A stretch of DNA of 64,000 nt from Candidatus Methanoperedenaceae archaeon (GCA_963753595.1 CAVWCX010000020.1:16280-80279); one strand, 5' to 3'; shown: positions 1 to 64,000, counted from the stretch's first letter. The notes: generated by a model not told the origin, from the letters alone. Translations and numbers: made by a program.

Positions 1-255
1 CCGGGGTTCTTCCACTTCAACCAGAGCATTTGATTTCATGCGCAGCAATATCGAAGCGTAAAGAAGAGTTCGCCCGGATACGCGAAGATCCATTTTCTCT
101 AGTTCATCAACTTTCTTTAAGAATATATCGGTAAGTTCAACGATGTTGATATTCCATGGGTCGATCTCACCATTTTTTGCAAGATTTACCAGGATTTCAA
201 TTGGCTCTTCCAGTATATCTTCCTCCGGAATTACCTTCACCTCACCTTCAGTCAT
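1..255 (-). CDS. scpA: Segregation/condensation protein A (SMC kleisin), N-terminal part; runs off the window edge
   Basis: Manual translation from ATG at 255: MTEGEVKVIPEEDILEEPIEILVNLAKNGEIDPWNINIVELTDIFLKKVDELEKMDLRVSGRTLLYASILLRMKS; has the IDPWxIxI and LLxMKS ScpA motifs; not in the ORF track. Confidence 0.88.
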   Translation of the reverse strand, partial: MTEGEVKVIPEEDILEEPIEILVNLAKNGEIDPWNINIVELTDIFLKKVDELEKMDLRVSGRTLLYASILLRMKSNALVEVEEPR

Positions 256-296
256 ATTCTGATGATAATAAGCATATAAAGCACATAAGCATTTTG

Positions 297-1217
297 TTAT
301 ATATTCTGTTTCCTGCCGTCCTTTGATAACAGCACTACACGGCTTCCACTTGAATCATCTGCAATGTAATACCCTAGCGTTTGGGCAACCTGTCTTGAAA
401 ACCCAAGAACCTCATCATGTGAAGGCATATTTTCCTGGGAAAGCCGCTTTCTTGAAAAACCAAGGTGCATATAAGCTTTCAATTCTACATAATCAGGTTG
501 GGCAAGTTCTATAAGGTGTGCGTAACCTTCCGGGTCCACCATATTCACACCTTTGGTCAGGGTTATCCTGACCGCTGTTCTTGTGCCTGATTGTTTCAGG
601 ATTCCAAGTGACTGCTTTATGTTTTCCCAGCTATTTCCGATAGGTGAACATGCTTTTTCATATATATTTTCATCGGGTGCATTAAGGCTTATATACAGCT
701 GCGTGGGTTTTATTTTTTCTACCATTTCAGGTATGGTGCCGTTTGTGACTACAAAAGTGGTCATGTCATTTTTATGGAACTCTTCTATGAGTTCAGGAAG
801 GTAGGGATAGATTGTAGGCTCACCTGATAGCGAAATTGCCACATGTTTCGGGGAAAATGCTTCTTTCCACCTTGTTTTATCCATGAATTCCGAACCGCCG
901 TAACCTGAAATAAGCCTGCGGTGTTCATCAAAAACTCCCTTAACAATATCTTCAGGCGAATCCCATACATGAGGGACTTCTACCGGCACTTCGACCGCCC
1001 GCCAGCAATGAAGGCACCTGTGGTTACAAACCAGCGTGGGAGTCATCTGTATGCAGCGGTGAGAAGTCATTCCGTAGAACTTTGATTTATAACATGCCCC
1101 GGTATTGCGGATGCTCTTGTTAAGCCACAGGCATGTTTTCACAGCGCTATGGGTACCAGCAAGGTGATAACCATGTTTTTTAAGGATCGTTTTTGTAGTC
1201 TCTGGTAATGAAGTCAT
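297..1217 (-). CDS. taw1: 4-demethylwyosine synthase (radical SAM, Tyw1/Taw1)
   Basis: HSAVKTCLW, CYKSKFYG, HRCIQMTP, CxxxCxxC (CNHRCLHC), AISLSGEPT. Confidence 0.93.
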   Translation of the reverse strand: MTSLPETTKTILKKHGYHLAGTHSAVKTCLWLNKSIRNTGACYKSKFYGMTSHRCIQMTPTLVCNHRCLHCWRAVEVPVEVPHVWDSPEDIVKGVFDEHRRLISGYGGSEFMDKTRWKEAFSPKHVAISLSGEPTIYPYLPELIEEFHKNDMTTFVVTNGTIPEMVEKIKPTQLYISLNAPDENIYEKACSPIGNSWENIKQSLGILKQSGTRTAVRITLTKGVNMVDPEGYAHLIELAQPDYVELKAYMHLGFSRKRLSQENMPSHDEVLGFSRQVAQTLGYYIADDSSGSRVVLLSKDGRKQNI

Positions 1218-1342
1218 TTCTATTATATGTCTGGAAATTAATTGCCCTGCAATAAATTGGCATGAATATATAGATTTACATGAACAAAAAGTTATTATAT
1301 GGTAAATACCATCATTTGAAGAAAACCTTTAGAGGTAATTTA

Positions 1343-2539
1343 ATGGCAAGAAACATTCGCGTGGAAAAAATCACACAAACTCCGATCGAAAAGCAGGAGA
1401 TTGAAATAGTAGAAAGAAAAGGAGTAGGGCACCCGGACAGCATGGCTGACGGCTTTGCAGAAGCAGTGAGCAGGGCGCTTTGCAATGAATATATCAAAAA
1501 ATGCGGCACGATCCTTCATCATAATACAGACCAGGTCGAAGTCGTAGCCGGCCGCTCCCATCCTGAATATAAAGGGGGAGAATTGATCTCACCGATTTAC
1601 GTGTTACTCGTAGGAAGGGCAACAAAAGAATTTAAAGATATAAAAATAGCCGCAGATACCACAGCCATAAGAGCTGCAAAGAATTATCTTAAAACTACTC
1701 TTCCTGATATTGATTCCGAGCACGATATTATCATAGATTGTAAACTGGGTACAGGCTCAACAGACCTTCAGAGTGTTTTTAATCGCAGAAAAGCGCCAAT
1801 GGCTAATGATACATCTTTTGGTGTAGGTCATGCTCCTTTTTCTGAAGTTGAGCAGATCGTTTATAATACCGAACGAAAGATGGTCTTGAATTTCAAGAAG
1901 GATCTTCCCGCCATCGGAACAGATATCAAGGTCATGGGTATGAGAAAGAATGATAAAATAACCCTCACTGTCGCATGTGCCATGATAGGTAAATATGTTG
2001 ATGACCAGTCACATTATTTTAATATAAAGGAAGAACTTCGCAGTAAAATATGCGATCTTGCTTTAGAATACACTGACAGGGAAGTAGAAGTCTTCGTCAA
2101 TACAGGCGATGATGAAAAAACAGGGTCGGTTTACCTGACAGTCACAGGAACTTCTGCTGAAATGGGTGATGACGGCTCAGTCGGGCGCGGTAACAGGTGC
2201 AACGGCCTTATAACGCCTAACAGGCCTATGAGCATGGAAGCCACAAGCGGAAAGAACCCCATAAACCATGTTGGAAAACTATACAACCTTCTTTCTAACC
2301 AGATTGCAAAGGATATTGCAACAAATGTCTCAGGTATCGAAGATGTGTATATCAGGATACTTTCCCAGATAGGTCATCCGATCGATGAACCCTTGATCGC
2401 GAGCGCCCAGGTCATACCGCAAGACGGCGCCAATATGAAAGAGATCAAATCAGAGTCTGAAGCGATCATTGATAAATGGCTTGCAGATATCACAAAGATC
2501 ACAGATATGACTACAAGAGGAGAGCTGGAAACTTTCTAG
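1343..2539 (+). CDS. mat: Archaeal S-adenosylmethionine synthetase, paralog 1
   Basis: [27 protein letters not shown] and GKNP motifs; start moved to ATG 1343 after a GAGGT RBS. Confidence 0.95.
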
Positions 2540-2934
2540 CTTTCCATTATTTTTATATTTACAGTGCGCTTGCGTGGGCCGTCAAGTTCAACAAAGAATA
2601 TTTGCTGCCATGTGCCAAGCACAAGGTGCCCATCTTCAACAGGGACGATCTCACTCATCCCCAGAAAGACAGCGCGCAGATGAGCGTGTGCATTATTATC
2701 AATTTGATTGTGCGCATAGCTTTTGTTTTCCGGAATATGGTTTTCTAACATATCCAATATATCATTCCTGAGCCCCCGCTCATTCTCGTTGATTATTATG
2801 CTGCTTGTGCTGTGGCGCGTGGAGATGACGCAAATACCATCTGTTATCCCGCTTTCTTTTACGACAGCCCGGACGCGGTCGGTTATGTCGATAAGTTCAG
2901 TTTGAGTTGTGGTCTGGATATCCATGAATCTCAC
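2536..2934 (-). CDS. YjbQ/UPF0047 family protein
   Basis: HSTSSIIINE, NAHAHLRA, LGTWQQIFFVELDGPR. Confidence 0.9.
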   Translation of the reverse strand: MRFMDIQTTTQTELIDITDRVRAVVKESGITDGICVISTRHSTSSIIINENERGLRNDILDMLENHIPENKSYAHNQIDNNAHAHLRAVFLGMSEIVPVEDGHLVLGTWQQIFFVELDGPRKRTVNIKIMES

Positions 2935-3001
2935 CCTATAATATAAATGAATTTAAGAAATGCATAAGCTTTTTGATTATTACAAAGATATAGCTGGTCA
3001 A

Positions 3002-3613
3002 ATGGTATCAAAAGGAAAACTAATCACTCTTGAAGGAATTGACGGAACTGGTAAATCAAGTATCACTAAGATGCTCCAGAATAAATTTCCTGGGGCTGTT
3101 TTCACGCGGGAACCCACACACAGCTGGATAGGACGTGCTGTGAAAACAGCGATTGACTCCGATACTGATCCTCTTGCAGAATTTTTTCTATTTGTGGCAG
3201 ACCATGCCGAGCATATCGCCAGGGTTATAAAACCATCCATCGCCCAGGGGAAGAATGTAATATCAGATAGATATTCCGATAGCAGGTATGCATATCAGGG
3301 GGCAACGTTATCTAATATTTTCGATGATGCCATGGAATTTGCACAGAGTATCCATAAAGGCTGGACAGTCGTCCCCGATCTTACTATTCTTTTCACTATC
3401 GATCCAGCCATTGCTGTATCAAGATGCGGTGTCCGGGGAGAGAAAACAAAATTTGAAAAGATCGAGTTTTTAAAGACCGTCCAGGGGAATTTTCTAAAGC
3501 TTGCAGAAAGAGAACCGGAGAGGTTTGTGGTAATTGATTCCGGACTGGATCTTTCATCGGTTGAATTTCAGGTTGAGAATGTTATAAAAGAATTTCTGGG
3601 AAAGCATACATAA
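3002..3613 (+). CDS. tmk: Thymidylate kinase
   Basis: EGIDGTGKSS P-loop, TREP, DRYSDSRYAYQG, PDLT. Confidence 0.93.
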   Translation: MVSKGKLITLEGIDGTGKSSITKMLQNKFPGAVFTREPTHSWIGRAVKTAIDSDTDPLAEFFLFVADHAEHIARVIKPSIAQGKNVISDRYSDSRYAYQGATLSNIFDDAMEFAQSIHKGWTVVPDLTILFTIDPAIAVSRCGVRGEKTKFEKIEFLKTVQGNFLKLAEREPERFVVIDSGLDLSSVEFQVENVIKEFLGKHT

Positions 3614-3638
3614 ATAATGATGACTTAAGCAAAAATAA

Positions 3639-3995
<357 letters not shown>

Positions 3996-4045
3996 ACAAC
4001 GAGATCAAGTTCTGCGTTCCAATTTCTCGTATTCCCTGACAGTTT

Positions 4046-4615
4046 ATGGAAACAATTATCGGAAACACCAGATTAATCCTCGTATGCGGGGATATCACAG
4101 AACAGGAAACTGATGCTATTGTCAATGCCGCAAATCCAGGTCTTATGGGGGGCGGCGGAGTGGACGGCGCTATTCACAAGAAAGGCGGTCCTGATATTTT
4201 GAAAGAATGCAAAATAATACGCAAGAGTTATCCTGATGGATTGCCAACGGGACAGGCAGTAATTACAACAGGCGGAGCACTGAAAGCCAAAAAAGTGATA
4301 CATACTGTGGGTCCTGTCTGGCATGGCGGAATTAATGAAGAAAGGCAACTGCTTGCAAACGCATATAAAAACAGTCTTAAGATAGCTATTGAAAACGGGA
4401 TCAAAACAATATCTTTTCCATCAATAAGCACAGGAGCTTATGGGTATCCTGTTGAAAAAGCAAGCGTTGCAGCGCTCAAAGCGGTCATAGGATTCCTGAA
4501 AAAATATAATGGTATTGAGGAAGTGCGATTCATTCTTCACAGCTCCCATGACCTTGCGACCTATGAACGGGCATTAACCGAAATTACGGGCAGATGCGCT
4601 GATTCGACAGGATGA
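4046..4615 (+). CDS. Macrodomain protein (O-acetyl-ADP-ribose deacetylase / ADP-ribosylhydrolase, YmdB-like)
   Basis: GDIT, IVNAAN, GGGGVDGAIH, VIHTVGP, FPSISTGAYGYP. Confidence 0.92.
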   Translation: METIIGNTRLILVCGDITEQETDAIVNAANPGLMGGGGVDGAIHKKGGPDILKECKIIRKSYPDGLPTGQAVITTGGALKAKKVIHTVGPVWHGGINEERQLLANAYKNSLKIAIENGIKTISFPSISTGAYGYPVEKASVAALKAVIGFLKKYNGIEEVRFILHSSHDLATYERALTEITGRCADSTG

Positions 4616-4676
4616 TACGGATTATGTAATTGAAAATCCGTCCGATCCGTGTCATCCGTGTTCAATTCAAACTAAA
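4589..4676. repeat. 9-nt-periodic palindromic element, ACGGAT/ATCCGT flavour, copy 1
   Basis: Left arm ...GACAGGAT GATACGGAT; right arm ATCCGTCCG ATCCGTGTC ATCCGTGTT; 4631-4676 matches 6870-6915 at 43/46 nt. Confidence 0.8.
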
Positions 4677-4842
4677 GACCCACAATATGGTAGATAAAGA
4701 AAGTATCGATCCTTGTTTTGCTAATTTGAAAGATAATTATTATCGTCCTATAGTGAGTTCATGGAGTGAATGCTATTTTTCTTGGGACAGACCGAGGATA
4801 ATAAGGCGCGAGTGAAAGTGCCATTTAGTATACCTCGGATGG

Positions 4843-5754
4843 TCACTTAAAACCAGATTTTTCTTTCATATTGAAAACATCGACATAAATAAGCCCCATG
4901 GTTTGAGCAGCTTTGACTTTCTTGTCAATCATATCTGTAAACGATGAGAGTCCATCCACTATTAAAGTCAAATCTCCTCCATCAAATAGGACAGTTTTAA
5001 GAGCTTTGCCATCCGTGAGAGATTTAAGAGAGCCATGTGAGTACCCATTTACTGAAATAAATACTCCTCGACCATACATTTTCCCCTCCACTTTGTAGGC
5101 AAATTGATACAGAGCATCAGAAGCAGTCAGCCAGTCTTGCCATTTTGCCTCGAAAATATAGTTTTCCCCTTCGAATTTTATAACTCCATCAATTTGTTCT
5201 CCATTTATTTTGAACGGCTCAGAAACAGATAACTTTTCATGTAAACATAATTCTCGCAGAAAGGATTCTAATAAATATCCACGTTTTTGTAAAGATATTA
5301 TTTTTCCTTGCTCATCTTTTCCTTGATATAGCAAGGTAAATTGGCTACGTAGATCTTCGAGTGTTTTTTTGGGCTTACTAGCTTCTTCATTTATTCTGGC
5401 AATATTCTTCTGTTGTTGTTTCAACTTTTCATCACGAATCTCTTGAAGCTCCTTGAGATGACTAATTCTACGTAAAGCATCATTTTTATCCAACTTTTTA
5501 AGTTTTTCAAAATAATAAGGATTAAAATTGTTCCAATCAATTAATGAATGAAGCATGCTCCGAAATTGCCCCAGCCCGCCATCATCTCTATTCTGCAATT
5601 TTTCGAAAACCCTATCAACTATTTCCGAGCGGTATATTTCAGGTTCTTTTGAATTTTGTACGTCTTTGAGATCCTGTGAAGTGCATCCATTATTCTGGAA
5701 GAAAGATATTATTTCCTTTTTTGGCCAAAAAATTGCGAGAATACAATCCCTCAT
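4843..5754 (-). CDS. Mrr-like PD-(D/E)XK restriction endonuclease-family protein
   Basis: RGYLLESFL, EQIDG...YIFEAKWQ, GVFISVNGYS; AT-rich coding region. Confidence 0.75.
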   Translation of the reverse strand: MRDCILAIFWPKKEIISFFQNNGCTSQDLKDVQNSKEPEIYRSEIVDRVFEKLQNRDDGGLGQFRSMLHSLIDWNNFNPYYFEKLKKLDKNDALRRISHLKELQEIRDEKLKQQQKNIARINEEASKPKKTLEDLRSQFTLLYQGKDEQGKIISLQKRGYLLESFLRELCLHEKLSVSEPFKINGEQIDGVIKFEGENYIFEAKWQDWLTASDALYQFAYKVEGKMYGRGVFISVNGYSHGSLKSLTDGKALKTVLFDGGDLTLIVDGLSSFTDMIDKKVKAAQTMGLIYVDVFNMKEKSGFK

Positions 5755-6065
5755 GCTATCTTTTATATCTTTAGGAAATGTGATTTTAATTTTTATACCA
5801 CCTATATATTAGATCATTATGTGGGGAATGGCATTGAATCATTTGAATCTTCGAAATCTTCTAAATCCAATCGGCAGTTAATATTAACTACTTCATCTTC
5901 CCTCTTTTCTATCAATAAGTATATATTAGTATTTAAAGATGAAATAAGCATTTAAATTCAAGTATCGACTGCAAGCTTTTTTTGGCGTCTTATTGCAGGA
6001 TTTTTATAAAATTATATGTTGTTTGGATAAAAAAAATATTCAAATGGATTGCATGTATTGGTTTC

Positions 6066-6081
6066 CTTTACTGAAAGGCGC
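6066..6081 (+). repeat. 16-bp direct repeat CTTTACTGAAAGGCGC, copy 1
   Basis: Exact match to 7693-7708. Confidence 0.7.
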
Positions 6082-6793
6082 AGGAAGTTATAATCACGTA
6101 TTAATATTCAATAAATATCAGTCGTTAGAGTCTGATATCTATTCTATAAGCAATTAATTATATTTACCCCAACCATTATCAGGATTTTTACGGCAGGTTA
6201 AAATGTAAATAATGCAATGTTGAATTGGAAAGTACATGTTAAAATTAAGGTATTGTTTTATTCTTATGGGAATCGCACTTTTTCTCTCAGCCACTATGAC
6301 TTCAAGTGAGGCTTCTGAAATAAACCAAACGGTTTTTGATAAACCTATGATATCGTCGATAGAAACAAAGCAAGTTGTAATTGGTGAACAAAATGATGAC
6401 CTATACATCACATTAGATAAGTGTTTACCTGACCAATTAATAGGACAGAATAAAGTAATTGTAATTGACGCTTCGGGGACTACCGGACTCAGAAACTCTA
6501 CATCTGAATTTTCAGTTAATAGTCTTATTCTTGCTAATGCTATCAACCTTATCCGAAGAATAAATCCCAACACCAATATTGGAATAGTTGCATTTGGGGG
6601 GTCTATAAATAAAACAGGGATTCTATCAATGAAGAATGAAACTAATAAAACATACCTTGAAAATTTCATAGGACAGATTGCTCCTAAAGGAGAAACAAAC
6701 CTTGATATAGGACTTCTTGCAGCAACTGAATTATTAAATTCAACCAACGGCAAAAAAGAGATTATATTATTCTCAGATGGTTTTATAACGACT

Positions 6794-6996
6794 CATTTGT
6801 CATCGGTTAAGAGAGAAATCATCAAATAGAACACGGATGACGCAGATGATACGGATGCGCACGGATCCGTGAAAATCCGCGCGATCCGTGTCATCCGTGT
6901 TCTATTCAAACTAAACCTGAAAAGCATGGAAAATTAACAACTCTTTGAACAATTGTATAGTACAAGCATGTTGAATTCCTTAACCGATGACCGATG
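6794..6996. mobile_element. 203-bp non-autonomous MITE with IS4-family (ISH8-like) ends
   Basis: TIRs CATTTGTCATCGGTTAAG / CTTAACCGATGACCGATG (16/18); 10-bp TSD TATAACGACT at 6784-6793 and 6997-7006; no transposase. Confidence 0.9.
6825..6915. repeat. 9-nt-periodic palindromic element, ACGGAT/ATCCGT flavour, copy 2 (inside the MITE)
   Basis: Perfect 17-bp inverted repeat AATAGAACACGGATGAC (6825-6841) / GTCATCCGTGTTCTATT (6890-6906), with four periodic units per arm. Confidence 0.88.
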
Positions 6997-7692
6997 TATA
7001 ACGACTGATAATAAGAGTTATGAAGCATTAGAAAAAATTGTGAAAGATATAAAGAAAAGGGATATTGAAATCAATTTTATCCAAATAATTACTTCAGACA
7101 AATATTTAGATTTTCTATTTCTTAGATATAATAAATTAGCTGAAGCTGTCGGTAGTCGGGTAATAATTCTGAATCCGGAAGACAGAGCGATACATTCTAA
7201 AGAACCTTCTTTGTTTGAATCCTGTTCTATGAAAACAAATGAAACAAATATAATAACGGTAACAACAAGTGATGGAACTCAAATTTCAGGCGCAGAAATA
7301 AGTTTGGACAATATTTCTATAGGGGAGACGACTCGTGGTGAACTTGGCTATACCACCCTCAGAACTGGAGAGCATTATTTTACCGCAAATAAATCTGGAT
7401 ACAATAAAGCTGTCATAAAAGCTGTAATCTCTTTGGAAAATATTACCGTAAAAAAAACCGACCCTTTCAATGACTCACAGTTGAAACCAGAGGTTAAAGA
7501 GGTAAAAGAACCATTAAACGGATTCGAAGGATTTCAAAAGAAACCATCTTGGTTAGAATCCACAATACATTCAATACTTGGCTGGTTTAGGTAGATTTTT
7601 TACCTATTATTTTCAAGTTCGCTTTCTAAATCTATTTTGAGAATATTTGCTATAATGTTGTCACTTCAAGGATTTACAGGTACTGTGACTTT

Positions 7693-7708
7693 CTTTACTG
7701 AAAGGCGC
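7693..7708 (+). repeat. 16-bp direct repeat CTTTACTGAAAGGCGC, copy 2
   Basis: Exact match to 6066-6081. Confidence 0.7.
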
Positions 7709-8735
7709 GCAGGGTGTCTATCTTATCCACTGAAATAAGCCCTCACCACACTTATCGCTTCTTGCTTTGTTATCGTTCCACTGAAATAATCTCTAACAGC
7801 CTGTACTGCCTCATTCTTGTCGATCTTTCCATTGCCATTCGTATCATAGCTTGTGGGAGTTGGGGTGGGAGTAGAAACTGGAACTACCTCAATAGTCCAA
7901 TTTATCCAATTTAAACATGAACCATTAACATTATTACAGGTTATATTAGTATAATTATTTCCAAGTTCAGTAAATGTTTTAAGGAAATTTCCTTCTGTTG
8001 TTTCATTTCCAGAAACATATAAACTATTTAGAGAAATCCAATCCACACTTTGATTTGAAGTTACATTAAAATAAATAGTAGTACCTTTTTTTACATTCAA
8101 AGATAATGAATCATTATTAGATTGATTATTTTCCCACGAAATAATGTTTGGATCTGGAGGAGGAGTTATTGTTACAGAAGGTGCCGTCATTGCAGTATGA
8201 TTTACCCAGGTTATATTGGTATTACCTGCAACATCGACCGTTCTTGTATTTAAGTTATAAATTGTATTGGGGGTCAATCCAGTTGCATTGTAATATTGAA
8301 TTCCTTTTGTGATATTGATCTGAAAAGATTCATTAAGATAAATCATCACTTTTTCGAAATCTTCGTCTGCAGAATCTGTCCATGTCCAGTTGATATAGGT
8401 TTGAGCATAGGAAATGTTATTCAAATTCGAGATAGTTTTTGGTGGAGTGATGTCTAAAGTGAAATTCATTGAAAGCGGTAGGTAGTCGATATTGTAAATG
8501 TCTAATGAATAGGATGAATCGCATATTCCATCTCCTTCGCTATCTATGCAGGTCTGGCTAAAACCTGTACCTTTTGGATTTACCCAGAAGTTACCACCGA
8601 AATGGAAGCCACCGATAATGTTAGTGCCCGATTTTTTCGTAATGTTCCATGTATCAATATTTGAGCCAGAGAATTCAAAATTGTTTGTATTATTGAAAAT
8701 GTTGTTGTAGATCATGTTATTGGTGGAATAACTAA

Positions 8736-10033
8736 GGGATTGCCGAAAAATAACTTATCTAAATTAATTCCCTTCCTCTTTTGGGGAAAGAGAATAATTC
8801 CATTTTGGGTGTAAAGAATGGTATTCTATCTTCAATCTTGCCATATCTTCATCAGAGAATTTAACTCCTTTATTATATTCCTTTTCATCTAATAGCGATG
8901 CCACAGTAAGACCTTTGTTTGTCTTTGTGCCACTGATCAGTTCAATAATTGTTTCAAAACTAACGAGCGGTTTCCCCTTCCAATTCATTGTAATGAATGA
9001 GAACATGCGATGTTCTATCTTGTTCCATTTGCTTGTCCCAGGAGGGTAATGGCATACGGTAATAGGTATTTTTATTTGGTTCACCAATTCTTGTAAATGA
9101 AATTTCCAGCCTTTATTGCGACTTCCATTGCTCCCCCCACCATCTGCACATATCATCAGACCTTTTGCATCTGGATAATTATTTCTTCCAAACATAAGCC
9201 ACCATTGCCTTATGCTTTCAACGGCAAATTCGGACGTATCATAACTCATTCCCACATTTACCATTCCTTCATTTCTCTTAAGATCATAAATCCCATATGG
9301 TGTCGCCCTTCCAATCCCAAGTGAAGGAAAATCATACACATTTACTTCTTTTGCCTTGCCTTTTTTCTCCCATGTTCTTCCAGGATTTTTGAATTCTCCT
9401 ACATTTTCTTTCTTTTTTGCATCAACTGATATTACGGGATACTCCTGATTTATAAATTCTTTAGCTTTTTCGTTTATATACCTGAACTGGGCATCTCTTT
9501 CGGGAACTGAAGAACCTTCGATGTTTTTCTTATTGGCCTGAAGCGAGTAATCGTTTTCCTTCAATAAACGTCCTACTGTATCTGGATCGATTTTATGTTT
9601 TAGCTTTTTCAATTCATCAGCGATCTTGTAGGTTGATTTGTTTGTCCATTTCAGCAGGCTCATTGGGTCGCCTGAGGTGTTTTCATCCATTATTTTTTCA
9701 AGATCTCCAATTATTTCGGGATCTTTTATTTCTACCTTTTTTCTTCCTCCTCCAAGTGCTCGAAGTCTTTCTGGAGGTTTAAGTTTCTCTGACGTTTTGA
9801 GTTCCTCTATCCCTTTATGGATAGTCGAATGGGACATGCCTGTTAATTCTTCAACTTTTGAGACTCCACCCCACCCAATTTCAAGTGCTATGGCTCCTGC
9901 AAAACGTCTTGCTTGAACTTCATCCGCTCCTGATAGGGCTTTTAGCCACCATGTGTACTCCTTGTTAGTATCCATGCCACTATATATGATGGCTTAGATT
10001 ATATAATTTACTAATTTATTTTTAGGTATTGCC
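8736..10033 (-). mobile_element. ISAzo13-family insertion sequence, 1298 bp
   Basis: Imperfect TIRs GGGATTGCCGAAAAATAACTTA / TAATTTATTTTTAGGTATTGCC; TAA duplicated at 8733-8735 and 10034-10036. Confidence 0.88.
8764..9975 (-). CDS. ISAzo13-family DDE transposase, intact
   Basis: GDPMSLLKWT, ISVDAKKKE, PYGIYD, ADGGGSNG, HYPPGTSKWNKIEHRMFS. Confidence 0.93.
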   Translation of the reverse strand: MDTNKEYTWWLKALSGADEVQARRFAGAIALEIGWGGVSKVEELTGMSHSTIHKGIEELKTSEKLKPPERLRALGGGRKKVEIKDPEIIGDLEKIMDENTSGDPMSLLKWTNKSTYKIADELKKLKHKIDPDTVGRLLKENDYSLQANKKNIEGSSVPERDAQFRYINEKAKEFINQEYPVISVDAKKKENVGEFKNPGRTWEKKGKAKEVNVYDFPSLGIGRATPYGIYDLKRNEGMVNVGMSYDTSEFAVESIRQWWLMFGRNNYPDAKGLMICADGGGSNGSRNKGWKFHLQELVNQIKIPITVCHYPPGTSKWNKIEHRMFSFITMNWKGKPLVSFETIIELISGTKTNKGLTVASLLDEKEYNKGVKFSDEDMARLKIEYHSLHPKWNYSLSPKEEGN

Positions 10034-11192
10034 TAAGAGAGATGCCGTAGCCGTTGTTCGATCCATTGTTGCTGCTCAGTATATTGTAATTGCTGGAATC
10101 GTATAATACAATGCCGTAATGGTTATTCGAATTGGCATTGTTGACGCTTAGATTGTTGTTGCTGGAAGAAGAAAGATATATGCCGTAGTTGTGGTTCGAG
10201 TTTGCATTATTGTAACTCAGAGTGTTGTTACTGGAAGACCACATAAAGATACCGCTGAAGGGATTCGAGATGGCATTGTTGCCGTTCAGAGTGTTGTTGT
10301 TGGAATAGAATAGAGAGATACCAACATTGTTGTTAGAAACATTGTTACCGTTCAGAGTGTTGTTGTTGGAATAGGACAAATCGATTCCATTGTAGTTGTT
10401 TGATGCATTATTTCCAATTAACTTATTGTTGTTTGAAATGACCTTAATCCCGGCATACGGAGAAGAGCCAGATAGTATCGCAGTAAATCCTTCAAGAGTA
10501 ATTCCATTCACAGAAAGCGTGATAGGGCTTCCAATTCCCCTGGCATCCACTACAGGCTGACTTCCATGCAAGGTCAATTTCTTATTCACGTTCACGTTTT
10601 CTATATATGTGCCGCTATTGACTTCGATAGTATCTCCAGGGTTTGCATTATCAATCGCATCTTGAATTCTCGTATAATCTGCACCGCCGCTATCATCAAC
10701 AGTCAATGTTGCTGCATTCGCACTGCTTGACAACAGTAATGCCAATATCGTTATTCCAACCACAATTCTAAGGGCTCCTCTGTAAAAGTTATTAGATACC
10801 ATTTTTATATCCCATCCATTGGTCTTAGACCATCTTTAAATAATCCAATCAGTAGATGACCCTATAAAGCTTGTTAAAATCTGCAAATTATGAATCTTTC
10901 AATTTATTAAGGAGACAGTAGATAAAATAAGGAACTATTTTATCGGGAATACTCCATATAGCAATATTATGCTTATCTGAGCCAAATGGGATTATGTAGT
11001 TACTTTAAAATTATCGAGACACAGTATACCTTAATAGCTCAAATAGGGGCATGTGGTATTTAATCATAGCATTCCCGATGATGTAGTGGTGATTTACTCT
11101 TTCAAAATCAGACATTGAAAAAACATTGGTATTAATACCTGTTGAGACAACTTCAATCTTATTATTTACACAGTTCTCATTAATAATCGAAA

Positions 11193-11277
11193 CGCCGAGG
11201 GGGAGATTTGAACTCCCGCTGTGCGGTGCACAACCGGTTTTCAAGACCGGCGCCTTAGGCCGCTGGGCTACCTCGGC
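11193..11277 (-). tRNA. tRNA-Ser(TGA)
   Basis: Reverse complement GCCGAGGTAGCCCAGCGGCCTAAGGCGCCGGTCTTGAAAACCGG...GTTCAAATCTCCCCCTCGGCG; cloverleaf with long variable arm. Confidence 0.95.
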
Positions 11278-11333
11278 ATACTTCCTGCGAAATGGTCGGC
11301 ATGGTTAATAAAATCGTAGGTTAAGGGGCAGAG

Positions 11334-11424
11334 AAAAACCTTTTGCTTTACCGAGGGATGAATCTCACACCTTGTAATTGTATTACCTATGCGGGCCTCA
11401 AAGCTTTAGCGTGAGGTAGTTCAC
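11334..11424 (+). mobile_element. Degenerate IS200/IS605-family miniature remnant (PATE-like)
   Basis: GCCTCAAAGCTTTAGCGTGAGGTAGTTCAC resembles an IS605-group right end (hairpin plus TCAC); a weaker left-end-like CCTTTTGCTTTACCGAGGGATGAA lies about 60 bp upstream. Confidence 0.55.
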
Positions 11425-11505
11425 TAATATTGCCTACATGGAAACATTTAAAACTCAATCAATGGATTATTAACCCCAATCATAGAGTTATACAGAGGAA
11501 AAAAA

Positions 11506-11829
11506 ATGACAAACCTATTACTCGTACTGTCAAAAGACCCGTATACCACGGAAACACCCGATCTTGTGCTGGATATCGGGATGAACGCAAAAGAAAAAGG
11601 AAATGATGTCTCATTATATCTCATCGAAGATGGCATAACCGCCGCAAGAAAATCAGAGTTTGGAAATAAACTCGCTGCTGCTCAAAAGAAAGGCATCAGG
11701 ATATTTGCTGATGATAAAGCGGTACTTTCAAGGTCGCTCACGAACAAATTAATTGGCGGTGTGGAAATAAAAGAAATTGGCACACTTCTTGATTATATAA
11801 TGGAATATGACCGGGTAGTCTGGTTTTAG
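11506..11829 (+). CDS. DsrH/TusB-like sulfur relay protein
   Basis: LYLIEDGITAA, DKAVLSRSL, EYDRVVWF. Confidence 0.7.
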   Translation: MTNLLLVLSKDPYTTETPDLVLDIGMNAKEKGNDVSLYLIEDGITAARKSEFGNKLAAAQKKGIRIFADDKAVLSRSLTNKLIGGVEIKEIGTLLDYIMEYDRVVWF

Positions 11830-11837
11830 GTGATAAA

Positions 11838-12206
11838 ATGACAGGAAAACAGCTTACGATCGTTTCAATAAACGGCCCATACAGGGATGAAGGAGTATTT
11901 ACGATGATAAGACTTGCACATGCGGCAAAAGAAAAAGGCATAACGGTCAACTTCTTTAATTACCTGGATGCAACAATAATCGCCCATAGGGACCAGGCGC
12001 CAAAAGAGTTCCCTCCCATAGAGACAATTTTCGGGACAATTGTAAAAAAAGGGATAAAACAGCCAAAAGCAGATGCTATCGCCTGCATAAAATGCACGGA
12101 TGCGCGAGGCGTAACAAAACAGCAGACCGAAGGCGTCATTATCGGCGGGCTTTATGACCTTGGCGAATGGACTGCGGAATCTGATAAAACAATACTTATA
12201 GGGTGA
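11838..12206 (+). CDS. DsrE/TusD-like sulfurtransferase
   Basis: NGPY, FFNYLDA, ACIKCTDARGV (active-site Cys region), GGLYDL. Confidence 0.78.
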   Translation: MTGKQLTIVSINGPYRDEGVFTMIRLAHAAKEKGITVNFFNYLDATIIAHRDQAPKEFPPIETIFGTIVKKGIKQPKADAIACIKCTDARGVTKQQTEGVIIGGLYDLGEWTAESDKTILIG

Positions 12207-12211
12207 TTAAA

Positions 12212-12586
12212 ATGAGCAAGAAAGTAAATGTAATTGTAACACAGCCCCCCTACGGAAAAGAAGATGCATTTTCAGCAGTCCCCATGGCTGCTTCACAGGT
12301 CGCGGCAGGAAATGAAGCATCTTTGATTTTCGTTAGCGGTGGCGTTCATTCAATAGTGAAAGGACAGAAAACAGGATATGGGGATCAGGCAACCTGGTTC
12401 AAGGATGTTCCGTCAGTGGAAGCTGAGATCACAAAGAACATAGAACTTGTGAGCTTCTATGCACTTGACAGGGATATTGCAAAACGCAACATATCCGATA
12501 CCGAGATCATAAACGGGATAAAAAAGATAACGCTTTCAGACCTGACTGACATGATACTTGAAGCGGATGTAAATCTGGTATTTTAA
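12212..12586 (+). CDS. DsrF/TusC-like protein
   Basis: TQPPYGKE, LIFVSGGV..KGQ, ADVNLVF. Confidence 0.72.
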   Translation: MSKKVNVIVTQPPYGKEDAFSAVPMAASQVAAGNEASLIFVSGGVHSIVKGQKTGYGDQATWFKDVPSVEAEITKNIELVSFYALDRDIAKRNISDTEIINGIKKITLSDLTDMILEADVNLVF

Positions 12587-12683
12587 CGCGATTGAATTTG
12601 GATAAACCTTAAAAATCATATCTATCCCCTGACAGAGTGTGCAGGGGAGTATTTTATGATGCATCAGCTTGATATTTATAAAC

Positions 12684-12998
12684 ATGAGAACGCTCTCAGA
12701 TTTTGACAAAAAAATCCTCAATAAACTCGCCCCCGAATTTGAAGGCGCAACCGGTCCCGCGCCCGGACATGACTACAAATTCATACTTCTTCCGGTCTCG
12801 CATAAGTTATCGGAATCACCAGTTGACTTTGCGAACAGGGCTGACAGGCTGACTGATGAAGAGCTTGTTTACCTTGTCGATCTGATTTTACGCGGCGATG
12901 AGGACGTGCGCTCGCTTGCAGAAGGGGATTATGACGCGCTTGTTGAAATGATCGAAAAAAGGGTGCCAGAAAAGGCAAAAGAATTGAAAGACCGCTGA
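12684..12998 (+). CDS. Hypothetical protein
   Basis: Plausible ORF with normal composition; no motif recognised. Confidence 0.65.
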   Translation: MRTLSDFDKKILNKLAPEFEGATGPAPGHDYKFILLPVSHKLSESPVDFANRADRLTDEELVYLVDLILRGDEDVRSLAEGDYDALVEMIEKRVPEKAKELKDR

Positions 12999-14207
12999 TC
13001 AGCACACAGGGATCTTCCCATAAGCCAGTTCCATGCAGAATTCCTGTATATTGCCAAGCTCCCTGTCAATAACCTCATTTATCTCTTTTTCCACACTTTC
13101 AAGCGTTCCCCTCTCCATGATGACCTGCGCCGCCGCTATTTTTGGCTGGTCGATCGGTTCTCCTATCTGGCTCAAAAGCCACACATAGACTTCTTTTATA
13201 TCAGGGACATTGACATATATTTCATTTGCGATCCTGTGGCTCAGGACATTGTAAATTTTTCCCACGTGGCTCACCGGGTTTTTCCCGGCTGCTGCTTCAC
13301 TGCTTACCGGCCGGTTCAAGGGAATGATGCCGTTAACGCGGTTCCCTCGCCCAACCTGGCCTGAATCCGCATCTTCAGCAGAAGTTCCGGTTACTGTGAG
13401 ATAAATCCCGCCCATGCCCCGTCCTTCCCTGTCAAGTGTGTTCAGGGAAATTGAAGGTTCAAATTCTGTCCTCTCGATAACATATGTTTTTATCTCTTCA
13501 GCCAGTTCTTCCTTTTTCCTGAAATACCCTGCTTCAGATTCAATGAACATATCAATAAGGGGATCTGCAACTGTCAAATTGAGCAAATTCTTTTCCCGCA
13601 AACCCATGATTTTAATGTCCTCACCCGATTCAGGGAATCTTTTCTTAAAATCCGGGGAGTTCAAATACCGCTCGGTTTCAAGCACTATGCTCTCTGTGGG
13701 CGTCATGGGGGCGTATCCAACAGCTGCCGAGGTATCATTTGCGCCAAGCAAAGCATTTTTTCTCTTGAATATATCTGTAAGTTCTGCCGAACCCCTGGCG
13801 ATCTCAACCTGGTAATGAATAGAATCACCATTTACAAAGCGCAGGTTCTCCTTTATCCATTCTTTTGCCGCGCCGATCGCAATTGTATTGACATCTATGA
13901 ACTCATTTTCAACTTCAAAAGTAGCCCTGTCCCCGAAAATGATGCGCATCGGCTTAAGTATCACACCGCCACCGAATTTTGTTTTCACCTCGCCTGCAAC
14001 AAGCATTCCCTTATCGATATTATGGTGCATGATAGCCCCAAACCTCTCCAAATATTCCCTGCACAGGCGAACAGAAACCTGGTTCATTATGGAATCACAG
14101 ATATTATCAGGATGTCCGAGTCCTTTTCGTTCAACGACTTCCACTTTTCGCTCAGTTACCGGAGTTGCCCCGAATTCTTCTATCTTGATGTTTCGCAAGG
14201 CTATCAC
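12999..14207 (-). CDS. mat: Archaeal S-adenosylmethionine synthetase, paralog 2
   Basis: ERKGLGHPDN, ANDTSAAVG, GRGNRVNG, GKNPVSHVGK. Confidence 0.93.
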   Translation of the reverse strand: MIALRNIKIEEFGATPVTERKVEVVERKGLGHPDNICDSIMNQVSVRLCREYLERFGAIMHHNIDKGMLVAGEVKTKFGGGVILKPMRIIFGDRATFEVENEFIDVNTIAIGAAKEWIKENLRFVNGDSIHYQVEIARGSAELTDIFKRKNALLGANDTSAAVGYAPMTPTESIVLETERYLNSPDFKKRFPESGEDIKIMGLREKNLLNLTVADPLIDMFIESEAGYFRKKEELAEEIKTYVIERTEFEPSISLNTLDREGRGMGGIYLTVTGTSAEDADSGQVGRGNRVNGIIPLNRPVSSEAAAGKNPVSHVGKIYNVLSHRIANEIYVNVPDIKEVYVWLLSQIGEPIDQPKIAAAQVIMERGTLESVEKEINEVIDRELGNIQEFCMELAYGKIPVC

Positions 14208-14713
14208 CTCGTTTTTTTCAAATATGTCAGCGTCAATTTCTCATAATTTTTCTGAGTATTTCTTATTATCGCAAGGTCTTCTTCTGTTGCCATCCTGACT
14301 TGTTTACATGGCACACCCAGCACCACACTGCGGGCTGGTATTTTATGACCTGGGGGCACTAACGCACCAGCTCCGATTATTGCTGATTCTCCAATTTCTA
14401 CCCCATGAAGTATTGTGGCATTCATTCCAATAAGGGCATTATTTTCAATGAGTCGCCCGTGCATAACGCAAGCATGACCTATGATAACCCCGTCGCCGAT
14501 ATGCATATCGTCTTGGTCTGAATGAACTACGGAATTGTCCTGGATACTGCAATTTTTCCCTATATTTATTTTTGCCCTGTCAGCGCGAATGACTGTATTG
14601 AACCACACGCTTGTTCCTTCACCTATTGATACGTCCCCGATAAGACATGCAGTATCCGCGATAAAAACATTTTTTGCAATGATGGGTTCTTTGTCTTCAA
14701 ACGTGTACAACAT
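14204..14713 (-). CDS. Gamma-carbonic anhydrase family (hexapeptide repeat) protein
   Basis: IGDVSIG, VIRAD, SIQDNSVVH, IGHACVMHG; likely start ATG 14713. Confidence 0.88.
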   Translation of the reverse strand: MLYTFEDKEPIIAKNVFIADTACLIGDVSIGEGTSVWFNTVIRADRAKINIGKNCSIQDNSVVHSDQDDMHIGDGVIIGHACVMHGRLIENNALIGMNATILHGVEIGESAIIGAGALVPPGHKIPARSVVLGVPCKQVRMATEEDLAIIRNTQKNYEKLTLTYLKKTR

Positions 14714-14821
14714 TCTCCAGTTACAACCCTCCCGCATATAACAAGAACCTGTTCGCATAAATAGATTATCAGCCAACAAGACACACAATTAAATAGTTTA
14801 ATCACAATAAAATAGAATGCA

Positions 14822-15421
14822 ATGGACACCATAATAAAGTTCGTTTTATATTTCCTATTTTTTGCGGTCATTCACAGCTTTCTTGCTACGGATCCTACAA
14901 AGAAGAAAGCAGAGAAGCTGCTTGGAAAAGCCTTCCGGTATTACAGGCTGCTATATTCTTTGATCACCATTCCCTTAATTGCTCCTGCTTTCATGATCTG
15001 GATGATCTATTCAAATTCCACCCCTGTTATTTATGAGATCCCGCATAATTTTTATCCAGTCGTTCTCCTTGTGCGCCTGGGTGCGATCGGTATATTCGGG
15101 TACGCCATGCTGCAGATAGATGTCCTTGAATTTAGCGGGATAAAACGGCGGAAGAAAAACTTCCTTATTACGAGTGGAGCCTATAGAATAGTCCGGCATC
15201 CGCTCTATACAGCGGGAATTCTTGTTCTCGTCACAAATATGAAAATGACTCTCCTTGATTTAATAGCAGTGCTGCTGATAACAGGTTATTTGCTTGCAGG
15301 CGCATTAATCGAAGAGAGACGGCTGCTTTCGGTGTTCGGGGATGAATACAGGAAATACCAGGAGCAAGTGCCTATGTTCATCCCAACGAAATGGTTTAAA
15401 AGAAAGTTATCAAGGGCCTAA
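14822..15421 (+). CDS. Isoprenylcysteine carboxyl methyltransferase (ICMT/MddA-like) membrane protein
   Basis: HSFLA, YRLLY, GAYRIVRHPLY, EERRL..FGDEYRKYQEQVP. Confidence 0.8.
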   Translation: MDTIIKFVLYFLFFAVIHSFLATDPTKKKAEKLLGKAFRYYRLLYSLITIPLIAPAFMIWMIYSNSTPVIYEIPHNFYPVVLLVRLGAIGIFGYAMLQIDVLEFSGIKRRKKNFLITSGAYRIVRHPLYTAGILVLVTNMKMTLLDLIAVLLITGYLLAGALIEERRLLSVFGDEYRKYQEQVPMFIPTKWFKRKLSRA

Positions 15422-17682
15422 CCTTTATACTCCCCGCTCACAACTTCCCTTATCCTGTCTGCTGTCTTTGGTCCCACAAGTTCCACAGCCATCAATTCCT
15501 CGCGTGATGCTGTCATGATCCGTTCAACTGTGCCAAAGTGCCGAAGCAGGTTCTTTGCCACGACTGGCCCGATTTCGGATATAGCTGAAACCACATATTC
15601 CTGCTGTTGGGGAAGCCTGGGGGCGGATTTTGTCCCGTGTAGGTTTATATCTTTTTTCGGATCGACTGCCTGTTCCCTTTTAGCAATTACGCTGATCAAT
15701 GCCGCAGTGTCTTCTTCATCCTTGCTGAATAACACCGGGACGCCAAAATCAATTGCCACACTTGAAAGCGCGCCGCGAATTGCATTTGGATTGATCTGGC
15801 GCTTTGAATAAAGTCCCTCACCCTCAATGATCAGGAGGGGACGGCTGTAAGCACGTGCAAGGTCTGATATCTGGCCAAACAGGTCCCTGCCATCAAGGAA
15901 AGTGCTAAGGAAATCTTCTGTGGTTTTTCTCTCTATGCCAACTCGGTCACTCACTACGTAATCTCCCACTTTTAGTGTTCTTAAGATCACTTCTACACCC
16001 AGCTTTTCAAGAGAATGTGCAACATGGGAACGGATTTCCCTTTTATCGACATAGATTTTCACTTTATGGGCTTCGGATACATGCACATCAGGATAATCCA
16101 TTAATTTTGTTTGCCCGTCTGACTCGTCCGTTTTTTCTTTTTCCGGGGCATCCAGGTCAATATCGAGATTTTTCATGGTCTTGACCATCTGTCTCTCCTT
16201 GTAGTTGCTGCTCCAGTGGTATGCCTCATCTTTTGATCCTTTTGCCATAAGGACAACAACTCTTCCGGCATGCTTTCGTCCTGTTCTTCCTTTTCGCTGT
16301 ATGCTCCTTATTTCAGATGGCACGGGTTCAAAAAATACCACAAGGTCGGTAGCGGGTATATCCAGTCCTTCTTCAGCAACTGAAGTTGCTACAAGTGTAT
16401 TATACTCCCCATCCTTGAATTTCTGGATGATCTCTACCTGCTGTTTTTGCGTAAGACCCGTGTCCTTGTATTTACTGGCCTGGCCTACGAACCTGATAGG
16501 TTTTATGCCGGGAACTTCTTTGAGCGAATTTGCGACAAGTTCCGCTGTATCCCTGTAATTTGTAAATACAATAACACGCGATTGGGGCGCGTCGGATATT
16601 TGCTTTTCAACAAGCTCTTTTATTGCATTCAATTTCGGGTTATTCCCGTCACAGCCGCCAAGATGATGCACTGCCTGGCGCATGCTCAGGTCTTCCATCA
16701 GGCGTTTTGCAGCTTTGCTCCCGCCTTTTGACAGTGCCTCATTCTCAAGCCGTTCAAAATATTTTGATAAGGCGGATGAACCCTGGGTTTCTGAAATCTC
16801 GATAGCATGGCTCACTTTGAATATCTCAGCAAGCAGGGATATCCCCTGGTATATTTTCTGGTCAGGAAAAGAACGAAGCTGCACCTGCAAACGCCCCTGG
16901 AGGTCAAGCATTTCCCGTTTTGAGAGCCGTTTCTGGAAATTAGATATAAACCCGAGTTCCTGTAATTTCGCCAGCCTGTCATTCAGGACTTTATCCATTA
17001 GTCCCTTCAGGCTTTTCATCTCGACAGGTACGGAAACATACATCCTTTCGATGTCCTTATCAAAAATATATGGTTTGACATCGGGGTCTGAATCAGTCCT
17101 TATTTCGACTGACTTTAAATGGAGATTTGCACAAACCTCCTGTATCTTTTCAGTATTACTTCCAGGGCTTGCAGTAATTCCAAGGACGAGAGGGTCGGGG
17201 TTTTGCTCTATATACTTTTTCGCTATATAAACATAGGAATAATTTCCGGTTGCCCTGTGTGCTTCATCAAAAATGATGCATGAAACTTTTTCAAGGTTTA
17301 TTTTTTTCCCGAGCAGGTCATTCTCTATGACCTGTGGTGTGGAGATGACAAGCTGTGCTTTCTCATACATGCTTTCCCGTTTGCCAGGATTTGTATTTCC
17401 TGTAAACAATACAACGTTTTCAGTAGGGATATTAAGGATATCCTTAAAAAAAGCGGCATGCTGTTCCACAAGCGGTTTTGTCGGGGAAAGAAGCAATACT
17501 TTCCCTTTCGGGAGGCGTGACACCATCACGAGTAATGCTACTACGGTTTTTCCAAGACCTGTTGGAAGAACTATAAGACTTGATTTCTTAATAGCTTCCC
17601 CGGCAAGGGCAAGCTGGTATAATCTCTGCTCGACAGTGCCGGGTTTTATGAGGGGATGTTTAATGAATTCAACATCATTCAT
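15418..17682 (-). CDS. hef: Hef helicase-ERCC4 nuclease
   Basis: PTGLGKT, DEAH, TASPG, QRKGRTGR, GDY..ERKT nuclease motif, HhH tail. Confidence 0.93.
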   Translation of the reverse strand: MNDVEFIKHPLIKPGTVEQRLYQLALAGEAIKKSSLIVLPTGLGKTVVALLVMVSRLPKGKVLLLSPTKPLVEQHAAFFKDILNIPTENVVLFTGNTNPGKRESMYEKAQLVISTPQVIENDLLGKKINLEKVSCIIFDEAHRATGNYSYVYIAKKYIEQNPDPLVLGITASPGSNTEKIQEVCANLHLKSVEIRTDSDPDVKPYIFDKDIERMYVSVPVEMKSLKGLMDKVLNDRLAKLQELGFISNFQKRLSKREMLDLQGRLQVQLRSFPDQKIYQGISLLAEIFKVSHAIEISETQGSSALSKYFERLENEALSKGGSKAAKRLMEDLSMRQAVHHLGGCDGNNPKLNAIKELVEKQISDAPQSRVIVFTNYRDTAELVANSLKEVPGIKPIRFVGQASKYKDTGLTQKQQVEIIQKFKDGEYNTLVATSVAEEGLDIPATDLVVFFEPVPSEIRSIQRKGRTGRKHAGRVVVLMAKGSKDEAYHWSSNYKERQMVKTMKNLDIDLDAPEKEKTDESDGQTKLMDYPDVHVSEAHKVKIYVDKREIRSHVAHSLEKLGVEVILRTLKVGDYVVSDRVGIERKTTEDFLSTFLDGRDLFGQISDLARAYSRPLLIIEGEGLYSKRQINPNAIRGALSSVAIDFGVPVLFSKDEEDTAALISVIAKREQAVDPKKDINLHGTKSAPRLPQQQEYVVSAISEIGPVVAKNLLRHFGTVERIMTASREELMAVELVGPKTADRIREVVSGEYKG

Positions 17683-17697
17683 TCTTAAAAAATGATA

Positions 17698-17925
17698 TTA
17701 ATCCATCGTTTCGCCTGTATCTTTCGAGCGAAGCTCAGATAAGGAAAAAGCCACCTGTTTTAATTTGTATTGTTCTATTTCCGTGGGTTCATCACCCTTC
17801 TTTATAGCTTTTACCCTTTCAACTGGCAGTTCGGCGTATTTAGCTACTTGTTCGTAAGTAAGTTTATGCATGTGCAATAATTCGATCAGATAACGTTTTG
17901 TTGGTGGAAGTCCCATAAGTATCAC
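17698..17925 (-). CDS. Small XRE-like helix-turn-helix protein
   Basis: LTYEQVAKYAELPVERVKAIKKG pattern. Confidence 0.65.
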   Translation of the reverse strand: MILMGLPPTKRYLIELLHMHKLTYEQVAKYAELPVERVKAIKKGDEPTEIEQYKLKQVAFSLSELRSKDTGETMD

Positions 17926-17979
17926 CTTTAATATAGTATGTTTTAATACATAAGCTGGTATATCAAGGTTCTTATTGGT

Positions 17980-18309
17980 GTGATAAAAATGACAGAAAAT
18001 GATAATGATGTGATCCAGACAACCGAAACCGAGATCGGTGGAGTTAAAAAAACCTTAAAGAAATTCAAAAGGAAATGTACTGTTGTTCGAATAGCACAGG
18101 CAAAAGGCTGGAGAAACGTAGTCGTGCTGGATGGAAAGGCAGACAAAAAATACTTTTTCGGCAAAACACCCAATGCACCCCCTGAAATAAATCCGGGTGA
18201 TGAATTATTCGTAGGATTTGAAGAGTTACCTTATGATCTGCCCGGTTTAAAGCAGAAGATAACCCTCATGACCCTGGATGGATTCCAGCTTGACTGGACT
18301 ATGGTTTAA
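17980..18309 (+). CDS. Hypothetical protein, possibly a small beta-barrel
   Basis: Plausible ORF divergent from the HTH gene, GGTG RBS-like site. Confidence 0.65.
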   Translation: MIKMTENDNDVIQTTETEIGGVKKTLKKFKRKCTVVRIAQAKGWRNVVVLDGKADKKYFFGKTPNAPPEINPGDELFVGFEELPYDLPGLKQKITLMTLDGFQLDWTMV

Positions 18310-19022
18310 CGTTCAACGATTATAGTTCCAGTCTTGTTTGTATCTTCTTTAAGATAGAAACTGAATGTTCCCGGTGTCCTGAATGTATAATTTGTACGTT
18401 TGGCATTATTCAGGAATTTTTCTTCGAAAAGACCATCGGAACTTACCAGAGTAACTGCGTATGTTCCATCATTTGTCCATACAACTTCATCGCCGGCTTT
18501 TATTGGGACTGATTTTGGATTAATACCTCTATTTGTTTCCAGTTTCACTGATATTTGCTTTCCTGATGCCGTAACTTCCGGACCTGCGGTAGGTGCTGGA
18601 GTCGGAACCAGGGTATTTGTAATTATTGGCGTCGGAGTCGCAACTGGAGGGGAAGCGACATGTTTATCGTCAGCCGGATTGAAAAATACCCATGCAATAG
18701 CACCAACTACGAGGATCGCCAGAACGATCATGACCAGTGAATTGATACTGGATGGGGAAGCTGTTGATTTTAAAGAGGGGGCACTTGAAGCCGATGATTT
18801 GATCGGGGGTATTATCTGCGCTTTTTTCTCTTCTTTTTTGGCTTCACCTGCGTCTTGCATTACAGGTTCTGCAACTACATCTCCTGCACCGGTCAGGTCT
18901 TTGTTCCAATTGCATTTCGGGCATGTCTGGGCAATCGGATAATCAATACTGCCAAGGCCAATTTTTTTCGTAATGGTCCTGGTTAAAAGTGTTTCACCGC
19001 ATTTCGGGCATTTTTCTTCCAT
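18306..19022 (-). CDS. Membrane protein: N-terminal Zn ribbon, one TM helix, P/T linker, ligand-less cupredoxin-like domain
   Basis: CPKC twice; hydrophobic LVMIVLAILVVGAIAWVFF; IKAGDEVVWTN...YTFRTPGTFSFY. Confidence 0.72.
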   Translation of the reverse strand: MEEKCPKCGETLLTRTITKKIGLGSIDYPIAQTCPKCNWNKDLTGAGDVVAEPVMQDAGEAKKEEKKAQIIPPIKSSASSAPSLKSTASPSSINSLVMIVLAILVVGAIAWVFFNPADDKHVASPPVATPTPIITNTLVPTPAPTAGPEVTASGKQISVKLETNRGINPKSVPIKAGDEVVWTNDGTYAVTLVSSDGLFEEKFLNNAKRTNYTFRTPGTFSFYLKEDTNKTGTIIVER

Positions 19023-19193
19023 TTCGACACCGTACTAAAAACCCTTCTTTGCACTATATAAATATATCGACTGAAATTTGAAAATTACTTGCAGTTCAGG
19101 CTTATAATCTTTCTTATAATTTTTTCGGGACTGCACAATATTTTTTTTGCTACCAAACCGTTAAATAGACTTGTGTATTATTAGGCCTACTAT

Positions 19194-19301
19194 GCTCCGA
19201 TAGTGTAGCAGGCCAATCATTCTGGCCTTTCAAGTTTTATGCGCCAACCGGTGCTGAAATAAAGACAGCCAGTGACTCGGGTTCAAATCCCGATCGGAGC
19301 A
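19194..19301 (+). tRNA. tRNA-Glu(TTC) with a 34-nt intron (19233-19266)
   Basis: GCTCCGA/TCGGAGC acceptor stem, GTTCAAATC T-loop, CTGGC-CTTTCA|intron|A-GCCAG; BHB motif with CTTT/AAAG helix and CAA and ACA bulges. Confidence 0.92.
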
Positions 19302-19426
19302 CTCAATTTAAAAAATAATTCCAATACCCTGATACCGCATTGAGGGTTTTATCAAATCACCTCAATTTAAAATAGAAGTATCTACTAATAAAAAAATTAA
19401 AAAAAAGGAAAAAGTAAAATTATTAA

Positions 19427-19717
19427 TTAAACTTTATCCAGCAGCTCAACGCCTGTTTTCTTTACATTGGGCTTGTTGATCTTTGCTGGCATCCACTTTG
19501 GTTTGTTCTTTGGAGCAGCAACGACTTCTGTCCATCCCTTGTAGATGTGGATCTTCTTTGTTCCTCTCTCCCTTAATCTTAATTCGACTGGTTTTGATTT
19601 TGTCCCTTTGCTGCGATTGGCTGCCTTTAATGCTGCCTGGCGCGGCTGGTGACCTGTAAATACTCCAGTCTCTTTACCATTCTTTTCCCGTAATACAAAA
19701 TTTCTTATTTCTGCCAT
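19427..19717 (-). CDS. Non-histone chromosomal protein MC1
   Basis: RNFVLR, GVFTGHQPRQAALKAANR, LRERGTKK, PKWMP. Confidence 0.95.
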   Translation of the reverse strand: MAEIRNFVLREKNGKETGVFTGHQPRQAALKAANRSKGTKSKPVELRLRERGTKKIHIYKGWTEVVAAPKNKPKWMPAKINKPNVKKTGVELLDKV

Positions 19718-20052
19718 ATTTTATTCATACCCCGACAACGAATTGTTGTCTAGTAGTACAATCATGCATCATAGTATATAAATGTTGTTGTGAAAACTGT
19801 GGCAAAGCCTATTGTTTTAAAAAAATGATTCTATACATAGTGGTATTTCAACGGTTGAAAAAACCGAATCAGTAGGATTAAAATGAAAATTGTATGAATA
19901 TAAACCAATTGTCATAGAATAGTTATACAATATAAAAATAAACAAAACAGCATGTATGGGTGGAATTTATGAATATATACATAATTCATGCAATAATTTG
20001 ACAGATTTTCTTTCCAGCACTTTAATATTCCCTTCAAACAAAAAAGGGATTG

Positions 20053-21462
20053 TGCCCCTTAATAATAGAGTCAGGAAAAATGTGTTTGACCTTGTACCAT
20101 GCATTCACGGCGCAAGATTATCGGAAAGTGCCCGAACCGCTGGAAAGACTACGCAAGAGCTGCTCGATTTCAGTGTTAACATCAATCCACTGGGGCCGCC
20201 AAAATTAAGATCGATATTATCAGCCGCCTGCAAGGACATAAATAATTACCCTGATAACAGATATCCGGGTTTTAAAAAAGCAGCGGCTGATTATCTTGGG
20301 GTGGCCTCTGAAAATATAGTTCCCGGAAATGGCTCGTCAGAATTGATCCGCCTTTTTGCAGAAACGGTCATTGAGCCGCTAGATCTGGTAATTATTCCGG
20401 CTCCCACTTTCGCTGAGTATGAATTCCAGTGCCGCCTCCTGGGCGCGCGCATTGAAAATGTCAATTACGATGATCTTTTAAACACAAATATTGATAATTG
20501 TAAAGCTGTTTTCCTGTGCAATCCAAATAATCCTACAGGAAAGCTCCTGGATCGAAAAGAAGTCCTTTTGTTTGCTGAAAAATGCACCCGTGCGGAGGTT
20601 TTTTTATTTGTGGATGAGGCATTCATTGAACTTGCCGATCCAGGCGAAAGTATTGCAGATGTAGCAGCATATAACGATTTTGTCATAGTATTGCGTTCAC
20701 TTACTAAAACGTTCGCTGTCCCCGGATTAAGGATCGGTTTTGCTGTTGCATCCCCTGTTCTGGCAGGCCTTATGAACAATATCCGCCTTCACTGGAACAT
20801 GAACTCTATTGCCGCAGCAGTGGGTGAAGATCTTCTTGCTGATAATCAGGATTATATCAACAGGTCACTTGGATTATTAAAGAAAGAACGCGAATGGCTG
20901 ACATCAAAACTTGCTTCCGTCAGGGGCTTTAAACCATACCCCAGCGATACGAATTTTATCCTTGTTGATATCAGGGAGTTTGGTTTAAGTTCTCTGCAGC
21001 TCACAGAACGCATGTTAAGACATGGCATCATTATTCGGGATTGTGCTTCTTTTGATCTTGAAAATCACATCCGTGTGGCTGTGCGAAAGAGAAGCGAGAA
21101 CCGCACCCTGATCGCGGCAATCCTTGCGCGTTATAAAAGAATGGGGAAGCGAACTTGCAGAAAATGAGATTGGTAAAGCACTTGACCGGGGAGTTGCCGC
21201 GAGAAGCAGGATCGACTGTGAATATTACCCGTGCCATTTTTCAGGACAGGATTGCACATTCTGTTTCTGTCCCTTCTACCCGTGTGAAAATACCAGGACA
21301 GGAGGAGAACTTATTCATAGATCAACAGGCGGGACAGTCTGGAGCTGCGCAGGCTGCAACCTCATACACCAGGGGAATATCGCGGAAAATGTGCTAAAAG
21401 AGCTGATGAGCGGCAGGAAAATAAAGGAAGCCTGGAAACTTGTAATGGAGCCTGTTTTATAA
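20053..21462 (+). CDS. cobD: Threonine-phosphate decarboxylase CobD with a C-terminal Cys-rich domain; apparent frameshift near 21120
   Basis: HGA, DFSVNINPLGPP, CNPNNPTG, DEAF, SLTKTFAVPGLRIG; the other frame continues into CEYYPCHF..CTFCFCPFYPC..WSCAGC; start approximate. Confidence 0.82.
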
Positions 21463-22376
21463 TGGATTTCTGGATACAGGTTTTACTGCTTGCGGTTCTT
21501 TTTGATATTATATTAGGAGAGATGCCTTCGTTTTTTCATCCGGTCGTGTGGATGGGAAAACTCATCAACCTGTTCGTGGACGCCGCCCCGCACCATTACA
21601 GGAAAATATATGGTCTATTCATGGTGATTTTTTGTGCAGGGATAACGGTTTTACTGGCAATATCCCTTGAATTGACAGGAACAGGAATTTTTGGACTGGT
21701 AATTACAGCATATTTTCTGAAATCCAGCTTTTCAATTCGCATGCTACTTGTTTCTGCCATCGGGATAAAAAAAGACCTTGATTCGGGAAAAATCGAAAAA
21801 GTAAGAAGTGACTTAAAAACCTTTGTGGGCAGGGATACATCAAAACTCAGCGAGCATCAATCGGCATCAGCTGTAATAGAATCATTGGCAGAGAGCTTTG
21901 TTGACGGCATATTATCACCTTTATTTTATTTCCTGGTTTTCGGTCTTCCGGGTGCACTTACTTACCGCATGATAAATACGCTTGATTCCATGGTTGGTTA
22001 TAAGAAAGAGCCCTTCAGGGAGCTTGGGTATGCAGCGGCAAAGGTTGATGATATTGTCAATTTAGTACCCGCGAGAATGTCACTCGTGATTATTTTTATA
22101 TCGTCAATTTTCTTTGGTAAACCGCTTGATGCCCTAAAAACCTGCGTCCTTGACCATAATAAGACTGCTTCCCCAAATTCAGGGTGGCCGATGGCTGCCG
22201 TTTCAGGCGCGCTCAATGTTCGGCTTGAAAAAGTTGGATATCATGTATTGGGGGATAAATATCAGCATCCAGGGGCAATACATATAAAAAAAGCAGTGTT
22301 TTTAGTGGGTTTTTCCTCTTTAATAGTTATTGGAGTAATATTTTTAATAGGAAAGATTCCTTTAGTCTTGTTTTGA
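21462..22376 (+). CDS. cbiB: Adenosylcobinamide-phosphate synthase
   Basis: HPVVWMG, VGRDT, ESLAES, YRMINTLDSMVGYK, SPNSGWP. Confidence 0.93.
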   Translation: MDFWIQVLLLAVLFDIILGEMPSFFHPVVWMGKLINLFVDAAPHHYRKIYGLFMVIFCAGITVLLAISLELTGTGIFGLVITAYFLKSSFSIRMLLVSAIGIKKDLDSGKIEKVRSDLKTFVGRDTSKLSEHQSASAVIESLAESFVDGILSPLFYFLVFGLPGALTYRMINTLDSMVGYKKEPFRELGYAAAKVDDIVNLVPARMSLVIIFISSIFFGKPLDALKTCVLDHNKTASPNSGWPMAAVSGALNVRLEKVGYHVLGDKYQHPGAIHIKKAVFLVGFSSLIVIGVIFLIGKIPLVLF

Positions 22377-22438
22377 ACTAAAAACCGCAAGAACATAGAT
22401 ATAGATTTAAATAAGGTAATAAGGGATTTATAAAATGG

Positions 22439-22579
22439 AACCGCAGATAAACGCAAATGAACGCAGATTGAATGAATCGGCTGAGCAGATCATTATGGAG
22501 AGCCATGTGTGTGGGCGATGTCAACTGGCGCAGCGTTCCAGTACAGCAAATCAGCGATTCTGGGCGTTCATCTGCGGTT
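22439..22579. repeat. 9-nt-periodic palindromic element, CGCAGAT/ATCTGCG flavour, with a residual internal segment
   Basis: Left AACCGCAGATAAACGCAAATGAACGCAGATT; right AATCAGCGATTCTGGGCGTTCATCTGCGGTT; lies between cbiB and cobZ. Confidence 0.8.
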
Positions 22580-22637
22580 TATTTAAATTTGAAATATTGA
22601 ACACCCACAAAGAAAGTTTGAATTATTGGAGAAACTT

Positions 22638-23252
22638 ATGAAATTATCAAATATCAAAAATGAAAAAAAGAAAAAGAACCAGCCCAATGATGTTGACACT
22701 TCTAATACGACAAGCATCATGAAAGTCTTTGAAGATGCAGGACTTTCTGAAGATGTTCTTGTTCACGCTGCCATAGAACTTTATGTACCCCATCCCGGAG
22801 TTGAAACAAAGGAAATCGCAGAAAAGGTATTTAAAAGAGAATTAAAACACGCCCTCTCTGATCCCAACCTGTGCATCCTGATATATTCAGGAATGCTTCT
22901 TGAAAAAGCGGGGGAGAAAGGCGAGCTTCCGGGAATGACCAAAGAGACTTTTAATAAAGACCTGACATTTCTTATTGTGGATGAAGTGATCGGGATGAGT
23001 ATCGCAAAATACATCAGCGGTGACAAGGGGATCTTTGAATATGTGAGATTTGACAAATTAAAACCCGGTATCCTGTCAACACTTGGACCTTTTATGGATG
23101 ATGTTGTCGCCGGGCTCATAGGAGGAGCATCCGCGAATATGTATTCAAGAGGAAAGGGCGATGGGGCAAAACATGAAAAAAAGAAAGTAAAAAAGACAAA
23201 ACCAAGAAAGATGGATAAGCCCAATATAAAAGCAGGCGGTTTCGCCGGATGA
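22638..23252 (+). CDS. cobZ: Alpha-ribazole phosphatase, archaeal CobZ type
   Basis: LYVPHPG, DPNLC, DEVIG, FDKLKPG, LGPFMDD; position within the cob operon. Confidence 0.85.
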   Translation: MKLSNIKNEKKKKNQPNDVDTSNTTSIMKVFEDAGLSEDVLVHAAIELYVPHPGVETKEIAEKVFKRELKHALSDPNLCILIYSGMLLEKAGEKGELPGMTKETFNKDLTFLIVDEVIGMSIAKYISGDKGIFEYVRFDKLKPGILSTLGPFMDDVVAGLIGGASANMYSRGKGDGAKHEKKKVKKTKPRKMDKPNIKAGGFAG

Positions 23253-24019
23253 GGAAGTTCCTGTCAGCCATACGAAGTGGTTTTGGTTTCCTTTCAACGA
23301 TACCTGTGGGAATAACCATGGAGGGGATCGAAAATCTCATGAAGCATATATACCTGTTCCCGGTAGTAGGCTCTATTATTGGTATTATTTTTGCATTAAT
23401 TGTGGTCGCGTTGACAACATTTACGATATTGCCTCCAATAATGGTCTCACTATTTGTCATTATAGCGATCTATTATTTCACAGGATTCAATCATATTGAC
23501 GGGCTTGCTGATTTTGGCGATGGCCTGGCAGCGCATGGGACAAAAGAGAAAAAGATCGCTGCCATGCGTGACACCGCTATTGGTACGGGCGGCATTGTTT
23601 TTTGTATGATAGCGCTACTTGGCGTTTTCGTATCTCTTGTTTCAATCCAGGAATTAAATATTTTCCTCCTTCTTCCTTATGCATTGATAGTGGCGGAAAC
23701 AAGCGCCAAACAATCCATGGTCACGGTAGCGGCTTTTGGGACGCGGCTTCATGCGGGTTTCGGGGCAATAACCGTTGATAATACGAAGCTGTCAGACTTA
23801 ATTATCGGGACTGTTTTTTCGGCAGCAGTTTGTTTTTTTGTTCTTGGTGTCATCGGTATCGGAGCATTCATAATATCGCAATTGTCAGGGCTTCTTGTTC
23901 TTAATACTGCAAACCGCCATTTTGGGGGTGTGAGCGGGGATGTCGTGGGCGCGGCAAATGAGATCGGGCGACTCGCAGCCTTGCTTTATATCGGAGGTGC
24001 CGGATGGATGCTGTTGTAA
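23249..24019 (+). CDS. cobS: Cobalamin synthase
   Basis: FLSTIP, GFNHIDGLADFGDG, MRD..IGTGG, FGGVSGDVVGA. Confidence 0.93.
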   Translation: MRKFLSAIRSGFGFLSTIPVGITMEGIENLMKHIYLFPVVGSIIGIIFALIVVALTTFTILPPIMVSLFVIIAIYYFTGFNHIDGLADFGDGLAAHGTKEKKIAAMRDTAIGTGGIVFCMIALLGVFVSLVSIQELNIFLLLPYALIVAETSAKQSMVTVAAFGTRLHAGFGAITVDNTKLSDLIIGTVFSAAVCFFVLGVIGIGAFIISQLSGLLVLNTANRHFGGVSGDVVGAANEIGRLAALLYIGGAGWMLL

Positions 24020-24621
24020 TGGCTGGCGGTAAAGGAGTGCGTCTTGGTAAGGATGAAAAACCACTCACACTCCTGTGCGGGAAACCGCTGATACAATATG
24101 TTCTCGAAGCGCTTCTTGGTTCAAAGAACATCGAACGCATAATTGTGGCCACATCACCAAGAGTGAAAAGAACTAATGAGTGGCTTGATGATTTTAAGAA
24201 AGACCATCATGAAATTGAAATTATTCATACGCAAGGTTCAGGTTTTGTTCATGACATGATAGGCGCGGTGGAAGAAGCAGGTATCAGGGGACGTGTACTC
24301 ATTATGATGGCTGACCTTCCTCTTGTCACCAGCGGACTTATAGACAGGATAATCGAAAAATATTTTGAAGTGAACACACCTGCGCTTTCAGTTCACATGA
24401 AACTTGAGGTATTCACAAGGCTTGGTTTAAGGCCGGATACTGTTTTTCATAAGAATAGCGATTTCATTGTCCCATGCGGGATAAACATACTTGATGCAGA
24501 AAATATCCGCAATGAGCAGGAGGATTATAATCTTATCCTGGATGAGGAGGAGCTGGCGCTTAATGTTAATGCGCCGGAAGACCTTGCTGTTTGCGAGAGG
24601 CTTTTGGAGGATAGAGGCTGA
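24004..24621 (+). CDS. cobY: GTP:adenosylcobinamide-phosphate guanylyltransferase
   Basis: MAGGKGVRL..EKPL, ADLP, PCGINI, NVN..EDL. Confidence 0.88.
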   Translation: MDAVVMAGGKGVRLGKDEKPLTLLCGKPLIQYVLEALLGSKNIERIIVATSPRVKRTNEWLDDFKKDHHEIEIIHTQGSGFVHDMIGAVEEAGIRGRVLIMMADLPLVTSGLIDRIIEKYFEVNTPALSVHMKLEVFTRLGLRPDTVFHKNSDFIVPCGINILDAENIRNEQEDYNLILDEEELALNVNAPEDLAVCERLLEDRG

Positions 24622-24673
24622 AATCCGCCATGGTCAGCGGCTTTTTAACTAATTCTTTATTGCAGCGAAAATC

Positions 24674-24743
24674 AACCACAGAGAACACAGAGTTCACAGA
24701 GATTGGCTGTTTATTCTCTGTGTCCTCTGTGCACTCTGTGGTT
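24674..24743. repeat. 9-nt-periodic palindromic element, CACAGAG/CTCTGTG flavour
   Basis: AACCACAGAG AACACAGAG TTCACAGAG - spacer - CTCTGTGTC CTCTGTGCA CTCTGTGGTT. Confidence 0.88.
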
Positions 24744-24778
24744 TTTACACTATCTTAACAAAATAAAAAGTATTTTTT

Positions 24779-25528
24779 TCAGCCTATGTAACTCAAATCG
24801 TCGTCTTTTTTTCTCTTTTCATTGATCTCTTTTAAGTGTCTCTTTAAGCTGTCATCAAATTTTTTTACTTCTATCTCGATCTTACTCAGGTCAATATCGA
24901 TCTCCATAAGCTCGGAAACTTTTTTTATCCCTGCGTAACATGCTTTTATATCCAGGGCTTCGGGAAATGCTGTCTGGCTGAGGAGTGAGATCCCATTTAT
25001 TCCATTTCGCAATGCAGATTCTATTACAACCCCATTAACACCGCTTATCTGAAGCCTGCCATCAGATATTTTTATTCCCTTGCTCTCCAGGAAAGTTATG
25101 AGTTCGGGTGTGGTTGCAACTCCGGATACTTCCGGTTCTTCAACATAATTTTTTATATGTGTGGCAATTACCGTATAAATTATTTCAACACCCATTAGCT
25201 TTGCCGCTTCTACGATTTTCTCAGCAAGCTCGTTATCTGTTGCAGGATGGCCAAATTGCATTTCACCCGAGAATAAGATGATATTTTTTTCCTGTGAATA
25301 GTAAAATTTGAATGGGCTAACGTCACGGTCCATAGGTATTACAAGACCCTTATCAAAACAGGCAACGGAAGGTGAAAGATAAGGAACATGAATATCCGCG
25401 AAAAATTCCGGTTTCAGGCAGTCCATAATATAGTCAATAGTGTTTTTGGCAACCATTCCCATACCTGGAAGACCCACTAACATGCGGGGTTTATCCATTT
25501 CCGGTTTCTTATGAAATCTAATTTCCAT
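24779..25528 (-). CDS. PAC2 family proteasome assembly chaperone
   Basis: GLPGMGMVA, ISGVNG, GISLL..T motifs. Confidence 0.8.
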   Translation of the reverse strand: MEIRFHKKPEMDKPRMLVGLPGMGMVAKNTIDYIMDCLKPEFFADIHVPYLSPSVACFDKGLVIPMDRDVSPFKFYYSQEKNIILFSGEMQFGHPATDNELAEKIVEAAKLMGVEIIYTVIATHIKNYVEEPEVSGVATTPELITFLESKGIKISDGRLQISGVNGVVIESALRNGINGISLLSQTAFPEALDIKACYAGIKKVSELMEIDIDLSKIEIEVKKFDDSLKRHLKEINEKRKKDDDLSYIG

Positions 25529-25730
25529 AGTAGTGTTTCCTTAATTACGTCATCGTATTTTAGTATATTGGCAAAATGAGACGATTCTTGTTGGAAATTT
25601 GATAATATTAAAATTAATTAATCAGTCTGTTTCCGGTCATAAAAGCAACTTCATAATGATAATTGTTTTGAGCATAAAAATATTATAACACCTATATAAG
25701 TTATTAAATACATTTTCGTGCCGTGGTACA

Positions 25731-27722
25731 ATGAAAAATGACGAATTAAAATGTCCGGAAAATGCAACCAGTGAAATGATCAGACACGCACATGTGCTGG
25801 GAATAGAAACAATTTTCGATAGAAATGGAAATTATAGTACAGGAGAATGCAAGAAAGCAAAATGTAATTTTGGCTCAAGAGGAATATGCTGCAAGCAATG
25901 TATGCTGGGGCCATGCAGGATTTCCGGCCGTTCATTAAAAGGAACATGCGGTGCAAGTGCTGATACTATTGTTGCACGAAATCTTCTCATGATGATAGGA
26001 AGAGGTACTGCAGCACATTCGTCCCATGCCCTGCATGTGGCATCAACATTACTCAAGGCAGTCCGGAACAATACAACATTTCGGATAAAAGAACCGATAA
26101 AATTAGAATCGATCGCAAGGAAAATCAATTGCAACGAAGAGGGGATCAAAGCCATGGGTACAGCTGTCGCGGAACTGGCAATATCCGATATCATGGGCGA
26201 TCAAGAACACATGAGATTTGCCAGATCATATTATCCCCCTGATGTTTTCAGGGATCTTTCAAATCTTAGGGTAATGCATGGATCCATAGGAAGGGAATTG
26301 CTTGATTCGGGGCATGAAACCTCTATGGGTACAATGGCCGATCCCACTGAGTTCATACTGCATGCAGCAAGGCTGGGAGTTGCGGATATTTCATCACTTA
26401 TAATAAGTGCGGAATTACAGGATGTGCTTTTTGGCACGCCAAAAATATTCTCTTCAAAGATCGGGTTCAATGTGCTTGAAAAGGATAAAGTGAATGTGGT
26501 AATTCATGGTCATGTTCCACTACTTTCAGAGAAGATCATTGAATTTTCCGAGGATCCCCGGCTCCTGGAAAAAGCAAGATCTCTTGGTGCGAATGGAATA
26601 AATATAGTAGGCTGCTGCTGCACAGGGAACGATGCATTGATGAGACATGGAATTCCAGTTGCCGGAAGTAATATTCACCAGGAACTTATAATTGCGACAG
26701 GACTCGCTGAAGCCGTAGTCGTTGATGTCCAGTGTATTTATCCCAATATTGAGAATGTTGCAAAGCATTTTCATACAAAGATCATATCAACTATGAAAGA
26801 AGCAAGATTTGAGAGTGCGCAACACATACCTTTCGATGACGAAAATGCGGATGATGCTGCAAAAAGTATCCTTATTGCAGCGATCGAGAATTTTCCGAAA
26901 AGGGGCAAAATCTTCCTGCCGGGAGAGAAGCCTCATGACCTTATGGCAGGTTTCTCGGTTGAGAACATTCTTGGTGTTCTTGCTGCAATAAATCCGCAAG
27001 ACCCGTTCAAACCATTAATAGAAAGTATAAAATCAGGAGATATAAATGGAATTGTCCTGATGGCAGGCTGCATAAGCCCCGAAATGACCGAGTCCAGCCA
27101 GGTGATCATTGCAAAAGAATTATTAAAGCAGAACGTACTTGTTTTCACAACAGGATGTGCTGCGCAGGCATGTGCAAGAGGGGACCTTCTTACCCCAGAA
27201 GCTACAATGGAATTTGCAGGCGATAAATTAAAAGGGGTATTGAAATCACTTGGTGATGCAGCAGGTCTGGGAAAGCCGCTTCCTCCCGTATGGCATTTCG
27301 GGGGTTGCGTTGACAACTCAAGGGTCATCATTCTTGCAATTGCACTTGCACAGAAGATGGGCATAAGATTAAAAGATATGCCTATAGCTGCATCAGCTTC
27401 CGATTGGGTGGCTGAAAAGGCCGCTGCAATAGGAACAGGCTCCGTAGCCCTGGGTATTACAGTCCACCTGGGGAGAGCGCCGCCAATTCTTGGAGGACCT
27501 GAAGTTGTTACTTTACTGACCCGGAAATCAGAGGAACTCTTTGGTGCCAGGTTCATTATTGAAGAAGATCCGATAAAAGCATCGAAGCTGCTTCTTTTGC
27601 ATATCGGGAATGCAAGGGAAAAATTGGGTCTGTCCAGTGTCAGGGTATCGGATAGATCACCAGGGCAAAACAGCGAGGGATATTTCATCTCCCCTGAACT
27701 TGATGAATTCGTCAATCCTTAA
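25731..27722 (+). CDS. cooS: Anaerobic Ni-CO dehydrogenase catalytic subunit
   Basis: CxFGxxGICCKQCMLGPC (D/B clusters), AAHSSHA, HGHVP, GCCCTG, DVQC, AGC, TGC, GCVDNSR, EKA. Confidence 0.93.
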   Translation: MKNDELKCPENATSEMIRHAHVLGIETIFDRNGNYSTGECKKAKCNFGSRGICCKQCMLGPCRISGRSLKGTCGASADTIVARNLLMMIGRGTAAHSSHALHVASTLLKAVRNNTTFRIKEPIKLESIARKINCNEEGIKAMGTAVAELAISDIMGDQEHMRFARSYYPPDVFRDLSNLRVMHGSIGRELLDSGHETSMGTMADPTEFILHAARLGVADISSLIISAELQDVLFGTPKIFSSKIGFNVLEKDKVNVVIHGHVPLLSEKIIEFSEDPRLLEKARSLGANGINIVGCCCTGNDALMRHGIPVAGSNIHQELIIATGLAEAVVVDVQCIYPNIENVAKHFHTKIISTMKEARFESAQHIPFDDENADDAAKSILIAAIENFPKRGKIFLPGEKPHDLMAGFSVENILGVLAAINPQDPFKPLIESIKSGDINGIVLMAGCISPEMTESSQVIIAKELLKQNVLVFTTGCAAQACARGDLLTPEATMEFAGDKLKGVLKSLGDAAGLGKPLPPVWHFGGCVDNSRVIILAIALAQKMGIRLKDMPIAASASDWVAEKAAAIGTGSVALGITVHLGRAPPILGGPEVVTLLTRKSEELFGARFIIEEDPIKASKLLLLHIGNAREKLGLSSVRVSDRSPGQNSEGYFISPELDEFVNP

Positions 27723-27723
27723 A

Positions 27724-27870
27724 TCAGTTTGCAGACATATAAATAGCGATCTTGGCGATATCACCGCTGTAACTTGCTATTCTTCCAGGGCTATCCAGCA
27801 TGGTTTTTTGCAGGATAGCGGATTGGATATTTTTCTTGCATCAGTATATGCTTTTCATCAGGTAATTTGA
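27724..27870 (-). pseudogene. Possible remnant of a PhoU-domain protein C-terminus
   Basis: Manual translation ...MLDSPGRIASYSGDIAKIAIYMSAN* with an upstream in-frame stop; resembles the archaeal PhoU tail. Confidence 0.3.
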
Positions 27871-27990
27871 CAAAGTAAAGTTAAATATATATACTATGAA
27901 ATTATTTATGATGATACTAATCATTATTAGTCACGGATAATGTCTTTAAATTATCCGTCGAAACGCGAACCAAACAAAGGAGGATTAAAA

Positions 27991-28515
27991 ATGAAAGGTG
28001 CAATAGTTCAATGTTTAGGAGATCTCGTAAAATCAAATTTTGGAAATGATAAATGGGAACAGTCCATGGAAACAGCTGGCATGAGTAAAACTTCCTTTTT
28101 CACACCGATTCAGAATGTGGATGATGAAAAAGTAATGAAAATCATTGACTCATTATGCAAGGTTGCTAACATTTCGCCTGCACAGGCAGCTGATGCATTT
28201 GGTGATTATTGGGTTAATGTCTATGCTCCCAAGTTATATGGTTCATATTACAAAGGAGCAAATACCTCAAAAGAATTACTTTTGAAGATGGATGGGATCC
28301 ACGATAGCGTTACGAAAAATATTCAGAACGCTCGACCCCCCAGATTTGAGTATGAATGGAAGGATAATAAGACGTTGATCTTAAAATACAAGTCCAATCG
28401 TGGATTAATAGATATTCTCATGGGACTTGTAAAAGGCGTAGGAAAATATTATAAAGAAGACCTGAAAGTAACGAAACTTTCAAGTGATAGATTGCAGGTA
28501 ATTTTTCCTAACTGA
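27991..28515 (+). CDS. Stand-alone H-NOX (heme NO-binding) domain protein
   Basis: MKGAIV start, proximal His (DGIHDSV), PPRF, Y-x-S-x-R (YKSNRG); GGAGG RBS. Confidence 0.9.
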   Translation: MKGAIVQCLGDLVKSNFGNDKWEQSMETAGMSKTSFFTPIQNVDDEKVMKIIDSLCKVANISPAQAADAFGDYWVNVYAPKLYGSYYKGANTSKELLLKMDGIHDSVTKNIQNARPPRFEYEWKDNKTLILKYKSNRGLIDILMGLVKGVGKYYKEDLKVTKLSSDRLQVIFPN

Positions 28516-28755
28516 GCCAGTATTAAAATCTCAATCTTTTCTTTTTTTTATATAAAATCAACATCTTCCCGCGATATTTCAATCTCGTTTACACCAATCG
28601 TAAACTATAAATACTATCGTTCGTATATATCCGAATTGTAGTGGGCAGAAAACAAATTTTTTCATATACCACCACCCCCTAACCTGCCCACTTACATCCT
28701 ATACAAGATCCTGAGTCGATTTTTCAATATTATGTCAATTATATCCTGACTTTGA

Positions 28756-29469
28756 TCAATCACTTACAGAATAAGTCACCATCTTCCTGTCCAGTCTCTT
28801 ATCCGCAGGATCATCTTCCACATCAAAATGCGGGATCCCATATTCATCATTCATTTTCGAAACAATTGTCTCAAAGTCAGAACCAGCCATCAGTTCGCTT
28901 ATCAACACCACCACAGGTCCGATTATCATATAATCGCAAAACCATTTATGTAAAATAAGGTCAACCCCATCGCCTCCGACATAATTCCTGAATACATCCT
29001 TATAATACATTTCACTCTTGCAGCAATCAAGATAATACAACTGGTATGGTTTCCTGTCAGGAAGGTCAAATCCTTCTTTCATGGCATCAGTAAAATAACT
29101 CACATCATCGCTCAGGCTCAAGTGTTTACCATATCCCGCATGCGTTTTCAGGTATATGAGATCTTCATTCGCAAGACTTTCGCGCCATGTCTCCTGCAGG
29201 TTCCCGCTGAAATTACGGCCAAGAAAAAGACGTATTCTTGCCTTTATATTTTTATTATTGTAATTGAATGTTTTTTGATACTCCACAAACCCGCGTTTGC
29301 TATCGGTCAACCTGAAGCCGATCGATATTAGTCTATGCCTTGCTTCAAGAAAGACCGTGAAATCAAAATTTGCACCCAGGGGGTCAGGTCCGATCAGGAA
29401 GGTCGCGTTGAATTTGCCTTCGCTAAAGAGCAGGTCATATCTTGGGGCAATTCTGGTTATTTTTGCCAT
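28756..29469 (-). CDS. Hypothetical protein, possible caspase/CHAT-like fold
   Basis: DLIYLKTHAGYG and QLYYLDCCKS resemble His/Cys dyad strands. Confidence 0.55.
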   Translation of the reverse strand: MAKITRIAPRYDLLFSEGKFNATFLIGPDPLGANFDFTVFLEARHRLISIGFRLTDSKRGFVEYQKTFNYNNKNIKARIRLFLGRNFSGNLQETWRESLANEDLIYLKTHAGYGKHLSLSDDVSYFTDAMKEGFDLPDRKPYQLYYLDCCKSEMYYKDVFRNYVGGDGVDLILHKWFCDYMIIGPVVVLISELMAGSDFETIVSKMNDEYGIPHFDVEDDPADKRLDRKMVTYSVSD

Positions 29470-29610
29470 GGATTATGTTATTATGAAAAAAGAGTGATAT
29501 TTAACCTTCGTGTCCATAAAACATATATGAATGTTCATTGAAGTTCTATATTATGGAAAAATGTAATATTTCCTGGTATTAAAGAGAAGGAACATATCTG
29601 GAGGTATATT

Positions 29611-30480
29611 ATGATTTTTTTTAATAATTTTCAGGAAAAAATTCGAAATATCCTTAAAAAAATCGAACATGGAAATGCAAGTGAATCCAATTTGACATCT
29701 CTTTGTGAATTACTTGATAATCACCAGAATATAATACCAGAAGCTATAGGGGCGCTCAACGATATATTGGCAAAAGGCAAAATAAAAGCGTTAAATTCAG
29801 CAATCTCAGCCTATAACAGAATGGCGCAAAATCATATCGGAATAACACATTATCAAGTAGATGTTATCGTAAGCTGCATGAGGGATAGGAGAAATGACTT
29901 GCATGAAAACAGTATGTTGAACATCCTTGAAATTCTTTCAAAAATAGCCCCAAAATATCCGGAACGGATGAAAATTGCAGTTCCTGAATTAATTATCGCT
30001 CTTGAAAGTACTAATACACAAAGTAGAGATATATCATATTTCATGCTTAGCATCCTTGCAGCCACCCATCATGAGTTTTTCAAAGACCGATCAAAAGAGA
30101 TCATTAGGGTCCTGAATGGACTCAACCTGGATGAGAGAATTTATGCTATCAAGTTAACAAGGCAACTTGCAGAAAAGGAACCGGCAATTGTAGCTGATAC
30201 ATATGATCTGTTAGAAGACCTGCGCCTTAACCATCCTGACAGTAATTTGCGTTCAGAGGCGGGATTTGCAATGGACAAATTAAAAGAAGCGGTCCAACAG
30301 AAAACTTCGCATGCAACACCAGTGCAGAAAATACAAAAACCAGATCATCTTATTAAAGAAAGAGCAGAAATTTCAGATGATCTTTTTTCCGGATTATCTG
30401 AACTCATGGCGCCAGATAAAAAGGAAATAAGAGCTCTTCTGAAAGGAATGAATCTCAAGCACTTGATTGTTGGTAAATAA
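29611..30480 (+). CDS. HEAT/ARM-repeat-like protein
   Basis: Repeated amphipathic helical pairs, e.g. AVPELIIALES, LRSEAGFAM; GGAGG RBS. Confidence 0.7.
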   Translation: MIFFNNFQEKIRNILKKIEHGNASESNLTSLCELLDNHQNIIPEAIGALNDILAKGKIKALNSAISAYNRMAQNHIGITHYQVDVIVSCMRDRRNDLHENSMLNILEILSKIAPKYPERMKIAVPELIIALESTNTQSRDISYFMLSILAATHHEFFKDRSKEIIRVLNGLNLDERIYAIKLTRQLAEKEPAIVADTYDLLEDLRLNHPDSNLRSEAGFAMDKLKEAVQQKTSHATPVQKIQKPDHLIKERAEISDDLFSGLSELMAPDKKEIRALLKGMNLKHLIVGK

Positions 30481-30613
30481 TAAAAACAAAGGGGAACTGT
30501 AAAAAAGTCTGGTGCTGGAGTGAAACCTGAAGCAATGGGCTTATCAGTCAATTCCAATGCACAATAACATCAACACCAAAAGATTTTACCACTATAACTT
30601 TATATCCTTAATA

Positions 30614-31846
30614 TTAACATACCCCGATCTCTCCCATCGCATTCCTGACCCCAAGCGCCACACCCTCGACTTCGATCCCGCCTTTTCCTTTGGCGCCGTC
30701 ACCTACAATATACAGATTCTTAACAGGGGTCTGATTTCCGTTATCACTTCCTGATGATGCTCTGTTAACAGGCCAGCCGTTGGAATATGATTGGATCAAA
30801 ATTACTTCATAATTCTTGCCAGGGAAAAGCTGTTTGAGATCAAGGAGCCCAAGATTTATTTCCTCCTTAAGGTCATCTGAAATCATTGCCTGGTGCGACA
30901 TCACAAGATGTTTTCCCGGCGGCGCAAGGGACGGATCTGCATTTGTAACTTCATTGATGCCATTTATCCTCTTTGCAAAAGGTGTAAAAAACACGCCGCT
31001 ATGACCGATCAACGGTTCATCCGAAGAAAGACATATTTTGATTCCTTTTGAAGGTTTGACATTTGAGATCTTATCAAGGTATTCCAAATCCTTGCACTCG
31101 TACAGGCAATTTGTTTCAAAATGTCCTATGTCACTGATCACAATGTCTGCTTCAATTGTTTTTCCATTAACGATGACTCCCTTTGCTGAATCATTTTCGA
31201 TAATGATCCCTTCGACACTGGATTGTGTATGTATCCTTCCGCCATTTGATCTTATTACACTGGAAAGTGCGTCTGTGACTGCGCCGCACCCACCGATCGG
31301 GATCCCTGAGCCTTTGTAGAGATACATATTATCTATTATTTCAAGCATCTCCCGCGCCGGTACATCTTTTGCCGTAAGGCTCAATGCCCAGCCGCAAAAA
31401 GAATCCGCAAGTTTAAACAGGAATTCATCATCAAAATATTTCAATACCCAGTCCCTGAATGAGATATCGCTTTTTGGCTTGAATTTCAGGGAATAAGCAA
31501 GAACAGTCCCGAGTTTCACCTGTTTTGTAAGTGTAAGTTCATTCCGGAAATCATGAAATGATATTATTTCACCGTTCTCTTTTCGTATCACTGCCATCGG
31601 GTGAGAGTCAACTATGGTCACATCCGCATCCACTTCTTTTAATATCTGTGCCAGAGGCCCACGCGAGCCGTGCGGTATCATGTGAAGTGCGCCTGTGCTG
31701 AGTTTGAAGCCTTTATACGAAATATTGGTGAACCGGCCTCCGATGAATGGGAGGCGCTCGAAGATCTCAACATCGTGTCCTGCTTTTGTGAGTTTTGCTC
31801 CGGCAAGCAATCCGCCAAGACCCGCGCCAATAACTACTGCCTTCAT
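30614..31846 (-). CDS. Phytoene dehydrogenase-like FAD-dependent oxidoreductase
   Basis: VVIGAGLGGL, ERLPFIGGRF, STGALH, NLYIVGDG. Confidence 0.87.
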   Translation of the reverse strand: MKAVVIGAGLGGLLAGAKLTKAGHDVEIFERLPFIGGRFTNISYKGFKLSTGALHMIPHGSRGPLAQILKEVDADVTIVDSHPMAVIRKENGEIISFHDFRNELTLTKQVKLGTVLAYSLKFKPKSDISFRDWVLKYFDDEFLFKLADSFCGWALSLTAKDVPAREMLEIIDNMYLYKGSGIPIGGCGAVTDALSSVIRSNGGRIHTQSSVEGIIIENDSAKGVIVNGKTIEADIVISDIGHFETNCLYECKDLEYLDKISNVKPSKGIKICLSSDEPLIGHSGVFFTPFAKRINGINEVTNADPSLAPPGKHLVMSHQAMISDDLKEEINLGLLDLKQLFPGKNYEVILIQSYSNGWPVNRASSGSDNGNQTPVKNLYIVGDGAKGKGGIEVEGVALGVRNAMGEIGVC

Positions 31847-32004
31847 TGCGCCTCCGAAATTGCACATACAGGGCAATACTTAACGCATGTGCCGCATTCT
31901 GTGCAGTTTTCATTCATGGAAGCATTGCCAAATACAATAATTGCATCGAATGGACAATATGCAGCGCACTGGCCGCATCCCACACAATCCTTGCTTACCT
32001 TCAT
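31843..32004 (-). CDS. 2[4Fe-4S] ferredoxin, 53 aa, missed by the ORF track
   Basis: MKVSKDCVGCGQCAAYCPFDAI...NCTECGTCVKYCPVCAISEAQ; ATGA overlaps with both neighbouring genes. Confidence 0.92.
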   Translation of the reverse strand: MKVSKDCVGCGQCAAYCPFDAIIVFGNASMNENCTECGTCVKYCPVCAISEAQ

Positions 32005-34115
32005 CCAACCCCGGCCGCTCCTATTTTTTCTGCAAGTTTTGCAAGCACTTCTTTTCTCATCCCTTCCACGAATTTGATGCTTCCTACCACAAGATGCCCT
32101 CCGCCGCTCACGCCTGCACCTTTTATCTCGCTGTGAAGTTCTTTCACCATCTGGGGGATGTTCATCCTGACGCCTTTTGAACGCAGCACTGCAAAATCAG
32201 GCCCGTATCCGATAGTGACAAGCGGCTTGCCTGCATTCTGGTTACATAATCTGTCATGTATCTCCCCGCTTGTCTTTCCAGGTGGCGGGAACGTGAATTT
32301 ATGTGCAAAATTCTCAACATCGATCACGTTCATTATTGTCCCGTTAGGCAATATCTGCGTTTTAACATTAGGCATTGAGGCCTCAAGTTGTTCATTTATT
32401 GCCTCATTTGCCTGCTCGTTCAATAAATTCACGATTTTTTGATGCCTGCCATTCGAATTAAGATTAAGGATATCATTCATTATCCCCCTTCCATCGTTGA
32501 ACCTCTGCATGAATGCCTCATAATCGATCGCAAGAGCCATTTTCTTCAATTCCTCGATCTTATATTTTTCTGCCACAAGGGCTTTATAAGCATCAGCTTC
32601 AGGAGCAGACGACCTGTCGCCCATGGCTGAAACCGCTGGAAGATGTTTTATTTCTTCGGTCACATCAGGATTTATCATCCGTGCAATTTCAGTACCGATC
32701 ATTCCTGTTGTCAGTCCATAATCCCCGCCTGCGTAAGCCGGGTTCACATGTTCAAGCACCATGGAATCTATAGTCCCGTCAGGGTGATGGTGGTCAATGA
32801 CCATTATATCAATTCCATAAATAACAGCCTGTTTCATCGCAGGCATATCTTCCTCTGTCGCCCCGTTGTCCATTAATACCACAAGCGGCATCTTCTGGGA
32901 GAAACGCTCCTGGTCTTCAAGTGCAAAAGTAATGTCTTTTGTCACATCCTCTAGCTCGTAAAAAGGCGCTTTGGAAGGAGAGCGCCTGAAAAAGTGCCTG
33001 TCAGCATCAGATCCCCCGACTTCCTTAATAAGAGGCAAAATTGCGCGTTCAATTGCGATCGCAGAGGTTATTCCGTCTGCATCCGCATGATGCCTTATGA
33101 TTATTGGCCTGGATTTATATGCTGCCTTCATTATGATCTTAGCGGCATTCTTCATCCTGGGTTTTAATTTCTCAAGTATATCACTTTTTACAAGGAACTG
33201 GATCTCATGGGGTTGGGCGCGCCTGTCAATAGCGGATTCGATCTGCTCTTTTATCCCTGCGGCCTCTTTCCCATCGAGCTGCCTTATGGAGCGGATCTCA
33301 ACCTGCAATGCGCCGTTTCTCATGGATGGCTCTCCGATGACTTTAACGATCGTCTCGGCCTTTATCTCAGGATAAGCGCGTTCTCCTGCTTTTTCAAATG
33401 CTGCACACTGGACTGTGCCATCCTCATCTGAAATGGAAAATATCGTGGGACCTCCTGTCTGCTTTATCTGGATGACCTCGCCTGAGAGATGAATAAGTTT
33501 CCCAAGGTACTTTGTAAGTTCTGTAGTTTTTCTTCTGGGGATCTGTTTTTCAACATGGATCACCTGGTAATCCTTCGGGCTTCTGATAAGGAGTTCAATA
33601 TTGCCATTCTGGGCAATGTTTTTTACTTCAACGAATATCTTATCGCCGATTTCCGGAGTGAAACTTAAATTGCTTGAATGAATAAGTCCCCGCATCTGCG
33701 GATTCAGGTCAATGAACACGCCAAAATTAGCATGTCCCTGCACTTTTCCCTCATAGGTCTTCCCGACCTCAAGTTCGCGTGTATCGCATTCGGGACTGAG
33801 GATATGGACATATTGTTTTTGGGCGCAATTTTCACAGAGTTCTCCCCTGCCGGGAATTTCTATTCCGCACATCTTGCATGTGATGAATTTCCCCCTGCCT
33901 CCGCATGCTTTGCAGGGTTCCGTCACTGAGAATTTGCCCGTGCCAAAACATTTTATGCATTTTATCCCACCACCCATCAGGGCACCAAGGTCTTTTTCAG
34001 AAAGTCGGTCAAGGCTTATGGATTTTGGCTTACCCGTGCCTTTGCAGTCAGGACATTCCCTTTCACTGAGGATTATAGTTCCTGTGCCTTTACAGTCTTT
34101 ACATTCAGTAGTCAT
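32001..34115 (-). CDS. RecJ-like DHH phosphoesterase with a DnaJ-type Zn finger and S1/OB folds
   Basis: CxxCxGxG repeats, HHADADG, DNG, IDHH, GGGH. Confidence 0.9.
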   Translation of the reverse strand: MTTECKDCKGTGTIILSERECPDCKGTGKPKSISLDRLSEKDLGALMGGGIKCIKCFGTGKFSVTEPCKACGGRGKFITCKMCGIEIPGRGELCENCAQKQYVHILSPECDTRELEVGKTYEGKVQGHANFGVFIDLNPQMRGLIHSSNLSFTPEIGDKIFVEVKNIAQNGNIELLIRSPKDYQVIHVEKQIPRRKTTELTKYLGKLIHLSGEVIQIKQTGGPTIFSISDEDGTVQCAAFEKAGERAYPEIKAETIVKVIGEPSMRNGALQVEIRSIRQLDGKEAAGIKEQIESAIDRRAQPHEIQFLVKSDILEKLKPRMKNAAKIIMKAAYKSRPIIIRHHADADGITSAIAIERAILPLIKEVGGSDADRHFFRRSPSKAPFYELEDVTKDITFALEDQERFSQKMPLVVLMDNGATEEDMPAMKQAVIYGIDIMVIDHHHPDGTIDSMVLEHVNPAYAGGDYGLTTGMIGTEIARMINPDVTEEIKHLPAVSAMGDRSSAPEADAYKALVAEKYKIEELKKMALAIDYEAFMQRFNDGRGIMNDILNLNSNGRHQKIVNLLNEQANEAINEQLEASMPNVKTQILPNGTIMNVIDVENFAHKFTFPPPGKTSGEIHDRLCNQNAGKPLVTIGYGPDFAVLRSKGVRMNIPQMVKELHSEIKGAGVSGGGHLVVGSIKFVEGMRKEVLAKLAEKIGAAGVG

Positions 34116-34229
34116 AGATTTGAGTGATAGATGTGTTAAGGGGTAAAATAGGTTACGCGGAAATTATGTTTGATAAAAAAGAAAAAGCTATAAATCCATA
34201 CTATTCTATCATCGCTTATTGTGAGTAAA

Positions 34230-34355
34230 ATGTTAGAATTGGTAAGAGAAAAATCTGGTTTCGATAAAGAAGATTCCTTTTTCAAAATGCAAACTTTCCG
34301 GGCATCCAGAGACTTATCAGAAGAGCATGATGAAATTTATGACGAAAAAATATGA
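34230..34355 (+). pseudogene. Short ORF resembling an antitoxin C-terminus; no toxin follows
   Basis: MLELVREKSGFDKEDSFFKMQTFRASRDLSEEHDEIYDEKI; DLSxxHDxxxY tail. Confidence 0.4.
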
Positions 34356-34381
34356 AATAGAACACGGATTTGCTCATCCGT
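34356..34381. repeat. Collapsed ACGGAT-flavour palindromic element
   Basis: AATAGAACACGGAT identical to 6825-6838, followed by TTGCTC ATCCGT. Confidence 0.65.
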
Positions 34382-34403
34382 AAATATTACTTTTATTGCA
34401 TTA

Positions 34404-35606
34404 CTATCTGATTTCATCGTACCCGATCTCTTTCTTTGTCAGGTAGCACGCAGGGTCATCAGCCCAGACATTATTATAGATCGCTTCTGCCCTCACGCGG
34501 AAGTTCCCGTTGCAGATATCGAACCATTTACAGTGGGCGCACCTGTCAGCGTTTGCCTTTATAAGTGGCTTGCGGTTCTTGAGTCCTGCCATTAATTCAT
34601 TATTGGTATCCATCCATATCTCGCTGAATTTTCGATCCTTCACATTGCCAAATGAGTAGTGCCTCCAGAACTGGTCTGCGTGGACCGAACCATCCCAGGA
34701 AACGCAGCCTATGCCGATGCCTGTAGAGTTGCCCTGGTTCATCTGGAGTAGTTCTAATACGTCTGCGGCGCGCTTTGGGTCTTCTTTCAGGAGACGGAAA
34801 TAAACATACGGGCCGTCGCAGTGATTATCAACGGTCAATACCTCGATCGGAAAGCCCTTATCGTGGAGCGCCCTGGTTCTATCCATTATAATATCAAGGG
34901 TTTTCCTGCTTTCTTCATGCGTTAGTTCCTGCTCGACCATTTTTGAGCCGCGCCCTGCGTAAACAAGATGATAGAAACAAACCCTGGGAATATTCTCCTT
35001 TTCAAGAAGGTCAAAAATAGCCGGGATATCCTTTACATTTTGTTTGTTGATCGTAAAACGCAATCCCACCTTGACGCCTTCTGCCAGGCAGTTTCGCATG
35101 CCATTTAAGGCAGCGTCGAATGCACCTTTTACACCCCTGAACTTATCATTTGTTTCTCTCATGCCGTCAAGTGAAACCCCGACATACGACAGGCCGATGT
35201 CCTTCAGGACTTTAGCCATTTTTTTATCAATAAGCGTCCCATTCGTTGAAATGACAGCGCGCATTCCTTTTGACCTTGCATATAGCGCAAGTTCAGGAAG
35301 GTCTTTTCGCATTGTAGGTTCGCCGCCTGAAAAAAGAATTACAGGCGCGCCGAATTGGGCAAGATCATCGATAAGCTCCTTACCCTCTTGGGTCGTGAGC
35401 TCGTTGGTGTATTCAATATCTTTTGAATGGGCATAGCAATGGACGCATTTAAGGTTGCAGCGCCTGCCCATGTTCCAGACAACGACCGGTTTTTTGTCTT
35501 TTGAAAATTGCAATAAATGCGACGGGAGTTTACTTGAGTCGCGCCCGTACCGCAGAGCGTCTGATGGTTCAACAGTCCCGCAATAAAGTTTTGAAATGCC
35601 TATCAT
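34404..35606 (-). CDS. ahbC: 12,18-didecarboxysiroheme deacetylase (radical SAM, alternative heme biosynthesis)
   Basis: MIGISKLYCG, LRYGR, PVVVWN..CNLKCVHCY, VDNHCDG, DPACYL. Confidence 0.9.
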   Translation of the reverse strand: MIGISKLYCGTVEPSDALRYGRDSSKLPSHLLQFSKDKKPVVVWNMGRRCNLKCVHCYAHSKDIEYTNELTTQEGKELIDDLAQFGAPVILFSGGEPTMRKDLPELALYARSKGMRAVISTNGTLIDKKMAKVLKDIGLSYVGVSLDGMRETNDKFRGVKGAFDAALNGMRNCLAEGVKVGLRFTINKQNVKDIPAIFDLLEKENIPRVCFYHLVYAGRGSKMVEQELTHEESRKTLDIIMDRTRALHDKGFPIEVLTVDNHCDGPYVYFRLLKEDPKRAADVLELLQMNQGNSTGIGIGCVSWDGSVHADQFWRHYSFGNVKDRKFSEIWMDTNNELMAGLKNRKPLIKANADRCAHCKWFDICNGNFRVRAEAIYNNVWADDPACYLTKKEIGYDEIR

Positions 35607-35672
35607 TTTTACTCCAATATATGTTCGTACAATCACGAATTTATTTTATATAAATCTATCCTGATTGCTTTA

Positions 35673-35942
35673 TTAGGTTAAATCAATTAATAATCCTTTG
35701 TGTTCATCAAATTTTATCCTGATACCTGAAGTATTTTCCGCAATTTCTTTTTCCACCAGTATCCTTATCTCGCCCTCCATAAATGTTACATCTCCAGAAA
35801 GCGCTTTTTTGACAGGGATTATCTCAAAATGCTTGCAGCACCCGCCCCCTCCAATGAAAATACGCATCGCGAACGCATTTTCTTTTATTAACTCTTTTCG
35901 GATGAGTTCGATGGCAGTATCATCTATCAAAAGGTTTGTCAT
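35673..35942 (-). CDS. HesB/IscA-like small protein
   Basis: MRIFIGGGGCC, GDVTF..GEIRILVEK. Confidence 0.65.
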   Translation of the reverse strand: MTNLLIDDTAIELIRKELIKENAFAMRIFIGGGGCCKHFEIIPVKKALSGDVTFMEGEIRILVEKEIAENTSGIRIKFDEHKGLLIDLT

Positions 35943-35974
35943 TCATTTCTTTTTTTAATAATTCGGATATATTT

Positions 35975-36406
35975 TTAAGCTATTTCGATCTCAGGTTCTA
36001 TTATGACCTGCGTCTTCATTGAGTTCGCAACAAGGCATCGTTTTTCGGCGTGATCCAGGATCATCCTGATCTTCTCTTCTGTCTCCTTTGCTTTTATTTT
36101 CGGTCTTATTATTATTTTTGTGAATATTTTCATTTTATCTACGGTTTCAAGTATCCCTTCGGCCCGGGATTCATAGGATACCAATTCAACACCCATGTTC
36201 TTGATCGTGCCAAGGAGCGTGGTCATATAACAGACGTTGGCAGATGATACAAAAAGATCTTCCGGGCTTATTATATTTTCATGCCCCCCGAATTCCGGAG
36301 GCGTTGCCACTTCTATTTCCTGTTTGCTTTCAATGAATTTGAGGTCAGCTTTTTTCTCCCCTTTCCATTTCAATGTATTATGATAGAGCCATTTATCCTG
36401 TTCCAT
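35975..36406 (-). CDS. OsmC/Ohr family protein
   Basis: PPEFGG, SPEDLF..NVCY, AEKRCLVANS. Confidence 0.87.
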   Translation of the reverse strand: MEQDKWLYHNTLKWKGEKKADLKFIESKQEIEVATPPEFGGHENIISPEDLFVSSANVCYMTTLLGTIKNMGVELVSYESRAEGILETVDKMKIFTKIIIRPKIKAKETEEKIRMILDHAEKRCLVANSMKTQVIIEPEIEIA

Positions 36407-36507
36407 CTGGATCATCCTTTTACCTTTCAAAATATGGCTTTCCGGATATTAAAAACTTTGTCAAAAAAGAGTTTGTCAAAAAGTTTGGTGGGGGCTATCA
36501 TGAAATA

Positions 36508-36601
36508 GTTGGAAATAAGAAACCGCAGATGAACGCCGATAAACGCGGATTGTGATAGCGTATCGCCGTTCATTTGCATCTGCGGTTTTATTGGTTCCAA
36601 C
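36508..36601. repeat. 9-nt-periodic palindromic element, CGCAGAT flavour
   Basis: GTTGGAA..AAACCGCAGAT GAACGCCGAT AAACGCGGAT / CATCTGCGGTTTT..TTCCAAC. Confidence 0.82.
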
Positions 36602-36796
36602 AAACACCAAAAGATTTTACACCCATAAAAATAATATAATTTCATAATAAACACAACTACAAGATTTATCTTCGAAAAGAGGGAAAAATGGGAATAAATG
36701 TAGTTTCAAACGACTACAAAACAATTAAATTCTTGAAGTTTGAAAATGTTTAAATATCATTAGCTCTTCATCTGACTTCCTCTAAGGGAGCAATAT

Positions 36797-37453
36797 ATGA
36801 AAAAGGAACCAATAATTCCAGAATCAAGAGACACTGCTTTCCGGGAACAGGTTTTAAAGACACCTGTCGGAGAAAAGATCCCGACCTGCATGCAATGCGG
36901 AATATGCGCGGGCTCCTGTCCTGTCAGCCACGAAATGGACTATACGCCGCGCGAGCTTGTCCGAATGGTCCAGCTTGGCTTGAAAAAGGAAGTGCTATCA
37001 AGCAACACGATATGGATATGCACAACATGCTTCTCATGCTCTGTCAGGTGTCCCAGGGGAATTCATCCGACAGAACTTATGGAAACGTTAAAACCAATAG
37101 CTATAGCAGAAGGGATAACTAACAGGAATGCTAAATTCGATAACGTTTTTTCAAGTGTAATAAGGAATAACGGCAGGGCTTCTGAATTCCTGCTCATCTC
37201 CAGATACAGCCTTACTGAACCTGGAATGATTAAGCAGCTCCCGTTTGGACTGTCAATGATTGCAAAAGGAAAATTGCCGTTATCTATTGACAGGATGGAA
37301 AATACCAGGGAACTGGAGGCTATTTTTAAACTTGGAGAAAAACCCGGGGAACCAAAGGAAGAAAATAAAGAAAGTAAAGATATTAAAGAAAAAGAGCCCC
37401 ACCAGACTAAAAATGAAGATAACGAGAATACACAAGAGGGGGCCAAAAAATGA
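36797..37453 (+). CDS. hdrC: Heterodisulfide reductase subunit C
   Basis: CMQCGICAGSCP and WICTTCFSCSVRCPR. Confidence 0.9.
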   Translation: MKKEPIIPESRDTAFREQVLKTPVGEKIPTCMQCGICAGSCPVSHEMDYTPRELVRMVQLGLKKEVLSSNTIWICTTCFSCSVRCPRGIHPTELMETLKPIAIAEGITNRNAKFDNVFSSVIRNNGRASEFLLISRYSLTEPGMIKQLPFGLSMIAKGKLPLSIDRMENTRELEAIFKLGEKPGEPKEENKESKDIKEKEPHQTKNEDNENTQEGAKK

Positions 37454-38298
37454 AATATTCTTATTATCCGGGATGCGCTCAGCATGGAACTGCGGTGGAT
37501 TACCGCATTTCTGTGGAAGCTGTTTTTGGCCGCCTTGGCATTGAGCTTGAAGAAGTAAAGAACTGGAATTGCTGCGGCGCTTTACATGTCCCCGATAGAA
37601 CTGTAAAGACAGGGCTGTCTGCAAGAACGCTTGCATCCGCAAAAGGCCTTGATATGGCAACGCCATGCAACCTGTGCTATTCAAACCTTATGCGTGCCCA
37701 AACCGCCCTCCAGGACAGCGCCCTTAGAACAAGGGTCAATGAAGCGCTCAAAGAAAAATATGATGGTAACACAAAACCAAAACATCTTCTTGAAGTGGTC
37801 GTCAAAGATCTTGGATTGCCAAAGCTCAAAGACCTTGTTAAAAAACCTCTTAAGATCAAAGCGGTTCCTTATTATGGCTGTCTCCTGACACGGCCGGAAA
37901 ACAATTTTGACAGCTCTGAGAATCCGAAATCCCTTGATGAATTAATTTTGTGCCTTGGAGCCGAGCCTGTAAAATATTATTATAAAACCAAATGCTGTGG
38001 AGGCCCGATCCTTCTGACAAATGAAGACCTTGCCCTGAGTCTAGCCAGGGAGTTACTGGTAATGGCAAAAGAAACAGGCGCCGATTGCATTGTTGTTACC
38101 TGCCCCATGTGCCACCTGCAACTTGATGCAAAACAAAAAGCAGTGGAATCAAAATTTAATATCAGGATCGACATGCCGATTATTTATTTTACGCAGCTTA
38201 TAGGACTTGCCATGGGTCTTGGCCCGGAGGAACTGGGGCTTTCCCGGCATCTTGTTCCAACCGATAAATTGATCGCAAAGGTTGGAGGCAAATTATGA
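37450..38298 (+). CDS. hdrB: Heterodisulfide reductase subunit B
   Basis: Two CCG domains: YYPGC, WNCCGA, PCNLC; YYGC, CCGG, CPMC. Confidence 0.92.
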   Translation: MKYSYYPGCAQHGTAVDYRISVEAVFGRLGIELEEVKNWNCCGALHVPDRTVKTGLSARTLASAKGLDMATPCNLCYSNLMRAQTALQDSALRTRVNEALKEKYDGNTKPKHLLEVVVKDLGLPKLKDLVKKPLKIKAVPYYGCLLTRPENNFDSSENPKSLDELILCLGAEPVKYYYKTKCCGGPILLTNEDLALSLARELLVMAKETGADCIVVTCPMCHLQLDAKQKAVESKFNIRIDMPIIYFTQLIGLAMGLGPEELGLSRHLVPTDKLIAKVGGKL

Positions 38299-40598
38299 CA
38301 GAAAATGAACCATCCAGGATCGGCGTGTACCTTTGCAGGTGCGGAGGTAATATCGGTGATGTGGTTGACCTCCAGGCAGTTGCGGATAAGCTCAAAGAAG
38401 ATAAAAATGTAATCGTAAATATCCAGGATTACCTTTGCAGCAGCGTTGGGCAGGATAAGATAAAAAACGATATCGAGAAAGGAAAAGTTGACCGTGTTGT
38501 CATAGGTTCATGCTCGCCAAAGCTGCATCTTGAAACCTTCAGGGGTATGGCAAAAACTGCAGGACTTAATCCGAATCTTCTTGAAATAACAAATATCCGG
38601 GAACAGGCAAGCTGGGTTCATGATAAGGACAGTAAGGAAAGCGTGAACTCAAAAGTTTTGGGCCTGATAAAAGGCGCAGCCGCACGAATGGGTTCAATAG
38701 AGCCGCTGACACCTCTCACAAAAAAACTTGTGGACAGGACGCTTGTTGTGGGCGGAGGTATCGCCGGAATAACAACAGCGCTTGAGCTTGCTGATTCCCA
38801 TGAAGTGATATTGATAGAGAAGCTGCCATATCTTGGCGGGCACATGATAGGTCTGTCCAAAACGTTCCCCACACTTGACTGCTCCCAGTGCATTCTTACA
38901 CCGAAGATGGTCGCGGTTCATAATAATCCCGCGATCACCCTGTTCACCCAGACCGAGGTTGCAGATGTCCAGGGAAGCCCCGGGGATTATTCCATTATCC
39001 TGAAGCACAGCCCGCGATATGTGGACATCAAGAAATGTATAAACTGCGGCGCATGCGCAAGGAAATGTCCGAGTGGAGCAATATTTCTTCCATTTGCCCA
39101 GGCCGTTCCGCAGGCGTATATGATCGATATGTCAAAATGCAAGAATTGCGGCGTATGCGTTAAGGTATGCCCGCGCGATGCGATCAATCTTGAAGCAAAA
39201 GAAGAAACAAGTACTATTTCAGTGGGTGCAGTTGCGATAGCGACAGGATTTGAACCTATTGACCCGTCTTTCATAGAAGAATATAATTATCCATCTCCAA
39301 ACATCCTCACGGCTGTTGAATTTGAGGAAATGTTATCTGCAAAGAGCAAGACCGGAATGAGGTTACAAAAAGCTGACGGGACATTCCCGGACAGGGTGGC
39401 ATTTGTCCTTTGCGCAGGGAGCAGGGATTTCACAGGCAAAGGAAGAAAACATTGCTCCAAGGTGTGCTGCATCTATTCGCAAAAGCAGGCGCAGCTTGTG
39501 AAAAAGATGAAGGAGGACGCAGAGGCATGGATCTTCTACATCGATATGCGCTCGGCAGGAAGAAGGTTTGAGGAATTTTATCATCACACGCAGGAAAAAG
39601 GCGTTAATTACGTGCGCGGGAAAGTCGCTGAAATAATCCCGAAAACCGATGGCACTCTCATGGTACAGTACGAGGATACCAACCTTGGCAGGAAAGGACG
39701 CGAAATATTTGATATGGTCGTGCTGTGCCCTGCGCTTATCCCCTCAAAAGGGACAAAAGAAATCGCGGATAAGTTTGGCGTATCTCTTGGCGATGACGGT
39801 TTTATTGAGGAAAAGCATGTCAAGCTTGACCCGGTGAATACTTTAAACCAGTCCGTATTTGCGGCAGGATGCGTGCTTGGCCCCAAGGATATCCATGATT
39901 CAGTTACTGAAGGAATAAGCGCCGCCCATAAAGTCTCACAGTTCCTCGGAAAAGGCATGATATTTATCCCGCCTGAGAAGCCGCTGATCCTTGAGTGCAA
40001 CGGGTGCGGGGATTGCGTGAAAGCCTGCCCGTATAATGCGCTTGCTCTCGCGGGAGGAAAAGCAGTGCTATCGCCTCTTGCATGTACAGGCTGCGGAATA
40101 TGCGTCCCGGCCTGCTCGATAAAAGGCATCGAGATACGAAATTTCACACGCGGCCAGTTAAAGGCACAGCTTCAGGGAATCCTGGATGAAGCACCGGGCG
40201 TAATAGTGTTCATCGACCCGTATGCATATGCTGCTGCCGATATTGCGGGTGTGAACCGGAAACAATACTCCTCTCTTATCAGGTTCGTGAGCGTTCCTTC
40301 AATTCACATCCTTGATTCTGATGTGGTCAATGCCGCTTTTGAATACGGCGCAACTGGCATTATGCTCATTGAAGGGACAACGGATGAGAAACTAACGTCA
40401 CGGTCGGATGACCTGTACAAGAAGCTCAAGAAAGATACACGAAAGCACAAGAAGCCATTGAGGTATTCGCATATCGAGACAGCGCAGTATGAAAAATTGA
40501 CTGATCTTTTGAATGTGTTCGCTTCGCAGGCCGGGGCAAAGGCCGAGAAGAAGAGCAGGAAGGAGAAAGGGGAAAGATCGGAAGAACAAGAGGAATGA
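38295..40598 (+). CDS. hdrA: Heterodisulfide reductase subunit A with a fused degenerate MvhD-like domain
   Basis: IGVYLCRCGGNI, GGGIAG, KTFPTLDCSQC, CSKVCC, GPKDI, ferredoxin motifs; C-terminal AYAAADIAGVNRKQY. Confidence 0.92.
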   Translation: MTENEPSRIGVYLCRCGGNIGDVVDLQAVADKLKEDKNVIVNIQDYLCSSVGQDKIKNDIEKGKVDRVVIGSCSPKLHLETFRGMAKTAGLNPNLLEITNIREQASWVHDKDSKESVNSKVLGLIKGAAARMGSIEPLTPLTKKLVDRTLVVGGGIAGITTALELADSHEVILIEKLPYLGGHMIGLSKTFPTLDCSQCILTPKMVAVHNNPAITLFTQTEVADVQGSPGDYSIILKHSPRYVDIKKCINCGACARKCPSGAIFLPFAQAVPQAYMIDMSKCKNCGVCVKVCPRDAINLEAKEETSTISVGAVAIATGFEPIDPSFIEEYNYPSPNILTAVEFEEMLSAKSKTGMRLQKADGTFPDRVAFVLCAGSRDFTGKGRKHCSKVCCIYSQKQAQLVKKMKEDAEAWIFYIDMRSAGRRFEEFYHHTQEKGVNYVRGKVAEIIPKTDGTLMVQYEDTNLGRKGREIFDMVVLCPALIPSKGTKEIADKFGVSLGDDGFIEEKHVKLDPVNTLNQSVFAAGCVLGPKDIHDSVTEGISAAHKVSQFLGKGMIFIPPEKPLILECNGCGDCVKACPYNALALAGGKAVLSPLACTGCGICVPACSIKGIEIRNFTRGQLKAQLQGILDEAPGVIVFIDPYAYAAADIAGVNRKQYSSLIRFVSVPSIHILDSDVVNAAFEYGATGIMLIEGTTDEKLTSRSDDLYKKLKKDTRKHKKPLRYSHIETAQYEKLTDLLNVFASQAGAKAEKKSRKEKGERSEEQEE

Positions 40599-40624
40599 AA
40601 TAATTTCTTGTAATGCTAAAAATC

Positions 40625-41308
40625 TTATTTTCGGATCATATTTTCCAGCATTTTGCGTTTTTTCTTTAGAGCCGAGATACTGAAGTGATAATATCCCCAC
40701 ACTATAACCGCGCAGATCAAAAGGAATCCAAACATATATGACAAAAGTTCTGTTGTATCCCTGTGGTGATATCTTACCCTGATCTTTTGCCCTGTTGGAT
40801 TATCCCAGACGAGAACTTCTCTTCCTTTTGAGTCCCGTGTAATGTTATTTGGATATGGCTGGATATATCCCAGGAACCTGGTTCCAGATGTGAAATTTTC
40901 GGGCAAGACCACACGTATTGTCCCATTATCTGCCGGAATATAGGTAAAATCCTGCCCTCCTGGCCTGGTATATGCCACAAATCCTGAAAAATTGGTACTG
41001 AAATTAAAGTGCGCATAATTTCTGCCCATCATTGTCTTTATAGACACATTTACGCTGGCATTATTTCCTTTATAATCTACTGCTGCAGGATTCCTGAACG
41101 TCTGGATGCTGTCTTCTATCCTGTAATCAACAGATGTCTGGTTAATGACATTGTCTATTACCTGGGTGAAAGAAAGATTCAGATAAAAAATAGTAGTATT
41201 TTCCAGGCCGGGAAGTTCATACTGCGAAGGATCGCCAGTTTTAACTTCAGGGGAAATGCATCCGGTGGCCAGGACCGAAAACATGACCAGTGCAATAATT
41301 AATTTCAT
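40625..41308 (-). CDS. Hypothetical lipoprotein/membrane protein (DUF5803-like)
   Basis: LATGC lipobox, VVLPENF..FLG, C-terminal TM and basic tail. Confidence 0.6.
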   Translation of the reverse strand: MKLIIALVMFSVLATGCISPEVKTGDPSQYELPGLENTTIFYLNLSFTQVIDNVINQTSVDYRIEDSIQTFRNPAAVDYKGNNASVNVSIKTMMGRNYAHFNFSTNFSGFVAYTRPGGQDFTYIPADNGTIRVVLPENFTSGTRFLGYIQPYPNNITRDSKGREVLVWDNPTGQKIRVRYHHRDTTELLSYMFGFLLICAVIVWGYYHFSISALKKKRKMLENMIRK

Positions 41309-41393
41309 GAATGCTCCAACATACACATACAGCCCTTAAATATTATCCTCTGGCAGCTTAGTTGACAGCTTAATAATTCCCTCTTAATTCCCT

Positions 41394-43286
41394 CTAAACG
41401 AATAGCGTAAAAAAAAGATAGGCTATAGTCATCATAATCACCGAATGTTTAAGGCCATCGTACACGCTTTCTCCCATCATCTGGCCGACAATAATACCTG
41501 AAAAAAACCCCTGTATCACAGATGCATGCATGAACAATAAGGAATATTCTGCTTTCTGGGAACTTATCATGAGCATTCCGGAATTTGTTGAACCCATATC
41601 CGGTATCTTTGGAAGGAACATGGTCGCGAATACATATAATACAAGCAGGAATACCGCGAAGGACATATATACAACGATCAGGTAAGAAAAAAGGACCGTG
41701 AATTTCTGTTTCTTGAGTTTATCCGCTAGCATCGCTTCATTTGCCGCAACACGAAGCGTTTCTTTGATATTTCCTGTGGACTCGCTTGCTTTTGTAATCA
41801 GGGTTACGATCCTTGAAATGGAGATTGTCCTGACCCTGTGCTCGAATTTTGTCATTGCCCCGAGCACGCTATTGCTCCATAAAATATCCTTATGCATGAG
41901 TTTTACTTCGGTGCTTAAAACACCCATGTTAATTTTGGTTATGGATCTTATGGCATCAGAAAGCGGCATACCCACATCGCTAATGGCTGCCATCCGCCTC
42001 AAAAATACAGGCACTGAGTCCTCAATTGCCCTGATGCGCCGCGTCTGTGTTTCATAAAGCAACAGGAATGGTACAAGCATTATCAATAAGCTTAATATTA
42101 TTGAGTCATCCAGGACATCAACAGTTATCTTTTTTGTGTGAATCGAAAATATAAAATATATCAATGCAGCAGGAATTGTGATATAGAAAGCTTTTACCGG
42201 GTCACCGAAAAAGCTCTTGAGGGGATTTTTTCTTATTTCTACTAAGCTTGTCCACCTCAAAGACCTCATAAGTTTTCGTATCGATCTCTCATCATCGTTT
42301 GAAACTTTTGTCCTGATATCATCGTAATGTTGGATCTTTTTAGATACTGAATATATTTTGACCAGCTTCAAATCGCTTCCAAGGGAAACTGCACTTAACA
42401 GAATACTAAATGCGACGGCACTTAAAGGAATTACAGCATATATAAGAATCTTAAGGTTCAGCAGGTTCCCCGGACCCATAAGTCCCATGACTATGAAAAT
42501 TGTTATCAAAAACAAAGGACCAGCAACGAAAACTGTAATGTAGGTCTCAGCCAGCATACCAAGCATCTCAAGATACATGTTCTGGTCTGACTCGGCTGTA
42601 TCCTGGTAATTTGAGACCATATTCCCGAAGAATGCATCAAGGTCACCGCTTGTTTCAACGACATTTATGAGGTTTTCAAGAAAACCCCTGAACTTCTCGG
42701 ATTGGGTATTGGTGGAAGCATTTTTAAGTGCCGTTATAATATCATTGCCGTGTATTTCAGTATCCAGGACAATATATTCGATCTCTTCTGCAAATTCCCC
42801 GTAGATGCCAGTGTACTGTCTCAGAGATTTAAATATTGAAATAAGACTCAATCCGCCTTTACTCATTGCGGACATATAGGCAACGCCATGCGGAAGGGTC
42901 AGGTCTATTTTGCTTTTTCTTATTTTTGCAACAAGTCCCGGATATGCCAGGATAAGATAATAGGATTTGAATGCAAGGTACATGCAAATGAATACAATGA
43001 TCAAAACCATGAACAAAAATTCACCATATTCCCTGAAATAAAATCCCGGGATGGCTTTAAAATAATTTAAATATAAAATATCCAACAGGGGTGCAAGTAA
43101 TAAACCAACTACAAAGCCAATGAAACCAATTATTATGGAATAAAGATATGCGCTGCTTACATAAATATCCCAGGGCATTGCTATATGTGCCTGTTTGATG
43201 GATAATTTTACAGAAAAATAACTCTCTTTATTTTTTCTTACAAAATTCCCGAAAATGGCAAATGCAAGCTTATTTAATCTATTCAT
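41394..43286 (-). CDS. Type II secretion/type IV pilus platform protein (FlaJ/TadC-like, two T2SSF domains)
   Basis: Multiple TMs, AETYIT, GMPLSDAI, GLKHS. Confidence 0.87.
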   Translation of the reverse strand: MNRLNKLAFAIFGNFVRKNKESYFSVKLSIKQAHIAMPWDIYVSSAYLYSIIIGFIGFVVGLLLAPLLDILYLNYFKAIPGFYFREYGEFLFMVLIIVFICMYLAFKSYYLILAYPGLVAKIRKSKIDLTLPHGVAYMSAMSKGGLSLISIFKSLRQYTGIYGEFAEEIEYIVLDTEIHGNDIITALKNASTNTQSEKFRGFLENLINVVETSGDLDAFFGNMVSNYQDTAESDQNMYLEMLGMLAETYITVFVAGPLFLITIFIVMGLMGPGNLLNLKILIYAVIPLSAVAFSILLSAVSLGSDLKLVKIYSVSKKIQHYDDIRTKVSNDDERSIRKLMRSLRWTSLVEIRKNPLKSFFGDPVKAFYITIPAALIYFIFSIHTKKITVDVLDDSIILSLLIMLVPFLLLYETQTRRIRAIEDSVPVFLRRMAAISDVGMPLSDAIRSITKINMGVLSTEVKLMHKDILWSNSVLGAMTKFEHRVRTISISRIVTLITKASESTGNIKETLRVAANEAMLADKLKKQKFTVLFSYLIVVYMSFAVFLLVLYVFATMFLPKIPDMGSTNSGMLMISSQKAEYSLLFMHASVIQGFFSGIIVGQMMGESVYDGLKHSVIMMTIAYLFFTLFV

Positions 43287-44905
43287 ATCTTCCCAATAAA
43301 TTCCATGGTTTTTCCGGAATCAGCGTAGTAGCTCTGGATAAGAGAAACAATTTCATACTCATCCATTTCTTTTTCAACCATATATTCAAGAACTTTTTTC
43401 CTGTTCTCAAGTTCAAGGCTCACCTGTTTTTCATCCCAGTTCCGGCTTGCCATGATATCTTCAAGAACGAATGATTTCCCTGTATTCCTGAAAGTATCAT
43501 CTTTCGGGTCCCACAAATAAAGTTCATTGAATCGCAGGTCCTGGCTCTTCGGATCGATTCCAATGAATTCTATTATGCTGTCAAGGCGCCGTACTCTTTT
43601 GTCCCCGGAAATTATCATCTTCTGGATACAAAGGATATCGAGGGCCTGGATCATTACGCGGGGGACATTTATCGGGTCGCCTTCAAGCCGGCTGATAACC
43701 GTATCCACAGAATCCGCATGCATTGTGGAATAAGTTGTATGGCCGGTATTAATGGCCTGGAACAGCGTCATGGCCTCTTTTCCCCTGATCTCCCCGACAA
43801 TAATATATTCGGGACGCTGCCTGAGCGCCTGGCGCAAAAGTTCATACATATCAATATCGGCTACAGTGTCTGTTTTTGAAAACGATTCACGAGTGACGCT
43901 TCCGATCCAGTTCGTATGGTGCAGCATGAGTTCGTGCGTATCCTCGATACTGACTATTTTAGCGACAGGTGGAATAAAAAGTGAAACAGAATTTAATGAT
44001 GAGGTTTTTCCGGCTGCGGTTGCGCCTGCAAATATCATGCTTTTGTTATTTTCAACAGCAAGCCACAGGTAAGCAAGTATTTCCGGAGAATATGTGCCAT
44101 TCTTTATAAGATCAGCAGGCGTAAAGGCATGTTCACGGAATTTCCTGATCGTAAATGAACTTCCCCTGAAGGTAACCTCTTTTCCGAACGAGGCATTCAG
44201 GCGCGAGCCATCAGGAAGTGTGCTGTTGACCAGAGGCTCGCCAATGGATATCTGCTTGCCGCATCTTTGTGTAAGCTTGATTACGAATGAATCAAGCTTC
44301 TGTCCTTCGAATGAGATATTAGTCTTGAGATTATGGTATTTCCTGTGATACACAAATATCGGAACACCCGAACCGTCACAGGATATATCTTCTATTTGCG
44401 GATCCTTCATAAGTGCATCAAGCCTTTCGTATCCGATATAATCCCGTTTGATATAATAGAGAATCTTATAGATGGCTTTTGTATCTATTTCCATTGAATA
44501 ACTGTCGATCAGCTCAAGAGTTTTAGTCTCGATGATCTCCTCTTTTGTCTGGCTTGAACTTTCATAAACAGTAAGGGTGTCCAGGATATTTTCATAAACA
44601 GTCTCAAGCACCATCCGTTCAAAAACACTGAGTTCCGGCTCTACTACCTGGTATTGATATTCATTTTTCTCTTCATTATAGAGGATTGAAACAAATACAT
44701 AAGGTTCATTGACCGGGTAAATCTCTTTTTCAATAAAACCAGCTGATCCTTCAAAATCGATCAGTTTCCCGGACTTTTCCACGGAATAAGGTGGAAGTAT
44801 GGGTTTTTTCCGGGTCAGGATATGGAGGTAACTCCTGAGGTCCTCATATTCTTCTTTTATTTTTTCTTTGAAACTTATTTTTGAAGTTTCACGTTTTAAT
44901 TCCAT
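43283..44905 (-). CDS. Type II/IV secretion ATPase (FlaI/VirB11-like)
   Basis: IEDISCDG, GATAAGKTS, SIEDT, LRQRPEYIIVGEIRG, TGH..TMHA. Confidence 0.92.
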   Translation of the reverse strand: MELKRETSKISFKEKIKEEYEDLRSYLHILTRKKPILPPYSVEKSGKLIDFEGSAGFIEKEIYPVNEPYVFVSILYNEEKNEYQYQVVEPELSVFERMVLETVYENILDTLTVYESSSQTKEEIIETKTLELIDSYSMEIDTKAIYKILYYIKRDYIGYERLDALMKDPQIEDISCDGSGVPIFVYHRKYHNLKTNISFEGQKLDSFVIKLTQRCGKQISIGEPLVNSTLPDGSRLNASFGKEVTFRGSSFTIRKFREHAFTPADLIKNGTYSPEILAYLWLAVENNKSMIFAGATAAGKTSSLNSVSLFIPPVAKIVSIEDTHELMLHHTNWIGSVTRESFSKTDTVADIDMYELLRQALRQRPEYIIVGEIRGKEAMTLFQAINTGHTTYSTMHADSVDTVISRLEGDPINVPRVMIQALDILCIQKMIISGDKRVRRLDSIIEFIGIDPKSQDLRFNELYLWDPKDDTFRNTGKSFVLEDIMASRNWDEKQVSLELENRKKVLEYMVEKEMDEYEIVSLIQSYYADSGKTMEFIGKI

Positions 44906-44941
44906 TTGATCAAGCCCGATGAAGACTATATATTTATATAT

Positions 44942-45012
44942 TATATCATTATCAATATTTTATTACAAACTATATCATTATCAATATTTCATTACAAACT
45001 ATTTCATTATCA
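44942..45012. repeat. 29-bp tandem repeat (about 2.5 copies) in a divergent promoter region
   Basis: TATATCATTATCAATATTT(T/C)ATTACAAAC at 44942 and 44971, partial copy at 45000. Confidence 0.85.
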
Positions 45013-45088
45013 TTATTATCACGATAATTTCATATACTTTTCGCTTCATCAATAATATACATTTAAATTTCGTAAGGAAGAAAATTTC

Positions 45089-45913
45089 ATGGACTTAAAG
45101 AAAAATCCAACCTGTATCGAGTCACTTGACCCTGTGCTACAGGGCGGTTTTCCTTCGGGTTCCCTGGTGCTGTTACTGGGCGAGATCGGCGCTGGAGAGT
45201 TCGAATTTGCCATCTCATCGATCGCAAGACTGCTCAACAGGCCAAAACAGGGAACAGGTACGCTATTTCCGGATAAGGTTTGTTATATTTCATTAACCCG
45301 TGGAAAAGATGATATTATGAAAGAGATCGCATTCTCATTCCCGGAATTTTACAATATGATCAAGGATCGGCTGGAATTCAAAGATTTTTCTGAGGCTTTT
45401 TTTGCAAGATCTTTCATTCCCATTAACTGGCGTTGCTCTTTACAGACCGAGCTTTCATTTGATTCCCTGAAATGGGACAATGAGGAAGAAAACCTTGTTG
45501 TCGCACTCATCGATTATCTTGATAAGAAAGCTCATGGAAGCATTGTAATAATTGATTCTTTAACAGTACTTGCAAAGCATTGCCTGGAGCGCATGGAATG
45601 GAAAGATCTCATAATGTTCTTGCGCGGGCTTCAAAAAGCTTCAAAAAAATGGGACGGTCTTGTGTATACTATGCTGGGCGAAGGGATTTTTGAGAAAAAT
45701 AAGCAGGAAGAAATACAGGATTGCATGGATGGAGTGATCGTTTTTGAATGGGATAAACAGGGGAGTTCAAAAAGACAGCGTGTTATGTATATGAAAAAAT
45801 TCAGGGGACTTCTACCGGTATTGGACCAGGATAATATTGTCAATTTTGAGACCCAGATAAGTTCACAAAAAGGTTTCGAAGTATCGAATATAAAAAGAGT
45901 CAGAGGGAGATAA
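45089..45913 (+). CDS. KaiC/RAD55-like protein with a degenerate Walker A
   Basis: PTCIESLDPVLQGGFP, GEIGAGEFE (no Lys), IIDSL, DGVIVF. Confidence 0.82.
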   Translation: MDLKKNPTCIESLDPVLQGGFPSGSLVLLLGEIGAGEFEFAISSIARLLNRPKQGTGTLFPDKVCYISLTRGKDDIMKEIAFSFPEFYNMIKDRLEFKDFSEAFFARSFIPINWRCSLQTELSFDSLKWDNEEENLVVALIDYLDKKAHGSIVIIDSLTVLAKHCLERMEWKDLIMFLRGLQKASKKWDGLVYTMLGEGIFEKNKQEEIQDCMDGVIVFEWDKQGSSKRQRVMYMKKFRGLLPVLDQDNIVNFETQISSQKGFEVSNIKRVRGR

Positions 45914-46611
45914 TGGAAGTACTGAACACCGGAGTGGCAGGACTCGATGAAATGTTAAAGGGCGGGATCCCGAAAAAACATATTGTTGCGGTTCTTGGTT
46001 CACCCGGTACGGGTAAATCCACTTTTGCATTGCAATTCATATATGCAGGACTTTTAAAAGGCGAGAACTGCATTTACCTTAGCCTTGAAGAAAGCGAGGA
46101 CATGATCGTCAATACCGCTTCTATCTTCGGCTGGGACCTGAAGCCGTTCATTACAAACAAAAAACTGGTTTTGATACGTTTAAGCGCCTTGAATATCAAA
46201 GTAACAGCCGCCCGGGTCGAAAATGATTTGCCCCGACTCTTTGAGTCATTTGGGGTTAAAAGGCTCGTTATTGACCCGATAACATTGTATGAAATGTTGT
46301 ATGAGACTGAATCTTTGCGCCGCGAACATCTCTTTAATTTTGCGGAAAAGATCAGGGAACATGGGATAACTTTGATTATGACTTCAGAAACTAACAATAC
46401 CAATCCATATAATTCAAAATTCGGGCTTATTGAATATATAGCGGATGGAGTTATTTTATTAAGGCAGGTAAGGCAAAACGACCTTCGATCAGTCACAACA
46501 GTGATCGAAGTCTCAAAAATGAGGCGGATTGACCATTCAAGGGATATCAAACCTTACGCCATATCAAAAAATGGGATAGTTGTACATTCTGAGGCTGAGG
46601 TTTTCAGTTAG
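45913..46611 (+). CDS. KaiC-domain ATPase
   Basis: TGVAGLDEMLKGGIP, GSPGTGKST, SLEE, RLVID, KMR. Confidence 0.9.
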   Translation: MEVLNTGVAGLDEMLKGGIPKKHIVAVLGSPGTGKSTFALQFIYAGLLKGENCIYLSLEESEDMIVNTASIFGWDLKPFITNKKLVLIRLSALNIKVTAARVENDLPRLFESFGVKRLVIDPITLYEMLYETESLRREHLFNFAEKIREHGITLIMTSETNNTNPYNSKFGLIEYIADGVILLRQVRQNDLRSVTTVIEVSKMRRIDHSRDIKPYAISKNGIVVHSEAEVFS

Positions 46612-46624
46612 GGGATTCAAACCA

Positions 46625-47791
46625 CTAACTCCACATCTGGCCGCCGAGTATCGTTTCGGTCTTATCGTTGGTGCTCTGGTGAATTTTTTTGATCCTGACA
46701 AGAAATTCATTTCCTATTTTCTCAGGCTGCTCAAAAACAGCATCTACTCCCAGTAATCTAAGGAACTCTTCAAATTCCGTAACGGTTTTAAGGCTTTTCA
46801 CCCTTATCTGTACATTTTCAGCAATTCGTTCTCCATATTTCTTCTTTTTAATTGTGGAGATCATGGGCAGGAGTATGCTTTCCCCAAGTTCCTGGCATCT
46901 TTTCCTCGCACTATCCTCATCTTCATCCCATTCTACTGACTGGAATGCTTCCCTGCAAACCCTTCCGAAGAAAAAATCCCGTCCAAAATCATTGTAGAAT
47001 TCAAAAGCATATTTGAGATCGGCGCAATTACTGAGCGAGCTTGTGTACTTGACCGGGGGCACGATCATTTGAGGGTCTTTAATGACAACGCCTTCGCGTA
47101 ATGTGTCACCAAAACCCTTTATGATGTCCGTAATTGCATCATGAGCCTCTGGGACATCGAATTCACCAAAAAGATGCACGGATTTTATCCCGTATTCATC
47201 CATAAGTTTTCGCCTTTCCGTTACAGGCATGGGATTTCCGGAATTTTTTTCCCTGACATCAAAAACAAAAAAATCCAGGGATTCTATGTTATAAAATGTT
47301 TTAGGTACATAAGGGCTGTCCGGTCCTACCATCTCGCCGGCCAGCACAAGTTCCGGATGGTCATGGAAAAAGTCCAGCCCGATCAGGTCATTTGCCTTCT
47401 GCGTTGTATAAGGACATATAAAACCGCCGCGAGTAAGCGCTACAAGTTTATCGCCGATCAGTGTTACCCTGACGTTGTACCCGTTCATTTTCTCTTCAAC
47501 CGCCACTTTATTGCAGGAAGAAAAATGCTTAATGAGCGCTGGATACAGCATCAAGGTGCGTGATATCTTAGGAAAACCCCGCACGATCCCGAATGGTTCA
47601 AGAAATACGCAAGTTCCTCCTTCGACAGAGGAAACCGGCTTATCGAACCTGAATAAATCCAGTTTCCCATATACATATTGTAAAGTCTTTCGTCTCAGCG
47701 CCCCTGTAATGCTATGTTCGGGAATATCCAGCAGGCGGGATATTTTTCCAATATCAAGTTTATTAGTTAATTCTGAGACATCCCGTCTCAT
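46625..47791 (-). CDS. ATP-dependent RNA ligase, Pab1020/Rnl3 family
   Basis: RGFPKI, EEKMNGYNVR, TRGGFICPY, GEMVG, REGVVIKD, KYT. Confidence 0.92.
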   Translation of the reverse strand: MRRDVSELTNKLDIGKISRLLDIPEHSITGALRRKTLQYVYGKLDLFRFDKPVSSVEGGTCVFLEPFGIVRGFPKISRTLMLYPALIKHFSSCNKVAVEEKMNGYNVRVTLIGDKLVALTRGGFICPYTTQKANDLIGLDFFHDHPELVLAGEMVGPDSPYVPKTFYNIESLDFFVFDVREKNSGNPMPVTERRKLMDEYGIKSVHLFGEFDVPEAHDAITDIIKGFGDTLREGVVIKDPQMIVPPVKYTSSLSNCADLKYAFEFYNDFGRDFFFGRVCREAFQSVEWDEDEDSARKRCQELGESILLPMISTIKKKKYGERIAENVQIRVKSLKTVTEFEEFLRLLGVDAVFEQPEKIGNEFLVRIKKIHQSTNDKTETILGGQMWS

Positions 47792-48570
47792 CCTTTTGCC
47801 GCCACATACTTTATGATCTCTCGCCTGCTGATAACCCCTACCATTTCATCCCTCAGGTTCAACACAGGCACTCCGCCAATGTTTTCTTTCAGGAGAATCG
47901 ATATTACTTCAGTTATCGGGGTATTTGTCCGGACTGATTTTACATTGTGGGTCATAATATCACCCACTATCAGATTGCGGATCCTCACATCCTGCTGATT
48001 GTCAGGTACCAGATCCCTGAAATTCATCAATGCTTTTGCAACATCTCTTTCAGTGATAATTCCGACAATATCGCCGTTTTCGACGACAGGTAATCTTCCG
48101 ATATCGTTATCGAGCATAATACGTCTTGCATGGGAAACCCTGTCTCCCGGACTTATGGAAATCGGCTCTTTCAGGATCTCGGCGGCATATCCCTTTATGC
48201 CCTTTGCGTTTTTCAGGATCTCATGAGGAGTGACCCACCCCATGATCTTACTATTATCCGTTACTATCAGGATCCCGCCTTTTCTGTCCATCAATGCGGT
48301 CGCATCTTCTATACCCATATCAGGGAGTACCCTGGTGAATGCATCCGTTGTTGCAGATGTAACATGCAGCGATGATGCCGGAAGATTTGAAGTCTTCCAG
48401 GTCCCGAGTTTGTTGGCAATGCTTCTCATAGTGATTACCCCCGTAGGCTCACTTTCGTTAAGGACAAGAAGCCTTCGTGTATCATGTTTATCCATCAGGT
48501 CCATTGCATGTGATATCTTATCTGATTTATGCACAGTAATTGCTTCACTCATTATGTTTTTTACGTTCAT
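47788..48570 (-). CDS. CBS-domain protein (four CBS repeats)
   Basis: IGRLPVV, GIITERD, IGGVPV. Confidence 0.88.
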   Translation of the reverse strand: MNVKNIMSEAITVHKSDKISHAMDLMDKHDTRRLLVLNESEPTGVITMRSIANKLGTWKTSNLPASSLHVTSATTDAFTRVLPDMGIEDATALMDRKGGILIVTDNSKIMGWVTPHEILKNAKGIKGYAAEILKEPISISPGDRVSHARRIMLDNDIGRLPVVENGDIVGIITERDVAKALMNFRDLVPDNQQDVRIRNLIVGDIMTHNVKSVRTNTPITEVISILLKENIGGVPVLNLRDEMVGVISRREIIKYVAAKG

Positions 48571-48579
48571 AGTATCACC

Positions 48580-49428
48580 TCACATTGTCAATATAGTCTT
48601 TATTATGTTCTCCCCTGTCAATATTCCCTTGACCCCATTTCCCAATACTGAGAGCCCATTGATCCTTTCTTTGACCATCAAACCCGCTGCATAGGTCGCA
48701 AGGTCTTCATAATTCACATTGATTATCGGGCTTGACATTATATCTTCTGCCACCAGGGGTACTTCGCTTATATACCTGTTCTGTTTTCGTCCTGCTGCGC
48801 TCTCTTTTCGTGTCATTTTTATTTCTTTCTGCGGGAGGCCCCCGGTTTTGTCCCTCATTTCCGTGAAGGTCAGATTTGAATTGGTAATTATCCCCACAGG
48901 CATATCGTTATCTTCAAGGACAATTGCCCTGTCTGCTGAATTTGCCTGCAGCTCGTGTATTATATGGCTTATAGTATGATGCCTGTGAACAGTCAGGGCT
49001 GGTTCAATTTGCAGGTCCTTGACTTTCATATCAAGATCCAATTTAGAAAAATACCTGATCAAATCCCATTTTGTGGCTATTCCTATGACTTCATCTTTAT
49101 TGTTCACTACAGGTAATCCGCCGATATTGTTCTCGGTCATTAGCTCGGCCAGTTGCTTAACTGTTGCATCCGGAAATATCGTTATAAAGCTCTCGGTCAT
49201 TACCTTTCTTACGGGTATGTCATCGATCGGGCGCCTGCGCCACTGTGGTTCGGCCTGGCTAAGCCTCTTTACGATATCCTTCTTTGTCACCATTCCTATA
49301 GGCTTGTTATTTTCAACAATTACAAGTCTCCCTATCTTATGGCGAAGCATCAGGTTCCTTGCTCGTGCTACATTTTCATCAGGCGATACAACAAAAACAG
49401 GTGCGCTCATTATATCTTTTATTTTCAT
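48580..49428 (-). CDS. CBS-domain protein (four CBS repeats)
   Basis: DIMS, IGRLVIV, IGGLPVV. Confidence 0.88.
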   Translation of the reverse strand: MKIKDIMSAPVFVVSPDENVARARNLMLRHKIGRLVIVENNKPIGMVTKKDIVKRLSQAEPQWRRRPIDDIPVRKVMTESFITIFPDATVKQLAELMTENNIGGLPVVNNKDEVIGIATKWDLIRYFSKLDLDMKVKDLQIEPALTVHRHHTISHIIHELQANSADRAIVLEDNDMPVGIITNSNLTFTEMRDKTGGLPQKEIKMTRKESAAGRKQNRYISEVPLVAEDIMSSPIINVNYEDLATYAAGLMVKERINGLSVLGNGVKGILTGENIIKTILTM

Positions 49429-49437
49429 AATAACCTC

Positions 49438-50373
49438 TTAATCAGCCATTGCACGGACAAAATCACGTTCGGTGATAATTCCTTTCAATTCACCATCTTC
49501 AAGCACAGGAAGTGAGCCCACATCCTTATCCAGCATCACATTTGCGGCCTCCCCAAGGTCAACATCCGATTTCGTAAATATTATTTCCCTTGTTAAGAGT
49601 TTGCTGACCGGAACCTGGAAAACTTCCCTGCCGTTCCCTGTTACAAGCCGGTCAAACATATCACCATCTCCCAGGAAACGCATAATGTCTGAAGCCGTTA
49701 TGATGCCAATAAGTACATCATCCCGAAGAACAGGAAGTCTCCTGAAACCATTGTTGATCATGGACTTGGCGGCTGCCCCTACTGACATATCAGAAGGTGC
49801 TGTCACTATTTTCTTGCTCATGTATTCTTGCACGGTCTTACCCGTAACGATACCGGATAACAGGAAAACAAAATCCCTCTCGGAAACGATCGCTTTTACT
49901 GCGCCATCTTCATCCGTTATTGGGATGCCTCCGATCTTCTCTTTTATCATGGTGTTCATTGCATCTTTCAGTGAATCTTTTACATTCAGGGAAATTACTT
50001 CTGTTTCCATGATCTCACTGATACTGCCGTTAACAGCTGCAAGCATATTGCCTTTGAATTTGTTTTTAACCAGCAAATTCCTCTGGCCGCCTCCAAGGAA
50101 ATCCACAATGTCATTTGATGTAACAATTCCTTTCAGATGTTTGGTGCCGGCGTCTGCTATGGGAATTCTTCTAAAGCCATGATTCAGCATGGTCTTGACA
50201 GCACCTATTATGGGCATTGTAGGGGGAATGGTGATAACCTCGTTTGATGCTATGCTCATTATATCCCCGGGTTTTTCTGAAATCCTTGATTTGAAGTCGA
50301 TGGGTCCCATATTCCGCATATATCCCTTCCGACCCTGCTTTGCTATATTTACATTATTGCCAGATTTATTCAT
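49438..50373 (-). CDS. CBS-domain protein (four CBS repeats)
   Basis: FRRIPI, DFLGGG, FRRLPV, GIITERD. Confidence 0.88.
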   Translation of the reverse strand: MNKSGNNVNIAKQGRKGYMRNMGPIDFKSRISEKPGDIMSIASNEVITIPPTMPIIGAVKTMLNHGFRRIPIADAGTKHLKGIVTSNDIVDFLGGGQRNLLVKNKFKGNMLAAVNGSISEIMETEVISLNVKDSLKDAMNTMIKEKIGGIPITDEDGAVKAIVSERDFVFLLSGIVTGKTVQEYMSKKIVTAPSDMSVGAAAKSMINNGFRRLPVLRDDVLIGIITASDIMRFLGDGDMFDRLVTGNGREVFQVPVSKLLTREIIFTKSDVDLGEAANVMLDKDVGSLPVLEDGELKGIITERDFVRAMAD

Positions 50374-50382
50374 AAAACACCT

Positions 50383-51156
50383 TTAGATGAATGCTTTAAT
50401 TATATCGTTCCTGTCAACTATGCCGATGAGTTTTCCGTCGTTTGTTATTGAAATCCTTCCTACGTCAAGCTTCATGAATGCCTGTATCGCTTCAGCAAGC
50501 GAAGCTTCGGAGGATAACGTATATGCCGGAGTGCTCATTATCTTTTCAACAGGTGGCGACATCGTGGATTTTGTTCCCTGGTTATCTTCTCTTTCGATCC
50601 TGGCATAGCCGGCATTGATTATATTGCGCCGTGTTACCATTCCCACGAGTTCTCCGTTTTTCAACACCGGAAATCCCGATATGCCGGTTTGTTTCATGTT
50701 CAGCCATACTTTGGAAATATGGTCTTTGTTTGAACAAGTTTTTACATTTGTAGTCATTATTTCATGGATCTTTCTATCAGGTATTTTATCCGTTTTCAGG
50801 TTCCTGAAAATATCAACAACACTTAATAACCCTACAAGTGTCATATCCTGTCCCGATTTCAGGACTGGAACACGTCCCATGCCTGCATCCATCATTAATT
50901 TAGCAGCTTCCATCAAGCCCATTTCCGGATATATGTATGGGAACTCTGATGTGAACCCTTCAACAGTTACATTTGATTTAGTTGAATATATATTCAACAA
51001 TTCTTTTTCTGTCAGGATCCCTATAACCCTCTTTTTTGCATTGATCACTGGCAGGGTCCTGTAATGCCTGTCCCGCATCACCTGGCGCGCGTGCGTCATA
51101 AAATCCGTATCCTGAATAAAAACAGGATTTTTGGTCATTGCCTCTTCAACTTTCAT
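50383..51156 (-). CDS. CBS-domain protein (four CBS repeats)
   Basis: YRTLPVI, ISGFPV, GIVDRND. Confidence 0.88.
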   Translation of the reverse strand: MKVEEAMTKNPVFIQDTDFMTHARQVMRDRHYRTLPVINAKKRVIGILTEKELLNIYSTKSNVTVEGFTSEFPYIYPEMGLMEAAKLMMDAGMGRVPVLKSGQDMTLVGLLSVVDIFRNLKTDKIPDRKIHEIMTTNVKTCSNKDHISKVWLNMKQTGISGFPVLKNGELVGMVTRRNIINAGYARIEREDNQGTKSTMSPPVEKIMSTPAYTLSSEASLAEAIQAFMKLDVGRISITNDGKLIGIVDRNDIIKAFI

Positions 51157-51227
51157 AACATACTCCTTTTATCATGTATAATTATGTTATATGTTAATTT
51201 ATCTAAAATACTTTGCAAGCTGCTATT

Positions 51228-51776
51228 TCAGGTTTCCCTGCAGCTTTCACAGAGAAGTTTTCCTTCTAACTCTAACAAGTTATCTGAAATGTATCCGCAA
51301 TCCTCACAGATACCTTTAAAAACCCGTCCTTCTGTCTCCATGGAAAGTAATTTTTCCCTGTGCATCTTGATCAGGTCTGAGAATATGCTGCCCATTTCAG
51401 CCGAAACAGCAAGAAGATCGGTATCCGTAATAATACCAACCAGTTTTCCATTTTCCACTATCGGCAACCGCCGTATCTCCATTTTTACCATCTTATGCAT
51501 CGTTTCGGTGACGTCATCTGTTGAAGATATAGAGATAAGAGGCGTGGTCATTAATTCTTTAATGGAAATTTCCTCCGGTTTTAAATTCTTTGAGACGATC
51601 TTTTTGACAATATCCCGTTCTGTAACTATACCGACTGGCTGTTTCTTGTCGGTGACAATGACACTTCCAACCTTGAATGTAAGCATTTTCTTTGCTAATT
51701 GCTGGACATCACTTTTAATATCCACGGTTACAACATCCCTGGTCATTATTTCTTTCACCGGCATCTTAACTTCCAT
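51228..51776 (-). CDS. CBS-pair protein with a C-terminal Zn ribbon
   Basis: GIVTERD, IRRLPIV; GICEDCG...LLCESC. Confidence 0.88.
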   Translation of the reverse strand: MEVKMPVKEIMTRDVVTVDIKSDVQQLAKKMLTFKVGSVIVTDKKQPVGIVTERDIVKKIVSKNLKPEEISIKELMTTPLISISSTDDVTETMHKMVKMEIRRLPIVENGKLVGIITDTDLLAVSAEMGSIFSDLIKMHREKLLSMETEGRVFKGICEDCGYISDNLLELEGKLLCESCRET

Positions 51777-51851
51777 ATTTTCAGTCCTCCCTAAAGTATA
51801 ACTATGTATTTTGGAGCGTTTATATGTTATGCTGGGTAAATTTGAAATGTT

Positions 51852-52262
51852 TTACTGTTTTAGCATTTTTACCATTTTAATAGCAGCTTCGACCGCCCTT
51901 TTGCCATATTCCACTCGTTCATGGGCATCAAGCCTGCTCATGCCAGGACCGGATATCCCCAGGGTTATGGGTTTTGAAAATTCAAGAGCAAGATCGGCGA
52001 TCTTTCGTGAGGCATGCTGAATCACGAGCTCATCGTGTTTTGTTGCTCCCTGTATAACGCAGCCAATAGTTACTACTGCGTCTATTGTTTTATCCTGCGC
52101 CATTTTTTTTACAGCCAGGGGCATGTCAAAAACTCCAGGCACATAATAAATTTTTTCAACTGTGGCGCCAAGGAACGCTGCATGTTCTTTTCCGAGCGTT
52201 TCCATCTGGATGGTAAGATCACGGTTGAATTCTGAAACAACAAATCCTAATTTAATACTCAT
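51852..52262 (-). CDS. ribH: 6,7-dimethyl-8-ribityllumazine synthase
   Basis: VVSEFN, VPGVFDMP, GCVIQGATKHD, LGISGPG. Confidence 0.93.
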   Translation of the reverse strand: MSIKLGFVVSEFNRDLTIQMETLGKEHAAFLGATVEKIYYVPGVFDMPLAVKKMAQDKTIDAVVTIGCVIQGATKHDELVIQHASRKIADLALEFSKPITLGISGPGMSRLDAHERVEYGKRAVEAAIKMVKMLKQ

Positions 52263-52435
52263 TTTGGCACCTGATAAGTTATATTATTTGGAACATCTAT
52301 ATATTTTTCGATACAGTTTTGAAAAGTTCATGATTTTTGTATTTCGAAAAAATAATCGTACTAAACAAAAAAAAAGTGATTATGAAACATTTATATCCCT
52401 TATTAATGTAATGAAAGCCAAAGAAGGTACCTATT

Positions 52436-53431
52436 ATGGTTAAAATATACTATGACAAGGATGCAGATCTGAAAATACTGAAAAAGAAGACAATTGCCGT
52501 TATTGGTTATGGCAGTCAGGGAGCAGGACAGGCGCAGAACCTGCATGATTCAGGACTGAATGTAATTGTGGGTGTCAGGAAAGACGGGGAGTCATGGGCC
52601 CAGGCAAAAGCTGATGGCTTGAAAGTCATGACAATGTCTGATGCAGCAAAGAAAGCTGATGTCATCCAGATGCTCGTACCCGATGAAATACAGGGTGCAA
52701 TTTATGCGTCTGAGATCGCCCCGAATATGACCAAGGGCAAGACATTATGTTTCTCACACGGATTTAATATCCATTATAACCAGATCGTTCCGCCAAAGGA
52801 CGTTGATGTAATAATGGTTGCGCCAAAAGGTCCGGGTTTCCTTGTACGCAGGACATATACCGAAGGAAACGGTGTTCCTGCACTCATTGCGATATACCAG
52901 GATGCAACGGGAAAAGCAAGGGAAACGGGCATGGCTTATGCAAAAGGGATTGGGGCAACAAGAGCAGGCGTGCTTGAAACAACATTCAAGGAAGAGACAG
53001 AGACTGACTTATTTGGTGAGCAGGTTGATCTTTGCGGTGGAGTCACATGTCTTATGAAAGCCGCATTCGAGACACTTGTTGCTGCAGGATACCAGCCAGA
53101 GATCGCTTATTTTGAGACTTTCCATGAAATGAAACTCATAATTGATCTCATTCATGAAGGTGGATTAAGCAAGATGTGGTACTATGTGTCAAACACTGCC
53201 GAGTACGGCGGTCTTACAGTCGGGCCTAAGGTCATAAATGAACAGTCAAAACTGGCAATGAAAGAGGCGCTTCGCAGGATCCAGAATGGGGAATTTGCAA
53301 AAGAATTCGTCCTTGAAAGCAAAGCCAACAGGCCGGTCCTTAATGCTATGGAGAGACAGGAGAACGAGCATCAGGTTGAGAAGGTCGGAAAAGAGCTTCG
53401 CGCCATGATGCCTTGGTTGAGAAAGGATTAA
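52436..53431 (+). CDS. ilvC: Ketol-acid reductoisomerase
   Basis: [36 protein letters not shown]. Confidence 0.96.
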
Positions 53432-53444
53432 AGGAATCATTTTT

Positions 53445-53485
53445 CAGGGTCGCGGTAAATCCCGATCCTGCACATATTTTTTTTC
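53445..53485 (+). terminator. Hairpin plus T-tract after ilvC
   Basis: CAGGGTCG...CGATCCTG followed by a T-run. Confidence 0.45.
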
Positions 53486-53567
53486 AAATAAACTCCGAAA
53501 TATTCCCTGGCTTTATAGCAAAGAGGGTAAGGGCTAGTTTTAATAACTACAAATCCAATTATCGAAC

Positions 53568-53774
53568 ATGCAATTCACGGTAAAACTCGAAGAAGCTGAT
53601 GAGGGAGGGTATACCGTCCAATGTCTTGAACTTCCTGCTGCAATAAGTGAAGGAGATACAAAAGAAGAAGCTCTCGAAAATATTAAAGAAGCAATTCAAC
53701 TGGTTCTTGAAGTCTCACAGGAGCAAGCATGGTCGTACACTGAAGTCTTTAAAGTGGAAGTTGCAAGTGCCTAA
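53568..53774 (+). CDS. HicB-family antitoxin (orphan)
   Basis: EGGYTVQCLELPAAISEGDTKEEALENIKEAI. Confidence 0.87.
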   Translation: MQFTVKLEEADEGGYTVQCLELPAAISEGDTKEEALENIKEAIQLVLEVSQEQAWSYTEVFKVEVASA

Positions 53775-53787
53775 ACTTCCTTCTTGA
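53767..53787 (+). pseudogene. Truncated HicA start (MPKLPS*)
   Basis: GTGCCTAAACTTCCTTCTTGA overlaps the hicB stop; parallels the MKLP start of the intact HicA. Confidence 0.5.
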
Positions 53788-53842
53788 TGAGCTTGATGAA
53801 GTCTGGTATGAAATTGCATTTATCGATGAGCTTATAAATGAT

Positions 53843-54067
53843 TTAAAGAAGATTGTATAAATCATCAATTGATATTTCCGCATCTCTCAACAATTTTCTG
53901 AGTAAACCTTTTCCGATTACTTTATGGTTTGGTATGGAAAGCGGTTTTTTTGACCTATCTGATTGATGCTTCATTCGAATATGGCTGCCGGTTTGCCTGG
54001 CCGTAACATAACCCAATTTTCCAAATGCCTTTACTGCATCTTTACCAGATATGACCGGCAATTTCAT
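53843..54067 (-). CDS. HicA-family toxin
   Basis: MKLPVISG, RQTGSH, IPNHK.IGKGLL. Confidence 0.9.
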   Translation of the reverse strand: MKLPVISGKDAVKAFGKLGYVTARQTGSHIRMKHQSDRSKKPLSIPNHKVIGKGLLRKLLRDAEISIDDLYNLL

Positions 54068-54312
54068 GCTTCTACTGCTACCGTATGGAAACTGAATTCC
54101 TGGATTTTTGCAATATCAGAAATTTCATCATCACTCTCTTCTTCAAGACACATTTCAATTACTTCGCGTATATTTATGAGAGCTTCATCAAGAGTCTTTC
54201 CCTGGGTATAACAACCTTTTAATAGTGGGCATTCTACCACATAAAAACCATCTTCATCTTTTTCAACAATTACGGGTAAAGTGATTTTTGTGGATTTTAG
54301 TTTCCTTGCCAT
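54064..54312 (-). CDS. HicB-family antitoxin
   Basis: DEDGFYVVECPLLKGCYTQGKTLDEAL; ATGA overlap with hicA. Confidence 0.9.
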   Translation of the reverse strand: MARKLKSTKITLPVIVEKDEDGFYVVECPLLKGCYTQGKTLDEALINIREVIEMCLEEESDDEISDIAKIQEFSFHTVAVEA

Positions 54313-54371
54313 AGTTGATTTGAAATGCTATTCCAAGATTTAAGGATGTCGCAATCTTGTGTCTCATGTTG

Positions 54372-54409
54372 AATCTGTGACAATCCCTCAAGTCCCGGTC
54401 ATCCGTGTG
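54372..54409. repeat. Solo arm of an ACGGAT-flavour periodic element
   Basis: AATCTGTGAC AATCCCTCA AGTCCCGGT CATCCGTGT; GTCATCCGTGT is shared with copies 1 and 2. Confidence 0.5.
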
Positions 54410-54829
54410 CCCTTTGCGTGAAAACAGAGCTTCCATCCCGCACAATAACACTTTCACACCGCTCCAAAAAACTTTATAAGGAGATGGGTTGTTTGTATGG
54501 TATCAGGCTGCCAAAGGGCGCGAGACGTTTGTGTAATGGCGGTCGGAACAGGGAAGGGTGAAAATGGAAAGGGATTATGGAAATAAGGGTGCGGAAGAGG
54601 GCGAGAGCATGTGGGTGATGATGAATGATTGAGGCGATAAGAACACTTGGAATTTTGAAAATGATTGACGAGTTTGAAGAAGAATTCAATTCCAATGCTT
54701 TAATGCCTGTTGATTCAAGATTCGAGAGGTACATCCATTAAAACAAGGATTGAAATCCATTACCAAAAGAATGTAAACCCTGCAGTCTGTGACTCATATT
54801 AGCTTATTATCTCCAGAATTACAATATCT

Positions 54830-55159
54830 TCAAGTCACGATCACTTTTCCCTTCATGCTTGCATGAATGCCGCACACGTACTCGAATGTTCCTGCTTCAT
54901 TGAACGTCTGGCTGTAGGTCTGCCCCTGGTTCAATGTCCCTGAAGTGAAAGCTGTTCCTTTTACTGTATGAGCAGCGCTGTCTTTGTTCGTCCATGTAAC
55001 AGTCGTTCCTTTTGTTATTGTTATAGCATCAGGATTGAATGCAAAATCCTGGATATCAACTGCGTTAGTTGACACAGGCTGGGTTTCTGGTTTTTGTGCA
55101 CCACATCCGCTTAATAAAACCGCTAATGTCAAAATGGCAAATATCAATGTCTTATTCAT
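54830..55159 (-). CDS. Cupredoxin (plastocyanin/halocyanin-like) lipoprotein
   Basis: LLSGC lipobox; AAHTV and YVCGIHASM type-1 Cu ligands; GGAGG RBS. Confidence 0.9.
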   Translation of the reverse strand: MNKTLIFAILTLAVLLSGCGAQKPETQPVSTNAVDIQDFAFNPDAITITKGTTVTWTNKDSAAHTVKGTAFTSGTLNQGQTYSQTFNEAGTFEYVCGIHASMKGKVIVT

Positions 55160-55209
55160 TTTAACCTCCTTACTGAAATCTGTTTGTCCACTATTTATTA
55201 TTATTGGCC

Positions 55210-56355
55210 TCAAAAAATTGATGCAACAAGAATTACCATTGTGGACAACAACCCCACAGTTGAAACTATCCTGACTTTAAGACTATCAAACATCTTTAAA
55301 GCAGAGGCACAGATGAATAAATAAGGTAAAAGAGTGGTGATAACAGAAATGGTAGCCAGCTCCTCAAAATGGTTGCTAAACAAAAGAAGTGATGCTCCTG
55401 CAATGGTGCTAATTATTATCGCAACAAAAGGTGTGCCGTTTTTCCCGATATCAGCAACAAGAGGAATATGATGCTCAAATGATATATTTTGCAGCACTCT
55501 TGATGCAGCCAGAAGATATGCGTTAAGTGCTGACATCATGGCAATTATCCCGATAAAAGCCATTATGTCGCCTGAAGCCTGGAATACAAAAGAAGCAGCT
55601 TTTGCCAGCGGAGCAGGAGATGACGCAATTACAGGGCTTCCCAGGCTGCCCATAAGGGAAATATTGAGGAATAAATATACAAATGTGACAATCACCATTA
55701 CTAATATCAGTGATCTGTGTATATCATTTTTATTTTTTATCTCATCTGCCGGGATTGCACTTATCTCAAAACCTGTAAAACACCAGTAAACAATGATCAC
55801 AGAACGAAGGAAATCATTCATATTTCCTGTAAAAAATGGAGTAAAGTTCTCAGGCCTTATATGCGGCACTAATAAAAAAGCAAGGACAACAAGCGGAATG
55901 GTTTTCAGAAGCGTGAGGATGATCTCTATATTACTTGATGGTCTAGAGCCAATGATATTCACGGTTCCGAAAAAAATGAGCACTCCTATCTCCACCCGGA
56001 GGATATCGGAATAACCCAGATAAGAAACATATTGCCCGATACCTGCTGCTATGGTTGCAATTCCAAATACGGCAGAGATCATATATAAAATAACTATTGT
56101 TGTTGAAAGACGTTTTCCGAACACGCTTGAATATATTGAATAGAAAGCGCCGGTTGAGGGATATTTTGAGGATGCCCATGCAAGCGAGAACATGACACAT
56201 GTCGCCGAAATTGCCACCAGCAGCCATGCAAGGAGGGAACCTGGGCCTGCTATTCCTGCAGCTATTCCCGGAACAACAAAAATACCTGAACCAATGGTTC
56301 CGCCAACCCCGAAACTGATTAGCTCCCAGAGCCCCAGGCTTTTTCTATATTTCAC
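55210..56355 (-). CDS. APC family amino acid permease
   Basis: GGTIGSGIF, AGPGS, FTGFE; multiple TMs. Confidence 0.87.
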   Translation of the reverse strand: MKYRKSLGLWELISFGVGGTIGSGIFVVPGIAAGIAGPGSLLAWLLVAISATCVMFSLAWASSKYPSTGAFYSIYSSVFGKRLSTTIVILYMISAVFGIATIAAGIGQYVSYLGYSDILRVEIGVLIFFGTVNIIGSRPSSNIEIILTLLKTIPLVVLAFLLVPHIRPENFTPFFTGNMNDFLRSVIIVYWCFTGFEISAIPADEIKNKNDIHRSLILVMVIVTFVYLFLNISLMGSLGSPVIASSPAPLAKAASFVFQASGDIMAFIGIIAMMSALNAYLLAASRVLQNISFEHHIPLVADIGKNGTPFVAIIISTIAGASLLLFSNHFEELATISVITTLLPYLFICASALKMFDSLKVRIVSTVGLLSTMVILVASIF

Positions 56356-56425
56356 GAGAAGCAGTCAGGATAATAAAGTATAAGAAGGTTCGGGTATATG
56401 GTAAAATTGCAGGAGTGATTAAATT

Positions 56426-57016
56426 ATGGCATACGAAGCAAAGAATTTTGAAAGCCTTTCAGGTACGAAAGGTTTCAGTGACCAGTTATTGAAAAACCAT
56501 TTTACATTGTATCAGGGTTATGTGACAAATACAAACAAAGTTGCTGAAGCGTTAAGTGGAATGGCCAGGGAAGGAAAGACAACAACTCCGGAATATGCTG
56601 AGTTAAAGCGCAGGTTCGGCTGGGAATTTAATGGAATGAGGCTGCATGAATATTATTTCGGGAACATGATCAAAGACGGGAAAGCACTCGATAAAAATTC
56701 AAACCTGTACAAGAAAATTGTAACGGATTTCGGTTCTTATGAGAATTGGGAGAAGGATTTCAAGGCAACAGGCGCCATGCGGGGAATAGGATGGGTTATC
56801 TTGTATTATGATGGAACCGAAGGGCGTCTATTCAATACATGGATCAATGAACATGATGTGGGGCACCTTTGCGGGGCATCGCCTCTTATAGTCATGGATG
56901 TCTTTGAACATGCCTATATGGTTGACTACGGATTGAAGAAAGCAGATTATATCGAGGCATTTTTCAAAGCGATTGACTGGACGATCGATCCAAAAACAGA
57001 TTCATGGATCGAATAG
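56426..57016 (+). CDS. sod: Fe/Mn superoxide dismutase family protein
   Basis: HFTLYQGYV, LHEYYF, DVFEHAY. Confidence 0.87.
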   Translation: MAYEAKNFESLSGTKGFSDQLLKNHFTLYQGYVTNTNKVAEALSGMAREGKTTTPEYAELKRRFGWEFNGMRLHEYYFGNMIKDGKALDKNSNLYKKIVTDFGSYENWEKDFKATGAMRGIGWVILYYDGTEGRLFNTWINEHDVGHLCGASPLIVMDVFEHAYMVDYGLKKADYIEAFFKAIDWTIDPKTDSWIE

Positions 57017-57153
57017 GATCAGTACTTCCGATGCAGTTCGAATAATAACTAACAAAAACAAATATATACCTTGCTTTACAACATGTGTAAAGTATAGCAT
57101 ATTTTTATATATGTAACATTACTGGTCAATAAAAAAGCAGGTTAAAAAAAGAA

Positions 57154-57882
57154 ATGCAACCATCAGAACTCTCTATATTTATCGTTTTTTTAGCAGGAGT
57201 GGTTACGATCATGAAACCATGCTGCCTCCCGCTTGTTCCTGTGATATTTTCAGGTTCAGGAGGACACAGGCTAAGACCTCTTGCTATCGTATCGGGCCTG
57301 ACCGTAAGCTTTACGACGATGGGAGTGCTGGTATCTGCTTTTGGCGCCACGTTCGGAGCATATACTGATTATTTACGTAACATTGCGATCCTTTTCATAA
57401 TAAGCATGGGTCTTGTGCTTTTTGATGAAGATGTAAATATGGAGTTCATGAAGATATCAGGCTCAATAACACAGGGTTTGAGAGGGATAGGTTTCTTCAA
57501 CAAGTTCTCTTCCAAAATGCCAGAAGGAAGCCTCATGGGGGGATTTTTCCTTGGCATGTCACTTGGTGTTCTCTGGATCCCGTGCGTTGGTCCTATCCTC
57601 GGGGCTGTGCTTGCCCTTGTCGCATCAGTAGGAAATACGACTTACGGTGCATGGATGCTCTTCGTTTATTCCATAGGCATGAGCCTTCCTATGCTTACTA
57701 TTGCCTATTATGGAAAAAAGGTCACGAACAGGTATAAATGGTTTTCAAGGAATGGAGAGCTTCTTAAAAAATTATCCGGTCTTGTGCTGATAGTTATTGG
57801 AATAATGCTGCTATTTGGCGTTGATAAACTAATGATCAAGTGGCTATCCCCTTATTTCCCGACGACTTTTTATGGGATATAG
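57154..57882 (+). CDS. ccdA: Cytochrome c biogenesis CcdA / DsbD TM-domain protein
   Basis: PCCLPLVP and WIPCVGPILG. Confidence 0.87.
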   Translation: MQPSELSIFIVFLAGVVTIMKPCCLPLVPVIFSGSGGHRLRPLAIVSGLTVSFTTMGVLVSAFGATFGAYTDYLRNIAILFIISMGLVLFDEDVNMEFMKISGSITQGLRGIGFFNKFSSKMPEGSLMGGFFLGMSLGVLWIPCVGPILGAVLALVASVGNTTYGAWMLFVYSIGMSLPMLTIAYYGKKVTNRYKWFSRNGELLKKLSGLVLIVIGIMLLFGVDKLMIKWLSPYFPTTFYGI

Positions 57883-57887
57883 GATTT

Positions 57888-58574
57888 TTATTTACTGAGA
57901 AAACCAGGGAATCCGTCTATTTTCCATAGGCTTATCTCGACGATCCTGCGTCCACAGTGATTTGTTTCCTGCCCATAGCTATGTGAGTAACAAGGATGAA
58001 TGTTGGTTATGCTTGTTAGCTTTGAGTAGTTCATAGATAGTCTCTGCACTGGAGTGAAGATTTCCTGTGGGTTCATCACCGATCACTATGCTGGGGCGTT
58101 AAAGGGCACGGGTAATGGCCATCTGGTTCTGGCCTCATGAGAGCTGGTTTGCTGTGTTTCATTCTATCCTTAAGCCCCACCTCTTCTAGCATTGCAGAAG
58201 CTCTTTCTTTAGCTTTTGAAGATCCGATACCGTTTATCAATAGCGGTATCATCACGTTTTAGAGAGCATTGAAATCAGGCAGGAGATGATGGTATTGAAA
58301 AATGAAACCCAATTCCTGGTTCCTCAATCTTGAAAGCTCCTTATCGGACATTTTTGTTATATCAGCACCTTTTAAAAGAATAGTTCCGCTGTAGGAGTAT
58401 CAAGGATACCTATCTGGTTCAGCAGAGTGCTTTTACCAGAACCTGAAGGACCCACTATGGCAATGAACTCTCCTTTTGAGATATACAGGTCCACTCCATC
58501 AAGCGCCCTTATCTCAACACCATCTTGAAAGATCCTGGTAAGGCCCTGATCTCTATAATTATTTCATCAGACAC
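57888..58574 (-). pseudogene. LolD/MacB-type ABC ATPase pseudogene
   Basis: [23 protein letters not shown] and GDEPTGNL lie in shifting frames; in-frame TAA (58259-58261) and TGA (58135-58137, in the LSGG signature). Confidence 0.85.
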
Positions 58575-59709
58575 TATGGATCGCCTCTACCGGATTCATT
58601 CTTGAAGCTCTGCGGGCCGGATATATGCCAGCGATCATATTAATGACAATGGCGAACACCCCGGCTTTATGAAGTTCTCAGGAACTATAAGGAACGGCAT
58701 GTGATCCATCTCGAAATATATTTCCGGCGGAACGGGTATGGTAATGGAAGACAGATAAAGGGATGAAATATATACAAGTACGGACCCGATGATGACGCCC
58801 GCCATCCCGAGTATGCCTGCCTCGATGAAAAAAATAAGACCGATGCTTTTCTTGACGTACCCATAGCCATTAACATACCTATTCCCCACATCCTGCGCCC
58901 ATGATAGATGACAAAGAAATACGATATGGCATAGATAAGTTATAGATGATATATGCGAACTGGGACTGCGTGTCTATCAGGTCAAGTATCTCCCTGTTCT
59001 CTTCCATCCAGCTTACAGCATCATAATCCGTTTTCTGTTCTTCCCCAGGCCAGCATATCAGCAGCGTAAATATCAGAGATCTTTATCCTTATTCCAGTAA
59101 CAATATCCCCCGTATTATAAAAATCCTGAACTGCAAAAGACCTGCATATGCAAGCGTCTCATCTGCCGGTGTCCCTGTCCGCATGAGACCAGTAATTAGA
59201 AAATCAGTGGGTTCTGACCCGGGGAATTTGCAGTAACAATATCGCCCATATCACATCGGATTTAGTGCCAGTTTCGATCCGAGTATTATCCTGTTTACTG
59301 GCCCGGCAAGGGACATGAAATCCCCCTGGATAATATCCTTTTACACTTTCAGTACCATGTTCTCATCTTCAGGGTCTATGCCAGACAATACCGCCCCTTC
59401 AACATTATCCCTGTACTGAAGGGCAACATCCCCGGAATAATAGGAAGATACTGCTATCACGCTCTCCTGTTCACGTATTTTATTCTCAAGTCCGTGATAA
59501 AGGAATATGAAATCCTCGTTCTCTTTAGGCAGGACCGTTATATGTGCCTGGTTCTCCACCGTGACGTCGATGATCTGTTTAACGAATCCGCTGAGCATTG
59601 ATGTTGAAATTATTATTATAGCAACAGCAAGAGCCACTGCCATGACAGAGAATAAGGTCTGGCGCCTGCGTGACCTGATATGTCTTGACGCGATCATCAG
59701 CTCAAACAT
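58575..59709 (-). pseudogene. LolC/E (FtsX-like) ABC permease pseudogene 2
   Basis: MFELMIASRHIRSRRRQTLFS start; fragments in several frames; C-terminal YPARRASRMNPVEAI. Confidence 0.83.
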
Positions 59710-59734
59710 TCAAAAAACCTCTATCATTCAACGC

Positions 59735-60882
59735 TTATCGCCTCCACCGGATCAAGTTTTGAGGCATATCGCGCGGATATATGCCTGCGATCAGGTTCAG
59801 CAAGGAAGTTAAGAGGATTATCAGGACAGCATCCTGTGTCCTTACGATAAAGGGGATCGTACTCACACCTGCATAGAATTCTTCACTCATCTCGTAAGTA
59901 TATGAGCTAGTCATTAAGGATATCAGTACTCCTGCGGCGACTCCCAGCACGAACCCACAAGACCAAGGATTGCACTTTCCATCAGAAATATTGTCATGAT
60001 GCTTCTTCTTGTCGCTCCCATGGCCATCATCATGCCTATTTCTTTTGTCTTTTCCATCACCACCATGACCAATGTGCTTATTATCCCGAATGATGCGATA
60101 ATTATGACCAGGCAGCATTATGTTATTTCCCATGCTTTCGAGCATGATCGTCTGCATTATCTCAGGATTTGTCTCCTTCCAGTCCGAAGCCGGATACCCA
60201 AGAAGATCGACTTTGTCCGATATTGACTTTGCATTATCGGGGTGGTCCACCTTTATCAGGATGCTGTTCACAACACTGGGTACATCAAAAAAATCCTGGG
60301 CTGTGGAAAGGGAAGTATATGCCTGTTTTTCATCCTGGGATGTACCGCTGTCATATATCCCTACAACTTTCAAAGTAGCAGGATTCGCTTCAGGGAATGA
60401 AGCATCTACAGAATCCCCTATCTTCAAATCCAGTTTTTCTGCGAGTTTGTCCCCGAGGACCACACTGTTACGGGTTATCTCAAGGTCTCGGAAACTGCCA
60501 TCAACTATATCTTTGTTAATATGAAGCACTGAATCATGTTCGTTCACCAGTATCCCTGCAGGATGACATTTTTTGACTTCTCTTTGTTCGCAAACGTGGC
60601 CTGTCCGGCAAGAACAGGGGATACGCCCACCACCCCATCTATATTCCTGATATTTCCTGTAAGTTTATTGTACAGGTGGATATTATCTTCCCCTGATTTC
60701 GGTTCAACTGTCACATGAGCCATTTTGTCAACTGTCTTTGCATAAAACTCCTGGGTAAAACCCACCATCAAAGCCTGTGATACCATAAGTATCATGACAG
60801 CGAGACCAATAGCCATTACAGAGAGTATAGTCTGCCTTTTGCGGGATGTCAGATGTCTTAATGGCTATGAAGATTCATACAT
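59735..60882 (-). pseudogene. LolC/E (FtsX-like) ABC permease pseudogene 1
   Basis: RHLTSRKRQTILS, VVLGDKLAEKL, MVVMEKTKEIG and AGIYP spread over several frames. Confidence 0.83.
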
Positions 60883-60887
60883 GAGCA

Positions 60888-62009
60888 TCATCCTTTGCGG
60901 TGATCCGTCCAGATGAATATGAGAATAGCTATTATTGAGAAAAAGGCTGGAAAACTCGGAGCCTTTTCAGTGGCTGCAGGTTCGATATCAAGTACTTTTT
61001 TTTCTTTTGTTTCTATGACCGTATCCCATCTATCGAATACGTCACCATAGTTACCGATCGCTTTGACGGACAATTTAAATAATCCAGGGAGGAGCCTGTT
61101 TTTCCAGGAGACCTCGATCGTTTCATCATCTTTTGACATCAATATGGGGGATTTTTCCTTTATCTCCTCTATCACATCGCCATTTTTAGATACCGTAAAT
61201 ATAATGCTGCCTCGAATGGGACCTGGGATAAACCCATTATTGTGGCGCTGGCCCCGGTTTCGTCCCTGTAGAGCTCTGTGATGCGGGCATCGTCCATGGC
61301 AGTGAAATTTATTGACATGGCGATCACAGCTTCTTCCGGAGGTGAGACCCTGATCTTCAATCTGGTCGAATATTGATGATTATTTTCAAGGAACACATTC
61401 CAGTCCTTTGAAAGAGATGTTGGCTGTATAACAGTGACGCGCCGGTCAGTGGTCCGGTAGATGACCGTATCCCTGTCAACCAGCATATATTCAACGTCTG
61501 CCAGTACCGGTCTTTGTTCTGTGCCGGATTGGGGAATAAGAGGGGCTAAAATGACGCTCACCCCGCTGGAATCAGAGATGATGTCTTTAATAAATATCCT
61601 GGGTAATGACTGCCAGCCTTTGCCGTATGAGAAATTGTAGTATTTCGTTTCCAGGACAGTACCTTGGCCAGGATGATCCTGGTAATATAGTGTCCATCAG
61701 CGGGATTATCAAGATTCCATGATATCACTTTTGTAATATCGTTATCTGGAAATATCTCTTTAATAGCGAATCTTCTGGATGCCAGCACTTTTCCATTGAA
61801 TATCAGGTCTGCATCAAGGGTCATGTCAGTATAATGCAATCAGTTTGAAGAGTAATATCAGCCGAATCTATGTCAGAATATACATCAATTATGTGTATAT
61901 CTTCTGCACTGGCTGATTGAACAGAAAGGATCATAAAAATAGCCATGAAGATGAAAAATCTAAGGCTACTGCTACTGAAATAATGAAATAATCCTCCAAC
62001 CAGTCTCAT
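60888..62009 (-). pseudogene. Exported protein with a C-terminal TM anchor, fragmented
   Basis: Four abutting or overlapping ORF pieces; signal peptide in the first, APSFPAFFSIIAILIF anchor in the last. Confidence 0.72.
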
Positions 62010-62118
62010 TTTCTCATCTCACTAGACATTATTCTTTTAAGCACAATAAATACAGGAGAACAACAAAAATGCTTTCAGGAAAAATTATGTACTTTGCTTG
62101 TGTGTATTCCTCGATTTT

Positions 62119-63813
62119 ATGTTCCTCAAATTCAAAGATGAAGTTTCATCAATATTATCAAGCGCTGTTAAAAAAGCAGGATTCGAGACATTAGACCTTG
62201 CTTTGACCGAATCGCCTCATGCAGACCTTGCGTCTTCTGTGGGATTCAAGCTGGCGCCAAAATATAAAAAAAGCCCTAAAGAGATCAGCGAAAAAATTTA
62301 CAAAAATATCTCGATCCATTCAGGTTCTTATGTTGCCCGTGCTGAAATGACAGGGCCTTATATCAACTTTTTCATAAGCCGCACTTTCCTGAATGAAACC
62401 GTCCTTGCAGTGCTCCATGACAGGGAGAATTTCGGGAACCTGGACAACAGGGGGAAAGTTATCCTGGAGCATACTTCGGCCAATCCTGACGGCCCGCTGC
62501 ATATCGGCCACATCAGGAATTCCGTAATTGGCGATACCCTTGCCCGGATCCTCAAGCGCGCCGGATATGACGTCGAGACGCAGTATTATATTAACGATAT
62601 GGGGCGGCAGATCGCAGTGGTTGTCTGGGGACTTGAGAATTTCGAGTTTGATAAAGCCAAAAAGAAAGACCATGCGATAGCAGAAGTTTATATTAATGCC
62701 AATAAGACTCTCGTTGATGAAAAAGAGCACTCACCCGAAGTTGATGGCATAATGAAAAAATATGAGGTGGGCGAGCCGGAAATAGAAAAGAAATTCAAAA
62801 ATGCCATCGATACATGCATGGAAGGAATAAAAGGATCCCTGACGCGCATGAACATCCATCATGATAAATTCGTCTGGGAATCACAATTCGTCAGGTCTGG
62901 CGAAGTGAACAGGATCATGGAGGAAGTCAAGGCGCTTGACCGCACTGCGTTGAAGGATGGGGCGTTCATGGTTGACCTGAAAGATATGGGGATACAAAAG
63001 TCACTCGTTGTCCAGCGCTCGGACGGGACTTCCCTTTACACCACCCGCGACCTCTCATACCATGAATGGAAGGCAACACAATGCGACAGGATGATCGATA
63101 TCCTGGGAGCCGACCACAAACTTATTTCATCACAACTAAAAGCAGTGCTTCGGATACTGGGTCATAAAGAACCTGAGATCGTTATTTTTGAGTTCGTGTC
63201 GCTGCCCGAAGGTTCCATGAGCACACGGCGCGGTGTCTTCATTTCGGCTGATGAACTCATTGATGAAGTTGAAAAAGCAGCTTTTGAAGTCGTTGATAAA
63301 AAGCTTCCTGACAAAGACCTGGAATTCAAGAAGAAAGTTGCAGCTTTTGTGAGCATCGGCGCGGTGCGATATGATATTATCCGCATATCCCCCGAGAAGG
63401 CAACAGTATTTGATTGGAAAGAGGCTGTGGACTTTGAAAAACAGGGCGCGCCATTTATTCAATACGCCCATGCGAGGGCATGCAGTATCATAAAGAACGC
63501 AAGGGATGAAAGTCTATCATTTGAGGATTTCGATCCCAATATTCTTCTTGAAGAGCAGGAAATATCCCTTATCAAAAAGCTGTCAGGATTTGAAAGCGTG
63601 ATCGATAATGCGTCACGGGAATTGAAACCTAACCTTCTGGCCATATACGCAAGGGAACTTGCGGATTCATTCAACCAGTTCTACAGGTTCGTACCTGTTC
63701 TCGCGGCAGAGCCTGAGTTCAGGTCAGCGCGCCTAGGGCTTGTTGAATGTTCACGCATTGTTCTTGCAAATGCGCTTGATACATTGGGTATATTTGCCCC
63801 TGAATCAATGTAA
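62119..63813 (+). CDS. argS: Arginyl-tRNA synthetase
   Basis: EHTSANPDGPLHIGH, NDMGRQ, MSTRRG, QYAHAR, PESM terminus. Confidence 0.96.
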   Translation: MFLKFKDEVSSILSSAVKKAGFETLDLALTESPHADLASSVGFKLAPKYKKSPKEISEKIYKNISIHSGSYVARAEMTGPYINFFISRTFLNETVLAVLHDRENFGNLDNRGKVILEHTSANPDGPLHIGHIRNSVIGDTLARILKRAGYDVETQYYINDMGRQIAVVVWGLENFEFDKAKKKDHAIAEVYINANKTLVDEKEHSPEVDGIMKKYEVGEPEIEKKFKNAIDTCMEGIKGSLTRMNIHHDKFVWESQFVRSGEVNRIMEEVKALDRTALKDGAFMVDLKDMGIQKSLVVQRSDGTSLYTTRDLSYHEWKATQCDRMIDILGADHKLISSQLKAVLRILGHKEPEIVIFEFVSLPEGSMSTRRGVFISADELIDEVEKAAFEVVDKKLPDKDLEFKKKVAAFVSIGAVRYDIIRISPEKATVFDWKEAVDFEKQGAPFIQYAHARACSIIKNARDESLSFEDFDPNILLEEQEISLIKKLSGFESVIDNASRELKPNLLAIYARELADSFNQFYRFVPVLAAEPEFRSARLGLVECSRIVLANALDTLGIFAPESM

Positions 63814-63840
63814 TAAAATAAGATAAGTGCTATCAGGTTC

Positions 63841-64000
63841 ATGAAAATAATATCTGTCGTAGGGTATAAAAAAACAGGAAAAACAACATTAGTGGGACAG
63901 CTGGTCAAAGCTTTAAAAAAACACGGGTCAGTTGGAACAATAAAACATCTCAACGAACATGATATTAATGAGCCGGATACCGACACATGGAAACATGTAC
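63841..64000 (+). CDS. mobB: Molybdopterin-guanine dinucleotide biosynthesis protein B (partial)
   Basis: [17 protein letters not shown]...VGTIKH...DTDTWKH. Confidence 0.8.

Follow-up and report, generated by a model that had tools for sequence, protein, structure and literature searches.

Periodic palindromes in a Candidatus Methanoperedenaceae genome: probable gene-less and decayed derivatives of a small cassette with a predicted nuclease gene

The window, i.e. the whole 64,000-nt stretch of archaeal DNA analysed here, carries short palindromic elements with arms built from tandem words. A pattern of three CRCRGAK words at period 9, with up to two mismatches, matches seven times in the window against 0.00 expected (100 shuffles); one of the seven matches, 2482-2506, lies within a gene and is probably unrelated. 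Word flavours are designated A to F. The features are as follows.

4631-4676, no strand assigned: 5'-truncated E-type copy; right arm and 3' tail ATTCAAACTAAA, with one degenerate left unit remaining
6794-6996, no strand assigned: 203-bp classical MITE; 18-bp terminal inverted repeats and 10-bp target duplication TATAACGACT
6825-6906, no strand assigned: E-type gene-less hairpin; four CRCGGAT words per arm, termini AATAGAAC...GTTCTATT
22387-22622, no strand assigned: inserted block of ~236 bp holding the F-type relic, in the gap separating the cbiB stop codon from the cobZ ribosome-binding site
22435-22582, plus strand: decayed F-type cassette; ATG at 22435, arms at 22439-22469 and 22549-22579
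24625-24775, no strand assigned: block of ~150 bp around the D-type hairpin, between the convergent genes cobY and PAC2; boundaries approximate
24674-24743, no strand assigned: D-type gene-less hairpin; AAC and three CACAGAG words, a 12-nt loop, then three CTCTGTG words and GTT
34352-34384, no strand assigned: possible E-type vestige, uncertain; terminus word AATAGAACACGGAT and one reverse unit
36520-36588, no strand assigned: degenerate F-type hairpin, earlier given as 36508-36601

Seven elements had been claimed in a preliminary description of this DNA. Five are real, one (34356-34381) is doubtful and one (54372-54409) is no element. The E-type hairpin, first placed at 6825-6915, has 41-nt arms which are 78% complementary; its RNA fold (-46.4 kcal/mol) lies far beyond shuffled sequence (z -8.15), and copies with 87-88% identity are found on contigs C3 and C6. 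The hairpin is housed in the MITE at 6794-6996, which has three identical copies in the genome; it has demonstrably moved as a passenger of this ordinary MITE. The D-type hairpin was placed correctly (29-nt arms, 86% complementary, z -7.16). About 81 nt around it (24667-24747) recur in the genome at 84-89% identity, and are also present in relatives.

At 4589-4676, the right arm and 3' tail stand (4631-4676; over 46 nt, 93% identity with the copy at 6870-6915). The proposed left arm was rejected: it is the 3' end of a macro-domain gene and is conserved also in G049, a relative without the element. The degenerate F-type hairpin at 36520-36588 is real (z -3.82); it sits at a synteny break between an OsmC-like gene and hdr genes, and has a paralogous copy, flanks included, on contig C19. 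The supposed collapsed element at 34356-34381 has a single unit on either side and a 19-nt word that matches an E-type terminus at another place in the genome; its fold has a z of -2.4. The supposed solo arm at 54372-54409, upstream of small HicAB-like genes, has no copy elsewhere in the genome and does not fold (z +0.22).

The element claimed at 22439-22579 as CGCAGAT type is real (31-nt arms 79 nt apart, 77% complementary, z -2.76) and is a decay intermediate. Its left arm (22439-22469) consists of AACCGCAGAT-type words with a period of 10, and lies inside the first codons of a gene. This gene, named GxxExxY after its motif, is represented by an N-terminal remnant of ~20 codons which ends at about 22494; unrelated filler follows, and then the right arm (22549-22579). 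At the DNA level, 22408/22433-22493 matches intact F-type genes at their 5' end (61-89 nt at 79-87%), and 22550-22584 matches their 3' arm.

Insertion polymorphism is observed at both sites where alignment with empty sites had been suggested. Block 22387-22622 is absent from the orthologous site in an alignment of six close relatives. The cbiB-cobZ spacer is 270 bp here and 17-58 bp in 13 relatives; it is longer in two relatives with an intact gene, G014 (841 bp) and G053 (1379 bp). Block 24625-24775, at cobY-PAC2, is present in G049 and absent in G052, G050 and G004. Definition of element boundaries from these alignments succeeded only in part: the inserted blocks could be located, but they are ~80-100 bp longer than the elements, and a clean element-only junction was obtained at neither cbiB-cobZ nor cobY-PAC2.

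A scan for further copies, as previously recommended, found 185 arms in this genome. These form ~50 paired elements (arms within 600 bp) plus 83 lone arms, and 42 of 50 paired elements lie outside crude ORF calls. Six word flavours are present genome-wide; the words differ while period and arm complementarity persist, just as proposed from the window. Element termini have the form (A)AC...GT(T). One nested pair, with one element inside another, is found at C23:90065-90278. Of 24 further genomes from the genus which were searched, 15 have three consecutive ACAGGAT words; matches number 0-31 per genome, and a reversed-pattern control gave 0. The architecture, and even the same word, is found across many bacterial phyla. 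In two relatives, arm clusters separate small toxin-antitoxin-type genes in arrays. The same sequence at orthologous positions had been named as the mark of ordinary terminators; instead, the sites are empty in relatives. The elements are not ordinary conserved terminators, because they are multi-copy, patchy in distribution and polymorphic for insertion.

A cargo gene between the arms had been inferred, and it exists: longer copies have the same arms on either side of the GxxExxY gene (PDDEXK_3), which is the only gene found between paired arms. The ORF within the 503-bp E-type element at G000:C30:60866-61368 matches TIGR04256 (E 1.4e-32, 112.5 bits; cut-off 35) and PF13366, i.e. PDDEXK_3 (E 8.7e-34, 116.8 bits; cut-off 22). 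All three gene-bearing loci in this genome (92% complete) are broken, and it contains no intact gene. Gene family matches are found in 33 of 41 genomes of the genus, and most relatives have 1-7 intact copies of the gene. The protein is ~125 amino acids long. The PD-(D/E)XK catalytic residues D67, E77 and K79 and those of the GxxExxY motif are invariant among 22 proteins. The structure model has a mean pLDDT of 95.3, and its structural matches are all PD-(D/E)XK nucleases (Cas4 SSO0001, Z 8.0; BpuSI, Z 7.9; Hjc, Z 6.6), with middling scores (Z 8.0-6.6; Foldseek E no better than 2e-3). The gene is under purifying selection (dN/dS 0.02-0.17 in 19 of 19 computable pairs). Its product looks like a functional protein, and is a predicted nuclease on the strength of motif and fold.

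Gene and arms are linked well beyond this genome. Arms of all six flavours are found next to the 26 genes inspected in relatives; for C, D and F types, the 5' arm lies directly beside the start codon or overlaps it. Among metagenome relatives, 70 genes had adequate flanks; the inverted-repeat score between upstream and downstream flank reaches 12 or more for 58 of these, and for 0 of 70 when the downstream flank is shuffled. In five bacterial genomes, clean arms can be seen by eye at 5 of 9 genes, including one in a Luteimonas arsenica isolate. No description of this link was found in the searchable literature.

Arms and protein have also diversified together. Each flavour corresponds to one protein clade: flavour labels change six times on the tree, which is as few as possible, against a mean of 15.2 after shuffling (a value this low in 0 of 200 shuffles). 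Such co-diversification is expected from physical linkage even without a functional tie. Arm words are unchanged between copies with saturated synonymous sites. B-type arms are commoner in the three genomes with a B-type gene (9, 31 and 23) than in 21 without (one-sided Mann-Whitney p 0.014), these genomes being kin and not independent. The B-type gene was not found in G017 (99% complete; 26 B-type arm matches), G020 (31) or G024 (21). In B-type copies, conserved flanks extend past the arms; the B-type unit may therefore be larger than its arms.

The periodic palindromes are very probably (roughly 85%) what is left of a small selfish nuclease cassette after loss of its gene or decay. The full cassette is ~0.5 kb in length, and consists of a 5' arm, the gene for the PD-(D/E)XK protein and a 3' arm. 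The 5' arm can be described as (A)AC followed by 3-4 tandem units of 8-10 nt, each unit comprising a purine-rich word of 6-7 nt (CRCRRAK-like) and a variable spacer of 2-3 nt; the 3' arm is its reverse complement. Internal deletion of the gene would fuse the arms and give the 50-90-nt hairpins of the window.

The strongest alternative places the role of the arms in RNA. The arms would pair in the transcript around the ORF and a double-strand RNase would cut the stem, insulating host transcripts and controlling expression of the small gene; gene-less hairpins would then be inert or stabilising stem-loops, and mobility would come from something else. A precedent is provided by the intervening sequences of 23S rRNA. 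According to the accessible portion of PMC4990558, these are ORFs within a stem of terminal inverted repeats which is excised by RNase III; they are regarded there as selfish elements, and their origin and mobility as unclear. Their cargo, PF05635 (S23p), is a four-helix-bundle protein. Among PF05635 genes of three bacterial genomes, 14 of 15 have mirrored arrays of short tandem repeats, a construction of the arms which that portion of PMC4990558 does not describe. The elements described here likewise have a small ORF between terminal inverted repeats that could form a long stem. They differ in their cargo (PF05635 has 0 matches in this genome), in their location between protein-coding genes and not in rRNA, in their archaeal host, in their abundant gene-less copies and in unit length (8-10 nt here, ~6-7 nt in the PF05635 cases).

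Cleavage of a transcript stem is also consistent with two ORFs of this archaeon that have an RNase III domain scoring above the Pfam cut-off, with the position of the 5' arm at the start codon, with the presence of elements within operons, e.g. between cbiB and cobZ, and with the folding of the compact hairpins well beyond shuffles (z -7 to -8). The arms themselves argue against it. The earlier proposal that they pair as an RNA or single-stranded DNA duplex is unsupported: on the gene's sense strand there is no excess of G-U-compatible mismatches (57 vs 54, with 106 transversions), and the inter-word spacers are complementary at only 57 of 147 positions, with 17 spacer pairs unequal in length, figures that favour discrete words over a continuous duplex. 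As far as the sequence goes, the arms could also pair in alternative registers. In addition, a stem alone leaves unexplained both the tandem array of one word and the retention of this word as synonymous sites saturate. We regard the RNA-level explanation as possible, though on balance unlikely.

Tandem heptamers in Xanthomonas (GGGAATC) and Nostoc (GGGGAYT) resemble the arms in two respects: they form intergenic tandem arrays, mostly of ~4 units, and 70-75 cases per Xanthomonas genome are paired convergently on opposite strands (Rehm et al. 2015, PMC4692102). In the portion of that paper available to us, they are read as quadruplex-forming and generally not associated with mobile elements, and neither a cargo gene nor 'S23' is mentioned.

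The elements share small size, palindromic form, intergenic location, multiple copies and insertion polymorphism with ordinary MITEs, i.e. deletion derivatives of a DDE-type insertion sequence moved by its transposase. A candidate source in the window is an ISAzo13 element, of which the genome has 12 near-identical copies, and the hairpin at 6825-6906 does lie inside a true MITE. In contrast to this MITE with its 10-bp duplication, the elements lack target-site duplications, as had been claimed: among 50 elements, the flanking direct repeat is 0 nt in 22, 1 nt in 19, 2 nt in 5, 3 nt in 3 and 4 nt in 1. The enclosed gene encodes a PD-(D/E)XK protein and not a DDE transposase, and the distribution across bacterial phyla is a further point against this explanation, which is very improbable.

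It is equally improbable that the elements are host-owned hairpins (terminators, mRNA stabilisers or protein-binding sites) or integron-like recombination sites. Between convergent genes lie 13 of the 41 intergenic elements, a modest excess over the share of such sites among gene junctions (17%) and in intergenic length (20%). Runs of A and T bracket the A-type elements, and those of D type end in GGTTTTT. A secondary role as terminators may exist. However, 8 of the 41 lie between divergent genes, copy number ranges from 0 to 31 among species, and close relatives lack the elements at orthologous sites. Imperfect palindromes bordering small genes, and the toxin-antitoxin-type arrays of the two relatives, recall integron attC sites and their cassettes; unlike these, the elements occur one by one at dispersed sites between housekeeping genes, and the attC core words RYYYAAC and GTTRRRY occur in 0 of 50.

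Least probable of all are REP/REPIN elements moved by a RAYT (Y1 HUH) transposase: the likeness noted earlier holds for high-copy, short extragenic palindromes, often in multi-flavour mosaics like BIMEs, and for non-autonomous copies far outnumbering a linked gene which is itself repeat-flanked, but the elements are not members of this group, as no arm lies within 5 kb of any of the three Y1_Tnp (PF01797) matches in the genome, the gene linked to the arms is PDDEXK_3, the arms are tandem word arrays and the termini differ from the GTAG word which REPs carry.

For the selfish nuclease cassette, a mechanism at the DNA level can be put forward tentatively, at rather less than even odds. Each arm would be a series of recognition words, set at intervals of roughly one helical turn of DNA. 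The nuclease of the cassette, or a partner, would bind the words at both ends, draw the ends together and then cut, resulting in cut-and-paste or break-repair (homing-like) spread. At each end of Tn7, Mu and IR/DR-type Tc1 elements there are several direct copies of a transposase-binding word, with the two ends inverted, and MITEs are gene-less deletion derivatives which retain both ends. The cassettes are similar in their inverted, repeated words and in gene-less derivatives that keep both ends; they differ in having no target-site duplication, no DDE transposase and units of only 8-10 nt. Identification and mechanism taken together are slightly favoured. Gene-less hairpins would persist, or would move in trans in the manner of MITEs. 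Since PF05635 has no catalytic domain and carries the same kind of arms, the arms may act independently of cargo function.

The periodic palindromes of the window are largely real. Four full elements, at 6825-6906, 24674-24743, 22439-22579 and 36508-36601, are upheld by reading, a repeat finder, Tandem Repeats Finder and folding; a three-unit pattern with up to two mismatches has seven matches in the window, against 0.00 expected. Other positions in the preliminary description fare less well. At 4589-4676 the right arm and 3' tail (4631-4676) stand, but the supposed left arm is the end of a macro-domain gene and also occurs in G049, a relative's genome without the element. At 34356-34381 there is a one-unit vestige at most, and the solo arm proposed at 54372-54409 is dropped: it has no copies elsewhere and no fold. 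Window ~36468-36625 has a paralogue, hairpin and both flanks included, at C19:39286-39525 of the source genome (G000; C numbers are its contigs); the hairpin of this paralogue contains an additional ~80-nt G+C-rich insert.

The preliminary description staked its proposal on further copies in the genome, and these are abundant. A flavour-blind detector, which accepts any 6-mer recurring at least three times at 8-11-nt spacing, gives 117 matches in 87 clusters over the genome. Six words predominate; they define the A to F types of arm, and an element consists of a forward arm and a reverse-complementary arm.

A word: AACGAACT, period 10
B word: GACAGGAT, period 9
C word: CCGCAAAG, period 9
D word: CCACAGAG, period 9
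E word: AACRCGGAT, period 9
F word: AACCGCAGAT, period 10

Word-specific chaining yields 185 arms of at least two units genome-wide. Forward and reverse arms make up 51 pairs: 50 have their arms within 600 bp, and one, at 4.8 kb, is spurious; 83 arms are unpaired. Coding calls take up 84% of the genome, yet 42 of the 50 pairs avoid the crude ORF calls. Of these, 20 lie between tandem genes, 13 between convergent and 8 between divergent genes, and one is at a contig edge. Elements of different flavour adjoin in clusters, and a D-type element is nested inside an E-type element at C23:90065-90278. Target-site duplications are not seen at the paired elements of this genome, and no link to a RAYT is found in it. 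One B-type arm in another genome (L005, G010:C50:5217-5349) has grown to ~15 tandem ACAGGATAT units, so unit number can change by slippage. B-type copies (G000:C10:3732, C34:100543, C27:10580, C24:13030 and 15360; loci L196 and L203) are conserved for at least 40-60 nt outside the two arms as well, between copies and between species; the unit may be larger than the arms, or insertion may occur into a repeated target.

The source assembly comprises 2.89 Mb in 37 contigs, with 40.5% G+C and 92% completeness; the window is C20:16280-80279. The window genes are archaeal and methanogen-like (TYW1, archaeal methionine adenosyltransferase, CobY, Hef-associated nuclease, HdrA2/B/C, CODH). A near-identical element is also present in a Methanosarcinales archaeon record (L060). 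The 108-nt Rfam tRNA match at 19194-19301, where ARAGORN makes no call, is probably an intron-containing archaeal tRNA. A lone CRISPR-DR7 repeat-model match lies at 54720-54756 without a surrounding array; small HicAB/UPF0150-like ORFs are found just 5' of it, at 53569-54315. The window also contains an insertion sequence and a MITE.

8732-10037: ISAzo13-family insertion sequence; transposase at 8764-9975, minus strand
6794-6996: 203-bp MITE; 18-bp terminal inverted repeats (CATTTGTCATCGGTTAAG), 10-bp target duplication

The ISAzo13 element has 12 genome copies at 99.8-100% identity, and was therefore recently active. The MITE, within which the E-type hairpin sits, occurs in three identical copies (window 6794-6996, C24:80468-80670 and C1:5159-5361). 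The window copy interrupts a gene; removal of the MITE and the duplication gives a single 385-aa open frame at 6236-7594.

The key proposal of the preliminary description, a parent element with a cargo gene between its arms, is confirmed, and the cargo is identified as a GxxExxY / PDDEXK_3 gene. Among the long pairs, a 503-bp E-type element (C30:60866-61368) has an ORF between its arms; this ORF matches TIGR04256 'GxxExxY protein' with E 1.4e-32 and Pfam PDDEXK_3 with 8.7e-34. The genome has three GxxExxY loci, all broken; one fragment (C27:47971-48141) adjoins an A-type arm. Long B-type elements contain, by reading, a remnant of a related ORF which is below the profile threshold. In the genus comparison, 33 of 41 genomes have GxxExxY matches, up to seven each, and many of these are without an internal stop. 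Among the 26 genus genes whose flanks were inspected, adjoining tandem-word arms of every one of the six flavours are seen. The 5' arm of C and D types stops 1-2 nt short of the ATG, that of the F type falls within the first codons (ATGGAACCGCAGAT...), and that of B, E and A types is ~25-70 nt upstream.

Arm flavour follows the protein tree. With labels read by eye from the inspected flanks, flavour requires six changes, the minimum possible, against a shuffled mean of 15.2, and 0/200 shuffles reach so low a number. In the tree C and D are sisters, as are E and B. This match is expected from arm-gene linkage alone. B-type genes (at least 81% identity to L196) occur in G016, G007, G050, G008 and G045. 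Among 24 genus genomes counted, three gene-bearing genomes have 23, 9 and 31 B-type arm matches; the 21 without the gene have a median of 1-2, but G017, G020 and G024 have 26, 31 and 21. The difference (one-sided Mann-Whitney p 0.014, in genomes which are kin and not independent) lends weak support to an autonomous/non-autonomous relation between B-type gene and hairpins. Arms persist without a resident gene. Two loci in relatives, L237 (G009:C38:18000-27500) and L238 (G008:C36:171000-181500), are arrays of small toxin-antitoxin-type genes (MqsA/DUF4258, PIN, UPF0150/HicB, DUF5615/DUF433, YafQ/RelE-like); multi-flavour arm clusters lie between the genes in a recurring order, reminiscent of cassette arrays.

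By DNA homology, the F element of the window is a decayed cassette. The segment 22408/22433-22493 aligns at 79-87% to the 5' end of intact F-type genes and 22550-22584 aligns to their 3' arm, while the middle is without homology; an ORF from 22435 retains ~20 N-terminal codons. A profile search of the window translated in six frames gives no significant gene remnant, the relic being too short for it, and DNA homology was used instead. In G014 and G053 the same cbiB-cobZ junction is occupied by an intact F-type gene, with the first arm beginning at the cbiB stop codon; judged by coordinates, there is also an intact gene at this junction in G056, G023 and G019, and a fragment in G051.

Conserved host hairpins, such as ordinary terminators, would be expected at the same positions in relatives; the elements are not of this kind. 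Three tandem ACAGGAT units are present in 18 of 41 genomes (this one, 15 of the other 24 in the genus and 2 of the 16 from other families), with 0-31 matches per genome and 0 for the reversed control. The cbiB-cobZ junction has a ~236-bp insert here and none in six relatives; cbiB and cobZ are separated by 17-58 bp in 13 relatives and by 270 bp in this genome, and the spacers of G014 and G053 measure 841 bp and 1379 bp. Between cobY and PAC2, the D-type hairpin lies within a ~150-bp block which is common to G049 and missing from G052, G050 and G004. Exact element ends are unreadable at both junctions because the inserted blocks exceed element length. The 'empty' cbiB-cobZ junctions of G049 and G050 contain CCGCAAA and CCGCAGA, which are possible single-word footprints but could be due to chance.

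Synteny with the five closest relatives stops at or near elements (36454-36743 and from 4617). The hdrCBA2 genes are on other contigs in relatives, and the ~4 kb past the macro-domain gene is strain-specific, with a tRNA gene there instead in G046 and G052. A 20-kb comparison (G000:C24:78000-97900 against five relatives) reveals only an ISAzo13 insertion, in a region too mosaic for clean empty sites. Three RNA libraries contain only contigs of ~90%-identical relatives, one of which skips 22371-22617. Splicing is ruled out as the cause; the gap equals the empty junction in relatives' genomes and is thus a strain difference.

Outside the genus, three CRCGGAT units at period 9 are found at at least 123 loci in reference genomes. 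Among the 80 matches listed are Verrucomicrobiota, Planctomycetota, Acidobacteriota, Bacteroidota, Chloroflexota, Leptospirales, Calditrichia, an Akkermansia MAG, isolates of Luteimonas arsenica and Citrifermentans bremense, a Thermoplasmatota MAG and a Methanosarcinales MAG. The strict pattern is on both strands in 15 of these 80; many more have an imperfect reverse arm and were left uncounted. Some bacterial elements (L027, L056, L090 and others) have a different word in each arm, for example a left-hand CACGGAT combined with a right-hand CTCTGTG, as in L027, or CTCCGTG. The same change is seen in all three units of an arm, which indicates that each arm is homogenised separately. A GxxExxY ORF lies within the retained 300-nt flanks at 7 of 123 such loci; conversely, in five bacterial genomes clean mirrored arms are seen by eye at 5 of 9 full-length GxxExxY genes.

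In metagenomes the upstream/downstream inverted-repeat score is 12 or more in 58 of 70 loci and in 0/70 when downstream flanks are shuffled (maximum 11.5); the sample is the best 80 relatives of one D-type query, 70 with adequate flanks, and is not random for the family. This local-alignment score with shuffle control replaced a strict exact-6-mer detector, which found arms on both sides in only 24/70 loci since the missed loci had imperfect units.

The cargo protein is under purifying-type constraint, with dN/dS of 0.02-0.17 within flavours in all 19 computable pairs (three more are saturated). Residues G22, G24, E27, Y30, E31, D67, E77 and K79 are invariant in 22 genus proteins. The AlphaFold model is confident (pLDDT 95.3). 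Its Foldseek matches are weak (best E 2e-3) and all are PD-(D/E)XK nucleases of lambda exonuclease, Cas4 and Hjc types; a wide structural search gives Z scores of 8.0 for Cas4 SSO0001, 7.9 for BpuSI, 7.6 for AF1548 and 6.6 for Hjc, middling by the tool's scale. A sequence search of solved structures returns no relative of the protein. Phage records have no match with the query used; plasmid records have eight, six annotated 'GxxExxY protein'. Arm words are unchanged in pairs with saturated synonymous sites (e.g. C-type loci L183/L186, dS ~2.1), so the words themselves are under constraint.

In the open literature the GxxExxY name is rare and mentioned in passing, as in the relevant part of PMC8934634, where it is incidental. 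The portion of PMC3424549 on PF13366 gives its function as 'Unknown' and notes 'multiple transfers' between Bacteria and Archaea. A link from PDDEXK_3 or the protein of rRNA intervening sequences (IVS) to tandem-word arms is not found in the open literature searched, which covered REP-like repeats in archaea as well.

The arms could function as DNA or as an RNA stem. Of 71 elements oriented by gene (58 metagenome loci and 13 genus loci passing the score, of at most 23 genus loci tried), 57 have a purine-rich 5' arm; arm mismatches in these comprise 57 G-U-compatible in the sense strand, 54 in the antisense strand and 106 transversions. The words in the 50 pairs of this genome match by construction; in the spacers between them, only 57 of 147 comparable positions are complementary, and the two spacers are unequal in length in 17 cases. 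The kept feature is the word, tandem and mirrored, and neither a continuous duplex nor a sense-strand RNA stem; this favours word recognition by a factor, alongside which there may be an RNA role.

The nuclease may be that factor and may drive the spread of the cassette. This mechanism is tentative and clearly short of even odds, mainly because the IVS protein (S23p, PF05635) shares the arm chassis. PF05635 has no match in this genome; in three bacterial genomes its genes score 12 or more in 14 of 15 loci (shuffled controls at most 9.5), with mirrored arms of tandem units of ~6-7 nt. Two unrelated cargo families on one chassis suggest that arms may work independently of cargo chemistry. An IVS is described in passages of PMC4990558 as an ORF inside a stem cut by RNase III, of unexplained origin and mobility, and convergent tandem heptamer pairs of Xanthomonas are described as orphan repeats in sections of PMC4692102. 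This genome has two ~150-aa RNase III-domain ORFs (C3:60065-60439 and C4:61061-61432), for which three control archaea have no match; the former is ~440 bp from an F-type arm (C3:59602-59628).

The elements are very probably not REP/RAYT sequences, DDE MITEs or attC sites. They are best filed as a variant of hairpin-bracketed small-ORF elements with MITE-like gene-less derivatives. A wider reading, to which we assign a probability of roughly 0.25, is that they form a mobile class which spans Archaea as well as many phyla of Bacteria and owes its movement to a minimal ~125-aa PD-(D/E)XK nuclease. The nuclease would recognise 6-7-nt words of its own, arrayed in mirrored arms, and would use a transposition or homing chemistry other than that of DDE, HUH, serine or tyrosine enzymes; the same tandem-word hairpin chassis would also lie beneath rRNA intervening sequences and the orphan Xanthomonas heptamers.

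If the wider reading is true, several long-unexplained repeat families would be accounted for together. Over-represented tandem heptamers, the intergenic hairpin repeats of archaea and bacteria, and the intervening sequences of rRNA may all belong to a single kind. In practice the elements break MAG assemblies, with contigs ending at an element, mark synteny breakpoints and sit within operons. GxxExxY / PDDEXK_3, annotated in many genomes, gains a context; its tie to a defined DNA architecture leads to the prediction that the protein recognises and cuts its flanking words. Should the nuclease prove to read a clade-specific short word, the family would offer a ready-made collection of small sequence-specific nucleases and their cognate sites, which might serve as tools.
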